A stretch of 64,000 nucleotides of DNA from Candidatus Omnitrophota bacterium (GTDB taxonomy: Bacteria; Omnitrophota; Gorgyraeia; Gygaellales; Profunditerraquicolaceae), in contig JAPLLX010000004.1 in NCBI GenBank assembly GCA_026387335.1, positions 189,485-253,484 of the forward strand. Direction: 5' to 3'. Every line of letters starts with the position of its first letter. Positions within the stretch are counted from its first letter, which is position 1. The notes under the pieces were generated by a model, which did no database searches, was not told the origin of the DNA, and saw only the letters and a list, made by a program, of their open reading frames with translations. Both the position numbers and the translations under genes were made by a program. Positions 1-64,000 of this stretch are shown here, one piece after another.

Positions 1-3000
1 TTCTATTATATTTAATATTGCCATGTCAAGCGCCTTATTGGCCGAGCTGGAGGAAGATTCTTCTAAAGTTTCTTTAATGGAATTTAATGTCTGAATATAT
101 ATTCCGTCCACCTTCACCGGACTTGTATCTGAATGGAATAACCTTGCAAGCCCTCTATACATTGTCTTGATTGTCTTCTTACTCGCGTCAGGCTCAAGAC
201 CAAGCGCCTTTGATGCTTCAGCCTTTCGGGCTTCTGCTGAGAGCTTAGTTATCCCTAGAAAATCAAACTCCTCTAAATTCTTCTTTATGCGCGCCGTTTC
301 TGCTAATACCTCACTTGCCTGTTTTGTTATAGTAATAACCTCTATACCGTCAATAGTTTCTGTAATAGCTTCTCCGGATGCATACTTAACTAGTCTCCCT
401 TGACTATTATATGTTACATTAACCGAGCTGGAGGCGGCGGGACTGGAAGAAGTCCAGGTAAATTTGATAATTTTCAGCCCTAACGCAACTCTGATATTTT
501 CGATAGTCTCAAGATACTCACCGCCGGCTTGAACAAATATGTCCTGATAAATGCCATTATGGTCTTCTTCGGAAGTATGCTCCTTTAATAAATCCATAAA
601 CTTACCTAAGTATTTCTCTTCGCTTACTTTTTTACCGCGCCTTAATGCCTCGGCCTGGTTCCCGGCCCTTTCAAATATGCCTCTAAATTTATTGTGCTTT
701 TCTTTATGTTCATCCTTAAACACGAGAACTTCATCGGGAGAGACAATAATGCTTTGACGGTTGAGAGTACTGTACAAATCTTCTAAAGAAAGCTCTCCGT
801 TCGAGGTGTGAAAATGCAATAGAATGCTCCCCGGGATATTCTTAATAACAACGCCATCTTCCTCCCCTATAGCCCCAATCTTAAGGTGCCAGCCATCCTT
901 GCCTAAATAACAATAATCAGCGCCTAATTCCAGGTTGCGATTTACCCGGGCAATCTCCATTAAATATTTAACTAACGATTTAAAATCCTTGAAGACTTTA
1001 TCTTCTTTGGTGAATATCGCCGGGTCTGCCTTGCGTAATGCTTCAATAGTAGGCTGGATCCTCTCATGCCTGCCGTGTATGTGATATATGGCAGTAAACG
1101 CACTGATAACAAGCAAAGCGACTACAGTAACAATCTTGAGCCAATAAGTCTTGCTGGACTTTTTAATCGGGCTGGAGAAGACCGGACTGGAGCCAACCGT
1201 AAGGGACGGCTCTCTGACTGAACCGTCCCTGTTCTTAGTTGTGCGTGCCGTTGACTTTGTAGATGGGAACACATCCCCTTGCATCGCTAATCTTGACACG
1301 GATGAGCTCGCTCTTAACGCCGATGATCTCCTCCCAACTATCGGCACGGCCGTTGCGCGTGTAGATAGTTCCCATAACATCGTTAATGAGGAAGATCCTG
1401 AGATGACCGCTGGCGTTCTCACGAGCTGCGGCAAAAGTAGTGTGGTCCTTGGCGAAGTCAACAATGTGATCAATCCTAATATCATCAACATTGATAGGAC
1501 ACATGGTACACCTCCTTCTATTATTGTTGTAATGGCGGCAACAAGAGGGGTCAATCCCTGGAGGAGGGCTCCTGCGCCGCCATTAACAACAACATAGGCC
1601 GCAAGCTCTCCTGCCACGGAAAAAGCTAACGGCCGGGTTAAATTTATAAGATTATTTATATCGGAATTTGTAAAGGATAAGACGAGTAATAAGGAAATAA
1701 CTACTGCGGAATTGAGCAGTATAGCTATTAAGGCTGCACAAGGCGGAGAAAGCCCGTTGTAACCTTTGGCGTGATTACTGACTGGTTTGACGAATCTAGC
1801 TTCTAATAATCTTAATGAGGGAGTTTCGGTTCTATAATGCCCCTGTCCTCTAAGCTCATTTGAATAGCTCTTAAGCGACGAGCGGCTAATTCTTCCCTCA
1901 AATACTCTGATTCGATCCTTTTCATTTCTTCCTGAAATTTCAACATTAGGTTTCCCATTTTTCCCTCCTCCAATTATGACCCTGTACATTTGAATCAAGA
2001 AGTTGCTCACAGATGCAGCAATGCGGGCTAATGGAGGAGCGAGGGAAAGATTGGTGACGCCTACGCCGGTTTCTTTCGGCTGGGCTGTTATTGAAGCTTC
2101 TAACCTGAAATAGCTGCGGCCTTTTTCAAGGATATTCCTTAATGTGCCTAAGAATGAAGTGGTGACTAATTTGTTAATAGGCGAGCTGGATACTGTTACA
2201 GTTTCTATGGGTATGTTGGCAGAGACTGGTAATTCCCTGACCGGAGAAGAACCGCCATTTGCTTTACCAGGATTAATTTGATTGGCAAAGTTCGTTGCTT
2301 CAGATGTAATCTTTGAAGAACATCCAGCTATCTTAACCTCAATTTCGTATAATTTGTTATTCAACTCAAGGGCTTGCTTAATAAGAGCTGCTTTGGATTC
2401 TTCAGAGATTACTGCATTAGTTAATTGATCCTTAACCTCAAGGGAATACTTAATAAGTATGCCTTCAACTTTCTGATATGTGGCGAGCGCCTTAAAATAT
2501 TCTTCAGCGTCATATTCACTATTCCCTAAGATAAGTAAATCGTTAGCGGTAGAGAAAAGATCTTTGCTTGCTGTTGCATTCACAGGATCTTGTTTATTTT
2601 CTGCGGTTACTTCAGCCTGAACCCCTGCGTTATCTTTTGCAGAAACATGGCCTTTTTCATCCACTATCTTCTCATCTTTAATTCCTTCTACATTAGCCTT
2701 ATCCGCAGCTTCCGGAGTTTTCTTGGCATCCTCTGTAACTTTCTTCGTAACTGTTTCTTTTGCTAATCTATCTCTCTCTTCGGCTGCTTTACGTTCAGCT
2801 TCTTGCTGAGTAGCGAGTTTGGCTGCTTCTTCAGCTGCTTTGCGTACTTTTTCTGCCCTATGATTAAGATAAATCTTAACTGCTATGAGGCCGAGAATAA
2901 TAATTGCCACAATAGCAATAGCCCAGATCATCTTGGGGTTGGTAGTAAAATAGTCTAAAATTTTGCTTAAAATTGATTCTTCGCCTTTAGGGGCTTGGGG

Positions 3001-6000
3001 CGCAGGAGGAACGCCAGGAACTGTTAATATCTTAGAAACATCAATCTGCTGGCCGGCATTAATGTGATCCATCGCGCTATAGGACTGATTTGCGCCTTTA
3101 ACCTGTCTCCAAGTTTCAATTGCCCGGCCTTTTTCACCCCATAATTTCATGCCTGATTTGCCAAAATACTCTAATACTATATGGCCCCAGGTATCGCCTT
3201 TTCCTACGGTAAGAATATTATTCGCTGCGGTAGCGGCAAATGACTGGATAGGAAGAACTAGAGAGACAAATAGGAAAATTCCGGCTGTAAGATATGCGTT
3301 GCTTATATTAGAAAGGATGTTTTTAATATTTACTGCAGAGCTCGAGCTAAGAATAACTGTTGGAGGAGCAAGGCCACTGACTCTCTTTCTATCTTCACTA
3401 ATAATATTCAACCAATCTACTATTCCGTAAGCTTCGCTTGCTCCATTTGTGAGGTTAAAATTCGCAGCTTCCGGCCCTTCACCAAAGCCACCCTTACCTT
3501 TACCTGTACCTTTTGGACCAGCAGCTGCTCCGCCATTACCTGCCGCAGCACCAGTTCCAGTTCCACCCTGCGCTGATCCGCCGCCGCTGGAACCATTTAG
3601 CTCTTGAATATAACCAATGACACCAGAAACCTCATCCATTTCTTCTTTCTTAATTTCTCTAATATCTTTGTCATCTAAATTATTTTCTTTCTTATAATTT
3701 TCTACTGCAGAAACGTTGTTCCAATGAATTATGCTCACAATTTTTCCATTGTAAAGAGCTACGCTTTCTATAGAAACCGGTCTTGTCTCGGTAACTTCTC
3801 CTTTATTATTATATTCTGTAACCATCAAATCTCCATTGGCGTATTTCCCTCTAACAAGAAAAGCATGTCCACTTTGAACAACTATAAGATTCAAGTTACC
3901 CAGGGTATTAGAATCCATAGACTCTATAATCTTTGGAGATAATAAATAATACTGCAATCTACCTTTTGCAATCTGGTTTAATTCGTTCAATAATAAACCT
4001 CTTCCTAGCTTTCTTTCCGCCTCTTCTATTTCTGCTGCCAATACAGAATCTACGGTATAAAAACTTCCAGGTAAACAATCGGCTGGTTGAATACCTCTCT
4101 TTCCTTCTGCTATTCTCAAACGGCCATCAAAACCTTGAATAATACCTTCTACTGCGCGAAGAACGCTTTTATCTCCGTCATCGATTGCTTTCCTTAAATT
4201 TACAATTTCCTCCCCCTGGTCATTTACCTTAGTACTTAATCCCCTTACTTCTTCTTTTACTACACCTTGCATCTTAGAGAAAAATCCTGCTAACTCTTCT
4301 TTCGCTTTCTTATGAGTTCTTTCATTATTCTCTTCTAGTTCTTGTATTTCCTTGCGCACAATCTTCTGCACTGCTGCTACTATATTCCCGTTTGCAATTC
4401 CATTAAATAATTCGCGGATTATTTCTTCCGACAGGCCTTCTTGTAATTCCGGATGTAACTGCGCGGTTTTCACATAATTAGCAATAATACTTAAACCTAT
4501 TACGTATCTATTCGTTATATCTTCATCAGTAATGCTGTTCACTGTTGTATCCTCGAAATATGAATCATTAAACCATCTCATTAATACTGCTTTCAAGTGT
4601 GGGATATTATCTTCTACGTTCATAATTCCCTTAACCGCTGACCTTATTAAGCCATACATTTCACTTCTCGCTTTTTCAAAGTCGCGATCCTGTATTGCTC
4701 TAAGAACCGTGCCATAGGCGGTTGGGTCTTTTTGCCTTAAACCTTCCAGCATCATACGGTCATCCTTGTTATTGCGGAAATAATCCTGGCCTAACAAGCG
4801 ATTTAATAACTTAATTGCTTTTTCTAAATCTGTTATTGTACTATTATTTGCGGGAGAAGATGAGGTTTTGGTGGGAATTCCAGAGACAAAAACGCCGCTA
4901 TTGAGCGGACTTGAGGTTGCACGAATCGAACCACTGGTTTCTTTATTTGCACTCTGGGAACCTGCCAAACTCTTAAATTCATTTGCTTCAATTACGCCTA
5001 ATTTATACGCTCTGATGTCCTTGACACCAACAAACTTTGAGTCAGAGTTCGTCGGTGAGCTGGCAGGCGGCGCAACGCCGGTTCCGGTTCCAACAACTGG
5101 ATTAGGAGTAGCAATCGTATTGAATTGTATGACTTTACCGGCATAGAGTAGGCTTGCCGGGCTTAAATCTAAGGCTGTTAAGGCTCTGGTAACCGAACTG
5201 GAAGCGCCTACACCGCTAACCACAGTTCCAGCCACTGGCAAAGGCATTGGTGACCGCCTTTCTAAAGGCGAAGTAGTCTGATCTGGCTTCTGTCCACCCA
5301 ACATTCTTGCTACAGCCCCAAATAATCTATTTACAATCTTACCTATATACTCTAATGCCGCGCCGGTTTCTGCAATCGACGAAGAGACAATCCTTGCGCC
5401 GGTTAAAGCGCTCAATGCGCCGGCTAATATCTGCACTTTGGCATTAGGGCCGCTAATTGAACTTGATCCACCGGTATTATCGTTCACTGCGGCCTTCTCT
5501 TCCACTGGAGCAGCCGTATCCATCTGTTTCTTCATCTTTTCCAATAAATCATTCAGCTTTAAGTCTACTAGTGATTTTTCTTCAGTAACATCAGAATGAA
5601 TCTTGCCCAACAACTCACCTTTCTTAAATAGTTCTGTAATGTCATTTAAAACCTTATCCACTGTCTGCTCTGTCTTTAGAACTTTATTGGCATGCCCGGT
5701 AAATCCACCAAGGGTTGTGGATTCTGTCGCTAATAAATTCTGTCTTTCTGTATCTTCGGCAGAATTTAAAGAATTAATGAGGGCACGCATACTTAAGAAA
5801 CGCGTTAATCCTTCATTAACGCCTAACTCTGAAATGCTAAAGTCTGATTCACTGAGCTCTCTATTTTCAAGGGTGCCCATTTCGGCAAGCAAATTAGCGT
5901 AATTCTGTTGAGCTGTAACAGTGGCTTCCGCATCAATATCCCTACCGTTAGGGCTTAAAATAACGATATTACTGGGATTACTACCAATATTCTTTACGGC

Positions 6001-9000
6001 GATATGGAATGCCTCATGCGCGCCTCTGCCGAAATTATAATGGCCAGCGAGATTCAACCTAATAGAAAGCTTACCTTGGGCATCTTTCGTAATAACAAAA
6101 TTATCTACGCTATCAGCTTTTATTGTGTAATTCTTTTCTCCTACCGAAGGTTCATATACTTGGGCGCTTGTATTCTTAGTTTTATCCGGCCCACGCAAAA
6201 ATCCGGAAGGACCTATTTCAACCTGAACACCTTCATATCCCTTATCCTTGCCGTACCAATTGCTTCCCATTTCTTTTTCTACAGCAGTGCTTCCTTGTGC
6301 CTTAAATTCCTGCTCAGCAATAAAGGTTTGGGCTGGCTGTAATGCCCTAAAAACAAGATAGAGCGAAGCATCGTCAGTTAACCCGTTAAGTATTTTGAGG
6401 GAATTGTCTAAGCGGGCATCATCAGGATTCGCAGATTGAATATTATTAATGAATTCTAAGGCCTGCTGGCGGGTAAACAAGCTTGAACCATTGCCTAAAA
6501 GCCGGCTGGCTATATCCGGGCCTAATAAACGGAAGAATGCATTTTCATGCTCTTGAGGATTGATTAATATATCCTCAAATTTCACATTCTCCTGGCCTTG
6601 GGATGTTCTTTGAGCAACCAAAGCATTTTCAGCATCATTGAACCTTAAGCCGTACTCAAATTGAGGATTAATACCCAACTTTCTAAGCCCTGTATGAATA
6701 TCCTTACTATTAACTAAATTTTTGTTTTTGAGAGTCTCAACGACCAACGCATATTGAACAGTCTTACCTGAAGTACTGTTTAAAAGTTCACGGAAAGCGG
6801 CCGCGACATTTTCTATTTCTTTCGGTGGAAGGCCTAAACGCTGCGCTTCCTGCTGGGGATTATCAACAAAACGTCTTAATACGTCGCGCTTAACAACGCC
6901 CTGAGTCTGCATAAATGTATTCATTAAATCTGCTGCCTGACGGGTTGCCGCGTTTGTAGAGGTGGCAAATAACTGTCCGCGGGCCAAAGGATCAGAATTC
7001 AAGAATAAGTAGTCGGCTATGCTTAATCTCCCTAAAACCTTAGAAGATATCCCTGAAAGATTCAATTGCCTATAAGCTTCAACCTGTGTAGGCCCAAGCG
7101 GTAAAACTAACGGCATTAAATCTATTAAAGACTGCGTTTTGCCCATAGCCACAGCTACCTGCTGAAGGCCGCCCATGGTCCGCTTGTCTTTAAATATACT
7201 GCTATGGCGCTGGGCATTAAATTTAATCAACGCGCTTTCCAAAGAGCTATTGCCTTTTTGCAGATTGCGTGTTAAGAATTCTACGGGATTATCCAAGCCA
7301 AGCTGTAATCTCTCCACCTCTGTGGGTGTAAAAGCTGTGCCGGCTAATTTATCCGCAGCAAGCGAAGTTAATGTAGCAACTCTTACTATAGAATCTACCC
7401 CGCGATAAGGATTAGAAACATCAATATAACCTCTCTGGGCTAAATTTACAGCAAGATCGAATGATTGTTCAGGGGTGATCAATATGTCGGCTTCCGGCAA
7501 TGCTAATTCCGGTAAACCAATGCGATTTAAGAATACATTCACTTCTTTGCGTTCTCTTTCATCCCAAAGCTGCACTGTTTGCATAGCGAGATTAAGACCG
7601 CCTCTTCCAACCATATACCCGCCGCGCACAAACAAGGCTTGTGTCTCAGCAGGAAGATTATTGAACTTTTCCGCTAAAGCAGGCTGCCCCTTGGCAAAAT
7701 TCTCAAAAGTCACAGGGCCAAGTTCTTCGCTGGGTACGGCGGAAGGAACCCCTCTCTTTTCTCCGCGAACAGTAACTCCATACTCCATGTTAGCCGACGT
7801 AAATTTAGGATAATCCTTTCCTGTAAATTCTTTTGCAAAAATAGCTCTAACCTGTTCGGGAGTCAATTGTTTATAGGCTGGTTTACCCTCATATTCATTT
7901 TTTAACTCTGCGCGTAAGGCTTTTTCTATCTTTGAATACGCATCGCGAAAAAGAATAAATTCATCAACAATAGCCTTGGCTTTCATTTCCTGCGCAGTCT
8001 TTGGTTTTTCAGGATACAGTTCCCTTAAATCTCCCTGCCCCCATTGATCACGCAGGAATTTCATACCATGATCTCTTTCGGTATCCAAATGCTCAACAGT
8101 CAAATCTGCCTGTCCGCGGACATTTTGTAACTGGCGCACAGAATCATTGCCTTGTTCTAATCTATTTACTTGGGCAATTTTCTCCATTGCCTTTGGCCCA
8201 AGCAAAGAGCCAAGCAATAAATTAATCTTGAATTTCGCGTCCCTGATTAAATCTCTTTCTTTATGAAGAAGATCTTGTTTATCCGCCTGGTCTTGATTTT
8301 TACCAAAAAGCTTTTCTAATTCTTTTACGCCTTCCAGGCTCTTAACATCTACACCGCTTAAGTCGCGAACAATAAGAACACGGTCAACTGAATCAAAATC
8401 AGAACCGGAAACAGGCCTTAACCTGCGAGAACCCTGAAAAATCGGCAAAAGCTCGCTCTTGGAATCAGCAATAGCAACTAATACAGCCTTATCGGAAACG
8501 CCGTTTATATCAATACCGTATGTATTAGGACGGGATATTAATACTTTAACACCCTTTCCGGACGCAATTTGTTCTGTTACATATTCAATCGGGCTATTGT
8601 TTCTGCCGCTATTTTTAATTACTTCTGAAACTGGCTTTGCGTCCTTTAATTCTCTACCGACTTCTACCATTTGCCAAATTCCGCGCTGATCAAGAATAAA
8701 ACGGGTGTTATCTTTATAAAACGCGCTAAAATCTCCTATGGAAAGCTGAGAATCACCATGCTGCTCGCTCTTCTGCGTATCTACATAGATAGTTACATCT
8801 TTACCTTTATTAGATGTCTCTTTGCTGCCTAACTCAAAAATTGCGTTATTATTAACGTTATTCACCCCGACTACATTTAAATTTGCATCAAGGATTGGCT
8901 TACTCACTTCACCTACTGAATCCATGCCAAAAACTATTCTCATCGTATCCTTCTGCCGATCGGTCATTGCTCCGGCAAAAAGTACAGTAGCTACCGCGCC

Positions 9001-12000
9001 CATTTTTTCTGCTGTATCCAACATCTTCGCGAAAGAAACCATGGCATGGCCAGCTCCCTGAATCTCAACTTGTTCGTAATTAAGAGGAATTTCGACATTC
9101 TCTGGTCTTGATGTATCACGTACCCTGGCATTATGAATCACAACATCGGCAATAGCCTGTAAGCTGTTGGCAACGCGTAAATCATGCGCGCGGCCGCTGG
9201 GATTAAGCGGGATTATAACCCACTTATTACGTTCGGCATCAAAAGCAGTAAGTTTATCTAAGCCGGTAACTTCTGCTCTGGCCACCATAGACGCTTTCAA
9301 CGCAGCTACGAGACGCTCTCCTTCAGGAGTTTTCCTCAGTGCATCTAAATCCAATCTTTCTTGCTCTAATTTTTCTCCCGCGCTATACCTTAAAAATGCT
9401 TCGATTAACGCATCGTTACCGGCAGGATCAACTATAGTTTCTCCGTCTTTATCTCTGCTGCGGGTAATCTCGTATTTATCATCTAAACTTTTTAAGGAAA
9501 GTTCGCCATTAAGTGTTTCTGTTAAGAACTTGTGCGCCCTTTCAACTAAGGCTTTTTGAGAATCAAATTCTTCTTTGCTTATTTTGTCAAATCCATCGCT
9601 AATTTGAAGAGAAGGATTATCCAAATAATCCGTATTGGTAAGCACCGCTTTATCTAATAATTCTGTCAGGGCTTTATCGTGCGCGGATAATTGCTCTCTG
9701 GGCATTTCACGTAAACCCATTAGATACTGTAAATCGTGTTCGGATACAATAACCGCACTTTTATCCGCAAAATTTATAGCCGGTTGGTCGCTATCTTTAA
9801 CTCTCCAGCGGACTATACGGTCTGCATCTACAATTGATTTCGCGAAAGCATTTCCTTTCTCGGCTGCCCTTCTTACATCACCCATAGTTTTATCGTAAAC
9901 CTGATCAGCATGTGTATCGCTTTGCTCAACAACAACTAACATTTTTGCTTTAGGACCATAGGTACCGTTTTGTATAAGCCCTAACTCGGCAATAATACCG
10001 GCGGTACTCTTGCCTGCTGAAGGAGGAGCAAAAATTGATAAGACTAAAGGTTTAACAGAACCAGCGACATAGCGGGCTCCCAAAACCATTTTTTCAAGCA
10101 TATTAGCCTGATCTTTATCCTTAACTCCTCCATATATATTTATTACCGGGTCTGCAGCTACATTATAATAATCTGACTTTATGCGCGTTTCCGCAGCCCG
10201 CTTAATTTCAGGAGTAACTTCAAAACTATTAACCCTTCTGCCCAAGAAACCATCTCTATAAAATACCTTGCTACCTTCTTTAGCATAAGCAACCTGTCCT
10301 ACAATAAGAGAGTCAATCTTCCCTGTAGCTGTAACTTCTGCAGCTTTATCTACCGGAATTATACGCTCTGAGGCGCCTGGTTTCATCCAATCAGGACGAA
10401 CATTTGACTTAGCCTCTTCCGGAGAAATTATAGTAGCGCGGCCGCGCTTAGTGAGCATCTCTGTTATTCCGCCAAAAATAGAACGCTCGTTTTTACTCAT
10501 TACAGGCGCAGCTGCAGGAACCCTAAAGAATCCTGCCCACTGTATAAACTCACTTTCAGGTGTACTGAATACGGCGCGGTCTTTAGGTGTTAAACCATTA
10601 CCATCAATTAAATTGCTTAAGGAGGCTAAAGAATATTTACCTGTATTACCAAAATAATTTACGGATTCTTTTAATCCAGTAACTACGCCGGGCATAAAAA
10701 CGCCTAAAGACCACGCATGATTTAAGGTTTCATTGGAGAACGGCTTTTGAATACTTAACGCTGCATTCTCACTTATCGAAAGTTTTTCAGAAGCCCTTGT
10801 TTGTAGAATACCTATCGCGGGAGCCATCCAGACACCAGAACGCGGGCCATAAACAAAACTGGATAATAATTCTGTCTGTCCTTGCTTAGAAGAGAATAAA
10901 TCTACATACTCACCTTTTACAATATTATTACTCGCATCTCTCTTCTCTATGGCAAACCAGGGCACGGATGGTTTCCCGTCTATGGCATGCTCCATATTAA
11001 CAAGGGCGCCACGCCATAAAGCGCCACTGACAGTAAATGACGGGCTAACATATAACCATGTTAAAGCGCCTCTGACAGAAGAATTAAATAACTTGGTCGG
11101 AACGGAATACAGAGCCTGTAAAGAAAAATCGCGTTCAGCCATATACCCGGCTCTTGAGGTAGGAGAAAATATATTCTTGGTTGTTCCCAGATAAGAAGCA
11201 GCTAACGTGCCAATTGCCGCTCCACCAAAGACACTTGCTACGGCCTGTCCAAAAGTATAATTATTTCCAGACCTATACGCGTCTAAAGAATCATGGGTAA
11301 GCTTAATCCCTGCTCCGGTAATAGCCCCATACTCTGCCCTCGCCAAATTTAAACCTGCTGGCGTAGCAGCGGGAAGACCTTTTATTCCTAACCCGATCAG
11401 GCCTCCGGTAAGCACATTAACCCAAGTATAGCTACTCTGAATATTATCTAAGAGATAACCTTCCCCAGACATTGTTTTTAGCCCAGTGGAAAGTAACGGT
11501 AGGCTGACTGCTCCTAAGGCAAAAGAGGTACCATAACGGACTATACTGCTTTCAGTATTAATTCTAAGCGCTGTACTCAAATTATTAATAGTATTTTTTA
11601 TAATTCCGCCATTAGCTACTAACGCGCCTGCGCCAGTCAAAGCTAAACCAAACGCAGCGCCATCACGCAAACCTTCTCCGTAGATACCAAGCCCTTCTCC
11701 AAAACTTAATGCCCTTGCCGTACCGGTTTCATTTAATCCCACAAGATTACCAATAACAGCAGTAGTTAGATTTATCTGGCCCCATAGAGGAGCTTGAGTT
11801 CCCATCGCATATCCAACCTTGGCTAAAAATGGACTGGCCAAAGTAGCCCCTTCGACAATCAAAGATGAGAGAACCTTTGACGCTACAGGAGTAGCTAATC
11901 CAGCAATGGCAAGCAAAGCATTTGTTTCTCGCGGTAGAAATTCACCAGTTGTGCACAGAGAAACAACGTTTGGTACTACTAAGGTAACTACTTCGGAAAT

Positions 12001-15000
12001 CGTATATGGATTTGCTAATAAATTTATAGCGGCTTTCCCTGCTTGACTCTCAACTCCAAATCTTGCGGCTAAACGCGAACCTAAAGAAGGGGCAATTTCT
12101 TTTGCTGTAGCTACTACACCTCTCCCTAAAGAACCTACTGGATAACCCAACATAGCCCAGAATAATGCATCCTTTGCCAGATCTCCCCCGGATGCCTGTA
12201 TCTCGCCGTTAAGCAACTGGTCTCTTTGTTTAATAAGGTTATCGGCTTTCTCCCATAAACGGTTTCTCCAATAATTTGGTTCTGCCCCTAGCCATTCATT
12301 CGGTTTATCTATAAGATAAGCTAAAGGCGCGCCTAATATATCTATCATTGCAGCATACCCGCTGGAGCCCGCTTTAAGATAATTCTTAATTTTACCCTCA
12401 GAGGTATCCTCTAGGGGAATTGAAATTCCGGCAATACTAAGCTTACCTTTAAATTCTTCTCCTTCAATGGCTTTATTGAGATTGTTGATAGCGGTATTTA
12501 ATTTTTCTCCATTCACACCGGGATCAAACCTGGAATCGCCTGTATCATTATGAATTTTTGTGATTCGTTGTAGCACTGCGCTTCTTTGCGCGTCACTATG
12601 CTGTTGATAAATATCCGCTACCCATTTTTCAAAACCTGCAAAATTAGAAGGTAAGGTAGCTATTTTACCCGAACGATAATCATCAACCCATTGATTCCAA
12701 CCCAATTTTTTAGCATTTTCTTGATAATACTCAGAATAGGATGTAGTATTTTCTTTGTCTGTTTTATTTAAAGCGTCAACGCGGGTTAATAATTCGGCTT
12801 TCTTAATAACTGCCTTTTGTTCATCATTAAGCTTACCCTTAACATAAACTTCTTCAGTTAATCCTGCTTTTTCAGCTTCTGCTTTATTAAACCCCTTAAG
12901 CTGGCTGATATCGTAAAACCCAATTTTCTTAGAATAAGTGCGCATATACTCAGCCAGGCCTGTTTTGCTGTTCAAATCAGCTATATCTGATTTAATTTCA
13001 TCTTCTGTTGCCCATCCTTTATTTACCAGGTCTTGCATAAAGGCTATCCTTACTTTATCATCCTGGGGACGAGCCTTAAAATTAAGGAAGGCGTCAATTG
13101 CAATCGCGCTATTCAAAAGTTTGCTTGTGCCATTAAAATCTTCTTTATCAAGCGATTTCCGCGCTTTCTCTAAAAGGCCTTTAATTTTTTCGTCTTTTTT
13201 AGTCTCGTTTGATTTTTCTAATTCCTTCAGCGGCTTCTCTAAATTCTCCCTCATTTCCTTCTTTGTAACAAATTTCTCTTTGCCATCCTCCTTCGTAAAA
13301 TAAACTTCTTCACTAGTCTTTAACGAATAGTTCTTTTGGCTCATCTCATTCTTAGAAGGCTGGCCGTTAGGAAAATCAATCGTTCCCGAAGCCTTAGTGG
13401 ATTGAAGATAAGTTATACTGGCTACTCCTTTTTTCTCATCCGTGCTTAAAGACCAGGGCATCTTAAATCCCTTAGGAGCGGCATAAGCTAAACCTTCAGC
13501 CTGAGTAATAACCTTGTATTGCACATCGCCGTTAATACCCACGCCCAACATTACCGGAACGGAACTCTCTTCAGAAGGAAGAATAACTGCCCCTAATCTA
13601 TCTTTGACTTTTACCACCTGGGTTTCGCCTTTTTCGCCCAAGACAAAATATTTATCTTTATTCAGCGCGGCATCGGTTTTCTGACCCCAAATGCCATCTG
13701 TTTTTACTTTTAAGTCCGCCTGTAATTTCTCTACCGCTGTTTTATACAGCGGATCTTTATCGCCTTTTATAACAGCGGCTTTATCTAAATAACCTTTCTC
13801 CTTTAAAATACCTACCTTATCCTTAAAGGCTTTATCAGCTGTTGACCCTTCCATACCTTCATTCATAAACGGCAAGGCCTTAATTAAAAGAGCTGGGCGC
13901 GCTATGCCGTCTTCCTTATTCACCAGCAGCTCTTGGCCGATAATCGGCGATGTGCCTACCCCTGCTTTTCCTCCGTCTTTCACATTAGTCAAAGCCCAGA
14001 TAACTTGATGCCTGTCCTGCAATTCAGAATCAAATAAAATCTTATCTTTCGGAGTAACCCAATTCCATACGCCGGCCTTATCCTTTTCCTGAACCGCGTA
14101 ATTAGCGAAAGATGAAACGATATGCAGAACGCCGGCTTTGCTGCCTACTCCATTAATAATAATTCTATCTTTATTCTTGGTATCTATTTTGCTACCCGGC
14201 TCAGAATCTTTCAGGTAAGGTTTGGCGAGAAAAGTTTCGGTGAGTTGGCCAACGCCTTCAATTTCACCATTTGCCTTAAAGGAAATCTCCGCCTCTTTTT
14301 GATTATAGTTAGCGCCTATCCAATGAAGGTTTACATGGCTAATCTTGCCGTCCGGGCCTAAATTTATTGCCACATTACGAAGCAGACTCATACCATCAGG
14401 GAAATCTAAACCCGCGACTATAACTCTCCCCTTAGAAACATCTACATTATCGTAAATGACTACTTTACTTGCAGGGTCAATAAGGTTATATTTCTTGGTT
14501 TTTTGGTCTTGCACTAATTTATAAACGCCTTCATATGTCTCCACAGTCTTATCTTTATTAATCTCATAGGATTTGGAGGTCCTGGCGCCGCTATACTTTA
14601 TCCCCTGCGCTTCGGTAACCAGGTCAAATTTAAATTTATCCTCCTTATCAAAATCCATACCCGTCAATATTCCGCTTTTACTAAAATATACCGGGCCGGT
14701 TGGATTTTGCTGATAACGTTCATGATCTATTTCATAAGTAAAGTCTCTGGATAATTTAGGGAGAGACTCGGAATTATTTTGAACTCTTAGTTCGTTTTTA
14801 CTGTCATCCCAGGGAACAGAAATAATATCTTTTCCCGCCTGATCCTTAGCCACAGTTACTTTAACCTTTTTCTCCTTATCATTATCATTAATAAGGTAGC
14901 TCTCTTTTACTCCGTCTTTAGTTGATTCTTGTAATTTCCAACCTTCTAGAGGACCATTTTTCTCATATAAAGAAGCGCTATTCTCAAGGCCACGGGATAG

Positions 15001-18000
15001 TGAAGGATTAACTGCGCCGGAAAAAACTAAAGGAGCTGGACCGCCCCAATGCTGGATAGGCCTGATATTAAATTCTTTGCTCGTTGCAGCGTCTGTTCCC
15101 TTGAACGCTAACTGGCCGACTAAAGGTGAGTTGCCTTTTAAAACTACTTCGGAGGTATCTTTACCTGTTTGCCTGGCTACTTCCCAATCAAGACTATGCC
15201 CCTTTTGCACAGCATTCCCAAAGATTACCTCATCGGGAATTTCATTTCCGATTCTATACGCAGCCCAAGAACTTATAATATAGCTAACGCCGTTACTGAG
15301 AAACTCTTTAAGTTTTTCGGCTGAGTTTATATTCTTGATTTCCCCTATTAGTTTAGCCTGAAGCCGGGAGTCTTTTATCTTCCCGCCTTTTGCATCAGTA
15401 AACTCTCCTTTTTCTGCTGCTTCTATTAATACAGTCTTACCTGTTTCAAAATCTTTGTCTATCTTCTTTATTAACTCCGGGTTAAAGTATAATCTTTCTG
15501 TTATTTTCTCCTTGAGATATGTTTCCGAAAGCGTACTATCATTTACGCCAATTGTAAGAATACCTTTATTCTCTTTGTCGCCTCCCGGCCTTATGCCTAA
15601 AGAATTAAAAGTAATGCTTCCGTCTTTATGCACAGAGTAAGAAGTAACCAGGCGCGTATTCCTATCTCCTTCTGCAATCGGAGTATTATCGCCTTTTGAG
15701 TTATCTCGGACCATCTCAAATCCGTTTTCTCCCGACCATTTTGCTCCTTTGGCAAAATTAAGGCTGCTTAAATCCAACCCTACAATATTACCATTCTGGT
15801 GATCAATGTTGGCCACCCAGCCGCCAAAACCCCTGGCAGTAGTCATGGGTATTTTGTTAGAATCTTGAAAAGAACCTGCTCTTGTTAACGCTACCATATC
15901 AGTCTGCGGAGATTCTTTCCCCTCGCCGCCGGCTTTGGGCGTTGGTATAATTAAGTCTCCGTTTACAAGCAAAACAGGGTTGCCGCCAAACTCACCTAAG
16001 TCATAAATAGTGCCTTTTGTCTTTGCAACTATTGATTTATTATCAAACAGTGCGCTGAGAACGTCTTGCTTAGGGACTGGAGTCATAAGAGATTCGCCAC
16101 CTAGTTTACTTTCTAGAAAGTTATCAGCAGGCTTAGAAGACATAATTTCCTGTCTATAACGCTGCTCATATTCTCCCCGGGCATAAGAAAGCTTGGCATC
16201 AAAAGTCTGCTTGCCAAGCACATCAAAGGTGTATAGATAATCTAACTGTCTTAATGTAAGGTCGTTCTCAACGCCGTTTACATCTTTAATTTTTTCAAAC
16301 TTCTTGGTGTCGCCGGGATTAATTATTTCTTTTATAAAAGCTCCGTCGCCGTAAAAATTACCGTCGCCAATGGTAATCTCTCCGGATTGTTCTTTTCGAT
16401 GTCCCAGATACGTGCTGCTATCAAAACGCACGCCCGTATATTTGTCGGCGTAATAAGCCTGGCCTTTTATATTGTCTTTACCCCTAATTGCAAATTCCGG
16501 CACTTTCCATTGAGCGCCCTTGGCATAGTTTAAAGAATTAGGATCTAAACTTAACTGGCCGTCTTTATTATGCACCAAAACCCCTACGGTCCCGGTCATC
16601 TTGTTAACTTCGGCTGACGCGGATTCAACATTCACTACCACACCAGACCCAGGCCCATAAAGGCTCTTAGCATAATCTAAGAATGGCGATCCTGCGTTCT
16701 TTACAACCCAAGTTAACCACTTTTCTGTTTCAGTTGCTTCAACACCCGCCGCCGGCCCAGAATTTTGTAGAGATGTTTTAAATTTTTTGGCCCTATCAAG
16801 ATAATCAGCAGCAGGATAGCTATCTTCCGACAGCTTTTTATTTCCTGCTTGATCTCGGGGTTTAGAATTGGCATTAGTATTATAAGCACTAGTCTCTGGA
16901 AGCAGCAGCTTTAAGCTAACGCTCTCATCGATATTAGAGCTAATGGATATATTCTTCTTTATGAAATCCTTATTTGCTTGTGAGTCATATTTATTAGAAA
17001 GCGGGTTACCGTTAAATTCACTGCGATACCCTGAAACATACTCCACAATATCCTTTTCGTTAAAATATTGATATAAGCCTGTATCTCCCCATAAAACTGC
17101 CGGAACCATCTTGATGTTAATAGTAGAAGTAATGCCTGATTCCTTAGCCTTGATTACCGTAGGAAAGAAGGTCGGATAGATTATGTCCCTGCCTAAGCCG
17201 ACCAGGTTATTTACTGAGGCAAAATGCAAGGTAGACTTGGCGTAATTAACTAAAGAATAAGAGGCGGAAGGTAAAAGCGAGCTGAGGTTCCCATCATCAA
17301 TGAACTTACCCCAGTCAGTATAACCTTTTTGTTTCATTAAATAATCGGCATTGGCTTTGAAATCAGAGGTTCCGGCAAGCTGGGCAATCTTTTCTATATA
17401 TTGAATTTCAGACCAGCCGCCTGCGCCTTTGGTGTATACCGGAGAGGTGCCGCCTAAAGAAACATAATTGGTGGCGAATTCTTCAAATCGCTTATTAAAT
17501 AATCTTCCTGCATACCCTGCCCAAGATTTTTCGCCTAATTCTGCAGTTGATTTATTCGCAGCGATAATTGTGCCGGCTGCAGAATAAAGAGTGGCTGTTC
17601 CTAACCAGTTAACCCCCTCCATTTGTAATCGGGTCAGGCCCCATTTATTCTTATCTGTAACTTTATCAAAATCTCCGCCTAAAGCATTCAGCCCGGCTGA
17701 AACGCCGCCGGATAGAAGGCCGTTAAAAGCCGCTTGATCCCAAGTCAGTTTGTTGGCATTTGCTCCGGCTATGCCTCCTAAGGGCTCGCCTAATAAACGG
17801 CTATAATTAGGATGTTTCTTAAGCTCGCTGCCAAACACTCCCTGAGAAGCAGCATATTCAACAGCCAAACCTACGCCCTGAGAGATTAAAGAACCTTTCA
17901 TATCCTGTAGGGCATATAGAGCGCCCTGATAAGCTGTCGAAGGAGCCACGTAGGCGGAAGATTTTCCTCCTTCTTGAATAATATTTCCGGATATATTCTT

Positions 18001-19551
18001 TGTCACATCCATACCACCATCTCTGTAACTACCAAACGCGTAATAATGCGTCTCCGTCTTTATATTACTAATATCGTCAGGCCCGTTTTCATCTATTAAT
18101 GTTGCTACTTCTCTCGGTGTTACTTCAGTCTTGGCTTGATGTCCCATATCGAAAACAGTGCCAGAGGCAGCACCCATTGCGATGCCAAACGCTTCATAAC
18201 CTATAACGTTCCCGGCGAGATTAGCAAACTGCCGGCCAACATAAGGATTATTCTTAAATAAACTGGTATCTTTCAGCGCCTCATAGGCAAATACGCTGGC
18301 GCCGGCTTTGGCAGCGCCTAAAAGTGTTCCTCTTAAGGCACCCATCCCAATTGTAGAAAGAGTACTGTTTGGCTGGTAATAAGCAGTGGTTGCTCCGGAT
18401 AAGGCGGCGATTGTCACAGTACTTAATATTCCGGCGGAAGTAGGATCCATCCCGAAGTTCTGCACTGCTACGTTAGTCGCTGCCTGGGCAATTTGGCTAT
18501 AGAGCATTGCCTGGCCAAAAGAAGTAACTCCTTTACTTAATGCCTCGCCAGCACTAAGAGCAGATGCTGTTCCGGCTACTGAGAAATAGGAGTAGGCGGC
18601 TGGTATGGCGACAGAAGCAACCGTAATCCCTAACCCCAGCCACATATCCCCGTCAGAAGGTTCTTTAAATAAAGCAGAGACATCGGCATAGCCTTGCTTG
18701 TTGGATCTGGCGCCTAAGACTTGTTTGGCTTCGGCATCAGTCAAAGGGACAGTCCCCTGCGGGGACAGTCCCTGTATTAAGGCATAACCGGAAAAATCTT
18801 TAAGGAATTTCTCTATTGGCAGGAATTCTTCTTTATGTTCATCTAAGAAGTAAATTTTTTCACCGCTAATTTTAGTGATTAAAACATAGTGGTCGCCGTT
18901 TAGGTGAGCAATGAAAGGAGTTAAATCTGCGGATAACTCGGATAACTTAACCGGGTAAAGTTTAAGGCCGAAAAACTCTGAAGCTTTGGATAAGGCGTAA
19001 AGGGAATTTTTAATAACTTTGGGATTACCTTCCGGCTTGACTACGTCATTTAAGATATCTATGGTTAAGGCAAAAACCGCGATATCCTGCTCTTCTACCT
19101 TAACCCCTTTATAGCTTAAGTAGTCATAAAGCGACTTGGTACCGCATGGTTTACACACCAGCCAGTTAAACAACTCATCTATCCTCTGATTGGACATTTT
19201 CAGTGGTTTATCCAGGGTTATGGTCAGATTCTCTGAAACTTTTATAGCAGTTATGGGTTTATTGGCTATATCTTTGAGGATACTTTTTACTGCCTGAGGA
19301 ATGTTAAGATTTTGGACATTTTTAAGGTAATTTGGGGCAAATACGTTGTTGGAAGGAAGGCCAATAGCGGGTTTATTCCAGATTACGCGCCAGTCATATT
19401 CTACTGCCTGAGCTGCCTGTTCAGGCAAGAAGACTACGGCAACAACAAAAGCTGCCACGCGGATCCAAGGCTTAAAACTGGAGTGGAACTTTTCCTTGGC
19501 CGCTTCTTTGGTAACTGCCTTGTCTTCTATATTGGCTCTTGGCTTTATCAT
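1..19551 (-). CDS. Giant multi-domain membrane/surface protein, 5' part of the gene in window (start ATG about 19549-19551; ORF continues past position 1; at least 6,516 aa in window). Domains seen: N-terminal signal anchor + C39-like Cys peptidase, multi-TM Gly/Ala block, P-loop kinase-like domain, second papain-like segment, Gly-rich linker, LysM between TM helices, K/E-rich charged region, further TM helices
   Basis: Manual reverse-complement translation in the phase whose + triplets start at positions congruent to 1 mod 3. No TTA/CTA/TCA (minus-strand stops) were found across lines 1-1620 or in spot checks at 7.0, 9.7-10.2, 12.0, 15.0, 17.5 and 18.7-19.55 kb, while in-frame + strand TAA/TGA/TAG are frequent, the signature of antisense. 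The ORF track lists no minus ORF of 60 aa or more between 1505 and 19551, consistent with one ORF lacking an in-window stop. N-terminus reads MIKPRANIEDKAVTKEAAKEKFHSSFKPWIRVAAFVVAVVFLPEQAAQA... then ...NWLVCKPCGTKSLYDYLSYKGV...TPFIAHLNGDHYVLITKISGEKIYFLDE (C39-like Cys/His pattern). Confidence 0.85.
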   Translation of the reverse strand, partial: MIKPRANIEDKAVTKEAAKEKFHSSFKPWIRVAAFVVAVVFLPEQAAQAVEYDWRVIWNKPAIGLPSNNVFAPNYLKNVQNLNIPQAVKSILKDIANKPITAIKVSENLTITLDKPLKMSNQRIDELFNWLVCKPCGTKSLYDYLSYKGVKVEEQDIAVFALTIDILNDVVKPEGNPKVIKNSLYALSKASEFFGLKLYPVKLSELSADLTPFIAHLNGDHYVLITKISGEKIYFLDEHKEEFLPIEKFLKDFSGYALIQGLSPQGTVPLTDAEAKQVLGARSNKQGYADVSALFKEPSDGDMWLGLGITVASVAIPAAYSYFSVAGTASALSAGEALSKGVTSFGQAMLYSQIAQAATNVAVQNFGMDPTSAGILSTVTIAALSGATTAYYQPNSTLSTIGMGALRGTLLGAAKAGASVFAYEALKDTSLFKNNPYVGRQFANLAGNVIGYEAFGIAMGAASGTVFDMGHQAKTEVTPREVATLIDENGPDDISNIKTETHYYAFGSYRDGGMDVTKNISGNIIQEGGKSSAYVAPSTAYQGALYALQDMKGSLISQGVGLAVEYAASQGVFGSELKKHPNYSRLLGEPLGGIAGANANKLTWDQAAFNGLLSGGVSAGLNALGGDFDKVTDKNKWGLTRLQMEGVNWLGTATLYSAAGTIIAANKSTAELGEKSWAGYAGRLFNKRFEEFATNYVSLGGTSPVYTKGAGGWSEIQYIEKIAQLAGTSDFKANADYLMKQKGYTDWGKFIDDGNLSSLLPSASYSLVNYAKSTLHFASVNNLVGLGRDIIYPTFFPTVIKAKESGITSTINIKMVPAVLWGDTGLYQYFNEKDIVEYVSGYRSEFNGNPLSNKYDSQANKDFIKKNISISSNIDESVSLKLLLPETSAYNTNANSKPRDQAGNKKLSEDSYPAADYLDRAKKFKTSLQNSGPAAGVEATETEKWLTWVVKNAGSPFLDYAKSLYGPGSGVVVNVESASAEVNKMTGTVGVLVHNKDGQLSLDPNSLNYAKGAQWKVPEFAIRGKDNIKGQAYYADKYTGVRFDSSTYLGHRKEQSGEITIGDGNFYGDGAFIKEIINPGDTKKFEKIKDVNGVENDLTLRQLDYLYTFDVLGKQTFDAKLSYARGEYEQRYRQEIMSSKPADNFLESKLGGESLMTPVPKQDVLSALFDNKSIVAKTKGTIYDLGEFGGNPVLLVNGDLIIPTPKAGGEGKESPQTDMVALTRAGSFQDSNKIPMTTARGFGGWVANIDHQNGNIVGLDLSSLNFAKGAKWSGENGFEMVRDNSKGDNTPIAEGDRNTRLVTSYSVHKDGSITFNSLGIRPGGDKENKGILTIGVNDSTLSETYLKEKITERLYFNPELIKKIDKDFETGKTVLIEAAEKGEFTDAKGGKIKDSRLQAKLIGEIKNINSAEKLKEFLSNGVSYIISSWAAYRIGNEIPDEVIFGNAVQKGHSLDWEVARQTGKDTSEVVLKGNSPLVGQLAFKGTDAATSKEFNIRPIQHWGGPAPLVFSGAVNPSLSRGLENSASLYEKNGPLEGWKLQESTKDGVKESYLINDNDKEKKVKVTVAKDQAGKDIISVPWDDSKNELRVQNNSESLPKLSRDFTYEIDHERYQQNPTGPVYFSKSGILTGMDFDKEDKFKFDLVTEAQGIKYSGARTSKSYEINKDKTVETYEGVYKLVQDQKTKKYNLIDPASKVVIYDNVDVSKGRVIVAGLDFPDGMSLLRNVAINLGPDGKISHVNLHWIGANYNQKEAEISFKANGEIEGVGQLTETFLAKPYLKDSEPGSKIDTKNKDRIIINGVGSKAGVLHIVSSFANYAVQEKDKAGVWNWVTPKDKILFDSELQDRHQVIWALTNVKDGGKAGVGTSPIIGQELLVNKEDGIARPALLIKALPFMNEGMEGSTADKAFKDKVGILKEKGYLDKAAVIKGDKDPLYKTAVEKLQADLKVKTDGIWGQKTDAALNKDKYFVLGEKGETQVVKVKDRLGAVILPSEESSVPVMLGVGINGDVQYKVITQAEGLAYAAPKGFKMPWSLSTDEKKGVASITYLQSTKASGTIDFPNGQPSKNEMSQKNYSLKTSEEVYFTKEDGKEKFVTKKEMRENLEKPLKELEKSNETKKDEKIKGLLEKARKSLDKEDFNGTSKLLNSAIAIDAFLNFKARPQDDKVRIAFMQDLVNKGWATEDEIKSDIADLNSKTGLAEYMRTYSKKIGFYDISQLKGFNKAEAEKAGLTEEVYVKGKLNDEQKAVIKKAELLTRVDALNKTDKENTTSYSEYYQENAKKLGWNQWVDDYRSGKIATLPSNFAGFEKWVADIYQQHSDAQRSAVLQRITKIHNDTGDSRFDPGVNGEKLNTAINNLNKAIEGEEFKGKLSIAGISIPLEDTSEGKIKNYLKAGSSGYAAMIDILGAPLAYLIDKPNEWLGAEPNYWRNRLWEKADNLIKQRDQLLNGEIQASGGDLAKDALFWAMLGYPVGSLGRGVVATAKEIAPSLGSRLAARFGVESQAGKAAINLLANPYTISEVVTLVVPNVVSLCTTGEFLPRETNALLAIAGLATPVASKVLSSLIVEGATLASPFLAKVGYAMGTQAPLWGQINLTTAVIGNLVGLNETGTARALSFGEGLGIYGEGLRDGAAFGLALTGAGALVANGGIIKNTINNLSTALRINTESSIVRYGTSFALGAVSLPLLSTGLKTMSGEGYLLDNIQSSYTWVNVLTGGLIGLGIKGLPAATPAGLNLARAEYGAITGAGIKLTHDSLDAYRSGNNYTFGQAVASVFGGAAIGTLAASYLGTTKNIFSPTSRAGYMAERDFSLQALYSVPTKLFNSSVRGALTWLYVSPSFTVSGALWRGALVNMEHAIDGKPSVPWFAIEKRDASNNIVKGEYVDLFSSKQGQTELLSSFVYGPRSGVWMAPAIGILQTRASEKLSISENAALSIQKPFSNETLNHAWSLGVFMPGVVTGLKESVNYFGNTGKYSLASLSNLIDGNGLTPKDRAVFSTPESEFIQWAGFFRVPAAAPVMSKNERSIFGGITEMLTKRGRATIISPEEAKSNVRPDWMKPGASERIIPVDKAAEVTATGKIDSLIVGQVAYAKEGSKVFYRDGFLGRRVNSFEVTPEIKRAAETRIKSDYYNVAADPVINIYGGVKDKDQANMLEKMVLGARYVAGSVKPLVLSIFAPPSAGKSTAGIIAELGLIQNGTYGPKAKMLVVVEQSDTHADQVYDKTMGDVRRAAEKGNAFAKSIVDADRIVRWRVKDSDQPAINFADKSAVIVSEHDLQYLMGLREMPREQLSAHDKALTELLDKAVLTNTDYLDNPSLQISDGFDKISKEEFDSQKALVERAHKFLTETLNGELSLKSLDDKYEITRSRDKDGETIVDPAGNDALIEAFLRYSAGEKLEQERLDLDALRKTPEGERLVAALKASMVARAEVTGLDKLTAFDAERNKWVIIPLNPSGRAHDLRVANSLQAIADVVIHNARVRDTSRPENVEIPLNYEQVEIQGAGHAMVSFAKMLDTAEKMGAVATVLFAGAMTDRQKDTMRIVFGMDSVGEVSKPILDANLNVVGVNNVNNNAIFELGSKETSNKGKDVTIYVDTQKSEQHGDSQLSIGDFSAFYKDNTRFILDQRGIWQMVEVGRELKDAKPVSEVIKNSGRNNSPIEYVTEQIASGKGVKVLISRPNTYGIDINGVSDKAVLVAIADSKSELLPIFQGSRRLRPVSGSDFDSVDRVLIVRDLSGVDVKSLEGVKELEKLFGKNQDQADKQDLLHKERDLIRDAKFKINLLLGSLLGPKAMEKIAQVNRLEQGNDSVRQLQNVRGQADLTVEHLDTERDHGMKFLRDQWGQGDLRELYPEKPKTAQEMKAKAIVDEFILFRDAYSKIEKALRAELKNEYEGKPAYKQLTPEQVRAIFAKEFTGKDYPKFTSANMEYGVTVRGEKRGVPSAVPSEELGPVTFENFAKGQPALAEKFNNLPAETQALFVRGGYMVGRGGLNLAMQTVQLWDERERKEVNVFLNRIGLPELALPEADILITPEQSFDLAVNLAQRGYIDVSNPYRGVDSIVRVATLTSLAADKLAGTAFTPTEVERLQLGLDNPVEFLTRNLQKGNSSLESALIKFNAQRHSSIFKDKRTMGGLQQVAVAMGKTQSLIDLMPLVLPLGPTQVEAYRQLNLSGISSKVLGRLSIADYLFLNSDPLARGQLFATSTNAATRQAADLMNTFMQTQGVVKRDVLRRFVDNPQQEAQRLGLPPKEIENVAAAFRELLNSTSGKTVQYALVVETLKNKNLVNSKDIHTGLRKLGINPQFEYGLRFNDAENALVAQRTSQGQENVKFEDILINPQEHENAFFRLLGPDIASRLLGNGSSLFTRQQALEFINNIQSANPDDARLDNSLKILNGLTDDASLYLVFRALQPAQTFIAEQEFKAQGSTAVEKEMGSNWYGKDKGYEGVQVEIGPSGFLRGPDKTKNTSAQVYEPSVGEKNYTIKADSVDNFVITKDAQGKLSIRLNLAGHYNFGRGAHEAFHIAVKNIGSNPSNIVILSPNGRDIDAEATVTAQQNYANLLAEMGTLENRELSESDFSISELGVNEGLTRFLSMRALINSLNSAEDTERQNLLATESTTLGGFTGHANKVLKTEQTVDKVLNDITELFKKGELLGKIHSDVTEEKSLVDLKLNDLLEKMKKQMDTAAPVEEKAAVNDNTGGSSSISGPNAKVQILAGALSALTGARIVSSSIAETGAALEYIGKIVNRLFGAVARMLGGQKPDQTTSPLERRSPMPLPVAGTVVSGVGASSSVTRALTALDLSPASLLYAGKVIQFNTIATPNPVVGTGTGVAPPASSPTNSDSKFVGVKDIRAYKLGVIEANEFKSLAGSQSANKETSGSIRATSSPLNSGVFVSGIPTKTSSSPANNSTITDLEKAIKLLNRLLGQDYFRNNKDDRMMLEGLRQKDPTAYGTVLRAIQDRDFEKARSEMYGLIRSAVKGIMNVEDNIPHLKAVLMRWFNDSYFEDTTVNSITDEDITNRYVIGLSIIANYVKTAQLHPELQEGLSEEIIRELFNGIANGNIVAAVQKIVRKEIQELEENNERTHKKAKEELAGFFSKMQGVVKEEVRGLSTKVNDQGEEIVNLRKAIDDGDKSVLRAVEGIIQGFDGRLRIAEGKRGIQPADCLPGSFYTVDSVLAAEIEEAERKLGRGLLLNELNQIAKGRLQYYLLSPKIIESMDSNTLGNLNLIVVQSGHAFLVRGKYANGDLMVTEYNNKGEVTETRPVSIESVALYNGKIVSIIHWNNVSAVENYKKENNLDDKDIREIKKEEMDEVSGVIGYIQELNGSSGGGSAQGGTGTGAAAGNGGAAAGPKGTGKGKGGFGEGPEAANFNLTNGASEAYGIVDWLNIISEDRKRVSGLAPPTVILSSSSAVNIKNILSNISNAYLTAGIFLFVSLVLPIQSFAATAANNILTVGKGDTWGHIVLEYFGKSGMKLWGEKGRAIETWRQVKGANQSYSAMDHINAGQQIDVSKILTVPGVPPAPQAPKGEESILSKILDYFTTNPKMIWAIAIVAIIILGLIAVKIYLNHRAEKVRKAAEEAAKLATQQEAERKAAEERDRLAKETVTKKVTEDAKKTPEAADKANVEGIKDEKIVDEKGHVSAKDNAGVQAEVTAENKQDPVNATASKDLFSTANDLLILGNSEYDAEEYFKALATYQKVEGILIKYSLEVKDQLTNAVISEESKAALIKQALELNNKLYEIEVKIAGCSSKITSEATNFANQINPGKANGGSSPVRELPVSANIPIETVTVSSSPINKLVTTSFLGTLRNILEKGRSYFRLEASITAQPKETGVGVTNLSLAPPLARIAASVSNFLIQMYRVIIGGGKNGKPNVEISGRNEKDRIRVFEGRISRSSLKSYSNELRGQGHYRTETPSLRLLEARFVKPVSNHAKGYNGLSPPCAALIAILLNSAVVISLLLVLSFTNSDINNLINLTRPLAFSVAGELAAYVVVNGGAGALLQGLTPLVAAITTIIEGGVPCVLSMLMILGLITLLTSPRTTLLLPQLVRTPAVISGSSSLTMLWELSTRATAVPIVGRRSSALRASSSVSRLAMQGDVFPSTKSTARTTKNRDGSVREPSLTVGSSPVFSSPIKKSSKTYWLKIVTVVALLVISAFTAIYHIHGRHERIQPTIEALRKADPAIFTKEDKVFKDFKSLVKYLMEIARVNRNLELGADYCYLGKDGWHLKIGAIGEEDGVVIKNIPGSILLHFHTSNGELSLEDLYSTLNRQSIIVSPDEVLVFKDEHKEKHNKFRGIFERAGNQAEALRRGKKVSEEKYLGKFMDLLKEHTSEEDHNGIYQDIFVQAGGEYLETIENIRVALGLKIIKFTWTSSSPAASSSVNVTYNSQGRLVKYASGEAITETIDGIEVITITKQASEVLAETARIKKNLEEFDFLGITKLSAEARKAEASKALGLEPDASKKTIKTMYRGLARLFHSDTSPVKVDGIYIQTLNSIKETLEESSSSSANKALDMAILNIIE

Positions 19552-19715
19552 TTTATTTTTATATTACTATATACATAAAATGCAAAATAAAAGTTCCCCT
19601 TTACCCCATTACTCTTTTTAGCTTGCGAGTGAGAGTCTTTCATATTTTGTTTTATAAAGCGTTTGTAAAATCCCTTACTAAGCTTCTAAAAAGAAAAACC
19701 GAACTGTCAAATTTC

Positions 19716-19825
19716 CGTCGGTAATTCGGCAGCCCGGCTATCCTTTGATAGGCACTATTTTTGTTTCTTTGGGACCCGCGGCTTTGCGCCCCCGGATTTC
19801 TCCGGGTTTGCCATTTCGTTACTTA
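19716..19825 (-). ncRNA. c-di-GMP-I (GEMM-I) riboswitch aptamer in the 5' leader of the giant gene
   Basis: Minus-strand sequence ...AAAUGGCAAACC-CGGA-GAAA-UCCG-GGGGCGCAAAGCC-GCGGGUCCC...GGAUAGCCGGGCUGCCGAAUUACCGACGG matches the hallmark GEMM-I elements as I recall them from V. cholerae Vc2: GGCAAACC, a P1b hairpin with GAAA tetraloop, GGGACGCAAAGCC, and the 3' ...GUUACCGAUGG closing segment. A U-rich tract (UUUUUCUUUUU, + coords about 19690-19705) follows as a possible expression platform. Confidence 0.7.
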
Positions 19826-19841
19826 CCTCAACTACAAGCAG

Positions 19842-19869
19842 AGTATAACACATAGCTCGTCGCTGTCAA
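19842..19869 (-). promoter_or_regulatory. Sigma70-type promoter for the giant gene and riboswitch (-35 TTGACA, 16-nt spacer, -10 TATACT)
   Basis: Minus-strand read: TTGACAgcgacgagctatgtgtTATACT. + strand tgtcaa at 19864-19869 and agtata at 19842-19847. Predicted TSS about 19834, immediately upstream of the riboswitch. Confidence 0.55.
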
Positions 19870-20056
19870 GCTAAAAAAGGGCTTATTTTGGTACCGCTTT
19901 CAATATCAAAAACCGGCCTAATTATGGTTAAAAAAGTGGGCTAAAATCGCACTTTTTGAAGCGTACTTAATCCCTAAAAACGCGATTATTTTGCCATTTT
20001 AATGGCTCGTAATGACGAAAATGAGTAGTTTGCGCAACGCCACAAATATTAGTAAT

Positions 20057-20121
20057 TAGACTGGACATTTTTAGGTGATTCTCGATATAGAATGGACATT
20101 AGGAAGTACTAGATTGGACAA
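20057..20121 (+). repeat. Three direct repeats of TAGAnTGGACA(T/A)T with 30- and 22-bp spacing; candidate transcription-factor binding sites
   Basis: tagactggacattttt, tagaatggacattagg, tagattggacaatcta seen in sequence. A fourth copy, agattggacattt, lies at about 32896-32908 next to the promoter of the 31003..32883 gene. Confidence 0.5.
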
Positions 20122-20199
20122 TCTAATGAGATATAAATGCTCATTTATTTATGTTAGACTTTATGATTTATAACGTCAATTATAGTAGAAAGTAGATTA

Positions 20200-20567
20200 A
20201 TGACTAATATCCAAGCCCCAATGACGAATAAAATCCCAATGACTCAAATTCCAAGTAAGAAATACGACCTGCGAGAAAGAACTGCTAAGTCGAGAATAGC
20301 CTGACCAGGCCATTAATAAGTCAACTGGTCAGGGCTGGCACAAGCGTAGGAGCTAATTATTGCGAAGCAGATGATTCTACAACAAAGAAAGATTTCGTGT
20401 ACAAGATTGGTACTTGTAGAAGAGAATCTAAAGAATCAAAATACTGGTTAAGAATACTCACGGCAGCAGCACCTTCTCTAGCGGAAGAAACAAAACCATT
20501 GTTATCTGAAGCTCAAGAACTAAATTTAATATTTTCTGCGATTATTAATAGATCTCAAAATAAATAA
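20200..20567 (+). pseudogene. Four-helix-bundle protein (TIGR02436, 23S rRNA intervening-sequence protein family), disrupted by a frameshift and internal deletion
   Basis: ORF1 (20200..20304) reads MTNIQAPMTNKIPMTQIPSKKYDLRERTAKSRIA* and ORF2 (frame -1, ending 20567) reads ...LISQLVRAGTSVGANYCEADDSTTKKDFVYKIGTCRRESKESKYWLRILTAAAPSLAEETKPLLSEAQELNLIFSAIINRSQNK*. ORF2 matches the family core (QLLRSGTSIGAN...SKKDF..K...E..ET.YWLELL...ELVKILTSII). About 12 codons expected between TAKF and ISQL are missing, and all three frames carry stops at 20286-20304. Confidence 0.6.
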
Positions 20568-20628
20568 TTGTAACTTGGAATTTGGAACTTCATTCGTCAT
20601 TGGGATTTGGTGATTGGGATTTTGGGTG
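20211..20628. mobile_element. Mini-element bounded by imperfect terminal inverted repeats of about 45-55 bp (20211-20255 and 20574-20628), carrying the degraded four-helix-bundle gene. IVS-like or MITE-like
   Basis: The left arm ccaagccccaatgacgaataaaatcccaatgactcaaattccaag matches the reverse complement of the right arm (cacccaaaatcccaatcaccaaatcccaatgacgaatgaagttccaaattccaag). Shared blocks are cccaatgacgaat, aaatcccaatgac and caaattccaag. AT-rich relative to flanks. Confidence 0.5.
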
Positions 20629-20634
20629 TATTTA

Positions 20635-21849
20635 TTAAAAGCTAAGTAGGAACCTTAGGCCGCAGACTATCTCAGTGCCTTCTGCCTTATCAACACTGGG
20701 ATGAGTAACTACTTGGAGGTTGGGAGTCAGAGCCATACATCCGTTTAGATAATAGCTGTAATAGGCTTCGTACATAGTTTCAGCGCGCCAGGTTTCATCG
20801 TAGCCATTTGCTTCCCGGTAGTCATCACCAACAATAGATTGGGCTACTCCTATTCCCAGGCAGTCAAATTTACGCCCTGGAAAAGGTTCAGTAACTTGAG
20901 CGCCGCAAGACCAGAAATACTCAATATCCCTGACCTTGGGGTCAGCAACTCCGTAGCGGAAAAAGAGGGTTGCGTTCTTAGTTATTGCCTGGTCAAAACT
21001 CAAAGCAAACCCGGAATCATTCTTTTTGGTTTCGTCAGAATTAAGGTAGTCTAGCTTTTGATGATTAGTATAAAAGATAAAACGGTAATTACCCTGCAAG
21101 GAGCCGAACTTAGGGGTTAAACCGAGCTCATTGATAAAAAACGCGCTGTTGAACGCATCGCTTAAGCCTGTTTTTGTGTAACTGACCTTGGCCGTGCCTG
21201 TGCCGGACTGAAAATAGAGCCATTCGTAGGGTTCAAAATTTACCAACGCGGCTATCCCTATATAAGGAAAAGGAATAGTCGGGTTATTTACCAGCGCGCT
21301 GGATGAAAATTGCGTATCCCCGCAACCCGCGACTTCATTATAATCAAACCAATCGGACAGATTCAGTTTACCGGCGGTAAAAGTTATCTCATCTTTAAAA
21401 AGTTTCTGCTCTATATACAACGCAGGTAAATAAAACCAGGCGCTTTCGCCTGCATTATCACTAAATACTGAATAGGTAGGTAAAAACTTGTCCACGCCCT
21501 TTCCTTTATCCATCTCAAACTCGGCGAAGAGCGCTCCTCCCGGCCAAAGCTTCTGTTCAATTTCAAGATCCCAATACCAGGGGCCGCGGGACTTGCCTTC
21601 ATCGTGTTTACTCTTGATTATCGCCTGTTGAGCGTAGTTAAAAAGGAAAGCGAATCTTGTCCCGTATTTTTCGGCAAAGCTCTCCCTTTGCGCGTCAAAA
21701 TCTTTAAGCCAACTATCTACGGGGGATATTTCGACTTTCTCTTCTTCCTGCTCAGATACCTCTAAAGGTGTACGCGCTGCTTGAGAAGATGGGATGGCAA
21801 CGGATAGGGTTAAGGTGACGAGGAGAATATAAACATTATTTAAGCACAA
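20635..21849 (-). CDS. Outer-membrane beta-barrel porin (carbohydrate-porin/OprB-like); signal peptide, C-terminal ...GLRFLLSF
   Basis: ORF track translation. N-terminal signal peptide, alternating amphipathic beta-strand pattern rich in Y/F/G, C-terminal Phe typical of OMP barrels. Confidence 0.55.
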   Translation of the reverse strand: MCLNNVYILLVTLTLSVAIPSSQAARTPLEVSEQEEEKVEISPVDSWLKDFDAQRESFAEKYGTRFAFLFNYAQQAIIKSKHDEGKSRGPWYWDLEIEQKLWPGGALFAEFEMDKGKGVDKFLPTYSVFSDNAGESAWFYLPALYIEQKLFKDEITFTAGKLNLSDWFDYNEVAGCGDTQFSSSALVNNPTIPFPYIGIAALVNFEPYEWLYFQSGTGTAKVSYTKTGLSDAFNSAFFINELGLTPKFGSLQGNYRFIFYTNHQKLDYLNSDETKKNDSGFALSFDQAITKNATLFFRYGVADPKVRDIEYFWSCGAQVTEPFPGRKFDCLGIGVAQSIVGDDYREANGYDETWRAETMYEAYYSYYLNGCMALTPNLQVVTHPSVDKAEGTEIVCGLRFLLSF

Positions 21850-22255
21850 TTATATTTTCCTTCAAAAATTTCTGTATCGCCCTTAGGATTTCCTTCTTAA
21901 ATTTCGGAGGGCTCTGGGCGATCCACATCGTAAAATTATAAAGTTCCTGCGTGTCAACCTTCAGCCATTTCCTGTTTTTATGCAGGAAAACAAATAGGGC
22001 GGTCATAGCGATTCTTTTGTTCCCGTTTTGAAAAGGATGATTTTTAATCATCAGATAAAACAGAATACCGGCTTTAGCGACAAGACCGGAATAAAGAGAT
22101 TTCCCGGTAAAGGTCTGGAAAGGTGCGGCTAAAGAGCTTTCTAGGACGTTAGGGTAGCGCGTAGAAAATCCGGGTATAGGCTCATTAAAAGATAGTAATT
22201 CCTTGGCCAACCGGAAGGCAATATACTCTACTTCTTTTACATTTAATTTTTTCAT
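21836..22255 (-). CDS. Fic/Doc family toxin
   Basis: Motif HPFQNGNKRIAMTALFVFL = Fic/Doc signature HxFx(D/N)GNKR. 139 aa. Its start overlaps the stop of the upstream HTH gene. Confidence 0.8.
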   Translation of the reverse strand: MKKLNVKEVEYIAFRLAKELLSFNEPIPGFSTRYPNVLESSLAAPFQTFTGKSLYSGLVAKAGILFYLMIKNHPFQNGNKRIAMTALFVFLHKNRKWLKVDTQELYNFTMWIAQSPPKFKKEILRAIQKFLKENIIVLK

Positions 22256-22536
22256 TAATTCTTCCCTAGAAGCTTCAAAGTCTGGCCATACTCAGAGACT
22301 GTCTTTCTTACGGCAGCCTCTATTTCCCTTTTATCTTCCGCATTCAAACTCTTGCCTAGAATAGAGTCAAAATGTTTCCTGGAAATAGCGTAATTCCTAC
22401 CTATCTTTACCGCTTTAATTTCACCGCTCTTAACCTTCTTAAAAATAGCGATCCTACTTAAACCTAAAATTTTAGCCACCTGCGGAATAGTAAGGTGCTC
22501 TCTTTGTCTACTGCCGACCATCATTTTCACCTCCAA
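22255..22536 (-). CDS. HTH (excisionase/MerR-like) DNA-binding antitoxin partner of Fic/Doc
   Basis: 93 aa. LTIPQVAKILGLSRIAIFKKVKSGEIKAVKIGRNYAISRKH is an HTH_17-like motif. Translationally coupled upstream of the Doc gene. Confidence 0.65.
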   Translation of the reverse strand: MEVKMMVGSRQREHLTIPQVAKILGLSRIAIFKKVKSGEIKAVKIGRNYAISRKHFDSILGKSLNAEDKREIEAAVRKTVSEYGQTLKLLGKN

Positions 22537-22542
22537 TTAACC

Positions 22543-22580
22543 TATGTTAACCTGTTAGCATTAAGTTAACATAGAAATAG
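22543..22580 (-). promoter_or_regulatory. Palindromic operator in the TA promoter region (ctatgttaac-N14-gttaacatag)
   Basis: Seen in sequence directly upstream of the antitoxin RBS (ggaggtgaaaatg). A 10-bp perfect inverted repeat. Confidence 0.5.
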
Positions 22581-22613
22581 TTAAAATCAAGTTTTATTTA
22601 TATTGTCTTTTGG

Positions 22614-23480
22614 TTAAAACCCCTGGAACATCTTACCTTGGGTAAACTGCAGGAATATGGGCCCGCCGATAATAATGCCTATGACCGGCAGGATACAAAA
22701 AATCAAAGGAAGGAGAATTTTAATTGGAGCTTTCATGGCAAAACGCTCGCCGCGGTGAAAACGCTGCAGACGGGCATCTTCAGAAAGCGTCGCAAAAGCT
22801 TCGGCAACCGGGGTCCCCATGCGTTCAGCCTGAACCAAAGTCTGGATAAAAGAGTTCACTTCCTGAATATTTAGCCTTTTGGCCATATCTTTTAAGGCCT
22901 GGGTGCGGGATTTTCCCCACTGGATTTCTTCCAAAACAAAGGCCAACTCTTGGATCATCGGGTTAGTCGAAACTCCCTTTTTAATTAACCATTCTATTGC
23001 CGCGACAAAATCTAGCCCTGCGTCCACGCACAAACTCAATAAATCTATTGTTTCGGGAAGCACCCTGGCAATAGCATATTTACGCTGGCCTATTCTTTTG
23101 TTCAGCCATATTTCCGGCAGCAGATACCCTAAGACAAGCGCTACAACAAATCCTATTGGCCCAATCTTGCCCAAGACAAAAGGGACAAGCATAACTAACG
23201 CCGCGGTAAACAATAATTTGAAATTGATAAACTCCGTCGGAGAAAGCCTTAAATGGGCGGCAGTCAATCTCAATTTAATCTTTGCATCTAAGTTTAATTT
23301 ATCCAGAATAACCGCGGTAAAAGGAATGACGCCGGCCAGAAAACTGGTCTTAAAGCTTTTGCTCCTGGTTGTTTCCGGGGTAAAAGCCGGCTTTGCCCCG
23401 CCTACCCGAGGCATAGACCTTATCCCAATCACTATAAGTACAACCGCAGCCACTAAAAATAAGAAAATCAAAAAAAGCAT
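22614..23480 (-). CDS. tadC: Tad pilus inner-membrane platform protein TadC-like (T2SS F domain)
   Basis: 288 aa, 3 TM regions, GspF-type domain (…LPETIDLLSLCVDAGLDFVAAIEW…TLVQAERMGTPVAEAF…). Confidence 0.75.
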   Translation of the reverse strand: MLFLIFLFLVAAVVLIVIGIRSMPRVGGAKPAFTPETTRSKSFKTSFLAGVIPFTAVILDKLNLDAKIKLRLTAAHLRLSPTEFINFKLLFTAALVMLVPFVLGKIGPIGFVVALVLGYLLPEIWLNKRIGQRKYAIARVLPETIDLLSLCVDAGLDFVAAIEWLIKKGVSTNPMIQELAFVLEEIQWGKSRTQALKDMAKRLNIQEVNSFIQTLVQAERMGTPVAEAFATLSEDARLQRFHRGERFAMKAPIKILLPLIFCILPVIGIIIGGPIFLQFTQGKMFQGF

Positions 23481-23490
23481 CTATTCTCCT

Positions 23491-24366
23491 TTAGACATCT
23501 ATTTTGCTGAATTTATAGATTAAAAATATCCCCACTGCCTGCAAACAAACTGCTGTTATTAAGAGTGTCCGGCCTAACTCCGAGTTAAACATAATATCAA
23601 AGTGATTACGGTTAAAACTTAAAACCCAGGCCACAAAGATAAACGGCAAAGCCGACATAATTATCCCCTGAAGTTTGCCCTGGAGAGTAAGGGTTTTAAT
23701 GCTTTCCTTTAATTTCCGGTTGTCCCGCAGGGTAATGGATAGATGGGCTAAAACCTTGGTTAAATCTCCGCCGGTCTCTTTAGACACAAGAATGGAATTA
23801 ATGATTAAATCCAACTCTTCCAGGTGCATCCTATCATGTAAATGCTTAAGGCTCTCTTCCAGAGGAACTCCGATTTTATTTTCTCTTAAGACCAACCCGA
23901 ATTCCTGAGAAAAAGGCGCCGGGACCTCTTCTACTACTACTTCAAGAGCCTGCATTAAAGAAAGCCCTCCTTTGAGCGAAGAAGAAAGGACCATTATCCC
24001 GTCAGGAAGCTGGTTTTGAAAACGCAAGCGGCGTTGGTTTTTTAAATTCTTGATAATTATTGAAGGAATGATAAAACTGACTAGTCCGGCAAGCAGGGAT
24101 AAACCTAAATTTCTTAAGAAAAAAAATGCCAACATACCGATAACCAGAGGCGTAACTGTATACCACAAGACCAATTTCTGGCGGTTGACCTCAATAAACA
24201 TTTTATCCAGCTGCTTCTCTGCTTCCGCTACCTTTTGAGTATGCAAGATGCTAGCCCGCTGCAGAAATGCAGGAAGAAGCTGGCTGCCGATTAATACCAT
24301 TGCGGCGGCGATTAATCCTAAAATAATCAATAGTTGCATAAACAAATCTCCAGGGACGGTTCTCAA
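23491..24366 (-). CDS. tadB: Tad pilus platform protein TadB-like (T2SS F domain); the true start is probably the ATG at about 24339 (MQLLIILG...)
   Basis: GspF-type domain (…GIMVLSSSLKGGLSLMQALEVV…KETGGDLTKVLAHLS…). The track start is a TTG inside an upstream hairpin. Confidence 0.75.
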   Translation of the reverse strand: MRTVPGDLFMQLLIILGLIAAAMVLIGSQLLPAFLQRASILHTQKVAEAEKQLDKMFIEVNRQKLVLWYTVTPLVIGMLAFFFLRNLGLSLLAGLVSFIIPSIIIKNLKNQRRLRFQNQLPDGIMVLSSSLKGGLSLMQALEVVVEEVPAPFSQEFGLVLRENKIGVPLEESLKHLHDRMHLEELDLIINSILVSKETGGDLTKVLAHLSITLRDNRKLKESIKTLTLQGKLQGIIMSALPFIFVAWVLSFNRNHFDIMFNSELGRTLLITAVCLQAVGIFLIYKFSKIDV

Positions 24367-24420
24367 GTTAATCTTAAAGTGTCCCCTAATTAAGGGACAC
24401 TTTTGCTTTGAGTTGAGAAC
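24352..24420 (-). terminator. Nested stem-loop immediately downstream of an flp pilin gene and upstream of tadB; candidate attenuator/terminator
   Basis: Outer inverted repeat agggacggttctcaa / ttgagaaccgtccct with inner inverted repeat aaagtgtccc-ctaattaa-gggacacttt. Confidence 0.5.
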
Positions 24421-24425
24421 CGTCC

Positions 24426-24587
24426 CTATTTACTGTATTGCCGGCCAAAACCAAAATTATCCCCGGCATCCCGCCATTTTCCGCTTAAAGAGCGCTGGAA
24501 ATAAAGCGCCATTCCGATTAATGCCGCTATGACTATCGCTATTAGAAGCGCATATTCCAGGGATAGAAAACCAGTTTTTTTATTCAT
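24426..24587 (-). CDS. flp: Flp-type pilin (53 aa), MNKKTGFLSLEYALLIAIVIAALIGMALYFQRSLSGKWRDAGDNFGFGRQYSK
   Basis: Unlisted (under 60 aa). G/FLSLEY processing motif with E+5/Y+6, then a hydrophobic helix. ATGAATAA overlap with the stop of the upstream gene. Confidence 0.7.
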   Translation of the reverse strand: MNKKTGFLSLEYALLIAIVIAALIGMALYFQRSLSGKWRDAGDNFGFGRQYSK

Positions 24588-25155
24588 TATTCAAAGCGTC
24601 ATTGCGACTACGAGGTGAAACTGAAACAGGAAGTAATTTTGCTTTTAAGGTGATTGCTTCGCCGGACTTCGTCCTTCTCGCAATGACATCTGGATAACTA
24701 CCTTTCCATTGCAAGGAGGTCAATCTCTTTTTTCCCGAGTCTGAGAGGGTAAATAATAAAGTTTTATTGTGGCCTTGATAATCCGCGGCGACAATTGTCT
24801 GGTTATCAACCTTATTGTAAATACGCCAATTAACAAATGCTCTAAATTTCCCTCCTGCTCCTTGAAAACCCCGGGAAAAACTCTGAATAAATGCCTTTTT
24901 ATAACCTACCCTTTGTTTCTCGCCGGTAGACTGTTGATATTCCCGGCTGACATCTACCTGTAAGGCATTGAGGTTTTCCCAATCAATATATTTCTGGACC
25001 CCATAACGGCCATTCACTAAGTCGCTAAAGATAGCCCGGCATAGGTTGACATCCCCGGTTTTTAGCTGGAAGATAAACAAAAGGAAAACAATGATAATTC
25101 CGGCCAGAATTGTGTATTCTAAAATCGGGGTATCTTTTTTGTCTTTATTTATCAC
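24580..25155 (-). CDS. TadE-like pseudopilin/pilus assembly protein
   Basis: N-terminal ...TPILEYTILAGIIIVFLLFIF (TadE-like N-terminal segment), 191 aa. Confidence 0.6.
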   Translation of the reverse strand: MINKDKKDTPILEYTILAGIIIVFLLFIFQLKTGDVNLCRAIFSDLVNGRYGVQKYIDWENLNALQVDVSREYQQSTGEKQRVGYKKAFIQSFSRGFQGAGGKFRAFVNWRIYNKVDNQTIVAADYQGHNKTLLFTLSDSGKKRLTSLQWKGSYPDVIARRTKSGEAITLKAKLLPVSVSPRSRNDALNNE

Positions 25156-27356
25156 TGTGTTAATCCCACTGTATCGTAACTATAATAGGCCTTGCTCTTT
25201 TTAGTAATTATACCACTAAAGAAGGGATTCCACATCCCTAAACTTACTCTTCCGGATTTTAGCTCTTTGTCTTTAGGCTCCTGCTTGGTTATCTGTACCC
25301 AACAATTACCATCATCAGTATAATCTACCATGCGTATACAAATTGTCTTTGACCATCTGCCTCCGCTTTCCGTTTTAATCGTCCTGGCTAACTGGTAAGG
25401 GCCGACTCCGACTTTTATACTGTGGTCGCCCCGGCTATCCGTCCAACTGTAAGTTGCCGGGTTCAGGCCGCCGTAACCGCTTTCTAGCGCGCTATAAGCA
25501 TTCTCCATATCCTTAACGTATTGTTTAATCGCATCCTGAAAACCGCTAATCTTGCTAATCAAACTATCAATGTCATTTAAAGCAGGGGTAACTTCATCAT
25601 CTATATTATAATCCAAGCTGCCTCCCTGAAGAGTAAAGTTCAATTTACAGGGTAGGGGGCTGATTTCCGGCCCGGAACTGACAATACAATCGTTGGCGCA
25701 GTAAGTGCTGTTGCAGGGCTGGCACGTTGGACTTTCATCTCCTATAGAGCCAAAAGTTCCTACTTTGCAGGAAGGGAGCTGGTTTCTTTTTGCTATAATT
25801 TCCGTTTTCCAATCTGAAAGGTACCCCTTTACTTCTCCTAAAGTATAATAATAATCCGTAATTGTATTGCCATCTTCGGTTTTCTTCCCGGTATCTTGAT
25901 TATAGAAAATCTTGATGTAAGTCTGCCACTGGGCGGTTAACTGGTTAATATCTATTTTTTCTATTGCTTCGCTGTCGGCGATAAAGCTTTTAAACCCGCT
26001 GACTATAGCGTCAAAAGAGCCGTCATTTTTAGGATTCCAGAAATCCGGGTTTAAGGCCCGGGCTATTCTGGCAATGGAGCCGTCCTGTGTAATATCCTTT
26101 GTGTCCCCTAACTTGGAAAGCGGACCTTGGATTTCAGTTTGAATATAATCCTCAGAATCTTTTAGGGTTCCGTTAAAAAAGGAACTGGTGATACTCTGTA
26201 AAGTAGGAATAACGCTTTTTAAATATTTCATCCGGCCGTTCCAATAATATAGAAAATGCGATACCTTGTCATCAATTTTGCCATCCCCGCTTAAATCATC
26301 GAAATCTATATCTTTGTTCGGGTCATCCACGGTCTGGGAAAAAACCTGCAATAATATGCTCTCCCGAAAATGGTCATAATCCGGCAAACCGTTTAACATC
26401 CGGACTGCCGCGGAAAAAGCTGCGGCCTGATTCTGCTCAGCAACGTAGGCATTGTAAAGATTTGAACTAGCAGATAATGTCATAGCGGCTGCTGCGCTAA
26501 GACTTGGAGCTATAGCAACACCTCCTGCTATTACGGTTGAACCTGTAGGTATGGCTGTACCTGCAGCCACTGTAGTTATCGGTACATTAGCAGGAACGAT
26601 CGTTACTCCCGCAGCTGTATAACTAGTCCCTGCTTCTAGAGTTAACTGACTATTCGCTGCCATAGTTATTTCCGATCCTCCCACAACTTCTGCTCCTCCA
26701 TTTACTGCTACTACACCTCCTTCGGAACCAGCTACTATAGTTTCCCCTCCTTCAGCTACCAGTGTTCCTTCCGCTACCTCTGTTAATTCTGCACCTTCGA
26801 GAACAATTGCACCGTCCTCCGCGGCCACCGCCGTACCAAAAGAACCATATGCAGCTCCAATTGCTGCGCCAATCATAAAACCAGTAATGGCTCCTGTTGC
26901 AATATTCCCTCCTGTTGCAGCAGCGCCAACAGCGCCTCCAACAAGACCTCCAGCAGCGCCTATAGCGGTGAACGCTGCTAATAAACCTGCAGCGGACCAA
27001 CCTACAGGATTCCAACACATAGCTACGGCAACTACAGCTAAGACTGCTCCGACAATAGCGCCTATAATACCGCCAAACCCCCCAGCGCCGCTTTGGCACT
27101 TGCAAGTAGTATTGCCTAATGATTTGTATAAACCATAAGAACGGGTGGCTAATTGCGAGGCTAAAGAAAGGCTGGCAGAATCCGCGACATTAGAAAGATT
27201 AGTGCTGGAAAGAGAAAGCTGGCCTAAATTTACCGTAGTTAAGATCATAATCAGGATAACCACAATCATTAAAATAAGCAGGGTGGAGATCTGGCCTTGG
27301 GGCTTGTCGTCTTTTAAGTTACCGAGAGAAAATTTTTTATAAAAACTATTGAGCAT
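25152..27356 (-). CDS. Large TadG-like pilus-associated protein with N-terminal TM anchor, long Gly/Ala-rich repeat region and Cys-rich C-terminal region
   Basis: 734 aa. N-terminal ...ISTLLILMIVVILIMILTTVNLGQ. The 26400-27100 region is G/A-rich low-complexity. C-terminal ...CKVGTFGSIGDESPTCQPCNSTYCANDC. Confidence 0.55.
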   Translation of the reverse strand: MLNSFYKKFSLGNLKDDKPQGQISTLLILMIVVILIMILTTVNLGQLSLSSTNLSNVADSASLSLASQLATRSYGLYKSLGNTTCKCQSGAGGFGGIIGAIVGAVLAVVAVAMCWNPVGWSAAGLLAAFTAIGAAGGLVGGAVGAAATGGNIATGAITGFMIGAAIGAAYGSFGTAVAAEDGAIVLEGAELTEVAEGTLVAEGGETIVAGSEGGVVAVNGGAEVVGGSEITMAANSQLTLEAGTSYTAAGVTIVPANVPITTVAAGTAIPTGSTVIAGGVAIAPSLSAAAAMTLSASSNLYNAYVAEQNQAAAFSAAVRMLNGLPDYDHFRESILLQVFSQTVDDPNKDIDFDDLSGDGKIDDKVSHFLYYWNGRMKYLKSVIPTLQSITSSFFNGTLKDSEDYIQTEIQGPLSKLGDTKDITQDGSIARIARALNPDFWNPKNDGSFDAIVSGFKSFIADSEAIEKIDINQLTAQWQTYIKIFYNQDTGKKTEDGNTITDYYYTLGEVKGYLSDWKTEIIAKRNQLPSCKVGTFGSIGDESPTCQPCNSTYCANDCIVSSGPEISPLPCKLNFTLQGGSLDYNIDDEVTPALNDIDSLISKISGFQDAIKQYVKDMENAYSALESGYGGLNPATYSWTDSRGDHSIKVGVGPYQLARTIKTESGGRWSKTICIRMVDYTDDGNCWVQITKQEPKDKELKSGRVSLGMWNPFFSGIITKKSKAYYSYDTVGLTQ

Positions 27357-27370
27357 TATTTATCCCTTAT

Positions 27371-27754
27371 TTATTGCCCGAAAATATTTAATTTCGGATA
27401 TTTGCTTTGGTCAGACTCATCTACCTGGACTTCGCTTCCGCTATTTCCGGCATTCACCCTTTGGGCTTCGTAGTCCTTTTGCCTTTGCACCAGGCTTCTA
27501 TTCATCCAGAGAAATAACTGCAATGCCCCGAATAATAAGATAAAAACCACTACTAAACTGGCAGCTAATTCCAAAGAGACTTGCGCAGCTTTACCACCCA
27601 GAGTTGCGGGAATCAACTTTTTCCTGCGAAACTTCACTAACAACCTCCTCAGTATTGGTAGCGGCGCTGGTTGAACCATAAGGCTTAGTAATAATTTTTC
27701 TTTTGGTCTGCGTCTTCCAGTCAATATTATCCGTCGTGGTAATGCCTGACGCAT
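27371..27754 (-). CDS. Short TadE-like protein; the true start probably lies internal at about 27610 (the track ORF overlaps the upstream gene)
   Basis: ...AAQVSLELAASLVVVFILLFGALQLFLW. The N-terminal 50 aa of the track ORF overlaps 27591..28619 in another frame. Confidence 0.45.
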   Translation of the reverse strand: MRQALPRRIILTGRRRPKEKLLLSLMVQPAPLPILRRLLVKFRRKKLIPATLGGKAAQVSLELAASLVVVFILLFGALQLFLWMNRSLVQRQKDYEAQRVNAGNSGSEVQVDESDQSKYPKLNIFGQ

Positions 27755-28619
27755 CTTCGGTCTTTCTTAAGGTATTATCGGTTAAGGTCTTCTGTTCATA
27801 ATCCTGCTGTAACCCCATAGCTTTTAAGCCGCCAAAACTAAAGAGCTGCTCTAATGCCGGGAAATTATATGTGTGGTTTACGCTATCTGTTTCCTGATAA
27901 TTGGCGCAATACCAGGGAATGTTCATTGGTTGAGCGCAGGCGCTGCAGCTTGCTGAAGGGTCCCGGCTGCATTCTTTTACGCAGGCATCCGAATCCACAA
28001 TCATCCGGCACTGTTTAACCGCGCTGCCATAATCTACGATTTCTCCGGCGCAGGAATCAATGATACGGATATTTTTACTAGGTTGGGAGCAGATGGTGTC
28101 TTCCGGTTCTCCGGTATTAGGATTAATTGACGTATTCTCTTCTCCTAAACACTCTCCGTCACCTGTATTCCAGACATTTCCGCCGCCGTAGATCACTTGA
28201 TACCTGCCTAAGCTGCCTTCCGGGACATTAGTTTCATCCCTAAACCCGGCAGTGGTATAGGTAAATTCCTTGCCGTTGATATTTACCGTTACCCGGGGTA
28301 ATTCGCTCTCCGTATCAGCGGTTTCGCCTAATCTATAGTCGCGGGCAATGCCTCCGGCTGAGCCGGTCATCGGAGTAACCGAACCTACGCCAAAAGTATC
28401 GGAAGGATTAGGGATATGTTTATCGCTGATTACTATATTAGAAATAGAGGTGCCCGGCTGGTTTACTGCGTGGGTTAAAGACTTCCTAAATGCCTGCTGC
28501 ATCATTTTCTGCTGGTAATTATACCTTAAGCCGTAACTAATAAGAACACCTAAAAGCATAATGATTATTGCCCCAAAAATCGCTACTTCTAATAAAGATT
28601 CTCCCTCTTTTTTCATCAT
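27591..28619 (-). CDS. TadE/TadF-like pseudopilin (342 aa)
   Basis: MMKKEGESLLEVAIFGAIIIMLLGVLISYG... N-terminal pilin-like segment followed by a Cys-containing globular domain. Confidence 0.55.
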   Translation of the reverse strand: MMKKEGESLLEVAIFGAIIIMLLGVLISYGLRYNYQQKMMQQAFRKSLTHAVNQPGTSISNIVISDKHIPNPSDTFGVGSVTPMTGSAGGIARDYRLGETADTESELPRVTVNINGKEFTYTTAGFRDETNVPEGSLGRYQVIYGGGNVWNTGDGECLGEENTSINPNTGEPEDTICSQPSKNIRIIDSCAGEIVDYGSAVKQCRMIVDSDACVKECSRDPSASCSACAQPMNIPWYCANYQETDSVNHTYNFPALEQLFSFGGLKAMGLQQDYEQKTLTDNTLRKTEDASGITTTDNIDWKTQTKRKIITKPYGSTSAATNTEEVVSEVSQEKVDSRNSGW

Positions 28620-28927
28620 TCCTCCGGCGAGATATGCTCGGTTCCGGAACGGTGCTCTTCCTGAGAATTAATATCAGTAGTTGTTGTAGTTTTATATCTA
28701 TCGTCCACCTCAACAGTATTAGTCTGCGTAGTTATATCGCTTTTCTGCGTAATGGTAATATCTGAAACCGTATTTTTAGGTTCATAATGCTGCGCGCTTA
28801 ACTCATCCGCGCCCTGGCGCAACCTTCCCTGAAGGCCCCGGCGGATATAAACCTGCATTGCCAATAACGCGGCAATAATAGCAAATATGACTATGGCGTA
28901 TTCCAGGACACTTTGGGCTTTGCGCAT
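28616..28927 (-). CDS. Flp-type pilin paralog with Thr-rich C-terminal extension
   Basis: MRKAQSVLEYAIVIFAIIAALLAM...TTTTDINSQ. Confidence 0.65.
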   Translation of the reverse strand: MRKAQSVLEYAIVIFAIIAALLAMQVYIRRGLQGRLRQGADELSAQHYEPKNTVSDITITQKSDITTQTNTVEVDDRYKTTTTTDINSQEEHRSGTEHISPEE

Positions 28928-28928
28928 T

Positions 28929-29255
28929 TTATTTCTCCCGGGTGGAAACTGAAGCCGAGCTTCCGCTGCCTGTAGTAACCGCGCTGAAATCGCTACTCTG
29001 GCCGCCGCCCTTTTCTATTCTCTTCCTCTGGGTTATCTCTGACTGCCGGCTCACCGCCGAAGAGGTCTTAATCCCTTTAAGCGGGTCTATTTCTTCAGCA
29101 TCTTTTTGGTTGCCTGCTTCATCTGCTGCTATCTTGACCACGGATTGTATCCCCCGGCGAAAATACATGGCCATACCTGCTAAAGCCAGGGCTACCAAAC
29201 CCAATACTATGGCATATTCTAAAATACTCTGGGCTTTGCGCATTTTAATCCGCAT
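28929..29255 (-). CDS. Flp-type pilin paralog
   Basis: MRKAQSILEYAIVLGLVALALAGMAMYF... Confidence 0.65.
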   Translation of the reverse strand: MRIKMRKAQSILEYAIVLGLVALALAGMAMYFRRGIQSVVKIAADEAGNQKDAEEIDPLKGIKTSSAVSRQSEITQRKRIEKGGGQSSDFSAVTTGSGSSASVSTREK

Positions 29256-29592
29256 CCGGCGCTGAGCCGGTCTTTTCCCATCCGCTACGGGTAGTTGTCT
29301 GGTCTATGGATGTATCCGGAAAGCCTGTAGCAGAGGACCCGCTTTTAACCTCAATAGTATCTGACTCCCGGTAATAAGGATCATATTGTTGTTTGATCTT
29401 CGTAAAATTAGGAACACCTTTATCTATAGCAGTATTTTTTATCTCGGAGATCAAATAATCTGCGCCCCCTTTATATCTAGCCTGGAGGCTGCGTTGGATA
29501 TAGATACGCACGGTCATAATTATCGCTACTACCGCAGCCAAACACAAAGCAACTTCCGTTAAACTCTGCCCCCGAGTTTTTACTCTGCGCAT
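29245..29592 (-). CDS. Flp-type pilin paralog
   Basis: ...RGQSLTEVALCLAAVVAIIMTV... Confidence 0.55.
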   Translation of the reverse strand: MRRVKTRGQSLTEVALCLAAVVAIIMTVRIYIQRSLQARYKGGADYLISEIKNTAIDKGVPNFTKIKQQYDPYYRESDTIEVKSGSSATGFPDTSIDQTTTRSGWEKTGSAPDAD

Positions 29593-29598
29593 TTTTTA

Positions 29599-29910
29599 CT
29601 ATTTCGCTTCAGTATTCCAGGTTTCGTTTTCTGACCTGGTCACTGTTTCCCCTTGGGATACCTGGCTGGTAGTGCTTCCGGTAGAGGTATCTCGTGTCTC
29701 AGTAGTTACAGTAGTGCCGCCACCCACTGTCGTACGGGTAGAATTAAAATTTGAAGCATCAAACTGCTTGCCGATCTGGTCGCTAGACTCCCTTAGCCTT
29801 CCCTGGACCCCTCTTTTCATATAAGCATTTATTGCCAATAAGGCGCCGATTACTGCCGCGATAACCAAGGCGTATTCCAAGGTGCTTTGGGCTCTTTTTC
29901 CCCTAAACAT
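29599..29910 (-). CDS. Flp-type pilin paralog with Thr/Ser/Gly-rich C-terminal region
   Basis: MFRGKRAQSTLEYALVIAAVIGALLAINAY...GGGTTVTTETRDTSTGSTTSQ. Confidence 0.65.
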   Translation of the reverse strand: MFRGKRAQSTLEYALVIAAVIGALLAINAYMKRGVQGRLRESSDQIGKQFDASNFNSTRTTVGGGTTVTTETRDTSTGSTTSQVSQGETVTRSENETWNTEAK

Positions 29911-29934
29911 TGTTCACCCCCTGCTCGCTAAATT

Positions 29935-30321
29935 TTATTTACTTGGGCTTATGTCCTCTTCCGCGCCGGTGATCTGCTGGGTGCCGGTGCGCTTAATGGT
30001 TGCGCCGCTGACTTCTTTTTTACCGCCGGTGCTGGAAGCTGTTTCTGTTTCTGTCCCTTCGCTGGACTCAGTATTAAATTGATATTCGCCTTTTCTGATA
30101 TAGTATGGCTCATATTGTTTTTCCGTGCCGAATAAAGTCGCGGTTTTAGCTTCGGCCTCTGTTCCCTGCAAGGCTACAGTAGCCGCATTGTCTGAGCCGG
30201 ACTTTATCTTAGCCTGCATGGACCTGCGCATATAAATCTGCATGGCGCTGAAAACACCGATAACCACCGCGATTAAAAGCGCGTATTCCATAGTACTCTG
30301 GGCTCTTTTCCCCCTTAACAT
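29935..30321 (-). CDS. Flp-type pilin paralog
   Basis: MLRGKRAQSTMEYALLIAVVIGVFSAMQIYMRR... Confidence 0.65.
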   Translation of the reverse strand: MLRGKRAQSTMEYALLIAVVIGVFSAMQIYMRRSMQAKIKSGSDNAATVALQGTEAEAKTATLFGTEKQYEPYYIRKGEYQFNTESSEGTETETASSTGGKKEVSGATIKRTGTQQITGAEEDISPSK

Positions 30322-30343
30322 CTTTCACCTCCCTTAAAAACTA

Positions 30344-30580
30344 TCACTTCGCTTGGGTAAAATTACTGCTGGCGTCGGTGATCTTGGTCGCCGAAGAATC
30401 CATCACCTTTTCTACCGCCGGTTTTAATTTAGCGTAAGCGAAAACAATGATTGCCCCGACAATAGCCGCAAATACCGCGATATATTCTAATGTGCTTTGG
30501 GCCTTATTTCTCCGCGACATCTTTCTACCTCCTTGATTATTTATTGGTAACAACCGGTTGAGCATTGATCTGGTCTTCAA
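30344..30580 (-). CDS. Flp-type pilin paralog; the true start is probably the internal M (MSRRNKAQSTLEY...) at about 30520, which follows a GGAGG
   Basis: ...NKAQSTLEYIAVFAAIVGAIIVFAY... The track ORF overlaps the next pilin gene. Confidence 0.6.
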   Translation of the reverse strand: MKTRSMLNRLLPINNQGGRKMSRRNKAQSTLEYIAVFAAIVGAIIVFAYAKLKPAVEKVMDSSATKITDASSNFTQAK

Positions 30581-30695
30581 TTATTTTAAGGTTGGCCTGG
30601 GCCGAGCGCTGCACATAGATGCTCATCGCCGCCAGTGCCGCCACCACTACGGAAATAATCAATGCGTATTCTAAAATACTCTGCGCCTTTTTCAT
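30537..30695 (-). CDS. flp: Flp-type pilin (52 aa), MKKAQSILEYALIISVVVAALAAMSIYVQRSAQANLKIIEDQINAQPVVTNK; candidate major pilin
   Basis: Unlisted small ORF found by manual translation. Canonical short Flp architecture. Confidence 0.7.
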   Translation of the reverse strand: MKKAQSILEYALIISVVVAALAAMSIYVQRSAQANLKIIEDQINAQPVVTNK

Positions 30696-30711
30696 CTCTA
30701 TACCTTCTCGC

Positions 30712-30885
30712 TTATTTAGTTATCTGCGTCGCTGCTTTCTGGAAAAGGCCTTCTTTTTCACTTGAGCCCTGGATCGCCTCTTTAACCTTAGGCAAAAAAG
30801 TGCTGAAAGATAAAATCGTTAAACACGCTATTATGGCGAATAAAATGAAGTATTCTACCGCAGCCTGCCCCGTAGCCATACGCAT
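30712..30885 (-). CDS. flp: Flp-type pilin (57 aa), MRMATGQAAVEYFILFAIIACLTILSFSTFLPKVKEAIQGSSEKEGLFQKAATQITK
   Basis: Unlisted. G/QAAVEY motif. RBS ggaggtatcaggATG, partly within a cctgata/tatcagg hairpin. Confidence 0.6.
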   Translation of the reverse strand: MRMATGQAAVEYFILFAIIACLTILSFSTFLPKVKEAIQGSSEKEGLFQKAATQITK

Positions 30886-31002
30886 CCTGATACCTCCATA
30901 TCAGGGTTAACCCCTGCCGTCATTATTTAAGCGTTATATTTAAATAATATCACCTTGCCCAACAAGCGTCAAGACTATTAAAACCTGCACGGAAAACGCT
31001 TT

Positions 31003-32883
31003 CTATTCAGTAGTCAGATATAACTTGTGCCCGCTGGATAAAACAACCTCTTTCTCGTTTATCCGGCGGCATAAATAGCTTAAGTCTTTGTCAAAAGCAT
31101 ACGCCGGAGGTAGGACAAATTTCATTAAACAGCTTCTTTTCTTTCGGGTTGGTTCCGCGATCAAATTATAGAACCGTTCTCTGGTGGCTGTAAACTCCTT
31201 ATCTTCATATCCTGAGGGCAATAGATGCCAGCGCACATAGGCATCTATTGCCGCCAGGTAGCTGGCGAACAAGTCTTTAACCGTTGAAACCTGAGCCAGC
31301 CCTAAGTTTATATTTTCCGCGCTAAAATAACGCTGGGAATTGGCAGTATAAGTAAAAAGCTCTATTTTACGGCTGTAATCCTGAAAGGCCTCTTCCAGAT
31401 TAGGCCAATGATTAAAATATAGAGCAACCAGCTCTTCGGCCTTTTTAGTCCCGACGCTAAAATTGCTTAATAAGACCAAGCGGGTTTTTTCAGTAAGGCT
31501 TGTTTTTAGAACGCAGCCGTTAAGGACTATCTGTTTAGCTTTAGTGGGTTGCCTTAACTCCATCTCTATATCGGCGATATAAAGATCTTTATTCTGCTCC
31601 TCCAGGCGAAAGAGTCTAAACTCGCCTAGATTCTTGACTCTGCGGCATTCGGTAAATTGCCAGGGCCAGACGCCGAAAACAAAAAAACGTTTTTTAGCCT
31701 GATTTACCGGCAAAACCTCTAACTCTTCAAATTTGTTTCCCGAAATCACCAGGTTAGTGATCGCATTCCCTCGACCATCCAGCGCTTCCAAAAGATTAAA
31801 GAATTCCTGCGAAGGCATATCATATCCGGGGGCGTTAAAAATTACCAGAGGATAATCTTCGTTGAAATATTGGTTGATATACTTTTTTAGGTTATGGATA
31901 GGAGAGGCAAAATCATACGGGATGTGCGGGGAAGACCAGACCGAATACATTGAGGCATCCAGATAGAGATTGGCTCCGTCGGAGAGGATGACCTTGACGC
32001 ATCTGGCCTCTTGTAAGCTTGAGGCGATGATCCGGGAAATATCCAGATTAATGACTTTGATATTCTCTATCTTTTCTAAATAACCGGATAATTTATCTAT
32101 AAATGCTTTTTCGGCTTTTTCCTGAAACAAGGGCAGATAAATGAGGTTTTCCACTAAATCTTCCAGATTGCCTGGCGCATCAGGAAGCCGGCTTTTAATT
32201 GCTGCGGCAATGAGTTTGCTTGCGCCTATAATATAGTCTGCCGCCTCCAGCAATATAATTCCGCTGTCTTCTATTTGATGAAATTTTTCAACATTGGCTA
32301 CTGGATGGGCTGTTGCTTCTACTTGCGCTTTCCTCTCTTCCTCTTCCCGAGCCTTGCTTAATTCTTCTTCTTTAGCTTTTCGCTCTGCTTCTTCCCGGGA
32401 TTCTTTAGCTAATCTTTCCTCTTCAGCAATCCTCGCCCATTTCTCTTCTTCAATCTTTCTGGCTACTTCTTCCTCGGATTTGAGTTTTTCTTCTTGCGCC
32501 AAAAGCTCTTCTTGTTCTTTTTTGACTACTTCCTCTCTAGCCTTTTTTTCAGTTTCTTCTTTTACTTTCCTCTCTTCTTCTTCCCGAGCTTTTTCCTCTT
32601 CTTCCTGGCCTGTTCTCTCTACTTGCCGGACAGATGCATCCTCAAGCAGAATAGGTAAATTAGGCATAGCAATATGGCGCCTCTTCTTTTTAGGAGTCCT
32701 ACCTACGGGCGCGCTTAACCCGGCTTCTTTTATAATCATATTGATGCTGGATTTAGATAGTTCTATCTTGAAATTATCCAAAACAAGCGCGGTCAACTTA
32801 CGGCAGCTTAAGGAAGGGCTATTGTTCTTTTGCTCTAGAATAAAATCTCTTACTTCCGGTTTAATTTTGTAAATTACACCCAT
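31003..32883 (-). CDS. Hypothetical protein: N-terminal transposase-like HTH, long E/K/R-rich coiled-coil segment, large C-terminal domain of unknown function
   Basis: MGVIYKIKPEVRDFILEQKNNSPSLSCRKLTALVLDNFKIELSKSSINMIIKEAGL (HTH), then about 120 aa of EEERKAKEE repeats, then roughly 400 aa with no family recognisable by eye. Confidence 0.5.
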   Translation of the reverse strand: MGVIYKIKPEVRDFILEQKNNSPSLSCRKLTALVLDNFKIELSKSSINMIIKEAGLSAPVGRTPKKKRRHIAMPNLPILLEDASVRQVERTGQEEEEKAREEEERKVKEETEKKAREEVVKKEQEELLAQEEKLKSEEEVARKIEEEKWARIAEEERLAKESREEAERKAKEEELSKAREEEERKAQVEATAHPVANVEKFHQIEDSGIILLEAADYIIGASKLIAAAIKSRLPDAPGNLEDLVENLIYLPLFQEKAEKAFIDKLSGYLEKIENIKVINLDISRIIASSLQEARCVKVILSDGANLYLDASMYSVWSSPHIPYDFASPIHNLKKYINQYFNEDYPLVIFNAPGYDMPSQEFFNLLEALDGRGNAITNLVISGNKFEELEVLPVNQAKKRFFVFGVWPWQFTECRRVKNLGEFRLFRLEEQNKDLYIADIEMELRQPTKAKQIVLNGCVLKTSLTEKTRLVLLSNFSVGTKKAEELVALYFNHWPNLEEAFQDYSRKIELFTYTANSQRYFSAENINLGLAQVSTVKDLFASYLAAIDAYVRWHLLPSGYEDKEFTATRERFYNLIAEPTRKKRSCLMKFVLPPAYAFDKDLSYLCRRINEKEVVLSSGHKLYLTTE

Positions 32884-32888
32884 ACAAC

Positions 32889-32945
32889 CCCCAGATTGGA
32901 CATTTCCCTATACGAATAATATAGTTTATGAACCAGATTATGTCA
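32889..32945 (-). promoter_or_regulatory. Sigma70-like promoter (TTGACA-17-TATATT) for the 31003..32883 gene, with a TGGACA motif copy between -10 and the RBS
   Basis: Minus-strand read: TTGACAtaatctggttcataaacTATATTattcgtatagggaaatgtccaatctgggggttgtATG. Confidence 0.5.
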
Positions 32946-32950
32946 AGTTA

Positions 32951-32997
32951 AATAGGGACAGCGACCGTTTTTTAAACGGTCGCTGTCCCTATTAAAG
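32951..32997. repeat. Hairpin repeat family copy 1 (AATAGGGACAGCGACCGTTT-loop-AAACGGTCGCTGTCCCTATT); terminator-like, downstream of the DUF192 gene
   Basis: Perfect 20-bp stem seen in sequence. Copies 2 (33345-33410) and 3 (43186-43248) share the same stem sequence. Confidence 0.7.
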
Positions 32998-32998
32998 G

Positions 32999-33340
32999 TT
33001 ACTTTAAAATTAGTTGGTCGCCGAGGCCGGTGGAAGTGAATTTTATTGTGCCAAGGGGAAGCTCGATAACAAACCTGCTTTGCGCAGAGATAGGGCTTAA
33101 ACGAAACGGCATAAGCTTAGGAATCGCCTTAATTACTGTATTGTTTTTACTTACAAACAGGAGATCGATCGGAAAACGCATAAAACAGGTGTGCACTGAA
33201 TTACAGGGGTTCAGCACAAGGGCCTGGCCATAATGAAATTCTCTCTTGCCCAATAAACCCTTAGCCCGTTTTAAGAAAGTATCAGCCATAATGGCGTTGT
33301 CAGCCAATAGGGTTTTGCGCGTCGCGTTAAATATTTTCAT
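32999..33340 (-). CDS. DUF192 (COG1430) family protein
   Basis: ...GLLGKREFHYGQALVLNPCNSVHTCFMRFPIDLLFV..., characteristic of DUF192. Confidence 0.65.
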   Translation of the reverse strand: MKIFNATRKTLLADNAIMADTFLKRAKGLLGKREFHYGQALVLNPCNSVHTCFMRFPIDLLFVSKNNTVIKAIPKLMPFRLSPISAQSRFVIELPLGTIKFTSTGLGDQLILK

Positions 33341-33344
33341 TTTT

Positions 33345-33410
33345 ATTAGGGACAGCGACCATTTTTCCCAGTTAACCTTAGAAGAAAAATGGTCGCTGTC
33401 CCTATTTATC
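33345..33410. repeat. Hairpin repeat family copy 2 (TAGGGACAGCGACCATTTTT...AAAAATGGTCGCTGTCCCTATT, loop about 27 nt)
   Basis: Seen in sequence between the cpaEF stop and the DUF192 start. Its translation yields the DSDHF...EKWSLSLFI artefact ORFs. Confidence 0.7.
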
Positions 33411-35570
33411 CTAAGGAGCCTGGAAAATATTATCTGAAAGCTTGATGCCTTTTATTTTGATTTCTTCAATTACGGAAGGTTTATATCCGCTAGCCTGGAA
33501 GTTACCTAATACATTGCCTTGGGAGTCAATACCGGTCTGCTTAAAAACAAAGATGTCGCTTAAATTTATATGCAGTTCGTCCTTCATCCCGGTTACCTCG
33601 GTTACCTGTATAACTTTTCTTGAGCCGTCGGATAATCTGGCAGTATGAATAATCAGGTCTATTGCCGAAGCGATCATCTCCCGTATCGCTCGCATCGGCA
33701 GCTCTACCCCACCCATTAGAATCATCGAATCAAGCCGGGATAAGACATCTTGCGTGGAATTAGAGTGGATTGTGGTCATTGAACCGTCATGCCCGGTATT
33801 CATCGCCTGAAGCATATCCAGCGCTTCAATGCCGCGGCATTCGCCTATGATTATACGGTCAGGCCGCATCCTGAGCGTATTCCTGAAAAGGTCTCTTATG
33901 CTTACGCCTCCCCTGCCTTCAATATTGGGAGAACGGGACTCCAGCCTGATCCAATGGCGCTGGTCAAGTTTTAATTCCGCCGCGTCTTCTATCGTGATAA
34001 TGCGTTCGCTCTCGGGGATAAACCCGGAAAGGACGTTTAATACCGTAGTTTTTCCACTTCCTGTCCCGCCGGAGACAATTATATTTTTTCTGCAAAGGAC
34101 GCAGGCCCGGATAAATTCCGCCATATCGGAACTTAAGGCCTTAAGCTGGATTAAATCTTCAATCTTAAATTTTTCTTTCCGGAATTTCCTTATTGTCAGG
34201 CTTGGGCCGGTTAAGGCCAAAGGCGGGATTATGGCGTTGACGCGGGAACCGTCGGGAAGGCGGGCGTCCACCATCGGCACAGATTCATCTACCCTTTTAC
34301 CGATGGGAGCGATGATTCTTTCAATAATGGTTTTGACCTGATCATTGGAAATAAACTTTTTACTGGTTAACTCTATCTTACCCTTTCTCTCAATATATAT
34401 TTCATCTTTATTATTGACCATGATATCGGTAATATCCGGCATCATTAACAGGTCTTCCAACGGGCCAAACCCCAAGGCTTCATCCAGGATCTCCTTCACC
34501 AGTTTTCTGCGCACCTCCGGGGAAGAAATGAAACTTCCTGCTTCTTCTACTAAAAAGCGGCTGACCATAGCCTCGGCCCTGCTCCTTAATCCTTGCGCTT
34601 TTTTAGTATCGCTAAAAACTTTTAAATCCAGCCTCTTAATGTTCAGTTCATCTATAAGCCGGCTATGTATTTTGCTCTTAAGAATTATTATATCGTCTGC
34701 GCGCTCATCTTTGGCGGCCAGCTCTTCAATCAAAGGCTCGGTTAAGCCTTGCTCTTCCCATAATTTTGCCGGTTTTTCCAAGGCCAGCTGCTGCACGCGT
34801 AACTGGTCTATCTCCTGATTTTGGGTAAAGATATTCTTATCCTTGACCAACTGTTCGCTAAGTTTATTTATTGCCTGGCTAAATCTTGAGCGGGGAGCAT
34901 CGACTATCACGGGTATACCCCGGTTTACGGCTAGCCCGACGGCTTTGCCTTCGGAAGGGATCTGATAAAGAATATCGCAAGCTAAGTTTACCCTTATCTC
35001 CTGCCAGCTGATACTAGAGATAGATTCTGCCCTATTCAGGATTATCTTCACCATAGACAAAGGAAATTGCAGAAACTGCAGCGTATCTATGGTCCATTCG
35101 GCCTGGTATATGGAAAGTATGTCGGGGGTGACTACTAAAATAATGAGGTTGGCCTGGTTTAAGGTAGCGATGAGGACATCGCTAAAACTCTTTCCGGCAT
35201 CAACAACTATATAATCATAATCTTTTTCCAGTAAGCTAAACGCCTCTTTGACATTCTCTGGCTTAAGGTGTGGGGCCTGGGGCGGCTTGGTTATTCCGCA
35301 TAATAAATCAACCCCCGCATAACTGTGGCTCAAAAAATCATTCTTATTTGCTCCCGACGGATCTTTCCTATAAGACTGGATAAGGTCAACCATATTCTTA
35401 TCCGGTTTAATATCCAGCATGCGCGCCATATCGCCGACGGCCTGCAGATCCAAATCCACCAAGCAAACTTTTTGCGCCTGTTCTTTGGCTAAAGAAACAG
35501 CGAGGTTAGTGGCGATCAGGGTCTTGCCTACTCCGCCTTTAGTGCTGAATATTACTATTTTCCTGGACAT
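33411..35570 (-). CDS. cpaF: Fused CpaE/TadZ-like (ParA/MinD-type) domain and CpaF/TadA secretion ATPase
   Basis: N-terminal KIVIFSTKGGVGKTLIATNLAVSLA (deviant Walker A of the ParA/CpaE family). C-terminal ...IVSGGTGSGKTTVLNVL...GECRGIEALDMLQAMNTGHDGSMTTIHSNS (VirB11/CpaF ATPase). Confidence 0.8.
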   Translation of the reverse strand: MSRKIVIFSTKGGVGKTLIATNLAVSLAKEQAQKVCLVDLDLQAVGDMARMLDIKPDKNMVDLIQSYRKDPSGANKNDFLSHSYAGVDLLCGITKPPQAPHLKPENVKEAFSLLEKDYDYIVVDAGKSFSDVLIATLNQANLIILVVTPDILSIYQAEWTIDTLQFLQFPLSMVKIILNRAESISSISWQEIRVNLACDILYQIPSEGKAVGLAVNRGIPVIVDAPRSRFSQAINKLSEQLVKDKNIFTQNQEIDQLRVQQLALEKPAKLWEEQGLTEPLIEELAAKDERADDIIILKSKIHSRLIDELNIKRLDLKVFSDTKKAQGLRSRAEAMVSRFLVEEAGSFISSPEVRRKLVKEILDEALGFGPLEDLLMMPDITDIMVNNKDEIYIERKGKIELTSKKFISNDQVKTIIERIIAPIGKRVDESVPMVDARLPDGSRVNAIIPPLALTGPSLTIRKFRKEKFKIEDLIQLKALSSDMAEFIRACVLCRKNIIVSGGTGSGKTTVLNVLSGFIPESERIITIEDAAELKLDQRHWIRLESRSPNIEGRGGVSIRDLFRNTLRMRPDRIIIGECRGIEALDMLQAMNTGHDGSMTTIHSNSTQDVLSRLDSMILMGGVELPMRAIREMIASAIDLIIHTARLSDGSRKVIQVTEVTGMKDELHINLSDIFVFKQTGIDSQGNVLGNFQASGYKPSVIEEIKIKGIKLSDNIFQAP

Positions 35571-35574
35571 TTTT

Positions 35575-37233
35575 TTATTTTAACTGAAAGGTTACCGGAA
35601 CATCGATCCAAAGCTCCCTCTCTTCTATAGAGGCAGGGAAGGGAGGGTAAGAACTTATCTCCTTGGCCATAGCAACTGCCTGGTCATTCAGAAGCTGATA
35701 ATCCGAAGGCTCTTTGATAGCGACATCCAAAAGTTCACCGGTATATAAAACATGCAGCCTTAATTTTACTGTCCCCTGATAACCGCTATCTTTGATCTCC
35801 TGAGGATAAGTAAAATTGGCCAATATGCGTTCTTGGATAATCTTAGCGTATTGCGTGGTGGGATCAACCGGCTGTTCTTCCTGCGCAGGGGCTTTGGTTG
35901 TTTCCTGCGGAATATTTTGGGGCTGCGTTTTAGGCGCCTTATCCTTTTCCAGAGAGGCTATCGTCGGTGTAAGGATAATAAAGAGTTCGGTATCCACTTT
36001 TTGGCCCGTACCTCCGCCTGTTTTAGTAACTTTTTGCCTAAAGAAAGCGCCTAAAATAGGGACATCGCTTAAGAAGGGGGTCCGGGTGACTGTTTCTTCT
36101 TTCTTTTTCCGGATTAAACCTCCGATAACCATACTTTGTCCGCTATCCAGAAAAAGTTCGGTGGAAGCGCTGCGCTTGGACAAAGGATAAGCCTGGGCAG
36201 TAGTAGTGGTAGTGCTAGCGCTGGTTGTCCCGATTGTCTGGACTGTCCCTATATCGCTGACTTCTACATTCACGCCCAATTTTATCCGTTTATCGTCGGT
36301 TAAGACGGGTTTTATCTTCAGTTTAATCCCATACTCTTTATATTCAACGCTGGTTCCCTGATTACCTGTAGTCGCGGCTATTTGAGTAGTAAATATCGGC
36401 TGTTCTCCTCCGACGATCAATTCCGCTTCTTTGCCGCTCTGGCAGGCGATACGCGGACGGGAAAGAAGCTGGGCCTTACCTTCCTGAATCAAAGCATCCA
36501 GCTTAAGCGTAAAAGGCGTGGCTGTTCCGCCTGAGGAGCGCATAATATCAGCTACCTTAAATACCTTGCCCCAGGTTGTCCCGGCTGCGGCAAGCGCGGG
36601 AGAGCCGATTTCCGTAAAAGTAATTGAGCCGGGCCAGGTAAAGCCTAAGGTATTGGTCGCGTCTTTGTTTAGTTCCATGATCTGCACATCTATATCTAAT
36701 AATGCTTCTTCCTCTTTGACCTGGACTAAATCTACCAGCTTGTCTTTTAAACCGGCTAAAACAGTAAAGATCCTTTCCCTATCCTGTGATGTCTTAACCC
36801 TGCCTAAAATAAGGATCTTCCCTTCATCTTCTTCCGCCTGAGAATAAACCTCAGGGAGATCGAGTTTCCCCAACAGATTATCTGCCCGCATTTTTAACGC
36901 GTTAACATCTTCGGCTAATACTTTTATCTTATATGACTGTTCGCCAAAATTATCCCAATATACCAAAGTAGTGGTCCCCGGAGATTTAGGAGTTAAGGTT
37001 ATACCTTGTTTAGTTACATTAGCAACGTCAACTATGGCGGGGTTACCGATAACAATACGGCTGGGGTTGTTTGTAGACATAGTTCTAAATCCGCCCATAT
37101 ATATTCTGATGGTTTCGGAGGTATTATCTACAGCAGTATCTAAAGTATAAATATTCCCCGGCTGAATAACGCAAGCCGCGCCGGCTAAAAAAAGGAACAA
37201 AAATATCTTCTTCATTATCCTTCCTTCTCTCAT
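35575..37233 (-). CDS. cpaC: Secretin (RcpA/CpaC-like) with C-terminal TonB-C-like domain
   Basis: Secretin core ...SGQSMVIGGLIRKKKEETVTRTPFLSDVPILGAFFRQK...ELFIILTP... C-terminal 90 aa ...GYQGTVKLRLHVLYTGELLDVAIKEPSDYQLLNDQAVAMAKEISSYPPFP... resembles the TonB C-terminal fold. Confidence 0.7.
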   Translation of the reverse strand: MREGRIMKKIFLFLFLAGAACVIQPGNIYTLDTAVDNTSETIRIYMGGFRTMSTNNPSRIVIGNPAIVDVANVTKQGITLTPKSPGTTTLVYWDNFGEQSYKIKVLAEDVNALKMRADNLLGKLDLPEVYSQAEEDEGKILILGRVKTSQDRERIFTVLAGLKDKLVDLVQVKEEEALLDIDVQIMELNKDATNTLGFTWPGSITFTEIGSPALAAAGTTWGKVFKVADIMRSSGGTATPFTLKLDALIQEGKAQLLSRPRIACQSGKEAELIVGGEQPIFTTQIAATTGNQGTSVEYKEYGIKLKIKPVLTDDKRIKLGVNVEVSDIGTVQTIGTTSASTTTTTAQAYPLSKRSASTELFLDSGQSMVIGGLIRKKKEETVTRTPFLSDVPILGAFFRQKVTKTGGGTGQKVDTELFIILTPTIASLEKDKAPKTQPQNIPQETTKAPAQEEQPVDPTTQYAKIIQERILANFTYPQEIKDSGYQGTVKLRLHVLYTGELLDVAIKEPSDYQLLNDQAVAMAKEISSYPPFPASIEERELWIDVPVTFQLK

Positions 37234-38132
37234 TTAGATAAAGGCATCTTTTCTTTGCTTAAGCCTCTGTATATTTCAACATACTCTGTAGCCGGTGCGT
37301 CTTTGTCCTGGAACTTAGCTAATTCATTCTGGGCCGGCATAACATATCTGAATAATGTCTCCCAACTGGCGGGTTGGGTTGCCTGCATTTGAGAATCCGC
37401 CGGTGAACGCAGGGTGAGCCTCAACTTACCCTGTTCCTGGACAAAAGCAATGAGATTGGCTTCTTGAGGACCAAGGGCAAGGGTGATCAGCGGAGAATTT
37501 TCGCTTCTTCTCTCCGTCTCTTTCTTCCCGGCGCTGGCTGCGGAGATCGAACCTGTATCCTGTCCGACGGCCAAAACCAGGACATTCTGGAATAAAGGCA
37601 TCACCGCCATCTGACTTACCTGTTTACCGTCGGCAGTCTGCACCGGCACAGGGACAAGCGCCATTACATCAACATAATCTCCGGGTTTGATCATTCCGCC
37701 CAGTGCCGAAATATTATCTACTGATATGGTGATCGCCCTTTTGCCGACTGGCGTGCCTTCGGCTAAACCGCCTAATTGCCTGGGTTGGACTAATTTGCTT
37801 AAAGATATCTGTTCGCCTTTGGATATGGCTACAACCGCGACCATCCCTAAAATCCTATCTGCCGAAGAAACTGCCTGCGGCTGGAGATATTGGTCGGGGA
37901 TAATAATTGTCTCCAGGCTTTCCGCCGCGATAGCTGCGCCGCGGGGGATGTCTTTATTGGCTATCAATACCTTGACTTCGTGCTTGGATATATTTTTTTC
38001 CAGGCTGGCTATCTTTTTTTTGGACTCATCAATCACCTGCTGGCGCTGCTGGTCAATATAGGCCTTAGTCATAAATACGGCCATTAAAGCCAGGACAACA
38101 CCGATTATTATGATGATCTTTTGCCTTTGCAT
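37230..38132 (-). CDS. cpaB: Flp pilus assembly protein CpaB/RcpC-like (SAF domain)
   Basis: N-terminal TM anchor; ...VKVLIANKDIPRGAAIAAESLETIIIPDQY...; positioned next to the secretin. Confidence 0.65.
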   Translation of the reverse strand: MQRQKIIIIIGVVLALMAVFMTKAYIDQQRQQVIDESKKKIASLEKNISKHEVKVLIANKDIPRGAAIAAESLETIIIPDQYLQPQAVSSADRILGMVAVVAISKGEQISLSKLVQPRQLGGLAEGTPVGKRAITISVDNISALGGMIKPGDYVDVMALVPVPVQTADGKQVSQMAVMPLFQNVLVLAVGQDTGSISAASAGKKETERRSENSPLITLALGPQEANLIAFVQEQGKLRLTLRSPADSQMQATQPASWETLFRYVMPAQNELAKFQDKDAPATEYVEIYRGLSKEKMPLSK

Positions 38133-39038
38133 TTACTTTATCTCTCCCTCGTAAAATTCCAATTTTGAGTCGCGGGAAAGTTTCCCCAGCAGATCTTCAA
38201 TTTTTTTCTGTTGCTTTAAAAACGTCAGGCCTCTTTTGATATCATCCCACATTTCATTAAGGGATTTTTGTTTTCCGCCGCGCTTGACTTCCAGCTTGAC
38301 GATACAATAACCTTCAGGGCTTTTAAAAATACTGCTGATTTTACCTGTCTCCAACGAATCGGAAAAAGCTACGGCATCAAATTGAGCGGACTTTTGGCCC
38401 TTTTTAATAAACCCTAAATCCCCCGCGTCTTTGGCGCTGGCGGATTTAGAGCGATCTTTGGCTAAAGTAGCAAAATCTGTTCCCTGTAAAAGCAGGATCA
38501 GGATATCTTTGGCATCCTGCTCAGAACTAACCACTATTTCGCGTAACTGCCTCTCTTCGGGCTCCTTAAGCTGATCTTTATAATTATTATAATAATCCTC
38601 TATTTCTTTGGAACTTACCTCTACTTTTTCCGCTTCCTTACGGACCAGTTCCATCACTAAAAGATCCTGTTTGGTTTTTTCCAGCGCCTGAACAATTTCT
38701 TCGTTGCGTTCCAGGCCCCTGTTTAAAGCTTCCTGATAAAGAAGTGTGCGGCGGACCATTTCATTCTTAAGGTATTCTATTTTTTTATCCCGGGTGGTGA
38801 TCTTGGCTTCCGGCTTATCGTCGGGAACCACGGAATTGTAAGCTTCTATTTCCTTATTTAAATCATCCAAGGTTATAGGTTGATTATTGACTTTGGCTAC
38901 CACTGTCCCCTTAACCGAGGCGGTAGGAATAAAGGCCTCTTTAAGTTTAGGCTTAGCGAGACCGATTTTATCGCAGCCTATTAAAAGCGCTAAAATAAAA
39001 ATGCAGATTGACGGCAGAACTATCCGGTATTTCATCAC
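38133..39038 (-). CDS. SurA-like periplasmic chaperone / parvulin-type peptidyl-prolyl isomerase
   Basis: Lipoprotein-like N-terminus (LLIGCDK). PpiC domain ...DLGFIKKGQKSAQFDAVAFSDSLETGKISSIFKSPEGYCIVKLE... Confidence 0.65.
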   Translation of the reverse strand: MMKYRIVLPSICIFILALLIGCDKIGLAKPKLKEAFIPTASVKGTVVAKVNNQPITLDDLNKEIEAYNSVVPDDKPEAKITTRDKKIEYLKNEMVRRTLLYQEALNRGLERNEEIVQALEKTKQDLLVMELVRKEAEKVEVSSKEIEDYYNNYKDQLKEPEERQLREIVVSSEQDAKDILILLLQGTDFATLAKDRSKSASAKDAGDLGFIKKGQKSAQFDAVAFSDSLETGKISSIFKSPEGYCIVKLEVKRGGKQKSLNEMWDDIKRGLTFLKQQKKIEDLLGKLSRDSKLEFYEGEIK

Positions 39039-39045
39039 CCCTCCT

Positions 39046-39288
39046 CTATTCTTTTTTTATTTCGTTAATTATACGGATCAATAAATCAGCGATCTTAGCA
39101 ATAAGGAAAAGAAAAAAGAAGAAAAAGGTGTACACTACCAAGACTATAGCGCCCATCCAACGGGAACTGCCGGGTGCCGCGCCAAAAATAATGGACAAAC
39201 CCCCTAAAATTCCGAAAAATAAAAAAATCCAGGCAGCGACTTTCACCACTGTACTGGAAGCTTTCAAAAAACCTAAATGTTCACGCAT
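39046..39288 (-). CDS. Small two-TM membrane protein (80 aa)
   Basis: Hydrophobic ORF, first gene of the Tad-locus transcription unit. Confidence 0.4.
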   Translation of the reverse strand: MREHLGFLKASSTVVKVAAWIFLFFGILGGLSIIFGAAPGSSRWMGAIVLVVYTFFFFFLFLIAKIADLLIRIINEIKKE

Positions 39289-39399
39289 TGACCCTCCTGG
39301 TTATATAATTTTTTATCATAAACGCCGGGAAATAGCAAGAGAAATCTTCATTTTATAGCCCCAACCATGCCCCCTGCGGGGGCCGGTTGAGAATTTCTA

Positions 39400-39474
39400 T
39401 AGCCCCAACCGGATTTGAACCGGTGTTTACAGCCTGAGAAGCTGACGTCCTAGACCAGGCTAGACGATGGGGCC
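39400..39474 (-). tRNA. tRNA-Glu (anticodon CUC)
   Basis: Minus-strand read GGCCCCATCGTCTAGCCTGGTCTAGGACGTCAGCTTCTCAGGCTGTAAACACCGGTTCAAATCCGGTTGGGGCTA. Cloverleaf with anticodon loop uuCUCag; CCA not encoded. Confidence 0.7.
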
Positions 39475-39527
39475 ATTCTAAAATATAAGGTATTCTACTA
39501 TAGCCAAGGATTTAGTCAATAATTTTA

Positions 39528-40751
39528 TTGACCCTGGATTTAAAAGCGCTTATAATACAAAACATGCAAGCAGGAGTTGGCGTAAGCACGCAACAGGACC
39601 ACCTAAAAGCTGTTCGGGAAGCTGTCGGAAAAGCCAGGCTGAGCTTGAATGCGGGAAAGGTGGATTTTGCGCTTCTGTTTACTACGGGAGAATTTAGCCA
39701 CCCCCTGGTATTACAGACAATCGCCGGCATAATCGGGCCTGTCCCGCTGCTGGGCGCAAGCAGCCCAACAATAATATCTAGTCAGGGCCCCTTAAAACAT
39801 GGGCTGGTTATTATCCTGTTTAGCGTTACCGAGGGCGTTTATTTTAACGCTGGCTTAGTCAAGGATATCGCCGCAAAAAGCACCTTAACCGCAGGGATTG
39901 AACTGGGAGAAAAACTTCTTTACGGCTGCAAAAATGTCCGCCGTAACCTAAGCGTTATATTTTCGAATACTGAAGCGGCCCAGAGTTCAGGACTTATCAC
40001 GGGGCTACAGGAAAAATTGGGAAAAAGTTTTCCTTTAATCGGGGCGTCTATACCCAGAAATGTCGACCATCAAGAAAACTCGCTTTATTTTAATTCGGAA
40101 ATATTAAATAACGCCTCCTGCGGCATACTCTGGGGAGGAAAACTCAACTTTAATTTAGGTATTGAGCATGGCTGGCAACCGCTGGGTAAACCCCGTTATG
40201 TCACCAAGGCAACGGCAGACGTTGTGCATGAAATAGACGGCCAGGCAGCGGTCGATTTATATAAAGAATATTTTGCCAAAGAAATCCCCGAGTTAAAAAG
40301 AGAACTAAAGCGCATTTCAGTATTTTATCCGCTGGGTATAAGTATTTCCGAGAAAAAAGAGTACCTCTTAAGAAGCGTTGTAGCAATAAGAAACGACGGT
40401 TCCCTGGTTTTTCAGGGAGAAGTCCCACAGGGGAGCGCGGTAAGGCTAATGATCAGCTCCAAGGAATCCTGTTTAGCCAGCGCGCGCAAAGCGGCTGAAG
40501 CAGCGGTAAAGAATATGGAGGGCAAAAAAATAAAATTTGCGCTTGTATTAGACTCTTTATCCAGGTACACTCTCTTGGGCAGACAGGCAACTCAAGAGAT
40601 TAAAATTGTCCGGGAGATTCTTGGAGAGAATGTGCCGATGGCCGGCCTATACACCTCTGCGGAAGAGGCGCCCCTGGGCTTTATTAGTTACTCTTTGGGG
40701 AAAACCTATTTTCATAATAATTCCATTGCTGTATTAACTATCGCCAACTAA
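39528..40751 (+). CDS. FIST-domain sensory protein (FIST_N + FIST_C)
   Basis: ...VDFALLFTTGEFS... and ...MAGLYTSAEEAPLGF..., characteristic of FIST. The true start is probably the MQAGVG... at about 39564. Confidence 0.65.
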   Translation: MTLDLKALIIQNMQAGVGVSTQQDHLKAVREAVGKARLSLNAGKVDFALLFTTGEFSHPLVLQTIAGIIGPVPLLGASSPTIISSQGPLKHGLVIILFSVTEGVYFNAGLVKDIAAKSTLTAGIELGEKLLYGCKNVRRNLSVIFSNTEAAQSSGLITGLQEKLGKSFPLIGASIPRNVDHQENSLYFNSEILNNASCGILWGGKLNFNLGIEHGWQPLGKPRYVTKATADVVHEIDGQAAVDLYKEYFAKEIPELKRELKRISVFYPLGISISEKKEYLLRSVVAIRNDGSLVFQGEVPQGSAVRLMISSKESCLASARKAAEAAVKNMEGKKIKFALVLDSLSRYTLLGRQATQEIKIVREILGENVPMAGLYTSAEEAPLGFISYSLGKTYFHNNSIAVLTIAN

Positions 40752-40771
40752 GGAATTTTATTTTAATAAAT

Positions 40772-42244
40772 ATGCTTATGCTCTTGATCTACGCCTTAAC
40801 CGTCATACCTCTATCCCTCCTGCTGATTTATAAGGCCCAGGGCCTAAACCAGTTACAATCGCAGGTCAACTCTTTAAAGAAATCCCTGGATGATATGGAT
40901 GAACAGGCCAAGCTTATTGTGCGCACGGATATGGAACTAAATAAGCTGCAGGAAGAGCTGGATAAGAAAATAGTCGGCCTCTACGCGCTGCAAAGATTAT
41001 CCCGCATAATCAGTATGACCCTGGAAGAAGAACAGATCTTTAAAAGGATACAGCCGGAGTATTTAAGCGACTTAGGGTTTGAAAAGGCATTCGGTTTTCT
41101 CTGGGATGATACAAAGAAACAATTTATCCTGCATTTTTGCCTAGGCTATTCTGATGACGAAACCAAAGAGATACAACTGTTCATTAATAATAACAAGGAG
41201 CGCTGCCTTAATTTTATAACCAGCGAGAAAACCCTCTCTTCGATATCGGAATCCAATAATTTAATTACCCCCCAACAGTTAAGCGATATTTTTAAGGCGC
41301 ACGCGTTTATTGTCTCCCCTCTTGCGCCTCAGAAAGATAACCGAGGATTGATTTTTGTCGGAACAAAAAATGTTGAGATGCTGGTCACTGAAGGAGACGA
41401 GGAATTAATCAAAATACTGGCTACGCAGCTGGCGCAGGCCCTGGAAAATGCCCGTTTATTTGAAAAAACCTGGAGGGCGCAGCAGGAGTTAGAGAAAAAG
41501 GTAACCGAAAGGACCCACGAACTGACCGTAGCCATGGAAGAAGTCAAAAAGATAAGCGCCCGTAAAACAAACTTTGTCTCCAGTGTCTCCCATGAATTAA
41601 GGACTCCCCTTACTTCCGTAAAGGGCTACGCCGCGATATTACTTACCGGGAAATTAGGCGAACTCCCTAAAGAGGTGCGGGAGCGCCTGGAGAAAATAAA
41701 CCGGCACAGCGATGAGCTGGTACACATGGTTAATGACCTGCTGGACATATCCCGTATTGAATCGGGAAAAGTAACCATGAAAACAGAGATCTGTAACCTA
41801 CGGGAAATCACGAGCAAAGCAGAAGACTTATTAAGCGGGCAATTAAAAGAAAGAAAACTATCTTTAAATATAGAGATCCCTCCCGAAGCCAACCTGGTTA
41901 TGGCTGACCGGACACAAATAGAGCGCGTATTTATTAACCTTATCGGCAACGCGATGAAATTCACTCCTGCCGAAGGTAAAATAACTATTCATGCCCGTAA
42001 AACGGAGAAAATGGCAGAAGTAAATGTTTCCGATACGGGCTGCGGTATACCCGAAGAAGCCCAGGAAGCTATATTTGAGGAATTCTACCGGGTGGATAAC
42101 GCGATAAACCAGGAAGTAAAAGGCACGGGTCTGGGGCTGTCTCTAGTAAAATATATAGTTGAAGCTCACGGAGGAAAAATTTGGGTCAAGAGTAAGGTCA
42201 GCTTAGGGTCAACCTTTAGTTTCACCTTACCCCAAACATCATAA
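40772..42244 (+). CDS. Sensor histidine kinase (N-terminal TM, coiled coil, GAF-like, HisKA, HATPase_c)
   Basis: H-box SHELRTPLTSVKGYAAILL; G-boxes ...GTGLGLSLVKYIVEAHGGKIWV... Confidence 0.85.
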   Translation: MLMLLIYALTVIPLSLLLIYKAQGLNQLQSQVNSLKKSLDDMDEQAKLIVRTDMELNKLQEELDKKIVGLYALQRLSRIISMTLEEEQIFKRIQPEYLSDLGFEKAFGFLWDDTKKQFILHFCLGYSDDETKEIQLFINNNKERCLNFITSEKTLSSISESNNLITPQQLSDIFKAHAFIVSPLAPQKDNRGLIFVGTKNVEMLVTEGDEELIKILATQLAQALENARLFEKTWRAQQELEKKVTERTHELTVAMEEVKKISARKTNFVSSVSHELRTPLTSVKGYAAILLTGKLGELPKEVRERLEKINRHSDELVHMVNDLLDISRIESGKVTMKTEICNLREITSKAEDLLSGQLKERKLSLNIEIPPEANLVMADRTQIERVFINLIGNAMKFTPAEGKITIHARKTEKMAEVNVSDTGCGIPEEAQEAIFEEFYRVDNAINQEVKGTGLGLSLVKYIVEAHGGKIWVKSKVSLGSTFSFTLPQTS

Positions 42245-42248
42245 ATAT

Positions 42249-43184
42249 ATGGCGATAAAAATACTTATTGTTGACGATGACCCGGATATCCGGGATGTAT
42301 TAAAACTGACCCTCTCCGAAGAGAATTACGAAATACTTGAGGCGGCTGACGGAGAAGAAGCCCTGAAGATTATCCACGCTAACCAGCCGGACCTGATATT
42401 ACTGGATTATAAAATACCCAAGATCGACGGCCGGGAAGTCTGCCGCAGAATAAAGAAAGATTTACTCCTTAGGCACCTGCCTATAATTATGGTAACCGGC
42501 AAAGGCGATATAAGCGATAAAGTTGACGGGATTGACGCCGGCGCGGATGATTATGTAGTCAAACCCTTTGAGCCTAAGGAATTACTGGCGCGCATACGCA
42601 TGATCTTAAGGCATACTGAACGCGACCTTGAGGCCAATCCCTTGACCCGGCTGCCCGGAAACATCTCTATCTTAAAGGAACTATCCAAATACATAGAAAA
42701 TAAATCTTCGCTAGCCGTATGCTACCTGGATTTAGATAAATTTAAGTCTTATAATGATAAGTACGGGTTTGAACACGGGGATGAAGTAATCCGGGAGACT
42801 GCCCGCCTTCTTATACGCGCGACCCAGGAGTACGGCAACCACGGCGATTTTGTCGGCCATATCGGCGGGGATGATTTTGTGATTATCACTACCCCTGATA
42901 AAACCGACACTCTCTGCCAAAAGGTAATCCTGGATTTTGAAAACCTGGCCCCCTCTTTCTATAATGAAAAAGACAGGAAAAACGGCTATATAGTCGGCAA
43001 AGACCGGCAGGGGCAAGAGCAGAAAATTCCGCTTTTATCTATATCCATAGGTATAGTGACTAATCAATACCGGACAATAACCCACGTGGCTCAAATCGGC
43101 GAGATAGGCGCAGAATTAAAATCCTACGCCAAGAGCCTGGAAAGAAGCAATTACGTAAAGGACAGGCGCGTAGAGGATAGATAA
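42249..43184 (+). CDS. Response regulator: REC domain + GGDEF-family domain with variant GGDDF motif
   Basis: MAIKILIVDDDPDIRDVL...DLILLDYKIP (REC). ...LDLDKFKSYNDKYGFEHGDEVI...HIGGDDFVIIT (GGDEF fold, RxGGDEF replaced by HIGGDDF). Confidence 0.75.
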   Translation: MAIKILIVDDDPDIRDVLKLTLSEENYEILEAADGEEALKIIHANQPDLILLDYKIPKIDGREVCRRIKKDLLLRHLPIIMVTGKGDISDKVDGIDAGADDYVVKPFEPKELLARIRMILRHTERDLEANPLTRLPGNISILKELSKYIENKSSLAVCYLDLDKFKSYNDKYGFEHGDEVIRETARLLIRATQEYGNHGDFVGHIGGDDFVIITTPDKTDTLCQKVILDFENLAPSFYNEKDRKNGYIVGKDRQGQEQKIPLLSISIGIVTNQYRTITHVAQIGEIGAELKSYAKSLERSNYVKDRRVEDR

Positions 43185-43185
43185 A

Positions 43186-43248
43186 TAGGGACAGCGACCA
43201 TTTTTCAATCAGGTGACGATTAAAAAAATGGTCGCTGTCCCTATTTAT
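43186..43248. repeat. Hairpin repeat family copy 3; terminator-like after the RR-GGDEF gene
   Basis: aatagggacagcgaccattttt-caatcaggtgacgatt-aaaaaaatggtcgctgtccctattt. Confidence 0.7.
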
Positions 43249-43332
43249 TGGTGCGCGAGGGGGGAGTTGAACCCCCAAGCCTTGCGGCGCAAGCCCCTCA
43301 TGCTTGTGCGTCTGCCATTCCGCCACCCGCGC
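43249..43332 (-). tRNA. tRNA-Leu (anticodon GAG), long variable arm, CCA encoded
   Basis: Minus-strand read GCGCGGGTGGCGGAATGGCAGACGCACAAGCATGAGGGGCTTGCGCCGCAAGGCTTGGGGGTTCAACTCCCCCTCGCGCACCA. Confidence 0.7.
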
Positions 43333-43388
43333 GTAATTTAATATATCAAGGAGTGATTATACAATAGCCGCCTAAATTATCAAGGACA

Positions 43389-44525
43389 TTACAGGTGTTT
43401 CCTGCTTAGTTGTAAAAAGGAGTTGAACGCGTTTCTTTTTTGGAAGTTTTTTATCAACCTTAGGGTTTCAATCAGGGACCAGGCGCCATAAACCCAAATA
43501 ATTCCTCCGCGTGTCCCGGGGATAAGGAACTGTACCAGCCATAATAAAAATAAAGCCGCGGCTTCAAATAATTGAAAATCCATACTTACCAGGAATAAAA
43601 ACCCTAAATAAGACTGAATGATAGTCAGGAGTATCTCTACTTTCTGGTGCCCGTCAAAGACAACGCAGGAAACCTTACCCATGCCGAAAGAATAAATAAA
43701 CGGGATGAGCGCCACAAGTATGGTCCACTGGTTAATTGAAGAAGAGACAAAATTAACCAACGCCATAGACGCTTTATTCACTTTTCTCGCCCAATAAAAA
43801 GCCGAAAGCTTCTCGGGGAATTCGCTTAAGAACGGCGCTACCCACTGCACAAAAACAAACTGGGAAACCCCCAGGGATATAGCTATAGCCAGCATGGAAT
43901 TAAGGAACGGATGCGCTGAAAAATAGAGGATTAGCGCGCCTAAAATGAAAAACCCCGCAATCCAGGCTATATTCAAAGGATATTTATTACGCATTACGTA
44001 TTTCGATATCCTACCTAAGTCCTCTATCTCTTCGGCGTCATGAGGAGGCATTTTTGACAAAATATAAAGGTAACCGAAATAAATAACGCTTAAAACTACC
44101 CCGTCAAAAATATTCAAAGTGCCTTTAAAATAAATGATTAGGAAATATAACAGCGCGGGCAATAACGAAAGGACAGCTACGGAATGCTCGTCTTCCAGCT
44201 CTATACTCCAGGGCTCCTTACTGCCGTCCTTAAGCCTCCTGGAGAAATAGGATACAAAATAAACCATCGGCCAGCCTAAGCCGACAAATAATCTTAAAGA
44301 ACCTGTGTAGTTAGCGGTAATAAGATGTAACTTGGACGGGTCTTTGGCAGCGGTTAAAGCGATTACCCCTTCAACGGCAAATTCCGGAAGGGTCTGCACC
44401 CAGGCGAGCACAGCCAGAGCCAGGCCTTGCGAAATAAAAAACTGGCCGCATTCCGCCCCCCAGGAGATTAGCAGGGCAGCTAAGATTATTGCCGGAAATG
44501 TCCATAACGCGCTTAAAGCTTCCAT
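43389..44525 (-). CDS. Ca2+/cation antiporter (CaCA family) membrane protein
   Basis: Two alpha-repeat-like segments (...QTLPEFAVEG..., ...APFLSEFPEKL...) and about 10 TM helices. Confidence 0.55.
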   Translation of the reverse strand: MEALSALWTFPAIILAALLISWGAECGQFFISQGLALAVLAWVQTLPEFAVEGVIALTAAKDPSKLHLITANYTGSLRLFVGLGWPMVYFVSYFSRRLKDGSKEPWSIELEDEHSVAVLSLLPALLYFLIIYFKGTLNIFDGVVLSVIYFGYLYILSKMPPHDAEEIEDLGRISKYVMRNKYPLNIAWIAGFFILGALILYFSAHPFLNSMLAIAISLGVSQFVFVQWVAPFLSEFPEKLSAFYWARKVNKASMALVNFVSSSINQWTILVALIPFIYSFGMGKVSCVVFDGHQKVEILLTIIQSYLGFLFLVSMDFQLFEAAALFLLWLVQFLIPGTRGGIIWVYGAWSLIETLRLIKNFQKRNAFNSFLQLSRKHL

Positions 44526-44545
44526 ATAATCAGGTAGGACAAAAG

Positions 44546-44881
44546 CTACTCATTCGCATCGTTTAAATCCGAAAGGTGCCTAATCTTCAAACCGCTTAAA
44601 TCATCGCGGTAATAGGTAACCGTAACCGGATCGCTCTGTTCAATGTCGCCTAGAGAGATGGATTCACTGCCTCTGGAAAGTTCAGAATCGCTGGTAACCC
44701 TAAGACTAAGCTCATCCGTATTTCCGGTGTAAGGGATAGAGCAACGAACAATTACCACTGATTTTACCCAATCCACAGAAGATACTGTTCCGGAAATATT
44801 CTTTTCATCGCCATCTTCGGCTGATGCCGGGACAACCGCAGCAAAAGCTAAAATCAGGAAAGCTAGGACTACTCTATGCAT
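44546..44881 (-). CDS. Small secreted hypothetical protein
   Basis: Signal peptide MHRVVLAFLILAFAAVVPASA; no recognisable domain. Confidence 0.4.
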   Translation of the reverse strand: MHRVVLAFLILAFAAVVPASAEDGDEKNISGTVSSVDWVKSVVIVRCSIPYTGNTDELSLRVTSDSELSRGSESISLGDIEQSDPVTVTYYRDDLSGLKIRHLSDLNDANE

Positions 44882-44988
44882 TCTTTTTCCTTTCTAAAAT
44901 AAATGCTTGCTTAAAGAACTCAACTTTTCTAATCATTATAATACAATAAACGAAATGGATATCAAGAGATTATATATCCTATTAATTC

Positions 44989-46095
44989 CTAATATGCGGT
45001 TTTCTCTTCCAAAATATTAACCAAGCTGGGATTTTCAAGCAAACTATTGTAATGAAAGACTGTATAGCTGCCAGCACCGGCAGACCTGGCAATTTGGAGC
45101 TCATCTCTAAAAACTTTAGCTGCGTGCACCAATTTATAAGCTGGTAACCCGATATATACATTCTTAAAATCTCTTACCTTCTCTTTCGCCTCCTGAATGT
45201 TTTTGTTGAATTCCGCGGCATCTTTAGGATAGCTCATCAGCAGAACAAAATCAACCCGTCCCTCATTTACCCATACCGGCCAATTCTGATAGGCTTCATA
45301 ATACGCCCGGACAAATGGAACGCAGCCGGTTGAGCCTATCCGCATATCCGGGCGCATTGAGCGCACCTTATTCACAAGCAAAGTAAGCAACTCATCTACC
45401 TGCGTTCTTTTCCAATCATTCCAAATTGACAGGCTCTTACTGATATCCTTAACTCCTGTTGCCTTTTTAAAACGCTCAATGTTTGTTTTTGTATAACCAT
45501 AATCAGGGTCTTTATCCGGATAACGTATATAATCAAATAATATCCCGTCTAATCCGGGATAAGCGCTGATCAATTCTTGCGTTATAGAGCAAAGCTCCTG
45601 CCGAACGCGCGTATCTCCCGGCTCAAGAAAAAACTGATCATCTATTTTATAATCATCCAGGCTCTTCTTTTCTTTAAGATTCCTGGTTAAAACATCAACC
45701 CCATACTTCTGCAAAATAAATGCACTCTTATTATCGCTAAGGCTAAGCAGGTTAAGCCACGCGTATACCTTTATGCCTTTGCTGTGGGCTTGTTTAATGA
45801 GAAGATTGAGCGGGTCCTCCCGTAGTTTATCCAAACAGGCTGTATAAGGTTTGGAATCGGCAAACCTTGAATAAAACCAGGCTTTGTTGGCGCGATAAAC
45901 CTGGACAAAAAGAATTCTTGCCTCTACTTTACCGGATAAATCAACTAATTTTGATATTTCATCCCGGGTGGAAAGCGGACCGGGTTCCTGTAATTGAGCT
46001 ACTAAAATTGAAATCGGGGATGCTTCCTGGCAATGGGCGGGTAATTGAATAAAAGAGAGTACACACAGAACGCAGAAAATTATTCTCTTCTTCAT
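44989..46095 (-). CDS. YddW/UPF0748 family glycoside-hydrolase-like lipoprotein (GH10-like TIM barrel)
   Basis: ...GIKVYAWLNLLSL...ILFDYIRYPD..., characteristic of COG1649. Confidence 0.55.
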   Translation of the reverse strand: MKKRIIFCVLCVLSFIQLPAHCQEASPISILVAQLQEPGPLSTRDEISKLVDLSGKVEARILFVQVYRANKAWFYSRFADSKPYTACLDKLREDPLNLLIKQAHSKGIKVYAWLNLLSLSDNKSAFILQKYGVDVLTRNLKEKKSLDDYKIDDQFFLEPGDTRVRQELCSITQELISAYPGLDGILFDYIRYPDKDPDYGYTKTNIERFKKATGVKDISKSLSIWNDWKRTQVDELLTLLVNKVRSMRPDMRIGSTGCVPFVRAYYEAYQNWPVWVNEGRVDFVLLMSYPKDAAEFNKNIQEAKEKVRDFKNVYIGLPAYKLVHAAKVFRDELQIARSAGAGSYTVFHYNSLLENPSLVNILEEKTAY

Positions 46096-46127
46096 AAATA
46101 AACTGCCGGCTTTGGACGATTAGAGAA

Positions 46128-46874
46128 TTATCTACCAGTAACGTTGAGCAATTTTGTTTTCTTTTTTAAGATATAAAATGTTAAATATATACCTAAACTT
46201 ATAATAAAGAATATTATCCAAGAACTATTTACCGTAAATCTTTTTTTGGTTAAGAAATTAGTTGAAATTTCTAAGAAAAAGAACGTTGTCACAATGGAAA
46301 AATAGGTAGAAAACTCTCTCCTAAGAACGGTTTTGAATGAAAACCCTAACTCCGGTTTTTTCCAATTTTTAAAACAAGGAATTACGATAGGCGTTTTTGC
46401 AGCCCATTGCAAGAACTGATCTTTAAATTTACTTCTTAAAAATTCTTCTTCGGTAAAAATAATCCGTTCATAATAGAGCCAAAATCCAAACCAAACTAAT
46501 AAAGCTAACCACCATACTTGAATAAATAAGGTAATGCCTAAAACAATGATAAAATTACCCAAGTAAAGCGGATTCCTCGAGATAGAATACATGCCGGTTG
46601 TATTAAGCATTTCTGCTACTTGCGACTTTGTATTTCTCCCTGATGTACCACGGGGAGCATACCCTGCAGTAATACAACGGACAATAAGGCCTAAAAATGA
46701 TACTATAATTGCACAAGCCCCCCAAGAATCACCTACAGCATCGCCAAATCTTCTTTCCAGCGCTCCTGACTGTCTTAAAGCAATAATAAAAATCGGAATG
46801 CCTAAAAGCGGCAAATAACTTCTCCACCTAAAAAGCCAACTACCTTGTTTTTCCATATCTTCTCGTAGCGCCAT
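46128..46874 (-). CDS. Membrane methyltransferase (isoprenylcysteine carboxyl methyltransferase / phospholipid MT family)
   Basis: ...SISRNPLYLGNFIIVLGITLF..., multi-TM. Confidence 0.5.
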   Translation of the reverse strand: MALREDMEKQGSWLFRWRSYLPLLGIPIFIIALRQSGALERRFGDAVGDSWGACAIIVSFLGLIVRCITAGYAPRGTSGRNTKSQVAEMLNTTGMYSISRNPLYLGNFIIVLGITLFIQVWWLALLVWFGFWLYYERIIFTEEEFLRSKFKDQFLQWAAKTPIVIPCFKNWKKPELGFSFKTVLRREFSTYFSIVTTFFFLEISTNFLTKKRFTVNSSWIIFFIISLGIYLTFYILKKKTKLLNVTGR

Positions 46875-46927
46875 TTTTGCTTTTTAATTCTCCTTATCTT
46901 ATAAAATCAACTGATTTATAAAAATAA

Positions 46928-46999
46928 CTGCCCCGCATGGAATCGAACCATGATAGTCAGATCCAGAATCTGAAGTCCTACCGATTAGACGACAGGGCA
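46928..46999 (-). tRNA. tRNA-Gln (anticodon CUG)
   Basis: Minus-strand read TGCCCTGTCGTCTAATCGGTAGGACTTCAGATTCTGGATCTGACTATCATGGTTCGATTCCATGCGGGGCAG. U1-A72; anticodon loop uuCUGga. Confidence 0.7.
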
Positions 47000-47085
47000 A
47001 ATGATTCCCAGGAATGGATTAGCCGGGAGTAAACCCGGCTTTAATTAATTGAGGAAGAACCGACGTTAATTTATTCTTTTAGGGG

Positions 47086-47250
47086 CTACCAAAGATTATC
47101 CTTGAACCAGCCATCGGATTTCTTTAGCCACGCCCAATCTTCTTTAGCTCCCTCTTTCATCCCTTGAGCGCCTTTATACAATGTCCCGCAGCCGCTGCTC
47201 AAGAAAACAAAAACTAGAAGAACAGCCGACAAAAATGCTTTTTTAAGCAT
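47086..47250 (-). CDS. Small putative lipoprotein (54 aa), MLKKAFLSAVLLVFVFLSSGCGTLYKGAQGMKEGAKEDWAWLKKSDGWFKDNLW
   Basis: Unlisted. Lipobox LSSGC. ATGCTTAA overlap with the gltX stop; GGAGG 6 nt upstream. Confidence 0.4.
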   Translation of the reverse strand: MLKKAFLSAVLLVFVFLSSGCGTLYKGAQGMKEGAKEDWAWLKKSDGWFKDNLW

Positions 47251-48553
47251 TGCTTCCTCCATTTATCCAACGGCCTAATCTCTTCTGGGTGAGTTCTTTC
47301 CCTAAATAATATATCACTTCAAAGAGCCCCGGGCCTATGGTCTTTCCGGTAAGGGCCACCCTTATCGGGTGAATTAACGCTTTAGACTCAATATTCAATT
47401 CCTTAACTACTTCCCGGAATCCTGCTTCTATGTTAAGAATATCAAATTTTTCCAATTTATCAAGCTTTTCTATAAAAAGCCGGAATTCCCGCGACAGATC
47501 ACCACCCAAAAACTTCTTCTCTGCTTCTTCTTCAATTTTAAGTTCCTTAACAAAGAAAAAATCCGCCCAATCGCAAAAATCGTTTAGCGTGGTCAGGCGC
47601 GGCTGGAATAGCTTTACTAAAGAAACCAGGTAATCCCTGTCAAAACCATCCGCACTGATATAATTTTTCTCAATAAGCAAGGGGATCAATACATCCGTAA
47701 GTTTTTCGGAATCCCCGTTTTTAAGATACTGATTGTTCATCCAGTTAAGTTTCTTCAGGTCAAATGTAGCCGAGGTTTTATTTACCTGCGTAACATCAAA
47801 TAATTTTAGCGCTTGGTTAATATCAATAAGTTCAACATTGCCTCCCGGAGCCCAGCTTAAGAGCAACAGATAGTTTACTAATGCCGAAGCCAGATAACCC
47901 ATTTTACGGTAATCGCTTATAGCGGTAGCCCCGGTCCTCTTAGAAAGCCTACCCCCTTCCATCCCCATAATCAAGGGCAGATGCGCAAACTTAGGGACAC
48001 TAAAACCCAACGCCTCATATAAAAGCGCCTGCTTAGGCGTATTGGATATATGGTCATCTCCTCTTATCACATGGGTGATCTTCATATCCGCGTCATCAAC
48101 CACGCAGGCAAAATTATAAGTCGGCGTTCCGTCGGATTTTATTAAAACCTGGTCCTTAATCACGGCGGTGTCAAATTCAATCTCGCCGCGGATTAAATCC
48201 TGGATTTTGATTTTTTGCGGCGGGACCTTAAAGATTATTGCTTCTCGGGGTTTATCTATTGCCTTTTCCTTATAAGCTTTACCTTCTTTAAGCAATTTTT
48301 GAGCGTATTCATTATAAATATCCAACCTCTTGCTCTGATAATAAATCTCATCCCAATTAAAACCCAGCCAGCTCAAGCTGTTTAAAATCTCATCCACGAA
48401 TTCCTGTTTTGAGCGGGCGCTATCCGTATCTTCTATCCTTAAAATAAATTTTCCGGACTTGGCCCGGGCATAAAGCCAATTGAATAAAGCTGTGCGCGCT
48501 CCGCCGATATGCAGATTCCCGGTCGGGCTAGGAGCAAATCTGACTCTAACCAT
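47243..48553 (-). CDS. gltX: Glutamyl-tRNA synthetase
   Basis: HIGH motif (PSPTGNLHIGGARTALFNW) and the KMSKS motif in its RLSKR form. Confidence 0.9.
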   Translation of the reverse strand: MVRVRFAPSPTGNLHIGGARTALFNWLYARAKSGKFILRIEDTDSARSKQEFVDEILNSLSWLGFNWDEIYYQSKRLDIYNEYAQKLLKEGKAYKEKAIDKPREAIIFKVPPQKIKIQDLIRGEIEFDTAVIKDQVLIKSDGTPTYNFACVVDDADMKITHVIRGDDHISNTPKQALLYEALGFSVPKFAHLPLIMGMEGGRLSKRTGATAISDYRKMGYLASALVNYLLLLSWAPGGNVELIDINQALKLFDVTQVNKTSATFDLKKLNWMNNQYLKNGDSEKLTDVLIPLLIEKNYISADGFDRDYLVSLVKLFQPRLTTLNDFCDWADFFFVKELKIEEEAEKKFLGGDLSREFRLFIEKLDKLEKFDILNIEAGFREVVKELNIESKALIHPIRVALTGKTIGPGLFEVIYYLGKELTQKRLGRWINGGSNA

Positions 48554-48555
48554 TT

Positions 48556-49083
48556 TTATAATTCCCGACCTTTCTTTAGGGCTTCAATGTTCACTTTAAG
48601 TAATTCAGGTTTGTCTTTAGGCGCCATTTTCTTCATAACCCTTAATATATTTTCCTTAGAAACGGTTTTTTTCATAGCCAGGTAGCTGCCTAAAGCTATC
48701 ATATTCGCTACTTTAATATTGCCTAAATCTATTGCTATATCCGTGAATTTTCCCGCCACAGTTTTAGCTTTAATATTATTATCCGGTTTTGTAAGAGAAC
48801 TGTTAACCAGCATAAGCCCGGTATTTTTCAGGCGGTCTTTGAACTTATCCAGCGACATTTGGTTCATCGCGATCAGGGTATCGGCTTTATGGATATGCGG
48901 AGAGCCGATTTCATCGTCTGATATCGTTACCATGCAATGCGCAGCTCCCCCTCGGACCTCCGGCCCGTAAGCAGGAAGCCAGGTGACAAATTTATTCTCC
49001 AGCAGCGCGCCTTCAGCCAAAACCTTTCCCAGTAGCATTATGCCCTGCCCGCCGCTGCCAGCTATGATAACCCGCTCGGTCAT
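48556..49083 (-). CDS. porG: 2-oxoacid:ferredoxin oxidoreductase, gamma subunit
   Basis: Family similarity from the track translation; operon position after the alpha and beta subunits. Confidence 0.75.
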
Positions 49084-49808
49084 TTAATTACTCCTAGAGG
49101 AAATTCTTTGGCCATAGTGTTTTGAATCCAATCCAGCGACTCTTTAGGGGATAAGCCCCAATAAGTCGGGCAAGGAGAAAGCATTTCAACTAAGGAAAAA
49201 CCGACTCCTTCCATCTGATTTACCAACGCCTTCTTTATTGCCTTTTTCGCTTTTATAATATCCGGCGCGGAACCCAGCGAAACGCGCTCTATATATTTAA
49301 CTCCGGGTAGCAAAGCTAACATCTCGGAAATCTTTAAAGGGTAACCTTGAGATTGCGCGCATCTTCCGGAAGGAGTAGTGGAGGTTTTTTGGTTTAATAA
49401 AGTTGTGGGGGCCATCTGGCCGCCGGTCATCCCGTAAACAGCGTTATTGATGAAGAAAACCGTGAGATTTTCTCCGCGGTTAGCCGCATGGATTGTTTCG
49501 TTAGTCCCGATAGCCGCTAAATCCCCATCGCCCTGATAAGTAAAAACAATATTTTGCGGCCTGACTCTTTTTATCGCGGTTGCGACTGCCAGTGCCCGGC
49601 CATGCGCGGCTTCCGAACAATCAAAATCCCAATAGTCGTAGGCGATTACCGCGCAGCCAACCGGAGCCACCGCGATGACCCGCTCTCTTATTTTTAATTC
49701 ATCTACTACTTCAGCGATAAGCCTGTGGGCCAGGCCATGGCCGCAACCCGGGCAATAGTGCGTAGAGACATCTCTTAATGATTGAGGATGCGAATATATT
49801 TTATCCAT
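49080..49808 (-). CDS. porB: 2-oxoacid:ferredoxin oxidoreductase, beta (TPP-binding) subunit
   Basis: ...[11 protein letters not shown]...[14 protein letters not shown]... TPP motif. Confidence 0.8.
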
Positions 49809-50859
49809 TGTATATTTTATTTACCTTCAAGATTATCTCTTCTTCCGAAGGCACTCCTCCACCGGAACGGCCTAAAAAATCAACCTTCGCCCTGCCGCCA
49901 AGAGTCAACTGCACATCTTCCAGCATCTGGCCGTAAGACATTTCAATTACCAGGTATTTATTTTTTGGCCTGGCGAACGCTTTTTTCGGAAACGGCCAAA
50001 GCGAAATCGGACGGATCAATCCAACGCGCTTACCCTTACCTCTTAAGACTTTTAGCGCAGCCCGGGCAATCCGGCTCATGCTTCCGTAAGCGACTAAAAC
50101 AACCTTGGCGTCATCTAAAAATAATTCTTCCCAGCGCTGCTCTTTCGCGGCTATCTCTTTATATTTTTTCTGTAATTTAAGGTTTAACTTTTCTAAATCT
50201 CCTTCTCCTAAATAAAATGATTTTACAACATTGGCTTTTCTTCCTTTACAGCCGGTCAGGGCCCAGGGCTTGGCTTTAAGCTTAGGGCCTTGAGTTGTAA
50301 GTTTAAGAGGTTCCATCATTTGCCCAAGCATTCCATCCCCGAGGATTATAGCCGGCGCGCGGTATTTATCCGCCAGATTAAACGCCAGGTAAGTTAAATC
50401 ATAACTCTCCTGCACGCTGGAAGGCGCCAAAACTATACAGTGATAATCGCCGTGGCCTCCTGAACGCGTGGCCTGAAAATAATCCGCCTGGGAAGGAGCA
50501 ATATTCCCTAATCCCGGGCCGCCGCGCATAACATTTACAATGACTGCCGGTAACTCTGCTCCGGCTATATAAGAGATCCCTTCCTGTTTCAGGCTTATCC
50601 CGGGACTGGAAGAGGAAGTCATTGCCCGGGCTCCCGCAGCCGAAGCTCCGAAGACCATATTTATCGCGGCCACCTCTGCTTCTGCCTGGATAAATACTCC
50701 GCCTCTTTTTTCCATATTATTAGCCATGTAAGCCGTGAGTTCGTTTTGCGGAGTAATCGGATATCCGGCGTAAAAAGAACATCCTGCCTGGATTGCTCCT
50801 TCAGCAATGGCGTCATTCCCGCTCATTAATATTTTTGGCATTTTATTTATACACCTCAA
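49801..50859 (-). CDS. porA: 2-oxoacid:ferredoxin oxidoreductase, alpha subunit
   Basis: [34 protein letters not shown]... Confidence 0.8.
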
Positions 50860-51046
50860 TACAGCAATCCGGACAAATCAGGGCGCACAGCGCGCAGCCT
50901 ACGCATTTACCTTCGGATTTAAATTTCACCGGTTTTATCCCGCGTAAATTAAGCTCTTCGTTAATAACGATTGCCCCTTGCGGGCAAACGCTAACGCATA
51001 AAAGGCAACCTTTACATTTATCTTTATCAATGGTTATCTTGGGCAT
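50843..51046 (-). CDS. porD: 2-oxoacid:ferredoxin oxidoreductase, delta subunit (2x[4Fe-4S] ferredoxin)
   Basis: Two CxxCxxCxxxCP motifs. Confidence 0.8.
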   Translation of the reverse strand: MPKITIDKDKCKGCLLCVSVCPQGAIVINEELNLRGIKPVKFKSEGKCVGCALCALICPDCCIEVYK

Positions 51047-52890
51047 ACTATTCCTTTAATCTTATCCGCAATTCTGGCCGCGGTCAATCCGTATTTTTCC
51101 AGTAATAGATCTCTCTTCCCGTGGCTGATAAAACTGCACGGTAACCCAATTTTTACTACCGGCTTGCCTAACGCATCTTCGACCGAGCTTCCAAAACCGC
51201 CAGCAGTAATTCCTTCTTCAAGCGTAAAAATATGTTTTTGCTTCGCGCATATCTCCAGGAATAATTCCCTATCTAAAGGCTTGGCAAAGCGGCTGTTTAT
51301 TATCGTCCCGGATAAACCCTCTTTTTTAAGCAACTCCAGCGCTTCCCAGGCAGGCGCGACCATGCTTCCTAAAGATAAAATAATAAAATCTTTTCCCTGC
51401 GCTAAAATCTCGGATTTGCCCAATTCAATTTTCTGGATCTTATTCCCCAAATTCTCTGCCTTGCCCTTAGGATATCTTATTGCCACAGGTTTATTTAACC
51501 CGAGGGAAAACTCCAGCATCATCTCCAGTTCTTGCGCATCCTTGGGGGCCATAATCACCAGGTTCGGGACCGTATTCAGGAAACTTATATCAAATATGCC
51601 CTGATGCGTCGCGCCATCCTCTCCGACGATCCCGGCGCGGTCAATGCAAAAGATGACCGGCAAGTTTTGTAAAGCCACGTCTTCGATGATCTGATCATAG
51701 GCTCTCTGTAAAAAAGTAGAATATACCGCGATCACCGGTTTGAAACCACCCCTGGCTAATCCGGCAGCAAAGCAGGTAGCGTGAGCCTCAGCAATGCCGC
51801 AATCAAAAAATCTGTCCGCAAAGACGTTACGAAATTTCTCCAGTCCTGTCCCTTCAGGCATCGCCGCGGTTATGGCAACAATCCGCTTGTCCTTAGCCGC
51901 TAATTCTACCAATTTATCGCCGAAGGTTTCGGTATAAGTCTTAGCTCCCGAAGATTTAGCTAAATCTCCTCCGGTCTGGATATCAAAAGGGCCCGTGCCG
52001 TGAAACCTTACCGGTTCATTCTCAGCCGCGAAATAACCTTTGCCTTTTTTAGTAACCACGTGCACAATCCGCGGTCCCTTCATGCCAATAATGTTTTTCA
52101 GGGCGGGAATTAACAGTTCAATATTGTGGCCGTCCAAAGGCCCAAAATAACGAAAACCCAATTCTTCAAATAAGACCCCCGGAATAAATAAACCCTTAAG
52201 CCCTTCTTCAAACTTATTTACCAGGTTAAATAGCCGGTTGGCGCGCGGGCCGCGCGAAGTAAGAAAATTTGCCAGGGATTCTTTAAAACGGTTATAGACA
52301 GGTAAGGATATTATTTTATTCAAATAGTTGCTTATGGCTCCGACATTGGGAGAAATACTTAACTCATTGGTATTTAAAATCACCAAAATGTCTCTCTTTA
52401 AGTGCCCGGCATTATTCAAACCTTCAAAACATAATCCCCCGCTTAAAGACCCGTCGCCGATTACCGCCACGACTTTAAAATGTTCAGATGAGGCCAGCTG
52501 GTCGCGGGCACAAGCCAACCCTAAAGCTAAAGATACCGCGCTGGAAGAGTGGCCTGTAGTAAAACAATCAAAAACTGATTCATCTTTGGACGGAAATCCG
52601 GAGAGGCCCTGGTATCTCCTAAGAGTCGAGAATTCTTTGTTTCTGCCGGTCAGTATTTTATGGGCGTAAGCCTGATGCCCGACATCAAAGATAATTTTAT
52701 CCGCAGGCAGGTTTAAACAGTAATGCAGGGCAATAATCAATTCTACCGCGCCCAGGCTTGAGGCAAGATGCCCGCCGTTAACCGCCACGACTTCGGTCAT
52801 CCTCTGCCTTACTTCTAGAGCAAGCTTCGGCAGTTCCTCTATTTTAAGCTTCTTTAAATCCTGCGGCGAATTAATCCCATCCAATAGCAT
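51034..52890 (-). CDS. dxs: 1-deoxy-D-xylulose-5-phosphate synthase
   Basis: ...GGHLASSLGAVELIIALHY...GDGSLSGG... transketolase-like TPP enzyme, 618 aa. Confidence 0.9.
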   Translation of the reverse strand: MLLDGINSPQDLKKLKIEELPKLALEVRQRMTEVVAVNGGHLASSLGAVELIIALHYCLNLPADKIIFDVGHQAYAHKILTGRNKEFSTLRRYQGLSGFPSKDESVFDCFTTGHSSSAVSLALGLACARDQLASSEHFKVVAVIGDGSLSGGLCFEGLNNAGHLKRDILVILNTNELSISPNVGAISNYLNKIISLPVYNRFKESLANFLTSRGPRANRLFNLVNKFEEGLKGLFIPGVLFEELGFRYFGPLDGHNIELLIPALKNIIGMKGPRIVHVVTKKGKGYFAAENEPVRFHGTGPFDIQTGGDLAKSSGAKTYTETFGDKLVELAAKDKRIVAITAAMPEGTGLEKFRNVFADRFFDCGIAEAHATCFAAGLARGGFKPVIAVYSTFLQRAYDQIIEDVALQNLPVIFCIDRAGIVGEDGATHQGIFDISFLNTVPNLVIMAPKDAQELEMMLEFSLGLNKPVAIRYPKGKAENLGNKIQKIELGKSEILAQGKDFIILSLGSMVAPAWEALELLKKEGLSGTIINSRFAKPLDRELFLEICAKQKHIFTLEEGITAGGFGSSVEDALGKPVVKIGLPCSFISHGKRDLLLEKYGLTAARIADKIKGIVCPR

Positions 52891-52892
52891 TG

Positions 52893-53135
52893 CTAATCTT
52901 TCCCTTCCGCGTTTTCTGCAAATTCTTTTAAAGAAAGCTTCCCGTCCTTTTTCATTAATGACTCTACTCTACGCTCTGCCTCTTGCAAGACCCGGGAGCA
53001 GCTTTCGGCGAGCTTAATCCCTTCCTCATATTTTTTAAGCGACTCTCCGAGGGTAAGCTTTCCCGCGGATAATTCTTCCACGATCTTTTGTAATTTTTTT
53101 ACGTCATCTTCAAACGGCTGTCTTTCTTTTGTCAT
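52893..53135 (-). CDS. xseB: Exodeoxyribonuclease VII small subunit
   Basis: 80 aa coiled-coil protein; overlaps the xseA stop. Confidence 0.7.
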   Translation of the reverse strand: MTKERQPFEDDVKKLQKIVEELSAGKLTLGESLKKYEEGIKLAESCSRVLQEAERRVESLMKKDGKLSLKEFAENAEGKD

Positions 53136-54336
53136 TTATGACCTCCTCGACTGAACTGATAAAACCGCCGGCGCCTAAAATTGTTTTAACCTTATCGCTT
53201 TTTTTAATCTGGGCCGCATTTTTAATCACCGAAGAATCGGTCATCAGCAGGCTTAAGCTGTAGCCGCGGGATAAAACCGCTAACGGGCTAAGCGCCTGTA
53301 ATCTCTGGATAAGCGAAGAGAACCTTTCGCGGGTAAGATTAACCAACTGGCGCATATTCTGGCTTAACCCCGAAGATAAATCGTCAAGCATCTGCGCCTT
53401 CTCCTGCAGCCGGTCAAGCGGACTCTTAAGCGCATGAGCTAAACCGGTGAGATTATTTTTAAGCGCGCTGATAAAATCTAGAAGAATAAAACCGGACTCT
53501 CTCTTCAGACTGCCAAGTTCAGCCAATAAAGCGGCTCTTTTATCCGCGATTATTTTAGCTGCTGCCGTGGGAGTCTCCACAAAGACATCCGCGACTAAAT
53601 CACAGAGGCTGGTATTGATCTGGTGGCCGACTGCTGAAATGATCGGAATCCGGGAATTATAGACTGCCCTGGCCACAATTTCTTCATTAAAAGACCAGAG
53701 ATCCTCGGTACTTCCGCCGCCGCGACTTACAATAATCAGGTCAACTTTATTAAATTGGTTGAGCTCTTCAATACCCAGAGCTATCTCTTGGGAAGCGCCT
53801 TCTCCCTGCACGCGCGCTGAACGGATCACTACATCCACGCAAGGAGCGCCTTTTTCCAGTATTCCCAGGATATCGCGCAATGCCGCTCCCGCGCTGGAAG
53901 TAACTATCCCTACCCTAAAAGGCATAAACGGTAGCTGGCGTTTATGAGCCGCGTCAAATAACCCTTCTTTAAGTAATTTTCCCTTTAACTGCTCAAAGGC
54001 CAGCGCTCGAGCGCCAATACCTTTGGGCTCCATCTTCTCAACGATCATTTGGTATTGCCCGCGCGGGCCGTAAACATCAATTTTACCGAAACAAATTACT
54101 TTAATCCCGTCCTCAAGCTTAAATTTTAATTCCCGGTTCGCCCGGACAAACATCGCGGCAGCCAAAACAGCGCTGCTATCTTTAAGCGAAAAATAAAAAT
54201 GCCCCGAAGTTGCCGCCTTAAAATTGGATACCTCTCCTTCGACCCAGACTCCGTTGCCAAAAGTATTCTCAAAGATTACCCCGATCTCTTGAGTTATCTG
54301 AGAAACGGTATAAATATGCTTAAGTTCTTGCGGCAT
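53110..54336 (-). CDS. xseA: Exodeoxyribonuclease VII large subunit
   Basis: N-terminal OB fold ...VWVEGEVSNFKAATSGHFYFSLKD... Confidence 0.85.
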   Translation of the reverse strand: MPQELKHIYTVSQITQEIGVIFENTFGNGVWVEGEVSNFKAATSGHFYFSLKDSSAVLAAAMFVRANRELKFKLEDGIKVICFGKIDVYGPRGQYQMIVEKMEPKGIGARALAFEQLKGKLLKEGLFDAAHKRQLPFMPFRVGIVTSSAGAALRDILGILEKGAPCVDVVIRSARVQGEGASQEIALGIEELNQFNKVDLIIVSRGGGSTEDLWSFNEEIVARAVYNSRIPIISAVGHQINTSLCDLVADVFVETPTAAAKIIADKRAALLAELGSLKRESGFILLDFISALKNNLTGLAHALKSPLDRLQEKAQMLDDLSSGLSQNMRQLVNLTRERFSSLIQRLQALSPLAVLSRGYSLSLLMTDSSVIKNAAQIKKSDKVKTILGAGGFISSVEEVINDKRKTAV

Positions 54337-56071
54337 CCGGCTCCTTAGGAGGTTCTTCCTTGGGTAAATCTGGTTTAGGCGGTTCCGGTTTCTTCTTTAA
54401 GATTATAAGGTTAACCGAATATGGGCTTAAAAGAAATTCTTCCTGATAAGACTCTTGAGCGGTTATTTCTTTTTCCGCGCTCGCCTTGAATTCGCAATTC
54501 AGGCTGCAGGTTGAATCCACCGCAAAAAGGCTGTAAAGATATTCCCCTTTTAAGTTCTTTAAGCTAATCTTTATTTTTCTCTTTTCCTGCTCCCAACGTT
54601 TAGCTTGAATACTGAGCTCCTGCGCATTCTTTAATAAAGACTTTACCCTGTTAGTGGTAGGCAACTTGCCCATCTCTTCAGGCTGCGCGATAATCTTAAA
54701 CAGCTCGTCAGAGCGGATAATGCCCAGCAAGAATTTTGTCTCCGCGGGAGTCAACCCGGCAATATTTTCTGAGAGGGAATTCCTTACTATCTCAGGGTCA
54801 ATGTAATTATAAATTAAAATGGTTATCTTGTCTTCGGATTTGCCCGCGATTACCCCTACAAATTCATCATTAAATTTAACCGGGAAGGTATCCGCGCCTA
54901 AACTTTTAAGCATCTTAAAAACATTATAGGCTGCTTTCGGGCCGCCCTTACCCTGGGCATGATTAGCGCCAAAATAAAAAACTCCGACATTGCGGGTCAC
55001 CCCTTCTTTATTATTCTGGAAATCCTCTAAACAAAAATATACCTGGTTATCTATCCCGGCTTCATACATATTTTTTATGCGGCTGGGTATGTAGCTGGCT
55101 GAAATGTAAGATTTATCTTTACGTTCCGGCAGAAGATTGGCGTGGCGATCGTAATTCCATTCATCAATAATCAGGGGCGTGTTTTTGTCAAAGCTAAAAT
55201 AGGACAACCAATCGCGCACTAAATCCACCGCGCTTTTGTTATAGACGGTCATCTCTTTCTCCGCCTTAGGATCAGTAGAGAAACCGTGCCAGGTTATAAA
55301 ATCCAGGCTTAAGCGGTTACGATAACAAAATTTGATTAACCCGTAAATAAGGCTGTCCTCGGGGGTAAGTAGGGTATTCCCCTCAATATTATGGAACCAC
55401 CAACTGGCGCCCGGTGCGCCAACGGGTAGGCGCACTTTATGCTGGGATTCCAGCTCTTTTGCGCTTTCGCTCACCGCGCGGTAAAGATTAAAATACTCCT
55501 GCTGGCCCCCTAAAAAGAAACCCTCTAAATCCGGGGCATTCCACACTTCATACCATATATTATATTTCTTATCGCAGCTTAGATCTTTCATTGTATTCTT
55601 GATCAGCTCTTTAAATGCCGGAATGTTCACCGGCGCGCTTTTTTTGTCTAAAATCTTACCCATTCCCGCGGGTGTGCCGAATATATTCAAAATCACCGTT
55701 CCGCCGGAATCACTGATGTTTTTAATCACGCTTTCGTAATTAGCCAGGATTTTTTCTTTGGCCCCTTTCTCTTTTTCCAACTGAGTAATATCCCAAAGGT
55801 TAAACTGGAGGCGGTAAAAACCGTCAAAGCCAATATCTTTTTTCCAGGTTTCCAGGGTTTCTCTAGAAGCCAGGGCTTGGGGCCAGGCGCTTTCGTGGTG
55901 AAAACCCCGGCCGCTTAAATCCAGGTTGGGTTTAAAGATCTTAGGGGTAGGAATGGTGTTGGAAGCGACATCCAATGTAAATTCTAAATCGTCGGTTTGC
56001 TGGCAGGAGCCGCGATCGGCTAATGCGCATACGCTTAAACCCAGAACTACGGCTAAAATAAATTTATTCAT
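54320..56071 (-). CDS. Secreted glycoside-hydrolase-like protein (GH5/GH39-type TIM barrel)
   Basis: Signal peptide; ...YNIWYEVWNAPDLEGFF..., reminiscent of the GH clan-A W-E-V-W-N-E-P acid/base motif. Confidence 0.5.
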   Translation of the reverse strand: MNKFILAVVLGLSVCALADRGSCQQTDDLEFTLDVASNTIPTPKIFKPNLDLSGRGFHHESAWPQALASRETLETWKKDIGFDGFYRLQFNLWDITQLEKEKGAKEKILANYESVIKNISDSGGTVILNIFGTPAGMGKILDKKSAPVNIPAFKELIKNTMKDLSCDKKYNIWYEVWNAPDLEGFFLGGQQEYFNLYRAVSESAKELESQHKVRLPVGAPGASWWFHNIEGNTLLTPEDSLIYGLIKFCYRNRLSLDFITWHGFSTDPKAEKEMTVYNKSAVDLVRDWLSYFSFDKNTPLIIDEWNYDRHANLLPERKDKSYISASYIPSRIKNMYEAGIDNQVYFCLEDFQNNKEGVTRNVGVFYFGANHAQGKGGPKAAYNVFKMLKSLGADTFPVKFNDEFVGVIAGKSEDKITILIYNYIDPEIVRNSLSENIAGLTPAETKFLLGIIRSDELFKIIAQPEEMGKLPTTNRVKSLLKNAQELSIQAKRWEQEKRKIKISLKNLKGEYLYSLFAVDSTCSLNCEFKASAEKEITAQESYQEEFLLSPYSVNLIILKKKPEPPKPDLPKEEPPKEPDAART

Positions 56072-56852
56072 CTAAAAGGCTCTTCTGAATCCTGGTGATT
56101 GCATTAGCCCGGCCTGTTTTTTCATCTATATCCACTACCACGGCGCAGAGCTTAATATTCTTATCCGCTACTTCAAACCTGACCGGCAAACCGGTTAAAA
56201 ACCTCTCTAAGACATTATCTACGTTCCTACCGATAACTGAATCGTAGGGCCCGCACATACCTACATCGGTCAGATAGGCTGTGCCCTGCGGGAGGATCCT
56301 TTCATCCGCGGTCTGAATATGGGTGTGCGTACCTAAGACTGCCGAAACCTTGCCATCAAGATACCAACCCAAGGCTACCTTTTCAGAAGTAGCTTCGGCA
56401 TGGATATCCACAATAATTATCTTTGTTTCCTGAATAATCTCCTGTTGGGCGGCCAGCGTTGTTTTGAAGGGGCACTCCAGGGCATCCATAAAAACCCGGC
56501 CATTAACATTGATTACTCCGACCGGCTTAGCGCCTTTAGTTTTAAAAACTCCGCTACCCCGTCCGGGGGCTAAAGCCGGAAAGTTTAAAGGCCTTAATAT
56601 TCTTTTTTCATGGCTGATTAATTCATATATTTCTTTTCTCTTCCAGATATGGTCCCCGGAAGTAAGCACATCGACTCCGGAATCAAATAATTCATCCGCT
56701 ACCTTAGGGATGATCCCGGAACCGCCGGAAGCATTTTCAGCGTTAGCAATAACAAAATCCAGCGCATATTCCTCTTTTAGGCCCGGGAGGAGTTTATTAA
56801 TCGCCCTTCTTCCGGGGCTACCCACTATGTCGCCGATAAATAATATTTTCAT
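56064..56852 (-). CDS. ymdB: YmdB-like metallophosphoesterase (TIGR00282)
   Basis: [47 protein letters not shown]... Confidence 0.85.
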
Positions 56853-58405
56853 TTTGCGTACTCTATCGCCCTGGTTTCACGGATAACCGTGACTTTGATC
56901 TGTCCCGGATATTCCATGCCCTCTTCTATTTTTTTACGGATCTCTCTGGACATATTAATAGCTTCGGCGTCAGTAATCTTTTCCGGTTGGACTATCACGC
57001 GTATTTCGCGTCCAGCCTGGATGGCAAAAGATTTTTCTACTCCCTTAAAAAGATTAGCGATAGACTCCAGCTTTTCTAAACGCTTAATATAAGTTTCTAA
57101 GGTTTCCCGCCGGGCTCCGGGACGGGCAGCGCTGATAGCGTCTGCGGCTATTGCTAACACCGCATATAAGCTCTGGGGAGCCGTCTCTTCATGATGCGCT
57201 TCAATAGCCATAACTACATCCGGGGATTCCCCGTATTTCCTGGCTAAATCCGCTCCCAACTTAGCGTGCGTGCCTTCAACCTGATGATCAACCGCCTTAC
57301 CTATGTCATGCAGGAGGCCGATTCTACGGGATAACTTAAAATCCAAACCCATCTCAGAAGCCATGGCTCCCAATAAGAATGACGCTTCCTTGGAGTGTTG
57401 CAAGGCGTTCTGCCCAAAGCTGGTGCGGTATTTCAGACGGCCAAGTAATTTAATCAACTCCGGATGCAAACCGTGCACACCTGCCTCAAATGCCGCGCGT
57501 TCTCCTTCTTCGCGGATCTTCTCATCCATTTCCTTTTTTGTTTTTTCCACAATTTCTTCGATTCTTCCCGGATGTATCCTGCCGTCGGCAAGAAGTTTCT
57601 CCAGGCTTAAGCGCGCGATCTCGCGGCGCACAGCGTCAAAAGCAGAAATAGTTACCGCTTCCGGGGTATCGTCAATGATCACATCTACACCCGTGGCCAT
57701 TTCCAGGGCGCGGATATTCCTTCCTTCGCGGCCAATGACCCGGCCCTTCATCTCATCGTTCGGTAAAGTCACTACACTCACCGTAGATTCCACGGTATGC
57801 TCTGCCGCGCACTTTTGTATGGCCAAGCTTAATATCTCCCTGGCTTTTTTATCAGAGAGGCTGCGCACCTCTTCCTCCTGCTTCTTAATCAAAGCTGCCT
57901 TTTCGTTATTTAATTCTTCGCTGACCCGGTTTAGTAAGATCTGCTTTGCCTCATCCGCCGATAAAGAAGAAATCTTCTGCAGCCTTTCTTTTTCCTCGCC
58001 AATGAGCGCGTGCAATTGCGCGTCTTTTGCTTTTAGCGCTTCGTCCTGCTTCCGGATATTCTCATGCTTGGACTCCAGCTCTTTTTCTTTTTTCTCCAAA
58101 AGATCCAGTCTGCGGTCAATGTTTTCTTCTTTTTGGGCCAACCTTTTCTCCATATTGGAGATTTCCTGGCGCCTATCTTTTGTTTCGCGCTCAAAATCCT
58201 GACGCACGCGATAAAGCAGGTCTTTGGCTTCCAGCTCTACTTCCCGGCGCTTATCCTGAGCTTCTTTTCTAGCCTGCTCCAGGATATGCTGGGCCTTAGA
58301 CTCGGCATCCTGAATTTTTTTCTCAGCTACATGCTTTCTAAAAACATAGCCCGCAAAAATAGAAGCGCAGGCGACAACTAAAACTATCAATATGGTTAAT
58401 AACAT
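56849..58405 (-). CDS. rny: Ribonuclease Y
   Basis: N-terminal TM, coiled coil, KH domain (...[22 protein letters not shown]...), HD domain (...[11 protein letters not shown]...). Confidence 0.9.
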
Positions 58406-58545
58406 AGACTACCTCCTTAAACGGCTGTCATTACGAGGAGGGCTTTAGCCCGACGAAGTAATCTCTTTTTTCAGGGATTGCTTCGCCACCGCCTCCGGCG
58501 GGGCTCGCAATGACTATGAACGATTTGAAAACTGAACTTTTGTTT

Positions 58546-59091
58546 TTAAGCGAAGAGTACTTTTTTAACGCTCACATCGTGGAGTGAAGTGGGGATAACG
58601 CGCAAGATCTGAAGATTAAATGCCAAACCGATAGAAGGAGTGTCTTTAGGGATTTTGCTTAAGAAACGGTCATAATAACCTTTTCCTCTGCCCAGGCGGT
58701 TGCCTTTTTTATCAAAAGCGACTCCCGGTGTAATCACTAGATCCAAATCCTCGGGCCTGATAAATCTGCTGATCACAGGCTCAGGCACTCCATAAGGGCC
58801 TTTTTTCAAGTGGGCATGACTATCTAATATAGCTGGCCTTAATGACGCTCTATTTTTCACACAAACTGGCACGGCAATAATCTTACCTAATCTTTTCGCT
58901 CTCTCTATCATTTCGCGCGTATCCACCTCGCCCTTCATGGCGATGTAAAACATTATCTTCTTCGCTTTTCTAAATTCCGTTTGTCTTAAAAGTTTACCTT
59001 TAATTAACCTGCTTTTTTGTTTACGGTCCTCCTCCTTCTGTGTTTGAAGCTTATGTAGAATTTTACTACGTAATGCTCGCTTTGTCAACAT
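58546..59091 (-). CDS. 5-formyltetrahydrofolate cyclo-ligase
   Basis: ...MFYIAMKGEVDT...GNRLGRGKGYYDRFL... Confidence 0.8.
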   Translation of the reverse strand: MLTKRALRSKILHKLQTQKEEDRKQKSRLIKGKLLRQTEFRKAKKIMFYIAMKGEVDTREMIERAKRLGKIIAVPVCVKNRASLRPAILDSHAHLKKGPYGVPEPVISRFIRPEDLDLVITPGVAFDKKGNRLGRGKGYYDRFLSKIPKDTPSIGLAFNLQILRVIPTSLHDVSVKKVLFA

Positions 59092-59100
59092 ACCTAAATC

Positions 59101-59553
59101 CTATAAACAGGTTTCGCTTTCATGCTTATGCTCCTTAGAATCAAAAGGAATAGGCAATCCCCGCTTAGTATAATAATCTTTTAATGCCGAACGTAAGGCT
59201 TCTTCCGCTAAAACCGAACAATGCATTTTAATCGCCGGTAAACCCCCTAACGCCTCAGCTACCGCCTTATTGGTAATCTTTAATGCTTCCGCAATCGGTT
59301 TTCCTTTGACCATCTCGGTGACCATGGAACTCGTGGCGACCGCCGCTCCGCAGCCGAAGGTCTTAAACTTGATATCTATAATTATATTGTCTTTTATTTT
59401 AAGGTACATTTTCATAACATCACCACAGATTGCGTTGCCGACTGTTCCAATGCCATCTGCATCGGGAATCTCCCCACAATTTCTTGGATTCAGGAAATGC
59501 TCCATAACCTTTTCTGAATATGGGCCGCGGAATTTATCTTTCTCTTCTGACAT
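59101..59553 (-). CDS. iscU: Fe-S cluster assembly scaffold NifU/IscU
   Basis: ...NPRNCGEIPDADGIGTVGNAICGDVMKMYLKI... Confidence 0.85.
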   Translation of the reverse strand: MSEEKDKFRGPYSEKVMEHFLNPRNCGEIPDADGIGTVGNAICGDVMKMYLKIKDNIIIDIKFKTFGCGAAVATSSMVTEMVKGKPIAEALKITNKAVAEALGGLPAIKMHCSVLAEEALRSALKDYYTKRGLPIPFDSKEHKHESETCL

Positions 59554-60588
59554 TTAACCCATCCTTAGATTATCAAACCTATTATTTCTCTCAACGATAT
59601 TCTTTTCTGCTTTCTTTAATGCTATCTTTAGTCTTTGATGTTTGATATAAGGAGCGATACATTTGAATAAACTTAATAGGTCTTTTTTTCTATACACTGC
59701 GATCCGCCAAAAATCATGTTTTGTTTTATATGTTTTCTTAATCCCTCTCTGCCTATCCCTTAGGGATAAGTTAACTTTTGCTCCTTTTGGTTGATCCAAA
59801 TTAAATTTTGATTTTATCCCATATTTTTCTAATTCATTCTTGATTTGGATTAAAATATTTTTGTCATAAGTACCAACTCTTAAATAAGCAAAACCACCGG
59901 AATGGATATTTATCTCTCCTTCGGCATCAAGATAGCCTGCAAAAAACGCAAAAAATAGCTTACGATTTCGTAAGATCCACTTTTTAATCAAATCTTGCTT
60001 GGGTAGTAAAAAATTAAACGAAGGATTCAACGCGCATTGAATCCTAATAATATCTGTCTTATCAGATTTTGTTATACGTACGTACCCATATTTAATAAAT
60101 AAACCGCGGATTAAATTAATCTGCTCTAGGTGAGTAGATGCGCACTCAACGGAAAGTATCTTTCCGTTTTTCTCATATTTTCTTACATGTAAATCCCCCA
60201 AGCGAAACCCAATAAGATAAGATTTCTCAATTAGATCTTCGCTAAAATCATATTTAGGGTATCTTATATGTGATGCGGAAAAATCTCGGATCTTTATATC
60301 ATATTCTTTCAATCTATTTAAGATCGTACCTGACGTGCATGAATACATTTTAGCTATTTGTACACTGGACTTTCCATCATCCACATATAAACAATTTAAC
60401 CTGTCTTTTGGAATTCTAATTTTTACTGACATGGAAAGCCGAACATGAACGCCATATTTATGTAAACTTCTCTGGATAGTCGTCTTACCGCAAGTAAAAA
60501 ACTTTGCTAATTCTCCTATAGAAAACCTCTTTTTCTCATAAAAATATCTTAATTGACCTTTGGGTATTCCAACTTTACTCTTTCCCAT
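59554..60588 (-). CDS. Free-standing LAGLIDADG homing endonuclease with N-terminal HTH modules
   Basis: Two LAGLIDADG-type motifs: ...SYLIGFRLGDLHV... and ...FFAFFAGYLDAEGEI... AT-rich compared with the flanking genes. Wedged with zero spacing between iscU and the MTHFR-C-like gene. Confidence 0.7.
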   Translation of the reverse strand: MGKSKVGIPKGQLRYFYEKKRFSIGELAKFFTCGKTTIQRSLHKYGVHVRLSMSVKIRIPKDRLNCLYVDDGKSSVQIAKMYSCTSGTILNRLKEYDIKIRDFSASHIRYPKYDFSEDLIEKSYLIGFRLGDLHVRKYEKNGKILSVECASTHLEQINLIRGLFIKYGYVRITKSDKTDIIRIQCALNPSFNFLLPKQDLIKKWILRNRKLFFAFFAGYLDAEGEINIHSGGFAYLRVGTYDKNILIQIKNELEKYGIKSKFNLDQPKGAKVNLSLRDRQRGIKKTYKTKHDFWRIAVYRKKDLLSLFKCIAPYIKHQRLKIALKKAEKNIVERNNRFDNLRMG

Positions 60589-60600
60589 CTTAACCTCAAT

Positions 60601-61257
60601 CTATATTTTATTTAAAATTAACTTATGCGGTTTGCCGGATTTCTTAAAATCTTTTGGGCCGCGGATTTCTTTTAAGGATTCTAATTTATTCTTTTTCTCT
60701 AATTCCTTATAGATTAAAACCCAGGCGCAATCTCTATCCTTATCTACTTCGCATTTGCCTTTATTCATCCCACCACAAGGCCCGTTAAGCAGGCCTTTGG
60801 CGCAAAGCGTAATCGGACAGATGCCGCCGGTCACCTGCAAAACACACTCGGCGCACAAAGAGCACTTTTCGTAAAAATCGCCTTTTGCGTCCATTACCGC
60901 GCCGAAAATACTATTACAGGCAGGATAAACCGCTAAGCCCAACCGGTCATTATCTTTAACTGATTGCGCTCCCAGGCCGCAAGATAAAACTAAAATAGCT
61001 TCTGCCTCCCGCAAAACAGACATATTTTTAGCCAGTTCTGTTTTAAGTTTAGCGGCTACGCAGGGCGCGGATGGTATGCAAAAACCTACAACAATCTTGC
61101 CTTGAGCCTCTAAATCCTGCTTCATCTTCAGGATTTCCGGCTCTCCTCCTGTTTTACAGGTGGTCGCGCACTCGCCGCAGCCAACTAGAAAGATTTTGGT
61201 ATAACCTTTTAAGCTATCTATAATATCCTGAATGGGTTTTAGCTCTGTTATAATCAT
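60601..61257 (-). CDS. Cys-rich protein resembling the methylene-tetrahydrofolate reductase C-terminal domain (MTHFR_C, MetV-like)
   Basis: Multiple CxxC / CGxC motifs (VGCGECATTC, CSLCAEC, CPITLCAKGLLNGPCGG). Confidence 0.5.
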   Translation of the reverse strand: MIITELKPIQDIIDSLKGYTKIFLVGCGECATTCKTGGEPEILKMKQDLEAQGKIVVGFCIPSAPCVAAKLKTELAKNMSVLREAEAILVLSCGLGAQSVKDNDRLGLAVYPACNSIFGAVMDAKGDFYEKCSLCAECVLQVTGGICPITLCAKGLLNGPCGGMNKGKCEVDKDRDCAWVLIYKELEKKNKLESLKEIRGPKDFKKSGKPHKLILNKI

Positions 61258-61272
61258 GTAAAAATTTTACCA

Positions 61273-63204
61273 CTATTTATAGGCCAGGGCAAGGACAAAC
61301 TTATCCATAATCCCGCCTTCATCCAGGAAACGCGAGAGCTGCGTAAAGACTGTGCCCCCTCCATCCATAAAACTTCTGGGTGAACGGTCAATATGCGGTT
61401 TAAGCAAAAACAGGTTTTCTTTTGCCCGGGTCGCCGCAACATAAAAAAGCCGGCGCTCTTCTTCAATACTCTCTTCATCCTCTAAAGATAAATATGAAGG
61501 CAGGTGTCCTTCGGCAACATAGATAAGAAATACCGTATGCCACTCTAAGCCCTTGGCAGAGTGAATTGTTGAAAGTGTAAGTGAAGAGTCGCCTTTATCT
61601 TTTAAACCCGCCTCAAAAATACTGCGCTCCGGAGGCTCTAAAGCCATATCCGTTAAAAACTGCTCTAAAGATTTATACCGCGATGAAATACGCAATAATG
61701 AATCCAGGTCATTTATCCTTTTGTGAAAATCATCGTATTTATGTTTAAGCAACGGCTGATAATATTCCAAGAATTTTTCAATGATTTTAGCGGGACCTTG
61801 CTGGATAGGATCAATTTGTTTTAATATCTCAAAAAGCTTGTTTAACTCATCCCTGTTTTTTATGATGCCACCCTGACCAGCCTTATTTTTGTCTATAGCG
61901 AGACTGTTTATTATTTTCTCTGCGCTTTTAGGCCCTATCCCGGGGATTAATAACAGCGCGCGCAGCCAGCTTACCTGATCAGAAACATTATAGACGATGC
62001 GTAAATATGAGATAATATCCTTAATGTGCGCAGCCTCCACAAATTTTTGCCCGCCGTATTTAACAAACGGGATATTGCGGCCGGCTAATTCTACTTCCAA
62101 GTCATTTGAATGCCAGCCTGAACGGAATAATACCGCCATATCTTTTAAATCAACCCCTTCTTCCCTCAACTCCAATATTTTATCCGCGATATAACGGGAT
62201 TGGGCGTTTTCATCATCGGCGTCAATGAAAACCGGCTGTTCTCCTCCTTTTTTTCTGGTATAAAGGTTCTTCTCAAATTTTTCTTTTGCTCTTCCAATCA
62301 CCTCATTCGTCAGGTTTAGAATGGCTTGAGTTGAGCGATAATTCTCTTCCAGAGTTATGACCTTAGTATTCTTAAAGAGCCGGGGGAAATCCATTATATT
62401 CCTGAAGTTTGCGCCCCTGAAAGAATAAATACTCTGCGCATCGTCGCCGACAACCATGATGTTTTTATGGACCGCGGCCAGAAGACAGGTAATCTGCGCC
62501 TGAAGTTTATTGGTATCCTGATATTCATCAACCATGATATATTTGTATTTGCGGGAAAGGTAGAAACGGACATCTTCGTGATCACTTAAAAGGTTTTTTA
62601 AATAAACCAGGAGGTCATCATAATCTAAAAGTGATTTTGCGGCCTTATATTTGCGGTATTCTGCGCGGATTTTCTTAATCTCATCGCCAAATTCCAGAAA
62701 CTGCGGGTATTCATCGTACAAGACATCTTCCAGCTTTTCGGATTTATTGATACTCTTAGAAATCACCTCTAAAATGGCTCTTTTTCTGGGAAAGCGCTTT
62801 TCAGTTTTATTAAAACCCAATTGGGTGCGGATTAAATTTATTGTATCTTCGGCGTCAGATTCATCCAGAATAGAAAAACTGCTTGAGAGGCCCAATACTC
62901 TGGCGTGCCTTCTCAAGGTAGCGTTGGCAAATGAATGAAAGGTGCCTCCTGAAACCCGCGAGCAGCGCTCATCCAAAAGCAGAGTCGCCCGGCGCAACAT
63001 CTCTTCGGCTGCCCGGCGGGTAAAGGTCAGCAGCAGGATCTCATCCGGCTTCACCCCTTTTTCCACCAGATGCGCCACCCGGTGCACCAATACACGCGTC
63101 TTTCCGCTGCCTGCTCCGGCAATCACCAGGTATGAGCCGTCAATTGATTCCACGGCTTCCAGCTGCGCCGGATTCAGTTCGTTTTTATAGTCTATTTTTT
63201 TCAC
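61273..63204 (-). CDS. pcrA: UvrD/PcrA-family ATP-dependent DNA helicase
   Basis: Walker A AGAGSGKTRVLVHRVAHL; helicase motifs throughout. Confidence 0.9.
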   Translation of the reverse strand: MKKIDYKNELNPAQLEAVESIDGSYLVIAGAGSGKTRVLVHRVAHLVEKGVKPDEILLLTFTRRAAEEMLRRATLLLDERCSRVSGGTFHSFANATLRRHARVLGLSSSFSILDESDAEDTINLIRTQLGFNKTEKRFPRKRAILEVISKSINKSEKLEDVLYDEYPQFLEFGDEIKKIRAEYRKYKAAKSLLDYDDLLVYLKNLLSDHEDVRFYLSRKYKYIMVDEYQDTNKLQAQITCLLAAVHKNIMVVGDDAQSIYSFRGANFRNIMDFPRLFKNTKVITLEENYRSTQAILNLTNEVIGRAKEKFEKNLYTRKKGGEQPVFIDADDENAQSRYIADKILELREEGVDLKDMAVLFRSGWHSNDLEVELAGRNIPFVKYGGQKFVEAAHIKDIISYLRIVYNVSDQVSWLRALLLIPGIGPKSAEKIINSLAIDKNKAGQGGIIKNRDELNKLFEILKQIDPIQQGPAKIIEKFLEYYQPLLKHKYDDFHKRINDLDSLLRISSRYKSLEQFLTDMALEPPERSIFEAGLKDKGDSSLTLSTIHSAKGLEWHTVFLIYVAEGHLPSYLSLEDEESIEEERRLFYVAATRAKENLFLLKPHIDRSPRSFMDGGGTVFTQLSRFLDEGGIMDKFVLALAYK

Positions 63205-64000
63205 GAATCTTTCTTTTGCTTCTGCTTTTCTTCAAGAAGTTTCTGGGTGATCTCCTGCGGGACTTGCTGGTATTTAGAAAACTCCATCGTGGCATTGGCC
63301 CGGCCGCTGGATAGAGAGCGGAAAGCCGTGGCGTAACCAAACATCTCGGATAAAGGGGCTTCGGCGCTTATAACTTCCTGTTTGCCTTTGGCAGTCATAC
63401 CCAGGATCTTGCCGCGGCGCGAACAGATATAGCCGATACAGGCGTTAAGATATTCTTCGGGGGTCACAACTTCCAGGGACATATACGGCTCAAGCAATAT
63501 CGGGGACGCCTTCATAAACGCCTCTTTAAAACCAAAGATGCCGGCCATTTTAAAAGCCAGCTCCGAGGAATCTACTTCATGGAACGAGCCGTCATACAAC
63601 TCTACTTTCACATCTACCACCGGGAATCCTACATACACGCCATTTTGCATAGCTTCAATCACGCCTTTTTCTACTGCCGGGATAAATGAACGGGGTATCG
63701 CCCCTCCTTTTATATTATCAATAAACTCAAAACCCTCACCTGTTTGAGCGGGAATCAATCTTAATAGAACATGGCCGTATTGGCCGCGGCCGCCGGATTG
63801 CTTAATATACTTACCCTCGCCTTCGGATTTTTCGAGTATGGTCTCCCTGTACGCGACTTTAGGCTGGCCAACAATCGCTTCCACTCCGAATTCGGTTTTT
63901 AACCTGTCCACGACAATCTCTAAGTGCAGTTCGCCCATTCCGGTAAGGACAACTTCTTTAGTTTCAGCGTCGGTATTCACTAAAAATGTCGGGTCCTCTT
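63201..64000 (-). CDS. fusA: Elongation factor G, C-terminal part (gene continues beyond the window end)
   Basis: ...GELHLEIVVDRLKTEFGVEAIVGQPKVAYRETI... Confidence 0.9.
   Translation of the reverse strand, partial: EDPTFLVNTDAETKEVVLTGMGELHLEIVVDRLKTEFGVEAIVGQPKVAYRETILEKSEGEGKYIKQSGGRGQYGHVLLRLIPAQTGEGFEFIDNIKGGAIPRSFIPAVEKGVIEAMQNGVYVGFPVVDVKVELYDGSFHEVDSSELAFKMAGIFGFKEAFMKASPILLEPYMSLEVVTPEEYLNACIGYICSRRGKILGMTAKGKQEVISAEAPLSEMFGYATAFRSLSSGRANATMEFSKYQQVPQEITQKLLEEKQKQKKDS

Follow-up and report, generated by a model that had tools for sequence, protein, structure and literature searches.

Several described RNAs resemble the leader analyzed here. Vc2, a c-di-GMP-I aptamer found upstream of tfoY (VC1722) in Vibrio cholerae, belongs to family RF01051 and consists of two hairpins closed by a helix, P1. 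In Vc2, the nucleotides G20, A47 and C92 contact c-di-GMP, C44-G83 forms the universal interhelical pair, and P1 includes a G14-C93 pair with a bulged A95 (PMC4744006, PMC3764141). The Bc2 aptamer of the cap gene (collagen adhesion protein) in Bacillus thuringiensis is a proven c-di-GMP-I ON switch that operates by anti-termination (PMC4933901). A sister family, c-di-GMP-I-GGC (RF03167), is distinguished by a G at position 47. Candidates for this variant were reportedly described by Weinberg et al. in PNAS in 2017; to our knowledge, no ligand has been established for the class. Outside these families, the pbuE (ydhL) adenine riboswitch of Bacillus subtilis is also an ON switch, in which the 5' arm of the terminator is built from 3' strands of the aptamer.

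Some of the largest predicted bacterial proteins are encoded by the giant genes of Omnitrophota, which are uncultivated organisms. N-terminal C39 domains are a described feature of these genes (bioRxiv 10.1101/2023.11.21.568195). The Omnitrophota giant-gene papers that we searched make no mention of a riboswitch or of c-di-GMP, and literature searches pairing Omnitrophota with either term returned nothing relevant.

Here we analyze the leader of one such gene in a 64-kb stretch of Omnitrophota DNA, referred to as the window. It is highly probable, in our judgment, that this leader contains a c-di-GMP-I (GEMM-I) riboswitch with a canonical pocket, and that it serves as a transcriptional ON switch of the giant gene; c-di-GMP is the predicted ligand, and both the direction of switching and the 5' end of the transcript are likewise predictions. 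The riboswitch class and the ON mechanism are already known. What appears to be new, going by those searches, is their systematic place before Omnitrophota giant genes. The features of the locus are given below in the direction of transcription.

19864-19869, minus strand: -35 hexamer TTGACA, from a promoter scan; invariant in the four closest leaders.
19842-19850, minus strand: extended -10 element TGtTATACT, with TATACT at 19847-19842.
19718-19825, minus strand: GEMM-I aptamer (c-di-GMP-I clan CL00126) including P1, from Rfam and our own covariance model.
19817-19822, minus strand: P1 5' strand, GUAA-CG, pairing with CG-(AA bulge)-UUAC at 19728-19721.
19812-19816, minus strand: J1/2, AAAU followed by G20 (19812); a length of four nucleotides before the G is the one seen most often in the family.
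19786-19811, minus strand: first hairpin, with pairs G21-C46 and C22-G45, stem CCCGGA/UCCGGG, GAAA tetraloop (19800-19797) and C44 (19788); supported by covariation.
19783-19785, minus strand: A47-A48-A49, with A47 at 19785; A47 in 81 of 81 and A48 in 80 of 81 relatives.
19731-19783, minus strand: second hairpin, AGCC-G-CGGGUC ... GAU-AG-CCG-GGCU, with bulged A82 and G83 (19739, 19738); supported by covariation.
19729-19730, minus strand: G91 and C92, with C92 at 19729; C92 in 80 of 81 and G91 in 79 of 81 relatives.
19721-19728, minus strand: P1 3' strand, CG-AA-UUAC; unrelated GEMM-I sequences have the same layout of CG pair, AA bulge and extension.
19691-19745, minus strand: terminator hairpin predicted by RNAfold, with core arms 19739-19720 and 19716-19697.
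19686-19698, minus strand: U-tract UUUUUCUUUUUAG, kept in relatives.
19548-19643, minus strand: small upstream open reading frame (ORF) of 31 codons, MKDSHSQAKKSNGVKGNFYFAFYVYSNIKIK, conserved in relatives.
1-19551, minus strand: giant gene, starting with ATG at 19551 and running in an open frame of at least 6516 codons as far as the window edge, from ORF and domain searches.

An earlier sequence-only reading had proposed a GEMM-I riboswitch and a consensus sigma70 promoter in this leader. All the minus-strand elements that it listed are present, namely GGCAAACC at 19812-19805, the hairpin, GGGGCGCAAAGCC ending at 19780, AUUACCGACGG at 19725-19715, the promoter and the U-tract. The promoter, TTGACA-16 nt-TATACT, agrees with the consensus at 11 of 12 positions in a promoter scan and has the extended -10 TG in addition. 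Of 73 distinct leaders, 69 have a promoter of the form TTGAC[AGT]-N15-19-TAnnnT ahead of the aptamer. From the usual spacing, transcription is predicted to start near 19835.

To locate structured RNAs, the whole window was searched on both strands against 4227 families with Rfam cmscan. The sole riboswitch match retained was RF03167 (c-di-GMP-I-GGC) at 19821-19724 on the minus strand, scoring 66.9 bits where the gathering score is 59 (E = 1.2e-13). On the same 19821-19724 stretch, one more family of its clan attained at least its own gathering score; this is very probably RF01051, the gathering score of which is 35. Our own covariance model (R1) assigned the aptamer 114.5 bits at 19825-19718. 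Between about 19825 and 19718 on the minus strand, GGCAAACC, a GAAA-capped hairpin (CCCGGA-GAAA-UCCGGG at 19806-19791), GGGGCGCAAAGCC, the long second hairpin and GCUGCCGAAUUACC follow one another in order. The resemblance to a GEMM-I aptamer is far beyond chance and the original observation is confirmed, given a score above the gathering threshold, the pocket nucleotides described below and covariation in 71 leaders.

In the P1 helix, the top pairs are C19818-G19727 and G19817-C19728, followed by a bulged AA and then by pairing of GUAA (19822-19819) with UUAC (19724-19721). The columns of this helix covary (alignment A4, helices 1 and 2), being paired in 77-88% of sequences, and all six pairs show changes on both sides. 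The J1/2 of this RNA, with one nucleotide fewer than in Vc2, causes Rfam's own alignment to misplace P1 by one position. A different register proposed by RNAfold, GGUAA (19827-19823) with UUACC, was rejected as its 5' strand varies in relatives (GGCAA, GAACA). The GUAA-CG/CG-AA-UUAC register is preferred since it fits both the relatives and unrelated GEMM-I sequences. It also affects the 3' closing segment. The segment previously assigned, AUUACCGACGG, is present, but the equivalent of Vc2 GUUACCGAUGG is GCUGCCGAAUU (19732-19722), which lies about 7 nt less far 3'. As a Vc2-like closing segment, AUUACCGACGG was rejected: it varies in relatives (AAUACCGACG, CCAAUAUCGACGAG) and forms the inner terminator hairpin. 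It falls within the distal part of P1 and the inner part of the terminator hairpin.

The window RNA has all three ligand-contact nucleotides (G20, A47, C92) as well as the interhelical C44-G83 pair. As read from its nucleotides, the ligand pocket is the canonical G20/A47/C92 pocket for c-di-GMP. In the first hairpin, all six stem pairs show compensatory changes (99.5% of cells paired), and the C22-G45 pair switches between C-G and U-A across relatives. Its loop is a GNRA tetraloop in 68 of 70 relatives, mostly GUAA (GYRA in 59), and GAAA in the window. The second hairpin is paired in 98.9% of cells, with G83 in 70 of 70 sequences and C44 in 69 of 70 (one gap); its distal loop is A-rich and varies in length from 4 to 78 nt in relatives. 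The CUAAG/UAUGA 11-nt tetraloop receptor of the RF01051 model is absent from the window aptamer. A GNRA loop lacking an RF01051-type receptor is consistent with the receptor-less "type 2" GEMM form, which is said to have been described by Weinberg in 2007. When folded alone, the aptamer does not adopt the GEMM-I shape as its minimum-free-energy structure (z = -0.7), as is usual for RNAs held by tertiary contacts.

Compared with Vc2, the window aptamer has the same two-hairpin fold closed by P1 and shares G20, A47, C92, C44-G83, A48/A49, a G14-C93-type pair atop P1 and a bulged A thereafter. It differs in several respects. J1/2 has one nucleotide fewer; positions 91 and 43 are both G, the former as in the RF01051 consensus and in an aptamer of Vibrio maritimus; the 11-nt tetraloop receptor is absent, and the loop is mostly GYRA across the family; the second hairpin ends in a long, A-rich distal loop; and a terminator overlapping the aptamer serves as the expression platform.

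A search with the first 450 residues of the giant protein gave matches to dozens of partial proteins, and almost all of these bear the name Omnitrophota or Omnitrophica. By scanning metagenome contigs with an alignment of this N-terminus, we obtained 80 C39-type giant-gene loci, and a covariance model for the aptamer search was built from 20 leaders. An aptamer was found on the coding strand upstream of 74 of the 80 giant-gene N-termini, mostly at about 150-350 nt from the matched coding region; three of the six loci without one have less than 300 nt of upstream sequence present. The leader is conserved about as much as, or more than, the protein downstream, with 83% mean column identity in DNA versus 63-75% amino-acid identity in the protein that follows.

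The sequence-only reading had also proposed a covariation check against homologous leaders, and this check supports the structure. In an alignment of 71 distinct sequences fitted to the covariance model, standard pairs occupy 94.7% of cells versus 80.6% in shuffles, and 15 pairs show changes on both sides versus a shuffle mean of 10.0. The covariation score is 0.399, compared with 0.153 in shuffles and at most 0.084 in slid registers. A plain MAFFT alignment of 20 sequences, which is not fitted to the structure, gives the same picture. The proposed architecture of two hairpins closed by P1 is backed by this covariation.

Downstream of the aptamer, the U-tract noted earlier is present at 19698-19686. 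To this can be added that it is part of a terminator competing with the aptamer, which gives the switch a predicted direction that had been left unstated. The hairpin has a folding energy of -23.2 kcal/mol (z = -4.3; none of 200 shuffles as stable in RNAfold) and is directly followed by UUUUUCUUUUU. Its 5' arm is made up of the 3' strands of the second hairpin and of P1, with G91 and C92 between them. When the whole leader is folded, its minimum-free-energy structure retains the first hairpin and includes the terminator hairpin formed with 19716-19697. This hairpin was not listed by a simple terminator scan, which returned two unrelated sites, because its stem has internal mismatches. The overlap is a property of the family: when the 10 nt ending at position 91 are compared with a 10-nt window preceding a U-rich tail, at least 8 of 10 pairs form in 64 of 72 distinct leaders, with a mean of 8.9 versus 2.9 in shuffled downstream sequence. 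The sequence of the inner terminator stem varies freely among relatives while its pairing is kept. In one of the two leaders with A91 (L142), the terminator 3' arm has a compensating U in place of C.

Because they share a strand, the aptamer and the terminator are mutually exclusive, and ligand binding can only favor read-through. We therefore predict an ON switch in which c-di-GMP prevents termination, a direction that follows from folding. In the proposed mechanism, the strong sigma70-type promoter would start a transcript near 19835, and its first 110 nt or so would form the GEMM-I aptamer with its two hairpins. In the absence of ligand, 19716-19697 would pair with the 3' strands of the second hairpin and of P1 along with G91 and C92, and the resulting long hairpin with its adjoining U-tract would stop transcription near 19690. 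With c-di-GMP bound, G20 and C92 would read its two guanines and A47 would stack between them; P1 and the second hairpin would be locked, the terminator blocked, and transcription would read through into the leader and a gene of at least 19.5 kb.

This arrangement has precedents. As in pbuE, an aptamer locked by its ligand would exclude the terminator, although the aptamer class and the ligand are different. As in Bc2/cap, a c-di-GMP-I aptamer is followed by an intrinsic terminator, the ON logic of the window RNA being predicted from sequence and folding. The target of Bc2 is a large exported protein linked to attachment, whereas the window gene has at least 6516 codons and a C39-like N-terminus, with no adhesin domain detected. 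The window system further differs from Bc2/cap in its phylum (Omnitrophota), in its longer terminator and in the conserved leader of about 135 nt, with a small ORF, that follows the terminator.

Alternatively, the aptamer may be real but operate by another logic, either as an OFF switch or by controlling translation or RNA stability, with the hairpin and U-tract serving as a constitutive attenuator. The direction of the switch is predicted from folding, and further layers of control are implied by the 135 nt of conserved sequence, small ORF included, that separate the terminator from the giant gene. B. thuringiensis Bc1 also provides a precedent, as an example of a GEMM-I riboswitch with a long, dual expression platform (PMC11218506). 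We nevertheless consider this reading unlikely. The terminator 5' arm consists of aptamer 3' strands in the 64 of 72 leaders mentioned above, making the two folds mutually exclusive; folds of relatives yielded no alternative hairpin that would place the U-tract after the ligand-bound form; and the start codon of the giant gene is about 145 nt from the aptamer. A transcriptional ON switch remains the favored interpretation.

The Rfam label raises a separate question, namely whether the RNA is a true member of RF03167 with a ligand other than c-di-GMP. RF03167 is the family retained by cmscan, and the same label is given to the aptamers of three orthologous contigs, at 60.8-64.6 bits. It shares with the window RNA both the fold and the 3' segment GcUGCcg. 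We regard membership as very unlikely on several grounds. Position 47 is the sole pocket position at which the consensus sequences of the two families differ: RF03167 has G (GACGCGAAgCc) and RF01051 has A (GACGCAAAgCc). From this difference, we infer that "GGC" denotes positions 20, 47 and 92. The window has A at 19785, where the cmscan match line is blank, and all 81 relatives have A; membership is rejected because the distinguishing G47 is absent here and in all of them. The GCUGCCG 3' end does not discriminate in favor of RF03167, as it is itself the RF01051 consensus (GcUgCCgaa), Vc2 having GUUACCG.

The same conclusion is reached from other genomes. In a pattern scan of species-representative genomes, more than 120 aptamers from many phyla combine A47 with G91 among the matches listed. 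G47 occurs in two of 124 matches listed for a pattern permitting it, and neither has GEMM stems. The candidate explanation that G91 marks a variant was thus rejected, given these A47 and G91 aptamers among the matches listed and the fact that G is the RF01051 consensus. When 20 of the pattern-scan loci were rescanned, RF03167 was the top label for 14 A47 aptamers in 13 loci from many phyla. These include an aptamer upstream of a TfoX_N gene in Vibrio maritimus, which is labelled RF03167 over RF01051 and which is presumably the orthologue of Vc2/tfoY. At equal bit scores, RF03167 has lower E-values than RF01051. The push towards RF03167 probably comes from a distal second hairpin without the CUAAG/UAUGA tetraloop receptor that RF01051 models. 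We interpret the RF03167 top label as a side effect of competition between related clan models, not of the binding pocket. It is not taken as evidence on the pocket because A47 is present, the 3' segment is canonical, G91 is common and ordinary aptamers are also captured. The earlier c-di-GMP-I assignment is supported by A47 and the 3' consensus, with RF03167, not RF01051, being the label that scores best in Rfam.

It is comparably improbable that the aptamer senses 3',3'-cGAMP or is promiscuous for cyclic dinucleotides, in the manner of GEMM-Ib from Geobacter. The change in GEMM-Ib specificity is reportedly associated with an A at position 20 (Kellenberger 2015, Nelson 2015), and riboswitches for cGAMP are also ON switches with terminators. 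They have the same fold and are rare variants hidden among GEMM-I sequences (PMC7266159). Position 20 is nonetheless G in the window (19812) and in 79 of 81 relatives, which argues against this reading. Finally, a chance resemblance or a decayed, non-functional relic is refuted by conservation and covariation, with E = 1e-13, compensatory changes and unvarying pocket nucleotides among 71 distinct homologous copies, and a leader at 83% identity in DNA against 63-75% amino-acid identity in the protein it precedes.

The gene downstream is indeed giant, with an N-terminus (first 450 residues) comprising a membrane anchor and a C39-peptidase-like domain. Its previous description as a surface protein is circumstantial, the label resting on the N-terminal anchor. 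Residues 1501-6516 have no Pfam match, and neither "adhesin" nor "surface protein" was confirmed for this protein. The gene immediately preceding the leader encodes an OprB porin, both in the window and in two orthologous contigs. The neighbors that had been tied to the riboswitch in a c-di-GMP-controlled attachment program are likewise present. Tad-type pilus genes in the window encode a TadE/G-like protein, two T2SSF proteins, a T2SSE ATPase with a ParA-like N-terminus, a secretin and RcpC, and a FIST / histidine-kinase / REC-GGDEF operon occupies 39528-43184 on the plus strand. The tie itself is circumstantial: the REC-GGDEF gene is 20 kb from the leader on the opposite strand, and its product, the only GGDEF protein of the window, matches only positions 1-98 of the 161 in the profile and has GGDDF in place of GG[DE]EF, which makes it at most a putative source of c-di-GMP within these 64 kb.

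The stretch of about 135 nt that separates the terminator from the giant-gene start is also conserved among leaders. It contains the small ORF listed above, inside which lies a Shine-Dalgarno-like G-rich motif, GGGGUAAAGGGG, at 19607-19596 on the minus strand. An ATG-initiated ORF of 13-47 codons (mean 29) spans the corresponding GGGGUAA(A)GGGG motif in 69 of 74 leaders, and an ORF of at least 20 codons is present in 89% of leaders versus 16% of shuffled ones. Its stop is mostly located between -11 and +9 nt from the giant-gene ATG; in 13 leaders, including that of the window, the TGA stop and the ATG overlap as ATGA. The G-rich motif is read in two frames across subfamilies, giving GVRG or WGKG; conservation therefore concerns the RNA motif and the openness of the frame rather than the peptide. 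Visual inspection reveals no clear Shine-Dalgarno sequence shortly before the giant-gene ATG. A conserved structure between the G-rich motif and the giant-gene start was considered and rejected, as local structure in this interval is modest and heterogeneous (mean z = -1.7) with two differing hairpin types. A small ORF abutting the giant start suggests translational coupling to the giant gene.

Taken further, the promoter, the GEMM-I ON switch and the ORF of about 29 codons with GGGGUAAGGGG may constitute a three-part leader that is specific to C39-type giant genes of Omnitrophota. This proposal is tentative, and we think it possible yet doubtful. If it is true, c-di-GMP would license transcription, and translation of the small ORF would deliver ribosomes and open the structure at the giant start. 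Translation and transcription would then be coupled from the first codon of a message of more than 20 kb.

For riboswitch specialists, the aptamer itself is ordinary. The practical lesson is that Rfam clan competition tags many aptamers with a canonical pocket as "c-di-GMP-I-GGC". The aptamer also provides a simple sequence marker for the 5' ends of giant genes that are fragmented in metagenomes, and the ON-switch prediction can be tested in vitro with a 110-nt RNA, with no need for culturing. For the biology of Omnitrophota, a conserved c-di-GMP ON switch before at least 74 giant genes would supply a concrete regulatory input. Elevated c-di-GMP signals a sessile or attached state, and the predicted logic suggests that the giant proteins are made only when the level of this second messenger is high. 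Should the three-part leader hold, c-di-GMP would be the master signal by which the largest known bacterial proteins are deployed.

Between the terminator of the GEMM-I leader and the giant gene, three elements can be delineated on the minus strand:

19660-19682, minus strand: the motif CUUAGUAA-N4-UUUUACAAA, immediately 3' of the U-tract
19596-19607, minus strand: GGGGUAA(A)GGGG, a G-rich motif resembling an SD sequence
19548-19643, minus strand: a small upstream ORF, which encodes the peptide MKDSHSQAKKSNGVKGNFYFAFYVYSNIKIK in the window

The first motif is kept throughout the leader family, while GGGGUAA(A)GGGG is conserved at 90% or more across 75 leaders. Translation of the latter falls in two frames depending on the subfamily, yielding either GVRG or WGKG. 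As the reading frame differs between subfamilies, the motif is conserved as RNA. The small upstream ORF is likewise kept in 69 of 74 leaders (from the homologous giant-gene loci L124-L203), and its stop overlaps or adjoins the ATG of the giant gene. At one related locus (L139), it is joined in frame to the giant ORF.

On the other side of the promoter, the approximately 760 nt separating it from the OprB porin gene (window 19870-20635) contain no ORF of 100 aa or longer. An IS200-type Y1 transposase gene is present 5' of the giant-gene leader at two related loci (L001, L003); in L001, it is placed between the leader and an OprB fragment.

The regulator that the sequence-only reading associated with c-di-GMP signaling is preceded by FIST-domain and histidine-kinase genes:

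42249-43184, plus strand: REC-GGDEF response regulator

Its signature motif reads GGDDF in place of GG[DE]EF, and it matches the GGDEF profile only over the N-terminal 98 of 161 positions. Its activity as a cyclase is uncertain.

The window additionally contains two unusual fusions in the Tad locus, further ORFs, and three tRNA genes detected with Rfam:

35575-37233, minus strand: Tad-locus secretin with a C-terminal TonB_C domain
33411-35570, minus strand: Tad-locus T2SSE (CpaF/TadA-like) ATPase with an N-terminal ParA/MinD-like domain
21836-22255, minus strand: Fic/DOC-family ORF of 139 aa, between the porin and Tad genes
22255-22536, minus strand: ORF of 93 aa, adjoining and preceding the Fic/DOC-family ORF
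59554-60588, minus strand: ORF of 344 aa with a LAGLIDADG-like domain
46928-46999, minus strand: tRNA gene
43252-43332, minus strand: tRNA gene
39400-39474, minus strand: tRNA gene

The Fic/DOC-family and 93-aa ORFs may constitute a toxin-antitoxin pair. A UvrD-type helicase gene (61273-63204) is located near the LAGLIDADG-like ORF, with a 218-aa ORF intervening.

A GEMM-I aptamer is also present in another Omnitrophota genome, SAG AM-312-C06 (L038, 5592-5682, plus strand; RF01051, 64.5 bits), and is of a sequence type unlike that of the window. Among loci from other genomes, aptamers with the canonical pocket (A47) were labelled RF03167 (‘c-di-GMP-I-GGC’) through Rfam clan competition at L055 (368-455, minus strand) and 12 other loci; those given this label include the Vibrio maritimus aptamer 5' of a TfoX_N gene. 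An RF03167 label alone should not be taken to signify a variant ligand; position 47 should be checked first.

Follow-up and report, generated by a model that had tools for sequence, protein, structure and literature searches.

The stretch of DNA analysed here (64 kb of an Omnitrophota metagenome-assembled genome, hereafter the window) begins with a giant open reading frame (ORF) on the minus strand, which spans positions 1-19563, has its first Met at 19551 and continues beyond the window. The window also includes a Tad pilus locus, in which the gene for a 626-aa protein (identical to NTW18_04230) has cpaF/DUF192 on one side and a series of Flp-type pilin genes on the other. The latter gene, referred to below as the HTH gene for the helix-turn-helix (HTH) of its product, and the giant gene have in common a short upstream sequence element (the box), which is the subject of this analysis. 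The relevant features are as follows, with the boxes given in the sense of the genes.

1-19551, minus strand: giant ORF, at least 6517 codons, continuing beyond the window; taken here as the regulated target
19185-19199, minus strand: intragenic box, AAATGTCCAATCAGA (core 19187-19196), about +356 nt into the giant ORF
19724-19821, minus strand: c-di-GMP-I-GGC riboswitch (Rfam RF03167, 66.9 bits vs. a gathering score of 59)
19842-19869, minus strand: giant-gene promoter, TTGACAGCGACGAGCT..TGTTATACT, sigma-70-type (TTGACA-16-TGnTATACT)
20057-20069, minus strand: array box 3, AATGTCCAGTCTA, 31 bp from box 2
20088-20100, minus strand: array box 2, AATGTCCATTCTA, 22 bp from box 1
20110-20122, minus strand: array box 1, ATTGTCCAATCTA, an exact match, farthest from the giant gene
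31003-32883, minus strand: gene of the 626-aa candidate regulator (HTH, linker and an alpha/beta domain of about 420 aa)
32892-32904, minus strand: proximal box of the HTH gene, AATGTCCAATCTG, between the -10 element and the ribosome-binding site
32918-32946, minus strand: HTH-gene promoter, sigma-70-type (TTGACA-17-TATATT), conserved in relatives
32951-32960, minus strand: possible degenerate distal box (uncertain), TGTCCCTATT, just 5' of the HTH-gene -35

Since the genes lie downstream on the minus strand, the TGGACA element reads TGTCCAnnCT in gene sense, the full box being the 13-nt A-W-TGTCCA-A-W-C-T-G. A motif scan of the window returned exact matches to TAGANTGGACAWT at 20057-20069, 20088-20100 and 20110-20122 of the plus strand, in the place (20057-20121) where the first-pass annotation had seen an array of three TGGACA repeats. 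The distance from array box 3 to the -35 of the giant-gene promoter is 198 bp, in agreement with the value of about 200 bp given there; of the spacings of 30 and 22 bp, the second was confirmed and the first is 31 bp when measured start to start. The fourth copy, which had been assigned to the HTH-gene promoter at 32896-32908 and thought to overlap the +1 position, does lie in this promoter and near +1, but at 32892-32904 (plus strand), just past the predicted +1 (roughly +6 to +20 of the transcript), where it sits immediately next to the Shine-Dalgarno GGGGG and the ATG (32883). This copy reads CAGATTGGACATT and has one mismatch to TAGANTGGACAWT; only the core AGAnTGGACA is common to all four. 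A strict scan for TGTCCA-N-W-C-W over the 64 kb found exactly five copies, all in gene sense, the fifth of which (19187-19196, within the giant ORF) was absent from the first-pass annotation.

Dinucleotide shuffles of the window gave 0.50 +/- 0.69 hits, as compared with the four observed, and none of 100 shuffles reached four. A base-composition estimate puts the 9-base core at about 0.5 chance matches in 128 kb, so that the significance of the fourth copy, judged from the window alone, is only marginal; chance is ruled out for this copy because the comparison with relatives described below is decisive. The related string TGGACAWT is strand-biased, with seven of its eight copies in the window on the plus strand. 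The possible distal box at 32951-32960 occupies the 3' arm of a terminator-like palindrome and has a mismatched core, but it sits where 44 related promoters have a box reading (T/C)GTCCAATCT. Other look-alike sites were set aside, namely a TGGACA at 19312 that is common to L016 only and another at 35563 that overlaps the cpaF start codon and does not have the CT part of the box, both of which we regard as chance occurrences, as well as TGTCCC sites, which are not of the box family and form part of a separate recurring palindrome (see below).

Metagenome contigs searched with the first 517 residues of the giant protein provided 39 related giant-gene loci, 46-96% identical. One to four sense boxes, usually two or three, lie upstream of the giant gene in 36 of the 38 loci with enough upstream sequence to be counted, at -380 to -1100 nt from the start codon; in total, these regions hold 91 sense boxes in 27 kb, as compared with 3 boxes on the opposite strand in the entire 243 kb. 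When 12 loci are aligned, they reveal a fixed order of upstream stop codon, box array, variable segment, promoter block, riboswitch, leader and start codon, and array box 1 of the window lines up with the first box column of this alignment. Among the related loci the last array box lies 156-354 nt upstream of the -35, and in about half of the loci a terminator-like hairpin is present between the array and the -35. Hence, given the variable distance and this hairpin, the array is not a classical promoter-proximal site. The gene upstream of the array is often tadC, the giant gene usually follows directly after tadC, and in many relatives (L006, L007, L009, L013 and L030) the tadC stop codon is followed 5-60 nt on by the array and then by the giant gene, so the phylum-general layout is Tad locus, array, giant gene. 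In the lineage of the window, oprB and a Fic/HTH_17 pair (20635-22536, minus strand) are inserted between tadC and the array.

A further insertion of about 510 bp (20123-20634) separates the oprB stop codon from the array in the window, and it is missing in the 96%-identical relative L003, where the array directly follows oprB. It carries a disrupted ORF of the four-helix-bundle (23S-rRNA-IVS) type on the plus strand, flanked by imperfect 34-nt inverted repeats (20206-20239 and 20582-20615), and looks like a small mobile insert. We also considered an antisense small RNA transcribed from the array, and rejected it as the variable region beside the array has no conserved promoter.

The giant gene has a second, independent regulatory layer. 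The c-di-GMP riboswitch begins directly 3' of the giant-gene promoter, in the leader, and is kept in 19 of 20 related giant-gene leaders; it is conserved together with a terminator-like expression platform. The promoter block itself is nearly invariant among relatives (GAAAGCGnTACCAAAA ... TTGACAGCGACGA ... TGTTATACT), spacer included. In the window, the block at 19842-19901 (minus strand; GAAAGCGgTACCAAAA...TTGACAGCGACGAgCT...TGTTATACT), which takes in the spacer and an upstream block, shows this near invariance throughout and suggests a second bound factor or an UP element.

On the side of the HTH gene, a 25-member family alignment scanned against one genome per GTDB species recovered 80 loci (33-66% identity), nearly all of them labelled Omnitrophota. 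TGTCCA occurs at most 200 nt from the start codon in all 68 loci with an intact 5' end. This proximal box lies between the -10 element and the ribosome-binding site in the 68 homologues and starts 5-20 nt past the -10 hexamer; most promoters read AAATGTCCAAWCTGGAGG, with TGTCCA at -19 from the ATG, and the 3' end of the box therefore runs into the Shine-Dalgarno sequence. A second, distal box is found in 44 loci; counted from first base to first base, it precedes the -35 hexamer by 13 or 18-19 nt in most cases. Five species (L060, L083, L091, L098 and L121) have, in addition, an inverted box within the -35/-10 spacer. Overall, 98 of the 117 boxes in 770 kb surrounding the HTH genes fall in the 250-nt sense region upstream of the HTH gene, and rearranged paralogous copies of the gene retain the box. 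Against background frequency, the point on which the first-pass annotation had proposed to judge the motif, the box is therefore enriched at promoters and rare elsewhere. The inverted spacer box and the proximal sense box together make a wide palindromic pair around the -10. As for the paralogues, two GTDB genomes (L044/L112 and L096/L099) each carry two diverged copies, for example 66% and 36% identical to the query, with the box at -19 in both.

In 42 of 50 loci, Flp-type pilin genes come next on the 3' side of the HTH gene, and cpaF lies 5' in 36 of 50. No box was found upstream of the pilin genes, the first of which is separated from the HTH gene by a promoter-like site of its own; we infer that the pilin genes may be co-regulated.

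The box inside the giant gene provides evidence of a different kind. Outside the array region of the giant-gene loci there are 27 sense boxes, nearly all of them at +283 to +358 of the ORF. The peptide encoded by the intragenic box is K-M-S-N-Q in the window, and across 23 related loci plus the window it is (K/R/E)-M-S-N-Q while the DNA is always ATGTCCAATCA, with Ser always encoded by TCC and Asn always by AAT; nearby codons for Asp, Lys, Pro, Leu, Gln, Arg and Ile show no such constraint and differ at synonymous positions. In a sister clade of 14 loci the peptide is (I/L)-S-(K/Q/A/S), six different Ser codons are used and the box is absent. Judging from this codon choice, the intragenic box is under selection on its nucleotide sequence within a coding region, and it is not essential, as its absence from the 14-locus sister clade indicates.

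On this comparative record, the TGGACA repeats are a DNA control element conserved across the phylum Omnitrophota, and the idea of the first-pass annotation that one cis-element is common to the upstream region of the giant gene and the HTH-gene promoter has held up (36 of 38 loci and 68 of 68 promoters, and rare elsewhere). The box being present at both places, a single regulator most likely controls the HTH gene as well as the giant gene. We favor, with moderate confidence, the hypothesis that the boxes are operators for a sequence-specific DNA-binding protein, and that its likeliest identity is the 626-aa protein with its HTH, linker and transposase-like domain. This protein is the best candidate binder because its gene has the site architecture of autoregulation in every genome examined and because the recognition helix is invariant; the invariant HTH residues (SCR and SKSSxN) match the invariance of the TGTCCA core.

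Alternatively, the similarity of the boxes might be due to chance or be a compositional artefact, a view for which the expectation of about 0.5 chance matches to the 9-base core in 128 kb and the strand bias of TGGACAWT could be cited. The shuffle test (4 vs. 0.50 expected) and the retention of the boxes at orthologous positions among dozens of species with protein identities of no more than 33-70% refute this view, to which we assign next to no probability. It is also conceivable that the motif acts at the RNA level, so that an RNA-binding protein or a small RNA that affects translation or stability would recognize AAUGUCCAAUCUG beside the Shine-Dalgarno sequence of the 5' leader, within the giant coding region and in the 3' UTR of the upstream tad/oprB transcript. 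Nearly all boxes are indeed sense-oriented, the proximal box merges into the ribosome-binding site (CTGGAGG), one box lies within an ORF, and in L003-L005 and other loci the array stands between the upstream stop codon and a terminator-like hairpin and is thus probably transcribed. Yet the distal boxes of the HTH gene lie upstream of the -35, past the terminator of the upstream gene, and the array of the window has no adjacent upstream gene on the same strand, the 510-bp insertion intervening. Further, in three HTH-gene promoters the -10 ends only 5 nt before TGTCCA, which places the start site at or inside the box, and the inverted boxes of the five species mentioned above lie in the untranscribed -35/-10 spacer, for which reason recognition of DNA is favored over that of RNA. 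The spacings point the same way. Within the arrays they are 21 bp (16 cases), 29-31 bp (27 cases), 41 bp (3 cases) and 62 bp, and from distal to proximal box in the promoters they are 52-54 bp (19 cases) or 62-65 bp (16 cases); that is, they are stepped by about 10.5 bp, or roughly whole helical turns, which favors a protein operator on DNA. Phase coherence peaks near 10.5-10.7 bp (R = 0.73-0.77), a statistic that is only moderately selective and is to be read as indicative because the loci are related and not independent samples. We therefore consider an RNA-level role quite unlikely, and favor a protein that would sit on one face of double-stranded DNA.

If the boxes are DNA operators, they could still belong to another regulator that is encoded elsewhere, with the HTH and giant genes as its regulon, given that conservation and enrichment prove a functional site and not the identity of its binder, and that the sampling covered only loci around these two genes. 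We regard this as unlikely: the box is found in 68 of 68 promoters of a single gene family, rearranged paralogues included, the HTH of this family is invariant, and the neighborhood encodes no other conserved DNA-binding protein, the HTH_17/Fic pair being lineage-specific and the REC-GGDEF protein having no DNA-binding domain. More specifically, the OmpR-like REC-GGDEF protein (42249-43184), named by the first-pass annotation as a possible binder, did not survive closer inspection, as its only Pfam domains are Response_reg and GGDEF, with no winged-helix domain, and its orthologue in L001 likewise has Response_reg and GGDEF. A further reading takes the boxes as substrates of a still active DDE enzyme that would cleave, excise or recombine the pilin/tad segment of about 13 kb, for instance in phase variation. 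The predicted C-terminal fold of the 626-aa protein is closest to that of Tn5 transposase, several of its acidic residues are invariant or nearly so, as is a stretch that loosely resembles YREK, and multi-site arrays resemble the ends of Mu and Tn7. On the other hand, the boxes that flank the segment are direct and not inverted repeats, the locus is intact and syntenic in all relatives with no empty-site or rearranged variants at the boxes, the boxes are placed precisely relative to the -35, -10 and ribosome-binding site, as operators are, and profile-profile comparison with IS50-type transposases shows no sequence similarity. For these reasons we hold the enzymatic reading to be very unlikely, and the operator hypothesis, with the 626-aa protein as the probable binder, is the one pursued below.

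A few other candidates were examined and discarded. The HTH_17 protein (22255-22536), paired with Fic, is present in this lineage only, and in many relatives tadC is followed by the array. Sigma-70 promoters do not account for the boxes, as TGGACA scored as a weak plus-strand -35 and has no conserved -10 partner, and neither do sigma-54 promoters (TGGCAC-N5-TTGCW), there being no conserved -12 partner and no conservation past the core in the frequency matrix of the array; the functional promoters here are of the TTGACA/TATAAT type. The boxes are also not the inverted-repeat ends of an insertion sequence (IS) around the 626-aa gene, which has no inverted copy of the box and is syntenic and low-copy.

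The family of the 626-aa protein is most conserved in its N-terminal 60 residues, in which SCR and SKSSxN are invariant; next comes a linker of variable length, E/K-rich in some members and P-rich in others, which leads into a conserved domain of 420 residues. In the AlphaFold model (mean pLDDT 84), residues 9-53 fold into a three-helix HTH. Beyond it are a disordered segment and a helix of 88 residues, and the alpha/beta domain that follows is modelled with confidence. The top four Foldseek matches in the PDB were all Tn5 transposase (best E 2.9e-4, probability 0.97, low TM), and the modelled N-terminal HTH may resemble that of Tc3 in fold. At the sequence level, a look-up of the window's protein by its exact sequence gave no result, Pfam gave no match for the 626-aa protein, a PDB sequence-profile search matched only the low-complexity E/K linker, and alignment of the family with hhalign against Tn5 (a query 100% identical to the plasmid copies beside aph(3')-IIa) and against a 37-sequence profile of the IS50 group returned a Prob of 0.1 or less. 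Sub-threshold HMM matches were to transposase HTH families and to IS630, IS481 and IS4 models, with NCBIfam IS4_1 matched, below threshold as well, by 2 of the 25 family members. Residues D309, D355, E498, D502 and E508 are invariant or nearly invariant acidic positions, and Y489..H/R492..E498..K506 loosely resembles the IS4 YREK motif by eye only; since there is no sequence similarity to IS50-type profiles, a catalytic triad is not mappable. The gene is single- or low-copy and syntenic in the Tad locus, no terminal inverted repeats were found in the form of an inverted box downstream of it, and it is not mobile. Taken together, the predicted structure makes transposase ancestry a lead of moderate strength as opposed to demonstrated homology.

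The circuit that we propose would work as follows. One HTH would occupy each box, and, with the boxes whole helical turns apart, the monomers would lie on one face of the DNA, joined to each other through the C-terminal domain, the long variable linker spanning the 21-65 bp between boxes or looping further. At its own promoter, the protein would bind the box at about +2 to +20, often together with a box that abuts the -35, and thereby probably exert negative autoregulation. At the giant gene, the three phased boxes about 200 bp upstream and, in this clade, the intragenic box about 640 nt downstream of the start site lie on either side of a segment with the promoter, riboswitch and start codon, an arrangement that may allow a repression loop like those of lac O1/O2 or ara O2/I1. 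That is, the array would be bridged with downstream sites or with the promoter region, the linker giving the reach, and the giant gene would be controlled in this way. Expression of the giant protein would then depend on the Tad-locus regulator at initiation and on the c-di-GMP riboswitch after initiation.

FIST, HisKA/HATPase and REC-GGDEF genes (39528-43184, plus strand) adjoin the Tad locus, and loci L101, L108 and L117 apparently carry this set too, based on similar gene sizes and order. These genes are plausibly the source of the c-di-GMP sensed by the riboswitch.

A more specific and tentative extension of this model, which we consider possible but on the doubtful side, is that the 626-aa protein is an IS4/Tn5-type DDE transposase that was domesticated early in Omnitrophota and now regulates the Tad pilus and the giant protein. 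The TGTCCA boxes would, under this hypothesis, be former end sites, a synapsis-like bridging would loop out the promoter and the riboswitch, and catalytic residues may persist. If true, this would be a bacterial transcription factor that derives from a DDE transposase and controls some of the largest known genes.

Elements of the proposed circuit have counterparts in well-known systems. As in lac O1/O2/O3, gal OE/OI and ara O2/I1, operators bracket the promoter and the sites are in helical phase, and the intragenic box, like lac O2, which is located at +401, would be an auxiliary site inside a coding region that is kept by selection at the DNA level. AraC has DNA-binding domains on flexible linkers, with which it contacts half-sites arranged as direct repeats at a distance of 21 bp, and it is able to exchange one of them for a half-site farther away. 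Unlike those three systems, the boxes here are non-palindromic direct repeats, presumably each bound by a single HTH, the 626-aa protein is unrelated to LacI, GalR and AraC, and the array stands 156-354 bp from the promoter at a variable distance, and looping, in the present case, is what we infer. Direct repeats in helical register are also typical of OmpR/PhoB or LytTR boxes, and 21-22 bp is the spacing of a LytTR pair; in contrast to those, none of the nearby genes encodes a winged-helix or LytTR protein, the output domain of the REC protein is GGDEF, and spacings of 30-31, 41, 52-54 and 62-65 bp are as common as that of 21 bp.

Transposons offer the other set of parallels. As with the autoregulation of transposases at IS ends, a transposase-like protein has its putative recognition sequence in its own promoter and leader, arrays of two to four putative sites in the same orientation recall MuA L1-L3/R1-R3 and the TnsB sites of Tn7, and the predicted N-terminal HTH and catalytic-type domain may be similar to those of Tc3 and Tn5, respectively. 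Unlike transposon ends, there are no inverted terminal repeats, and the gene is low-copy, syntenic across the phylum and not mobile; unlike IS50 transposases, the protein has no similarity to IS50 profiles at the sequence level. Domesticated transposon proteins are known as regulators in eukaryotes (FHY3/FAR1 and CENP-B-like proteins) and in bacteria (the TnpB-derived TldR repressors). The present case would resemble them in that a DNA-recognition module of a mobile element controls host genes, including those for surface structures, and would differ from TldR and the others in that it would descend from a bacterial DDE transposase (IS4/Tn5-like) and that a protein, and not a guide RNA, does the recognizing, the ancestry being suggested by fold similarity of moderate strength only.

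Omnitrophota have some of the largest known genes as well as Tad pili, and a role in attaching to host cells or preying on them has been proposed for both the giant proteins and the pili. A 13-bp operator common to the promoter of the Tad-locus regulator and to the giant gene would constitute a testable, phylum-wide circuit, layered with a c-di-GMP riboswitch and with a FIST/kinase/REC-GGDEF module next door, and one accessible to experiments in vitro or in E. coli, with no need to grow Omnitrophota in culture. It may also be an instance, in bacteria, of a transposase-like protein taken over by its host for regulation. Neither PMC10066038 nor bioRxiv 10.64898/2026.06.07.730766, which deal with giant ORFs and Tad pili of Omnitrophota, mentions a regulator, a motif, a promoter or a riboswitch; in the searchable literature, the box sequence matched nothing but unrelated primers or sequences, and Omnitrophica, c-di-GMP and riboswitch in combination returned only work on ComFB receptors.

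Finally, a few minor observations concern other parts of the locus. The recurring palindrome mentioned above (AGGGACAGCGACCG...CGGTCGCTGTCCCT) is intergenic and occurs in the window at 32951-32993, at about 33397 and at 43184-43245, as well as in relatives just past the array (L003, at about 3445-3510, and L037); its core, GACAGCGAC, is also found in the giant-gene promoter, and the palindrome resembles a REP-like or shared terminator element. The Tad ATPase (33411-35570, minus strand) is a 719-aa fusion of a ParA/MinD-type (TadZ-like) N-terminus with a CpaF/T2SSE ATPase, and a fusion of the same size and domain content is present in the relative L001. The giant protein itself has a Peptidase_C39 domain at residues 183-259 (18775-19005, minus strand; E 3.2e-8), which follows a single hydrophobic segment.

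Follow-up and report, generated by a model that had tools for sequence, protein, structure and literature searches.

The feature at positions 20197–20638 of the window (the whole stretch of DNA analysed here, 64,000 nt from a Candidatus Omnitrophota bacterium) is best explained as a recently inactivated copy of a free-standing, selfish hairpin cassette of the intervening-sequence (IVS) type, a reading to which we give a probability of roughly 0.6. Three observations carry this reading. Different phyla share the layout of the cassette, a gene for a four-helix-bundle (4HB) protein enclosed by inverted arrays of heptamers; the arms are under nucleotide-level constraint and mutually complementary within each element; and the unit, delimited alike in several lineages, is gained or lost in one piece and decays to internally deleted or ORF-less hairpins. 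The parts of the element and its context are as follows, in window coordinates.

20120–20634: whole presence/absence unit (515 nt, leader plus hairpin cassette), as delimited against the empty site in locus L096
20197–20638: cassette, with the 4HB gene between inverted repeats
20120–20196, plus strand: 5′ leader of the cassette (77 nt), with a possible promoter of its own and a 5′ UTR; conserved in relatives
20197–20262, plus strand: left arm, an AAT/CAA-phased heptamer array that includes the ATG at 20200 (minimum-free-energy fold, inverted repeats)
20200–20304, plus strand: N-terminal ORF remnant, reading MTNIQAPMTNKIPMTQIPSKKYDLRERTAK and then out of frame to a stop (translation, alignment with intact homologues)
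20290–20291, plus strand: junction of a 37-nt deletion (alignment columns 111–147, gapped in the window only)
20307–20567, plus strand: C-terminal ORF remnant, 86 codons and a stop, helices 2–4 (TIGR02436, PF05635)
20565–20638, plus strand: right arm, the reverse-complement heptamer array (…ATTGGGA…; repeats, fold, duplex)
20635–21849, minus strand: OprB-family porin gene, context, convergent with the cassette (PF04966, 118 bits)
19724–19869, minus strand: promoter-like site and c-di-GMP-I-GGC riboswitch of the giant gene, context
1–19551, minus strand: giant ORF, context, open over at least 6517 codons and truncated by the window edge

The unit is indeed free-standing, as the first-pass annotation had described it: it lies between the OprB gene and the riboswitch-controlled giant gene, both of which are on the minus strand, and is present in one copy in the 64-kb window. 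The outer end of the right arm abuts or overlaps the porin stop codon (20635–20637), and the left arm is ~330 nt from the best promoter-like site of the giant gene, TTGACA-16-TATACT at 19869–19842 (minus strand). The control region of this gene also includes the c-di-GMP-I-GGC riboswitch (19821–19724, 66.9 bits), and the giant ORF starts at 19551 and has a Peptidase_C39 domain near its N-terminus. The unit is AT-rich, in keeping with the earlier description, with a GC content of 0.33–0.38 compared with 0.42–0.50 in the flanks. The plus strand has a single promoter-like match for the cassette, a weak one (9 of 12) just upstream of the leader at 20093–20122, and no convincing sigma-70 promoter was found beyond it; nor was any intrinsic-terminator-like site found in the unit. 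Rfam gave no match to the unit at the gathering score or at E ≤ 1, and no rRNA was found in the 64-kb window. PADLOC returned nothing credible for a defence role (one weak hit at 14.9 bits), and PHROGs gave no match supporting a phage role. The intact paralogs that had been suggested as a search target are absent from the 64-kb window, as is any TR/VR-like repeat of the unit; intact homologues do occur in loci of other genomes.

The inverted repeats that had been reported to bracket the ORF withstand comparison with controls: the best local alignment of the two arms scores 33, which was reached by none of 2000 mononucleotide shuffles and by 1 of 3000 equally spaced window pairs. The arms pair over 20206–20239/20582–20615 (34 nt, 79%) and 20245–20264/20565–20584 (20 nt, 85%), and the right arm also contains a direct repeat (TTCGTCATTGGGAT/TTGGTGATTGGGAT). 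Folding agrees with the proposed pairing. An RNA duplex of both arms is predicted to be stable (dG −53.7 kcal/mol), folding of the 451-nt unit gives z = −5.4 for the plus and z = −4.9 for the minus strand, and in the minimum-free-energy fold a terminal stem joins 20197–20262 with 20565–20638. The window copy is therefore enclosed by a long stem of the kind that encloses 23S rRNA IVSs.

Assignment of the ORF to the TIGR02436 family is confirmed by HMM search, the frame at 20307–20564 scoring 61.9 bits against TIGR02436 (cut-off 24) and 44.8 bits against PF05635 (cut-off 33.8). This C-terminal frame is 99% identical to an 80-residue NCBI ‘four helix bundle protein’ (P0012) from a Candidatus Omnitrophica metagenome-assembled genome (MAG). 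The window copy thus carries an ORF of the S23p family, as ORF-containing IVSs do, although the ORF is degraded here. Both the frameshift and the loss of about 12 codons that had been noted earlier stem from one event, a deletion of 37 nt between 20290 and 20291 relative to intact homologues, which removes FGENIINFAKKIP. These are residues 31–43, comprising most of helix 1 (residues 25–41 in an AlphaFold2 model of the orthologue P0002), and the fold would therefore break even without the accompanying shift of frame. A complete in-frame four-helix bundle is accordingly lacking in the window copy, whereas its orthologues are complete. The Shine–Dalgarno sequence is also degraded, reading GTAG…GTAGAT (GTAGAAAGTAGATTA-ATG); the relatives L081, L085, L090 and L092 have GGAG or GGAGG 6–10 nt before the first ATG. 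In these same four loci the leader is conserved 5′ of the left arm, and it is missing from every empty site. The surviving frame still displays a dN/dS of about 0.1 relative to its relatives’ genes, which indicates that inactivation is recent. With helix 1 deleted, the frame shifted and the Shine–Dalgarno sequence lost, the window copy is a pseudogene. It represents an early stage in the decay of the family, in which the ORF is broken and the arms are kept, so that the hairpin alone survives.

Intact relatives reveal what has been lost. Over nine intact close relatives, the core of the protein (residues 22–134) has a dN/dS of 0.08 with a pS of 0.70, and the 4HB protein is thus functional in relatives and under strong purifying selection. 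The 21 codons of the left arm have a pS of only 0.25 in the same nine relatives, compared with 0.70 in the core, and identity at third positions is 0.87 in the left arm as against 0.67 in the core. Conservation of the left arm, which in intact relatives (Omnitrophota clade) is translated as an N-terminal extension, keeps the 7-nt phase and not the codon phase, with CAAT invariant at every seventh base. The arm itself is therefore a nucleic-acid element, constrained at the nucleotide level. The AlphaFold2 model of P0002 (pLDDT 89.4) has four helices, and the arm-encoded tail of 21 residues is disordered in it (pLDDT 45–51). Its best structural matches are 2RLD (TM 0.86), 2GSC (TM 0.84) and the Avd protein 4DWL (TM 0.81), the last at 13% identity, 2.4 Å rmsd and a Foldseek E of 0.28; S23-family structures match far better, and the sequence match to 2RLD has E = 4.7e-15. 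Synonymous divergence of the 4HB gene is lower than that of its neighbours, with values of 0.31 versus 0.52–0.65 between the window and L085, and of 0.53 versus 0.65–0.70 between the window and L081. Over 86 codons only, this is suggestive of exchange, or of extra constraint.

Homologues beyond the close clade were collected by scanning one genome per GTDB species, which yielded 80 loci with homologues 45–64% identical, 78 of them scorable. Most are MAGs, assigned to Omnitrophota, Patescibacteria/Saccharibacteria, Planctomycetota, Verrucomicrobiota, Margulisiibacteriota and Cloacimonadota or to bins labelled Gammaproteobacteria; these labels may be wrong in places, as the arms of L071 and L073 are nearly identical and their phylum labels differ. 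About 70 of the 78 loci have inverted repeats of 25–69 nt (z > 5) on either side of the ORF, although these shuffle-based z-scores overstate specificity because shuffling destroys the 7-nt periodicity. That periodicity is pronounced: base identity within arms is 0.56 at lag 7 and 0.48 at lag 14, compared with a value near 0.26 for the inside of the ORF. Each arm is a tandem array of AAT-phased heptamers, inverted on the right as the reverse complement of the left; the consensus is AAT[G/T][A/T]C-N, and AATTTCT, AATGACG, AATGTCT and AATGACT are the commonest units. Mismatches in the stems peak at the fifth position of the heptamer (32%), where they mostly oppose GAC and GTC and so give A·A or U·U.

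The extent to which each arm is matched to its own partner was gauged by a cross-element control. For left arms the median score is 43 with their own right arm and 26 with those of other elements; in only 11 of 78 loci does the own arm outscore all others, any AAT array pairing fairly well with any ATT array. With row and column effects corrected for, 71 of 78 loci have arms more complementary to each other than expected (Wilcoxon p = 2e-13). Element-specific mirroring is therefore combined in the stems with a shared repeat vocabulary. Stem positions that are not Watson–Crick pairs display no strand bias (78 G–T versus 80 A–C), and hence lend no specific support to selection on the plus-strand RNA. 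In the close clade, RNAalifold retains the terminal stem and finds compensatory changes in 7 of 67 pairs, mostly inside the ORF; there are few because the arms are nearly invariant.

The first-pass annotation had also held that the family is normally found inside 23S rRNA IVSs. For this subfamily that does not apply: none of the 58 homologous loci scanned with Rfam contains rRNA, and the free-standing form is therefore the norm.

The behaviour of the unit as a block is evident at the porin site itself. A metagenome scan for empty sites, with the porin as query, gave 28 loci. The closest relative of the window, L096, has a porin 94% identical to that of the window (pS 0.15) and no cassette: in place of positions 20120–20634 (515 nt), the 9 nt GATAAAAAA separate its porin stop codon from a TGTCCA box. 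The region of this box and the promoter, the riboswitch and the start of the giant gene are 95–97% identical to the window (97% in the riboswitch/promoter part). L096 and the window thus display a presence/absence polymorphism with discrete ends, as expected of miniature inverted-repeat transposable elements (MITEs). Three further syntenic loci (L097, L099 and L101) are empty too, with the same boundaries, the TGTCCA box following the porin stop codon by 0–4 nt. Filled sites are those of L081 and L104 (the same as L081) and of L085, L086 and L116 (the same as L086). The closest proteins, P0002, P0001 and P0005, are encoded by intact ORFs in loci syntenic with the window, in the order giant gene (minus), cassette (plus), OprB (minus) and two T2SSF genes; an OprB porin also neighbours the cassette in L081, L085 and L086, and the porin is lost in L092.

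The same site also occurs in other states. In L098 and L100, the post-porin site holds a gene for an IS200-like Y1 transposase, and in L106 and L107 a different cassette core, namely a 116-residue 4HB gene only 52% identical and with arms of its own, lies between the retained leader and a remnant of the old right arm (its outer part). On a neighbour-joining tree of the porin, presence of the cassette is patchy and requires at least three gains or about five losses. Such recurrence with identical boundaries, as read from sequence comparison, points to insertion or excision of the unit as a whole.

Elements 69–79% identical to the window copy also have unrelated neighbours: in L093 the element follows an HU gene, in L084 it separates a LamG gene from a gene of 3716 residues, in L088 it follows a gene of more than 3008 residues and in L090 it lies between two OprB genes. 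In none of these does homology extend past the outer arm ends. Arrays were called with a strict AAT/ATT detector, as a cruder one was confounded by AATT heptamers. Second full copies are present within 8 kb in L010 and L045. Reduced forms are also found: an internally deleted element in L050 (320–560) encloses an ORF fragment (…SKKDFRNKIGICKKEARETKHW…) in a heptamer stem that pairs perfectly over more than 26 bp, and L010, L014, L042 and L054 contain ORF-less hairpins with heptamer arms. Across 68 loci, the left arm starts a median of 3.5 nt after the stop codon of the upstream gene; 54 elements are co-oriented with that gene, which would suit a dependence on host transcription, and 44 with both neighbours. 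The window belongs to a minority class, antisense to both neighbours, in which the conserved leader is found. Target-site duplications were not detected, the longest direct repeat at the boundaries averaging 4.3 nt compared with 3.9 nt in displaced controls. Among the called neighbours of the syntenic and related loci, no transposase or reverse transcriptase lies in or beside the element, and the 181 pattern hits in IMG/VR viral contigs include no confirmed relative.

Knowledge of ORF-containing 23S rRNA IVSs goes back to about 1990. The IVS of Coxiella is 428 nt long, with a 28-bp terminal stem cut by RNase III and a decaying S23p ORF, and has tandem heptamers (GACAGAT, with an ATGAC core) whose number varies between strains (PMC4990558). 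The 4HB domain is also encoded by rRNA insertions of CPR bacteria (10.1101/2024.02.27.582315). Its relative Avd forms basic pentamers with affinity for RNA stem-loops, and the RNA of diversity-generating retroelements (DGRs) pairs sequences that flank its cargo (10.1101/2023.10.23.563531).

The cassette resembles the 23S rRNA IVSs of Leptospira, Coxiella burnetii, Xanthomonas and Brucella (PMC4990558) in its size (~430–500 nt), in the long terminal stem around an ORF of the same family, in its heptamers (at the 5′ side and with an ATGAC core in Coxiella), and in the decay of the ORF while the stem stays, with a patchy distribution and suspected mobility. It differs from them in lying outside rRNA, between a porin gene and the promoter of a giant gene, and the window copy is not inserted in helix 25 or 45 of a 23S rRNA gene. 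Its arms are arrays of 4–10 heptamers on both sides, its left arm is translated (Omnitrophota clade), it has a leader of its own here, and its excision by RNase III, without religation, would be expected by analogy with Coxiella. The encoded protein is akin to the S23 pentamers 2RLD (BT_0352) and 2GSC (Xcc0516) by HMM membership, by sequence (E = 4.7e-15 to 2RLD) and by fold (TM 0.83–0.86). It differs from these pentamers in that the window copy lacks helix 1 and is frameshifted, and in that intact relatives add the disordered, arm-encoded tail of 21 residues. Similarity to Avd (4DWL, 8UB7) extends to the four-helix-bundle fold (TM 0.81, rmsd 2.4 Å); unlike a DGR, the cassette has no reverse transcriptase or TR/VR pair in the related loci or the 64-kb window, and identity is 13%.

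Short repeated units that form hairpins, are scattered between genes and have ORF-less derivatives are familiar from MITEs, from REP/BIME sequences and from the STRR repeats of cyanobacteria. Units of the latter such as TTGGTCA (reverse complement TGACCAA) share a heptamer of the AATGACC type. The cassette differs from all of these in carrying a conserved protein gene and in making no target-site duplication, and any link to RAYT or Y1 enzymes, or to STRR, would be conjectural.

Two of the alternatives concern how the unit comes and goes. The 4HB gene may be a domesticated host gene and the heptamer stem a module of post-transcriptional control, which sequesters the start codon, stabilizes the mRNA or couples translation to the upstream gene; presence and absence would then result from repeat-promoted recombination or deletion, and the window copy would simply be a pseudogene. 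We consider this rather unlikely, even though a good deal speaks for it: the strong purifying selection on the protein (dN/dS 0.08), its long residence at one locus in several Omnitrophota lineages, the absence of a transposase and of target-site duplications, the start codon inside the left arm with the Shine–Dalgarno sequence just outside the stem in intact relatives, and the preference of most copies for an orientation shared with the upstream gene, starting about 3 nt past its stop. It does not readily accommodate the at least four lineages with remnant-free empty sites and the same boundaries, the exchange of the core for a different 4HB gene at the same site, the closely related elements whose contexts are unrelated and whose homology goes no further than the arm ends, the ORF-less and internally deleted hairpins scattered over other loci, or the occurrence of a 50–60% identical subfamily in very distant phyla. 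A non-autonomous, MITE-like transposon, whose arrays bind a transposase supplied in trans (for example of the Y1/HUH type) and whose 4HB gene is cargo, would explain terminal repeats made of short motifs, presence/absence polymorphism, deletion derivatives, the lack of a G–U strand bias in the stems and the IS200-like Y1 transposase gene at the very same site in L098 and L100. Such a transposon is nevertheless improbable, since near-universal presence and strong conservation, as in the 4HB gene, are unusual in cargo, the orientation bias towards host transcription would not be expected of a pure DNA transposon, and no transposase is consistently linked with the cassette; the absence of target-site duplications weighs little here, as Y1 elements make none either.

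The other two alternatives tie the element to the giant gene. As a cis-acting RNA or insulator, the hairpin might terminate or process the porin mRNA, or regulate the giant gene from upstream. Its place between the porin stop codon and the giant-gene promoter, the equally good folding of the minus strand (z = −4.9) and the same-clade elements that adjoin other giant genes in the Omnitrophota loci L084 and L088 would suit such a role. Yet L096, L097, L099 and L101 lack the element and keep the porin, the TGTCCA boxes, the promoter region, the riboswitch and the giant gene, and the unit has no Rfam match at E ≤ 1 and no intrinsic-terminator-like site. This makes a regulatory role very improbable, and the cis-acting structured RNA of the first-pass annotation, taken as serving the giant gene, finds no support, as L096 retains promoter region, riboswitch and gene start without it. 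The element is incidental to the giant gene and has no required role there, as the four syntenic relatives without it keep the control region. That it is a remnant of an Avd accessory gene, from a DGR that targeted the giant gene, is hardly credible. Omnitrophota and CPR bacteria are rich in DGRs, PF05635 proteins are homologous to Avd and the model matches 4DWL (TM 0.81); but no reverse transcriptase (RVT Pfam) is found among the called genes of syntenic and related loci, the 64-kb window contains no TR/VR-like repeat of the unit, and identity to Avd is only 13% (Foldseek E = 0.28), with far better scores for S23-family structures.

The selfish, IVS-type cassette thus remains the preferred reading. 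Of the earlier characterization as a decayed mobile IVS-like element, the decay, the arms with their S23p ORF, the discrete 515-nt unit and the derivatives are established, and mobility is only probable. An intact cassette consists of an optional short leader, a left AAT-phased array that includes the start codon, a gene for an S23p/Avd-like protein of ~115 residues and, on the right, the reverse complement of the left array, and would behave as a selfish or mobile insertion tolerated by its host. Its transcript would fold into an imperfect duplex of 45–65 bp that encloses the ORF. By analogy with 23S rRNA IVSs that carry the same gene, RNase III would process this duplex, and the pentameric 4HB protein may bind it, as Avd binds RNA stem-loops; such binding would serve the maintenance or expression of the cassette itself. 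A wider proposal can be made tentatively, with well under even odds: heptamer-array/4HB cassettes may be a previously unrecognized class of mobile element, found throughout bacteria, and the ORF-containing IVSs of 16S and 23S rRNA, possibly also STRR-type repeats, may derive from these free-living forms. The cassettes would move without a DDE transposase or target-site duplication, through recognition of the heptamer duplex by the Avd-like pentamer, and operons would tolerate them since the stem is excised from the RNA.

Already known are the protein family, its rRNA IVSs and the link to Avd. A full-text search of one literature library found no account of free-standing heptamer-armed cassettes, of their filled and empty sites, of core swaps or of miniature derivatives, and returned papers on IVSs, CPR insertions and DGRs instead. 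The locus and its relatives bear on two long-standing questions, namely the mobility of ORF-containing 23S IVSs and the role of their conserved four-helix-bundle protein. They place the cassette mostly outside rRNA, with arms that follow a defined 7-nt repeat grammar, and the close relatives with clean filled and empty sites, core swaps and miniatures make the old question testable. The questions raised are whether RNase III cleaves the stem, whether the pentamer binds the heptamer duplex and whether new insertions can be captured. For annotation, the N-terminal extensions of thousands of ‘four helix bundle protein’ genes are translated repeat arms, and heptamer hairpins beside genes may be relics of these cassettes.

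The giant ORF, which spans at least 6517 codons and encodes a Peptidase_C39 domain near its N-terminus, is preceded by a control region in which a near-consensus promoter is followed by a c-di-GMP-I-GGC riboswitch and then by the ORF itself. The riboswitch and the giant-gene start are retained in 10 related loci, at 77–97% identity. Coordinates in the window are as follows.

19548-19643, minus strand: 31-codon ORF located between the promoter and the giant ORF
19724-19821, minus strand: c-di-GMP-I-GGC riboswitch (RF03167, 66.9 bits)
19842-19869, minus strand: near-consensus promoter of the giant ORF (sequence match)
20057-20122: three direct repeats of 13 nt each, TAGAnTGGACAwT

Read on the opposite strand, the 13-nt repeats give TGTCCA(A/T)(T/A)CT. 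Every syntenic locus has repeats of this type immediately after the porin stop codon; they are likely to be transcription-factor sites belonging to the giant-gene promoter region. On the other side of the porin, between it and the T2SSF genes, lie genes for a Fic/Doc toxin (PF02661) and an HTH_17 protein (21836-22536, minus strand), a pair that is missing from L081, a syntenic locus with an intact cassette.

Several related cassettes carry additional repeats. In L088, a same-clade cassette in an unrelated context, a second, outer inverted repeat (3910-4000 and 4460-4560) encloses the cassette and is built from a different unit, TATCAG upstream and CTGATA downstream. In five of the loci from the four-helix-bundle (4HB) homologue scan (L015, L017, L031, L032 and L071), an additional AAT-type array comes just after the 4HB stop codon and immediately 5′ of the right arm; alternative structures are therefore possible, in which the right arm either forms a short local hairpin or pairs with the left arm farther away. 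The cassette and arms of L071 are nearly identical to those of L073, although the bins are labelled Gammaproteobacteria and Microgenomates, respectively, reflecting either mis-binning or very recent transfer.

In the porin-scan loci L106 and L107 (4195-4800, minus strand), the cassette core has given way to a different 4HB gene that has arms of its own. This new core lies next to the old leader on one side and to the outer half of the former right arm on the other, an arrangement that suggests that it either inserted into the heptamer arms or recombined there.

Two further porin-scan loci, L098 and L100, carry an IS200-like Y1 transposase gene (in L098, 4366-4926, 186 aa; PF01797, 46.8 bits) at the same post-porin site as the window cassette; this site looks like an insertion hot spot. 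The cassette-free closest relative, L096, has its own insertion of ~50 nt (~4286-4357, corresponding to window ~20046), a near-perfect palindrome (GGGACAGCGACCGTTTTCC…GGAAAACGGTCGCTGTCCC) that the window lacks; it may represent a further miniature hairpin insertion.

Follow-up and report, generated by a model that had tools for sequence, protein, structure and literature searches.

An Omnitrophota Tad-type pilus locus with a large family of Flp-like pilins beside a giant gene

The 64 kb stretch of Omnitrophota DNA analysed here (the window) carries a Tad-type pilus gene cluster that adjoins a giant gene lying downstream of it (Table 1). The Tad assignment made in the first-pass annotation is borne out by Pfam domains, namely two T2SSF proteins, a T2SSE fusion, a secretin, RcpC/CpaB and PF13400. 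The fused TadZ-TadA ATPase has full-length relatives across many phyla, and the C-terminal TonB_C domain of the secretin (PF03544, 9.7e-14, residues 473-551) is kept in loci L001-L003, L081, L083, L084, L086 and L087. The SurA-like isomerase is retained in every Omnitrophota locus examined and is named among the conserved genes by West-Roberts et al. (2023), while the 80-aa membrane protein holds the same position in L081, L083, L084, L086 and L087 and the DUF192 gene occurs in 37 of the 85 Tad loci compared. In the proposed machine, the fused ATPase would be the motor and TadB/TadC the inner-membrane platform, RcpC and the secretin would form the outer-membrane conduit with the TonB_C domain probably acting as periplasmic anchor, and the isomerase may help assembly.

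Table 1. Features of the Tad-type locus and its surroundings in the window (↓, putative prepilin cleavage site; SD, Shine-Dalgarno site).
Feature	Coordinates	Strand	Evidence
Giant gene, 5' part	1..19551	-	≥6,517-aa open frame, exits window
c-di-GMP-I-GGC riboswitch aptamer, giant-gene leader	19724..19821	-	RF03167, 66.9 bits (gathering 59), E 1.2e-13
TadC	22614..23480	-	PF00482 4.4e-16 (T2SSF)
TadB	23491..24366	-	PF00482 4e-18; likely start 24339 (282 aa) from L081 gene call
p53, short pilin directly upstream of tadB	24426..24587	-	KKTG↓FLSLEY; weak Class_IIIsignal match
191-aa protein	24580..25155	-	LEY + transmembrane N-terminus, D at -1; from sequence
TadG-like 734-aa protein	25152..27356	-	PF13400 2.6e-7, residues 21-64; dN/dS 0.235
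88-aa TadE/F-like minor pilin	27371..27637	-	GGKAA↓QVSLEL; 88-aa gene call in L081
342-aa minor (pseudo)pilin, TadE/F-like N-terminus	27591..28619	-	KKEG↓ESLLEV + transmembrane helix; dN/dS 0.16
p103b, long-tailed pilin	28616..28927	-	MRKA↓QSVLEY; 0 nonsynonymous vs 5 synonymous changes
p104, long-tailed pilin	28929..29243	-	MRKA↓QSILEY; 104-aa start as in L081; dN/dS 0.028
p115, long-tailed pilin	29245..29592	-	KTRG↓QSLTEV; QYDPYY motif; dN/dS 0.015
p103a, long-tailed pilin	29599..29910	-	GKRA↓QSTLEY; tail 45% Ser+Thr
p128, long-tailed pilin, QYEPYY type	29935..30321	-	GKRA↓QSTMEY; QYEPYY + RTGxQ; dN/dS 0.02
p58, short pilin, candidate major pilin	30344..30520	-	RNKA↓QSTLEY; AGGAGGT SD at corrected start
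p52, short pilin	30537..30695	-	KKA↓QSILEY; dN/dS 0.026
p57, short Flp-like pilin, array head, candidate major pilin	30712..30885	-	MATG↓QAAVEY; GGAGGT SD; dN/dS 0.07
Sigma-70-like promoter candidate, pilin array	30944..30972	-	TTGACG-17-TATTAT, extended -10 TG, 10/12
626-aa protein	31003..32883	-	N-terminal HTH, E/K-rich helix, Tn5 (IS4-type) transposase-like fold
Hairpin, terminator-like or REP-like	32948..32996	.	23-nt arms, 96% complementary, 3-nt loop, directly after DUF192 stop
DUF192 protein	32999..33340	-	PF02643 3e-14
TadZ/CpaE-TadA/CpaF fusion ATPase	33411..35570	-	AAA_31/ParA/CbiA residues 1-260; T2SSE 366-647, 2.4e-64
RcpA/CpaC-type secretin + C-terminal TonB_C	35575..37233	-	PF00263 1e-39; PF13629 2.5e-13 (T2SS-T3SS_pil_N)
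RcpC/CpaB	37230..38132	-	PF16976 3.4e-26 + SAF domain
SurA-like/PpiC-type peptidyl-prolyl isomerase	38133..39038	-	Rotamase_2, Rotamase, Rotamase_3, SurA_N_3
80-aa membrane protein, first operon gene	39046..39288	-	no Pfam match
FIST, histidine kinase, response-regulator-GGDEF genes, divergent	39528..43184	+	FIST/FIST_C, Response_reg+GGDEF

Ten small pilin-like ORFs had been announced in the first-pass annotation, an observation that is real but miscounted, as the coordinates yield nine (24426-24587, six in 28616-30580, 30537-30695 and 30712-30885). The starts of ORFs 30344-30580 and 28929-29255 were corrected to 30520 (58 aa) and 29243 (104 aa), respectively, in agreement with L081 gene calls and SD sites. 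All nine are genuine genes, since the eight tandem pilins pooled against a 95%-identical relative show 84 synonymous and 11 nonsynonymous changes (dN/dS 0.034, as low as the ATPase), SD sites precede most of the ORFs, 8/8 of the tandem ORFs are gene-called in L081 and the family is large (421 clusters at 90% identity; 4,822 representatives at 50% identity).

Their N-termini share E+5 (9/9), Y+6 (8/9) and Q+1 (8/9), preceded at -1 by Ala in six and Gly in three. A regex for this class-III signature, run across the ORFs of the 64 kb window, matches 11 ORFs, all within the locus and none elsewhere. The two matches beyond the nine, the 342-aa and 88/127-aa proteins, share the (G/A)-x4-E pattern and hydrophobic helix, and align by hhalign with TadE-like proteins of other loci (75% for the former; 90%, E 1.8e-6 for the latter). 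The 191-aa protein has no Pfam or NCBIfam match and has homologues in close relatives only. The suggested A↓Q cleavage site proved to be a true family signature, with Ala at -1 in 115/119 and Gln at +1 in 119/119 members; the cut would probably fall after (K/R)(A/G), placing Gln at +1 and Glu at +5.

The Pfam Flp model, which the first-pass annotation had itself proposed as a refuting check on pilin identity, came out formally negative (best 13.8 bits against a cut-off of 32.2), and none of the Pfam/NCBIfam pilin models, PF04964 and PF04021 included, reaches its cut-off on the small ORFs; PF04021 is the commonest weak Pfam match (29/59 members, all below gathering score), and p57 weakly matches both Flp_Fap and Class_IIIsignal. 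The failure of PF04964 stems from the coverage of the HMM and not from a lack of homology. Profile comparison supports the reading of the ORFs as Flp-like pilins, as hhalign against canonical Flp gives 96.1% (E 3.3e-9) with positions -1, +1, +5 and +6 in register. That they instead have nothing to do with pili, being small membrane proteins or ORFs that arose by chance, which the missed thresholds of PF04964 and PF04021 might suggest, is exceedingly improbable and largely refuted by the purifying selection on them, their SD sites, homologues in the thousands, a location exclusively inside Tad loci and this profile homology to Flp.

Five pilins carry tails of 51-76 aa with 26-45% Ser+Thr, whereas housekeeping proteins from the window have 10.8%. 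The earlier description of Thr/Ser/Gly-rich tails thus holds as to Ser/Thr enrichment, but low complexity alone does not describe them, given the nearly invariant motifs QYEPYY and RTGxQ. The AF2 model of p128 shows a helix at residues 9-50 (pLDDT 79-94) and a low-confidence tail, for which no confident fold is obtained.

The pilin family is, as had been proposed, unusually large: 11 members here compared to 0-3 (at most 6) in 76 non-Omnitrophota Tad loci. Within Omnitrophota, 7-11 pilin-like genes were found in each of seven loci, and this number is the norm, a trait of the phylum. Reciprocal best hits tie the pilin subtypes of the window to L001 and L083 (p52 to proteins of 47 and 54 aa, respectively; p103b to a 128-aa protein of L001); p103a has its orthologue in a 108-aa protein of L083, p58 in the first pilin of L083/L084, and p53 has a 52-aa counterpart at the equivalent position in L086. 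These subtype orthologues are retained although the CpaEF proteins of L001 and L083 are only ~50% identical to that of the window. Together with the conserved tail motifs, the reciprocal best hits indicate that the subtypes are fixed, and the pilin paralogues, encoded on one strand with gaps of 1-24 nt, are old, apparently co-transcribed specialised subunits.

This bears on antigenic or phase variation, the idea put forward in the first-pass annotation, in which alternative major pilins would be expressed singly. The numerous paralogues with divergent tails would fit such a scheme, as would the 626-aa protein adjoining the array, which lacks a Pfam or PDB sequence match but whose AF2 model (mean pLDDT 83) finds Tn5 transposase 1mm8_A as best Foldseek hit (E 7e-5, probability 0.99), with low TM-scores. 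Its 250 homologues, where named, are all from Omnitrophota, and its gene keeps its position in L081, L083, L084 and L086 and is inverted in one relative (L087). The idea is nevertheless contradicted by the strong purifying selection on the eight tandem pilins, by the orthologous subtypes persisting across distant genomes and by the tight co-directional operon, and neither flanking inverted repeats nor rearrangements were found among the window, L081 and L082, which makes it very unlikely. Hence the pilins have the look of a fixed set of specialised subunits rather than of antigenic variants, and of the original interpretation the Tad locus and Flp-like pilins stand while the antigenic variation does not.

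One tightly packed operon would supply four short Flp-like pilins (52-58 aa), five longer ones (103-128 aa) with the same N-terminal helix and a Ser/Thr-rich QYEPYY/RTGxQ tail, and the larger TadE/F/G-like minor pilins. Going only by gene order, subunit length and rates of substitution, the shaft of the fibre is probably built from the short pilins that head the array (p57/p58 type), and the long-tailed pilins, along with the large minor pilins, which evolve faster, probably decorate it or form its cap.

The canonical Tad/Flp systems (Aggregatibacter tad, Caulobacter cpa) share with the window TadA/CpaF, TadB, TadC, RcpA/CpaC, RcpC/CpaB, TadZ/CpaE, TadG and short Flp-like pilins with E+5 and Y+6. 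They have 1-3 small pilins and Gly at -1, whereas the window has nine, mostly with Ala, and differs further in its very short leaders (4-12 aa), the conserved tails (50-76 aa) of five pilins, the TadZ-TadA fusion, the TonB_C domain of the secretin, the lack of TadV, TadD and RcpB in the locus and the unmatched PF04964. Archaeal class III signal peptide pilins (PF04021), such as those of the Methanococcus Epd pili processed by EppA, resemble the window pilins in having (K/R)(G/A) ahead of the cleavage site, Gln directly after it, short leaders and several clustered small pilin genes; the host of the window, in contrast, is a diderm bacterium whose machinery is of the Tad type and includes a secretin. 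Gln at +1 is not specifically archaeal, since Bacillota, Bdellovibrionota and Elusimicrobiota have Tad pilins with it as well. The six paralogous pilins PilA1-6 of Haloferax volcanii likewise combine one conserved hydrophobic domain, a near-identical N-terminal helix, with differing C-terminal parts on one machinery, but are archaeal, N-glycosylated and encoded by dispersed genes. Bdellovibrio and like organisms share with Omnitrophota a small predatory or epibiotic cell type and G↓Q..E pilins; the loci compared have only 1-2 such pilin genes, and L004 and L009 encode TadV alongside. According to Seymour et al. (2023; PMC10066038), Tad/type IVb pilins are needed for predation in these organisms (Avidan et al., 2017, cited therein), and Omnitrophota TadB/C cluster phylogenetically with Bdellovibrio-type ones.

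The reported absence of a prepilin peptidase from the window was confirmed with an HMM of TadV trained on 25 other Tad loci, which finds nothing there and recovers TadV in control loci (E 1e-25). Neither the window nor any of eight related Omnitrophota loci yielded an A24 peptidase, PF01478 matches in no locus or flanking ORF, and apart from TadB, TadC, TadG, a Na/Ca exchanger and a PEMT-like protein no ORF is a polytopic membrane protein. The peptidase would be encoded elsewhere in the genome. Both the missing peptidase and the Ala at -1, uncommon among bacterial A24 substrates, count against the reading of these proteins as pilins of a Tad machine.

Beyond the locus lies the giant gene, for whose orthologue in L081 the gene call spans 34,628 aa. 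The same synteny is found in L081, L083 and L086, and the Tad locus is co-inherited with this downstream surface protein. A locus of this kind upstream of giant genes in Omnitrophota is known in outline from West-Roberts et al. (2023; bioRxiv 10.1101/2023.11.21.568195), who mention small class III signal peptide genes there and label the locus a T2SS-like secretion system, and a Tad complex is described for Velamenicoccus archaeovorus and other Omnitrophota by Seymour et al. (2023). The loci of both studies share with the window the secretin, ATPase, two GspF/TadBC genes, rcpC, the Rotamase_2 isomerase, numerous small genes for class III signal peptide proteins, the phylum and the position upstream of a giant gene; the window locus is a member of this group, with no essential difference. 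The first-pass annotation lacked the giant-gene context, a conserved Omnitrophota arrangement already in the literature.

Following West-Roberts et al. (2023), the machine could be a T2SS-like exporter instead of an adhesive pilus, in which the many pilin-like proteins make up a short pseudopilus that pushes either the giant protein or associated hydrolases out via the secretin. The giant gene always following the locus, the pattern of one major and several minor pseudopilins as in T2SS and the secretin with its unusual TonB_C domain agree with such an exporter. However, the parts belong to the Tad type (two platform genes of half size, RcpC, TadZ fusion, TadG PF13400), the pilins align with Flp and not GspG, and a 34,628-aa multi-transmembrane protein with its own N-terminal transmembrane segment and C39-like region is an implausible secretin substrate, so that export is an unlikely, though not a negligible, function.

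Control of the pilus is probably exerted via c-di-GMP, as proposed from the adjacent FIST/kinase/GGDEF genes, a probable c-di-GMP input, and from riboswitches. The trio also lies beside the locus in L087, and FIST does so in L081 and L083. The c-di-GMP-I-GGC riboswitch, kept in L081, L082 and L083, precedes the giant gene here, not the pilin array, which it precedes in relatives. The array promoter candidate is only suggestive, since sigma-70-like sites in the region are no more numerous than in shuffles.

Taken together, the locus as a whole is probably best explained as a Tad (type IVc) pilus machine in the form that it takes in Omnitrophota. The searched text of West-Roberts et al. (2023) and Seymour et al. 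(2023) holds no account of the pilin subtypes, the A↓Q signature or the tail motifs, nor a description of DUF192, the protein with the Tn5 fold, the absence of the peptidase or the riboswitches. New here are the near-invariant A↓Q cleavage signature, the conserved tail motifs, the conserved Tn5-transposase-fold protein and the c-di-GMP riboswitches of a pilus whose likely function would be attachment to a host or prey cell.

Between positions 22614 and 39288 of the window, a single minus-strand cluster of co-directional genes encodes a machine of the Tad type in which the motor, platform and secretin set is complete. Pfam finds a TadA/CpaF ATPase, separate TadB and TadC proteins, a secretin accompanied by RcpC/CpaB, and TadZ/CpaE (see table), and because these domains identify the genes, the machinery list of the first-pass annotation was correct. 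No TPR or other domain fitting the outer-membrane lipoproteins TadD and RcpB was found with Pfam in the ORFs of the locus. Two further proteins, of 88 and 342 aa, have no PF07811 match; hhalign aligns them with TadE/F-like pseudopilins from other loci, with a probability of 90% for the former and 75% for the latter. The TonB_C domain fused to the C-terminus of the secretin is kept in every Omnitrophota locus examined and also in a Planctomycetales-labelled MAG (L003). DUF192 proteins (COG1430) accompany CpaE-CpaF-fusion Tad loci of many phyla (37 of 85 loci), encoded usually just after tadC, and the literature searched seemingly contains no description of their role in Tad systems.

Features of the Tad locus and its surroundings in window coordinates
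Feature	Coordinates	Strand	Remarks
Giant ORF	1-19551	-	open to left window edge
c-di-GMP-I-GGC aptamer	19724-19821	-	RF03167, 66.9 bits; giant-gene leader
HTH_17-type small protein, Fic/Doc protein, OprB-family porin	20635-22536	-	between tadC and giant gene
TadC	22614-23480	-	one T2SSF domain, PF00482 (Pfam)
TadB	23491-24366	-	one T2SSF domain, PF00482 (Pfam); adjacent to TadC gene
TadG-like protein	25152-27356	-	PF13400 (Pfam)
626-aa conserved protein	31003-32883	-	between DUF192 gene and pilin array
Hairpin	32948-32996		23-nt arms; after DUF192 gene
DUF192 protein	32999-33340	-	Pfam
TadZ/CpaE-TadA/CpaF fusion	33411-35570	-	ParA/AAA_31/CbiA N-terminal, T2SSE PF00437 at 2.4e-64
Secretin (RcpA/CpaC)	35575-37233	-	PF00263, PF13629 T2SS-T3SS_pil_N (Tad-typical), C-terminal TonB_C
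TonB_C domain of secretin	35575-35850	-	fused at C-terminus
RcpC/CpaB	37230-38132	-	PF16976
SurA-like PpiC isomerase	38133-39038	-	Pfam
tRNA-Glu	39399-39475		between Tad operon and FIST/kinase/GGDEF genes
FIST protein, histidine kinase, response-regulator-GGDEF	39528-43184	+	divergent from Tad operon
344-aa ORF	59554-60588	-	LAGLIDADG_3 domain, weak UPF0175 match

The giant ORF, which encodes at least 6,517 aa, starts ~3 kb downstream of tadC, and at the N-terminus of its product a transmembrane segment precedes a C39-peptidase-like region. The Tad locus is syntenic with this giant gene, as genes at the equivalent position encode 34,628 aa in the close relative L081 (the orthologue) and 14,733 and 30,621 aa in the further Omnitrophota loci L083 and L086. 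Membership of the window in Omnitrophota is indicated by the 626-aa protein, which is 100% identical to NTW18_04230 [Candidatus Omnitrophica bacterium], and by the nearest loci with a CpaE-CpaF fusion, which are from Omnitrophota. Upstream of the giant genes of Omnitrophota, a conserved secretion-system locus of more than 10 subunits has been reported, which comprises gspD/E/F-like genes and rcpC together with a Rotamase_2 isomerase and numerous small class III signal peptide genes (West-Roberts et al., 2023, bioRxiv 10.1101/2023.11.21.568195), and Tad complexes were found throughout Omnitrophota and expressed in Velamenicoccus archaeovorus (Seymour et al., 2023, PMC10066038). The window resembles the locus of West-Roberts et al. 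in its Omnitrophota host, in the giant gene immediately downstream and in its gene set; since this arrangement is already described, the window locus is a member of a described kind and its novelty is modest. The searched text of the two papers makes no mention of pilin subtypes, the Ala/Gln (A/Q) cut-site signature or tail motifs, nor of DUF192, the transposase-like gene, a prepilin peptidase or riboswitches. Relative to that text, the analysis adds a precise account of these further components and of a large pilin family that had no annotation. Between tadC and the giant gene, the HTH_17-type and Fic/Doc proteins form a toxin-antitoxin-like pair, and the block that they make up with the OprB-family porin is conserved in L081 and in L082, another Omnitrophota locus, and not in more distant loci.

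The first-pass annotation had counted ten small pilin-like ORFs in the locus, a number that the coordinates it listed reduce to nine. Two starts had to be reset, that of 30344-30580 to 30520, giving 58 aa behind an AGGAGGT Shine-Dalgarno site, and that of 28929-29255 to 29243, giving 104 aa; both corrections match the gene calls of L081. All nine ORFs share a common plan consisting of a short basic leader, Ala or Gly, usually Q-S-x-L-E-Y, and a hydrophobic stretch of ~20 residues. Counted from the predicted cut site, Glu +5 is present in every one of them and Tyr +6 and Gln +1 in eight each, while at -1, where the Flp/Fap processing motif (G/XXXXEY) has Gly, six carry Ala and three Gly. A signature regex run over the 64 kb window in all six reading frames returned 11 ORFs, all inside the Tad locus and none in the rest of the window, the two beyond the nine being the 342-aa and 88/127-aa proteins. 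Among 120 relatives, 119 have a recognisable cut site, with Ala -1 in 115/119 and Gln +1 in 119/119, and the leaders of the family are merely 4-12 residues long. The predicted mature length is 47-51 aa in four window pilins and 96-121 aa in the other five, compared with ~40-60 aa expected for Flp/Fap. The five longer ones carry tails of 51-76 aa that, as had been noted before, are rich in Ser and Thr (26-45% versus 10.8% in housekeeping proteins of the window). Because conserved motifs of the family follow the helix, namely Y-x-(K/R)-R-G-x-Q-G, then Q-Y-E-P-Y-Y with invariant Q and P, then R-T-G-x-Q, the tails are Ser/Thr-rich in composition yet anchored by motifs.

Several observations concern the reality and extent of these genes. 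L081, a 511-kb ENA contig with ~95% nucleotide identity to the window and identical gene order, has all eight of the tandem small ORFs called as genes. Across these eight, the two sequences differ by 84 synonymous and 11 nonsynonymous changes, a pooled dN/dS of 0.034, so that the pilins are as constrained as the ATPase (0.045), and the 342-aa, TadG-like and 191-aa proteins evolve faster (0.16-0.24). Most of the small ORFs have a strong Shine-Dalgarno site or translational coupling. A pilin profile search returned 421 clusters at 90% identity, none with a Pfam annotation, whose named sources are all Candidatus Omnitrophota/Omnitrophica but for one Dehalococcoidia-labelled MAG. In an exhaustive HMM search, 4,822 representative proteins matched at E <= 1e-3, of which 1,623 remained at E <= 1e-10; the matches mostly span the whole profile. 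The small genes are thus members of a large, unannotated and strongly conserved family of Flp-like pilins, which counts 4,822 representative clusters and has no model in Pfam.

Assignment of this family to the Flp pilins was supported by homology and failed the Pfam threshold that the first-pass annotation itself had named as a test. None of the window ORFs reaches the gathering cut-off of PF04964 (Flp/Fap, 32.2 bits), the best score being 13.8 bits for the 57-aa pilin p57, and just 2 of 59 family members match at all, both below threshold, whereas control Flp pilins of other Tad loci score 29-66 bits. PF04021, the archaeal Class_IIIsignal model with a cut-off of 23.7 bits, also stays below threshold in the window (best 15.6 bits, E 0.016-0.09); it is the most frequent weak match among the relatives, found in 29 of 59, all sub-threshold with a best E of 0.0047. 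Gln +1 following (K/R)(G/A), a feature of the PF04021 type, is shared by eight of the nine window ORFs and by 119/119 in the family sample. NCBIfam gave noise alone on the small ORFs. G/Q(S/N) pilins from Elusimicrobiota, Bdellovibrio-like and unclassified loci likewise lean to PF04021 and Flp1_like. Since the controls match and such pilins elsewhere drift to these two models, PF04964 does not cover the Omnitrophota branch. When 16 Omnitrophota pilins and 24 canonical Flp sequences were compared profile to profile, 49 columns aligned with a probability of 96.1% (E 3.3e-9), with positions -1, +1, +5 and +6 all in register. AlphaFold2 modelled the 128-aa pilin p128 from a 59-sequence alignment as one long helix (residues 9-50, pLDDT 79-94); the tail is of low confidence and the mean pLDDT 60.7, so that the helix alone is confidently predicted. 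From these sequence comparisons we conclude that the small ORFs probably represent a divergent, unannotated branch of Flp-type pilins. Gln +1 was considered as a sign of specifically archaeal origin and discarded, since Tad pilins of Bacillota, Bdellovibrionota, Elusimicrobiota and further groups have it as well.

An unusually large pilin family had been proposed for this locus, which is borne out against other phyla and not as a peculiarity of the window. When the signature regex was applied to 80 loci retrieved by their CpaE-CpaF fusion, the 76 from outside Omnitrophota gave 0-3 matches, save one unclassified MAG with six and another with four. Omnitrophota loci gave 11 (window and L081) or 10 (L086 and L087), with 7-8 in L083 and L084, where the regex overlooked two others, and at least eight pilin-like genes in the incomplete locus L001. 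As Omnitrophota loci are consistently rich in pilins, the multiplicity is a trait at the level of the phylum. Outside Omnitrophota, just one of the 80 loci has an array of comparable size, namely L041 (unclassified MAG SRR21487743_metabat2_78), with six tandem short G/Q..EY Flp-like pilins of 52-66 aa at 716-2099.

Antigenic variation had been put forward to explain this multiplicity. The array is made up of constrained, co-directional Flp-like pilin genes on one strand, spaced by 1-24 nt, and no rearrangements were seen among the window, L081 and L082. Reciprocal best hits tie window pilins (named by length) to specific pilins of loci whose ATPase is ~50-56% identical: p52 to a 47-aa pilin of L001 and a 54-aa pilin of L083, p58 to the first pilin of L083, p128 to the 112-aa QYEPYY pilin of L083, p103a to a 108-aa pilin of L083, and p103b and p115 to counterparts in L001. 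The order is also conserved in L001, where three short pilins precede the long ones. In the window, neither the Tn5-like gene nor the pilin promoter is flanked by inverted repeats that could mark an invertible switch, and promoter and terminator scans gave no enrichment over shuffled sequences. Antigenic variation is therefore unsupported, given the low dN/dS, the reciprocal subtypes, the tight one-strand layout and the lack of rearrangements. Together with the shared gene order, these rather point to paralogues that are old, fixed, co-expressed and specialised subunits.

A prepilin peptidase had been reported missing from the window, on which three approaches agree. Pfam gave no Peptidase_A24 match among the ORFs in or around the locus, and a transmembrane scan found as polytopic membrane proteins of the window only TadB, TadC, the TadG-like protein, a Na/Ca exchanger and a PEMT-like methyltransferase. 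A TadV HMM, built from A24-like ORFs that a motif scan had found in 25 other Tad loci, detected a further two TadV genes among control loci (E 1e-25 and 5e-23). Applied to the window with its giant ORF and to eight Omnitrophota loci, it found no TadV, the best match having an E of 0.014 and falling on pilin helices. The lack of a peptidase gene in the locus is thus a conserved feature of the phylum. In the part searched of the supplement of Seymour et al. (2023, PMC10066038), tadV, cpaA and K02278 were not found, and K02654 (PilD) is given there for two Omnitrophota genome entries alone, which is uninformative for the genome of the window. The DUF192 protein was considered as a stand-in peptidase and rejected, as it is a small soluble protein encoded alongside TadV elsewhere (e.g., in the Tad loci L005, L008, L036 and L048).

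The 626-aa protein encoded ahead of the pilin array combines an N-terminal HTH, an E/K-rich helix and a C-terminal domain. Its AlphaFold2 model is confident (pLDDT 83), and the best PDB match to the model is Tn5 transposase (E 7e-5, probability 0.99), with a TM-score that is low because of the multi-domain geometry; a PDB search with the sequence gave no match. The ~250 homologues are from Omnitrophota wherever a source is named. The gene holds the same position in L081, L083, L084 and L086, is inverted in L087, and is apparently single-copy. Residues D309, D355 and E508 are invariant or nearly so and make a candidate catalytic triad judging by the alignment, in which a Y-S-R-K-I-E stretch resembles the IS4 YREK region. 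No terminal inverted repeats flank the gene in the window, and the protein may be a domesticated, vertically inherited transposase homologue. The single strong repeat in the window scan is the hairpin listed in the table. Four relatives have a 160-aa Y1_Tnp (RAYT-like) gene between the DUF192 and Tn5-like genes, with GGGACACCC-type inverted repeats on either side (L083 7126-7799, L084 7091-7737, L086 9225-9900, L087 11646-12718); the window lacks this gene and has the hairpin at the corresponding place. Elsewhere in the window, the 344-aa LAGLIDADG_3 ORF is flanked by a NifU-like gene and by one encoding a methylene-THF reductase C-terminal domain.

Predicted c-di-GMP-sensing RNAs occur in this family of loci. 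The RF03167 aptamer of the giant-gene leader is kept in L081 (20016-20112), L082 (12082-12178) and L083 (19666-19758), and an RF01051 c-di-GMP-I aptamer lies directly upstream of the first pilin gene in L084 (9571-9701) and L087 (9515-9646). An Rfam E-value scan of 30600-33200 found no riboswitch ahead of the window's pilin array. The trio of FIST, kinase and GGDEF genes beyond the tRNA-Glu gene, a probable source of c-di-GMP input, adjoins the locus in L087 too, and FIST is found beside it in L081 and L083.

On this basis, prepilins would be cut after (K/R)(A/G) by a peptidase encoded elsewhere than in the locus. Short pilins of the p57/p58 type would form the shaft, because they come first in the operon, have canonical length and are closest to Flp models, and accessory or tip subunits in contact with the target surface would be the long-tailed pilins, possibly glycosylated on their tails, and three proteins that evolve faster (342-aa, 191-aa and TadG-like). 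Control by c-di-GMP would be shared with the giant protein and serve attachment to host or prey. The main rival reading gives the machine an export role like that of a T2SS; it is ranked lower because its components and pilins are of Tad/Flp type and the giant protein is an unlikely substrate of the secretin. A Tad filament built from a fixed set of ~8 Flp-like pilins, matured by an archaeal-like Ala/Gln peptidase other than a canonical locus-encoded TadV, joined with the giant surface protein in one c-di-GMP-controlled attachment module and served by a domesticated Tn5-type transposase as its DNA-binding regulator or rearranging enzyme, is improbable when all of these parts are taken jointly. 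The original observation was largely correct, with nine small ORFs.

Omnitrophota are uncultured, ultra-small and probably predatory or parasitic bacteria, and their giant genes, with the adjoining pilus/secretion locus, offer the chief genomic lead on how hosts are attacked. Present Flp/Tad HMMs under-detect their pilins. The fixed subtypes, the A/Q processing signature and the tail motifs, together with the c-di-GMP riboswitches and the conserved transposase-fold protein that belong to the locus, sharpen the targets for proteomics and cryo-ET on enrichments.
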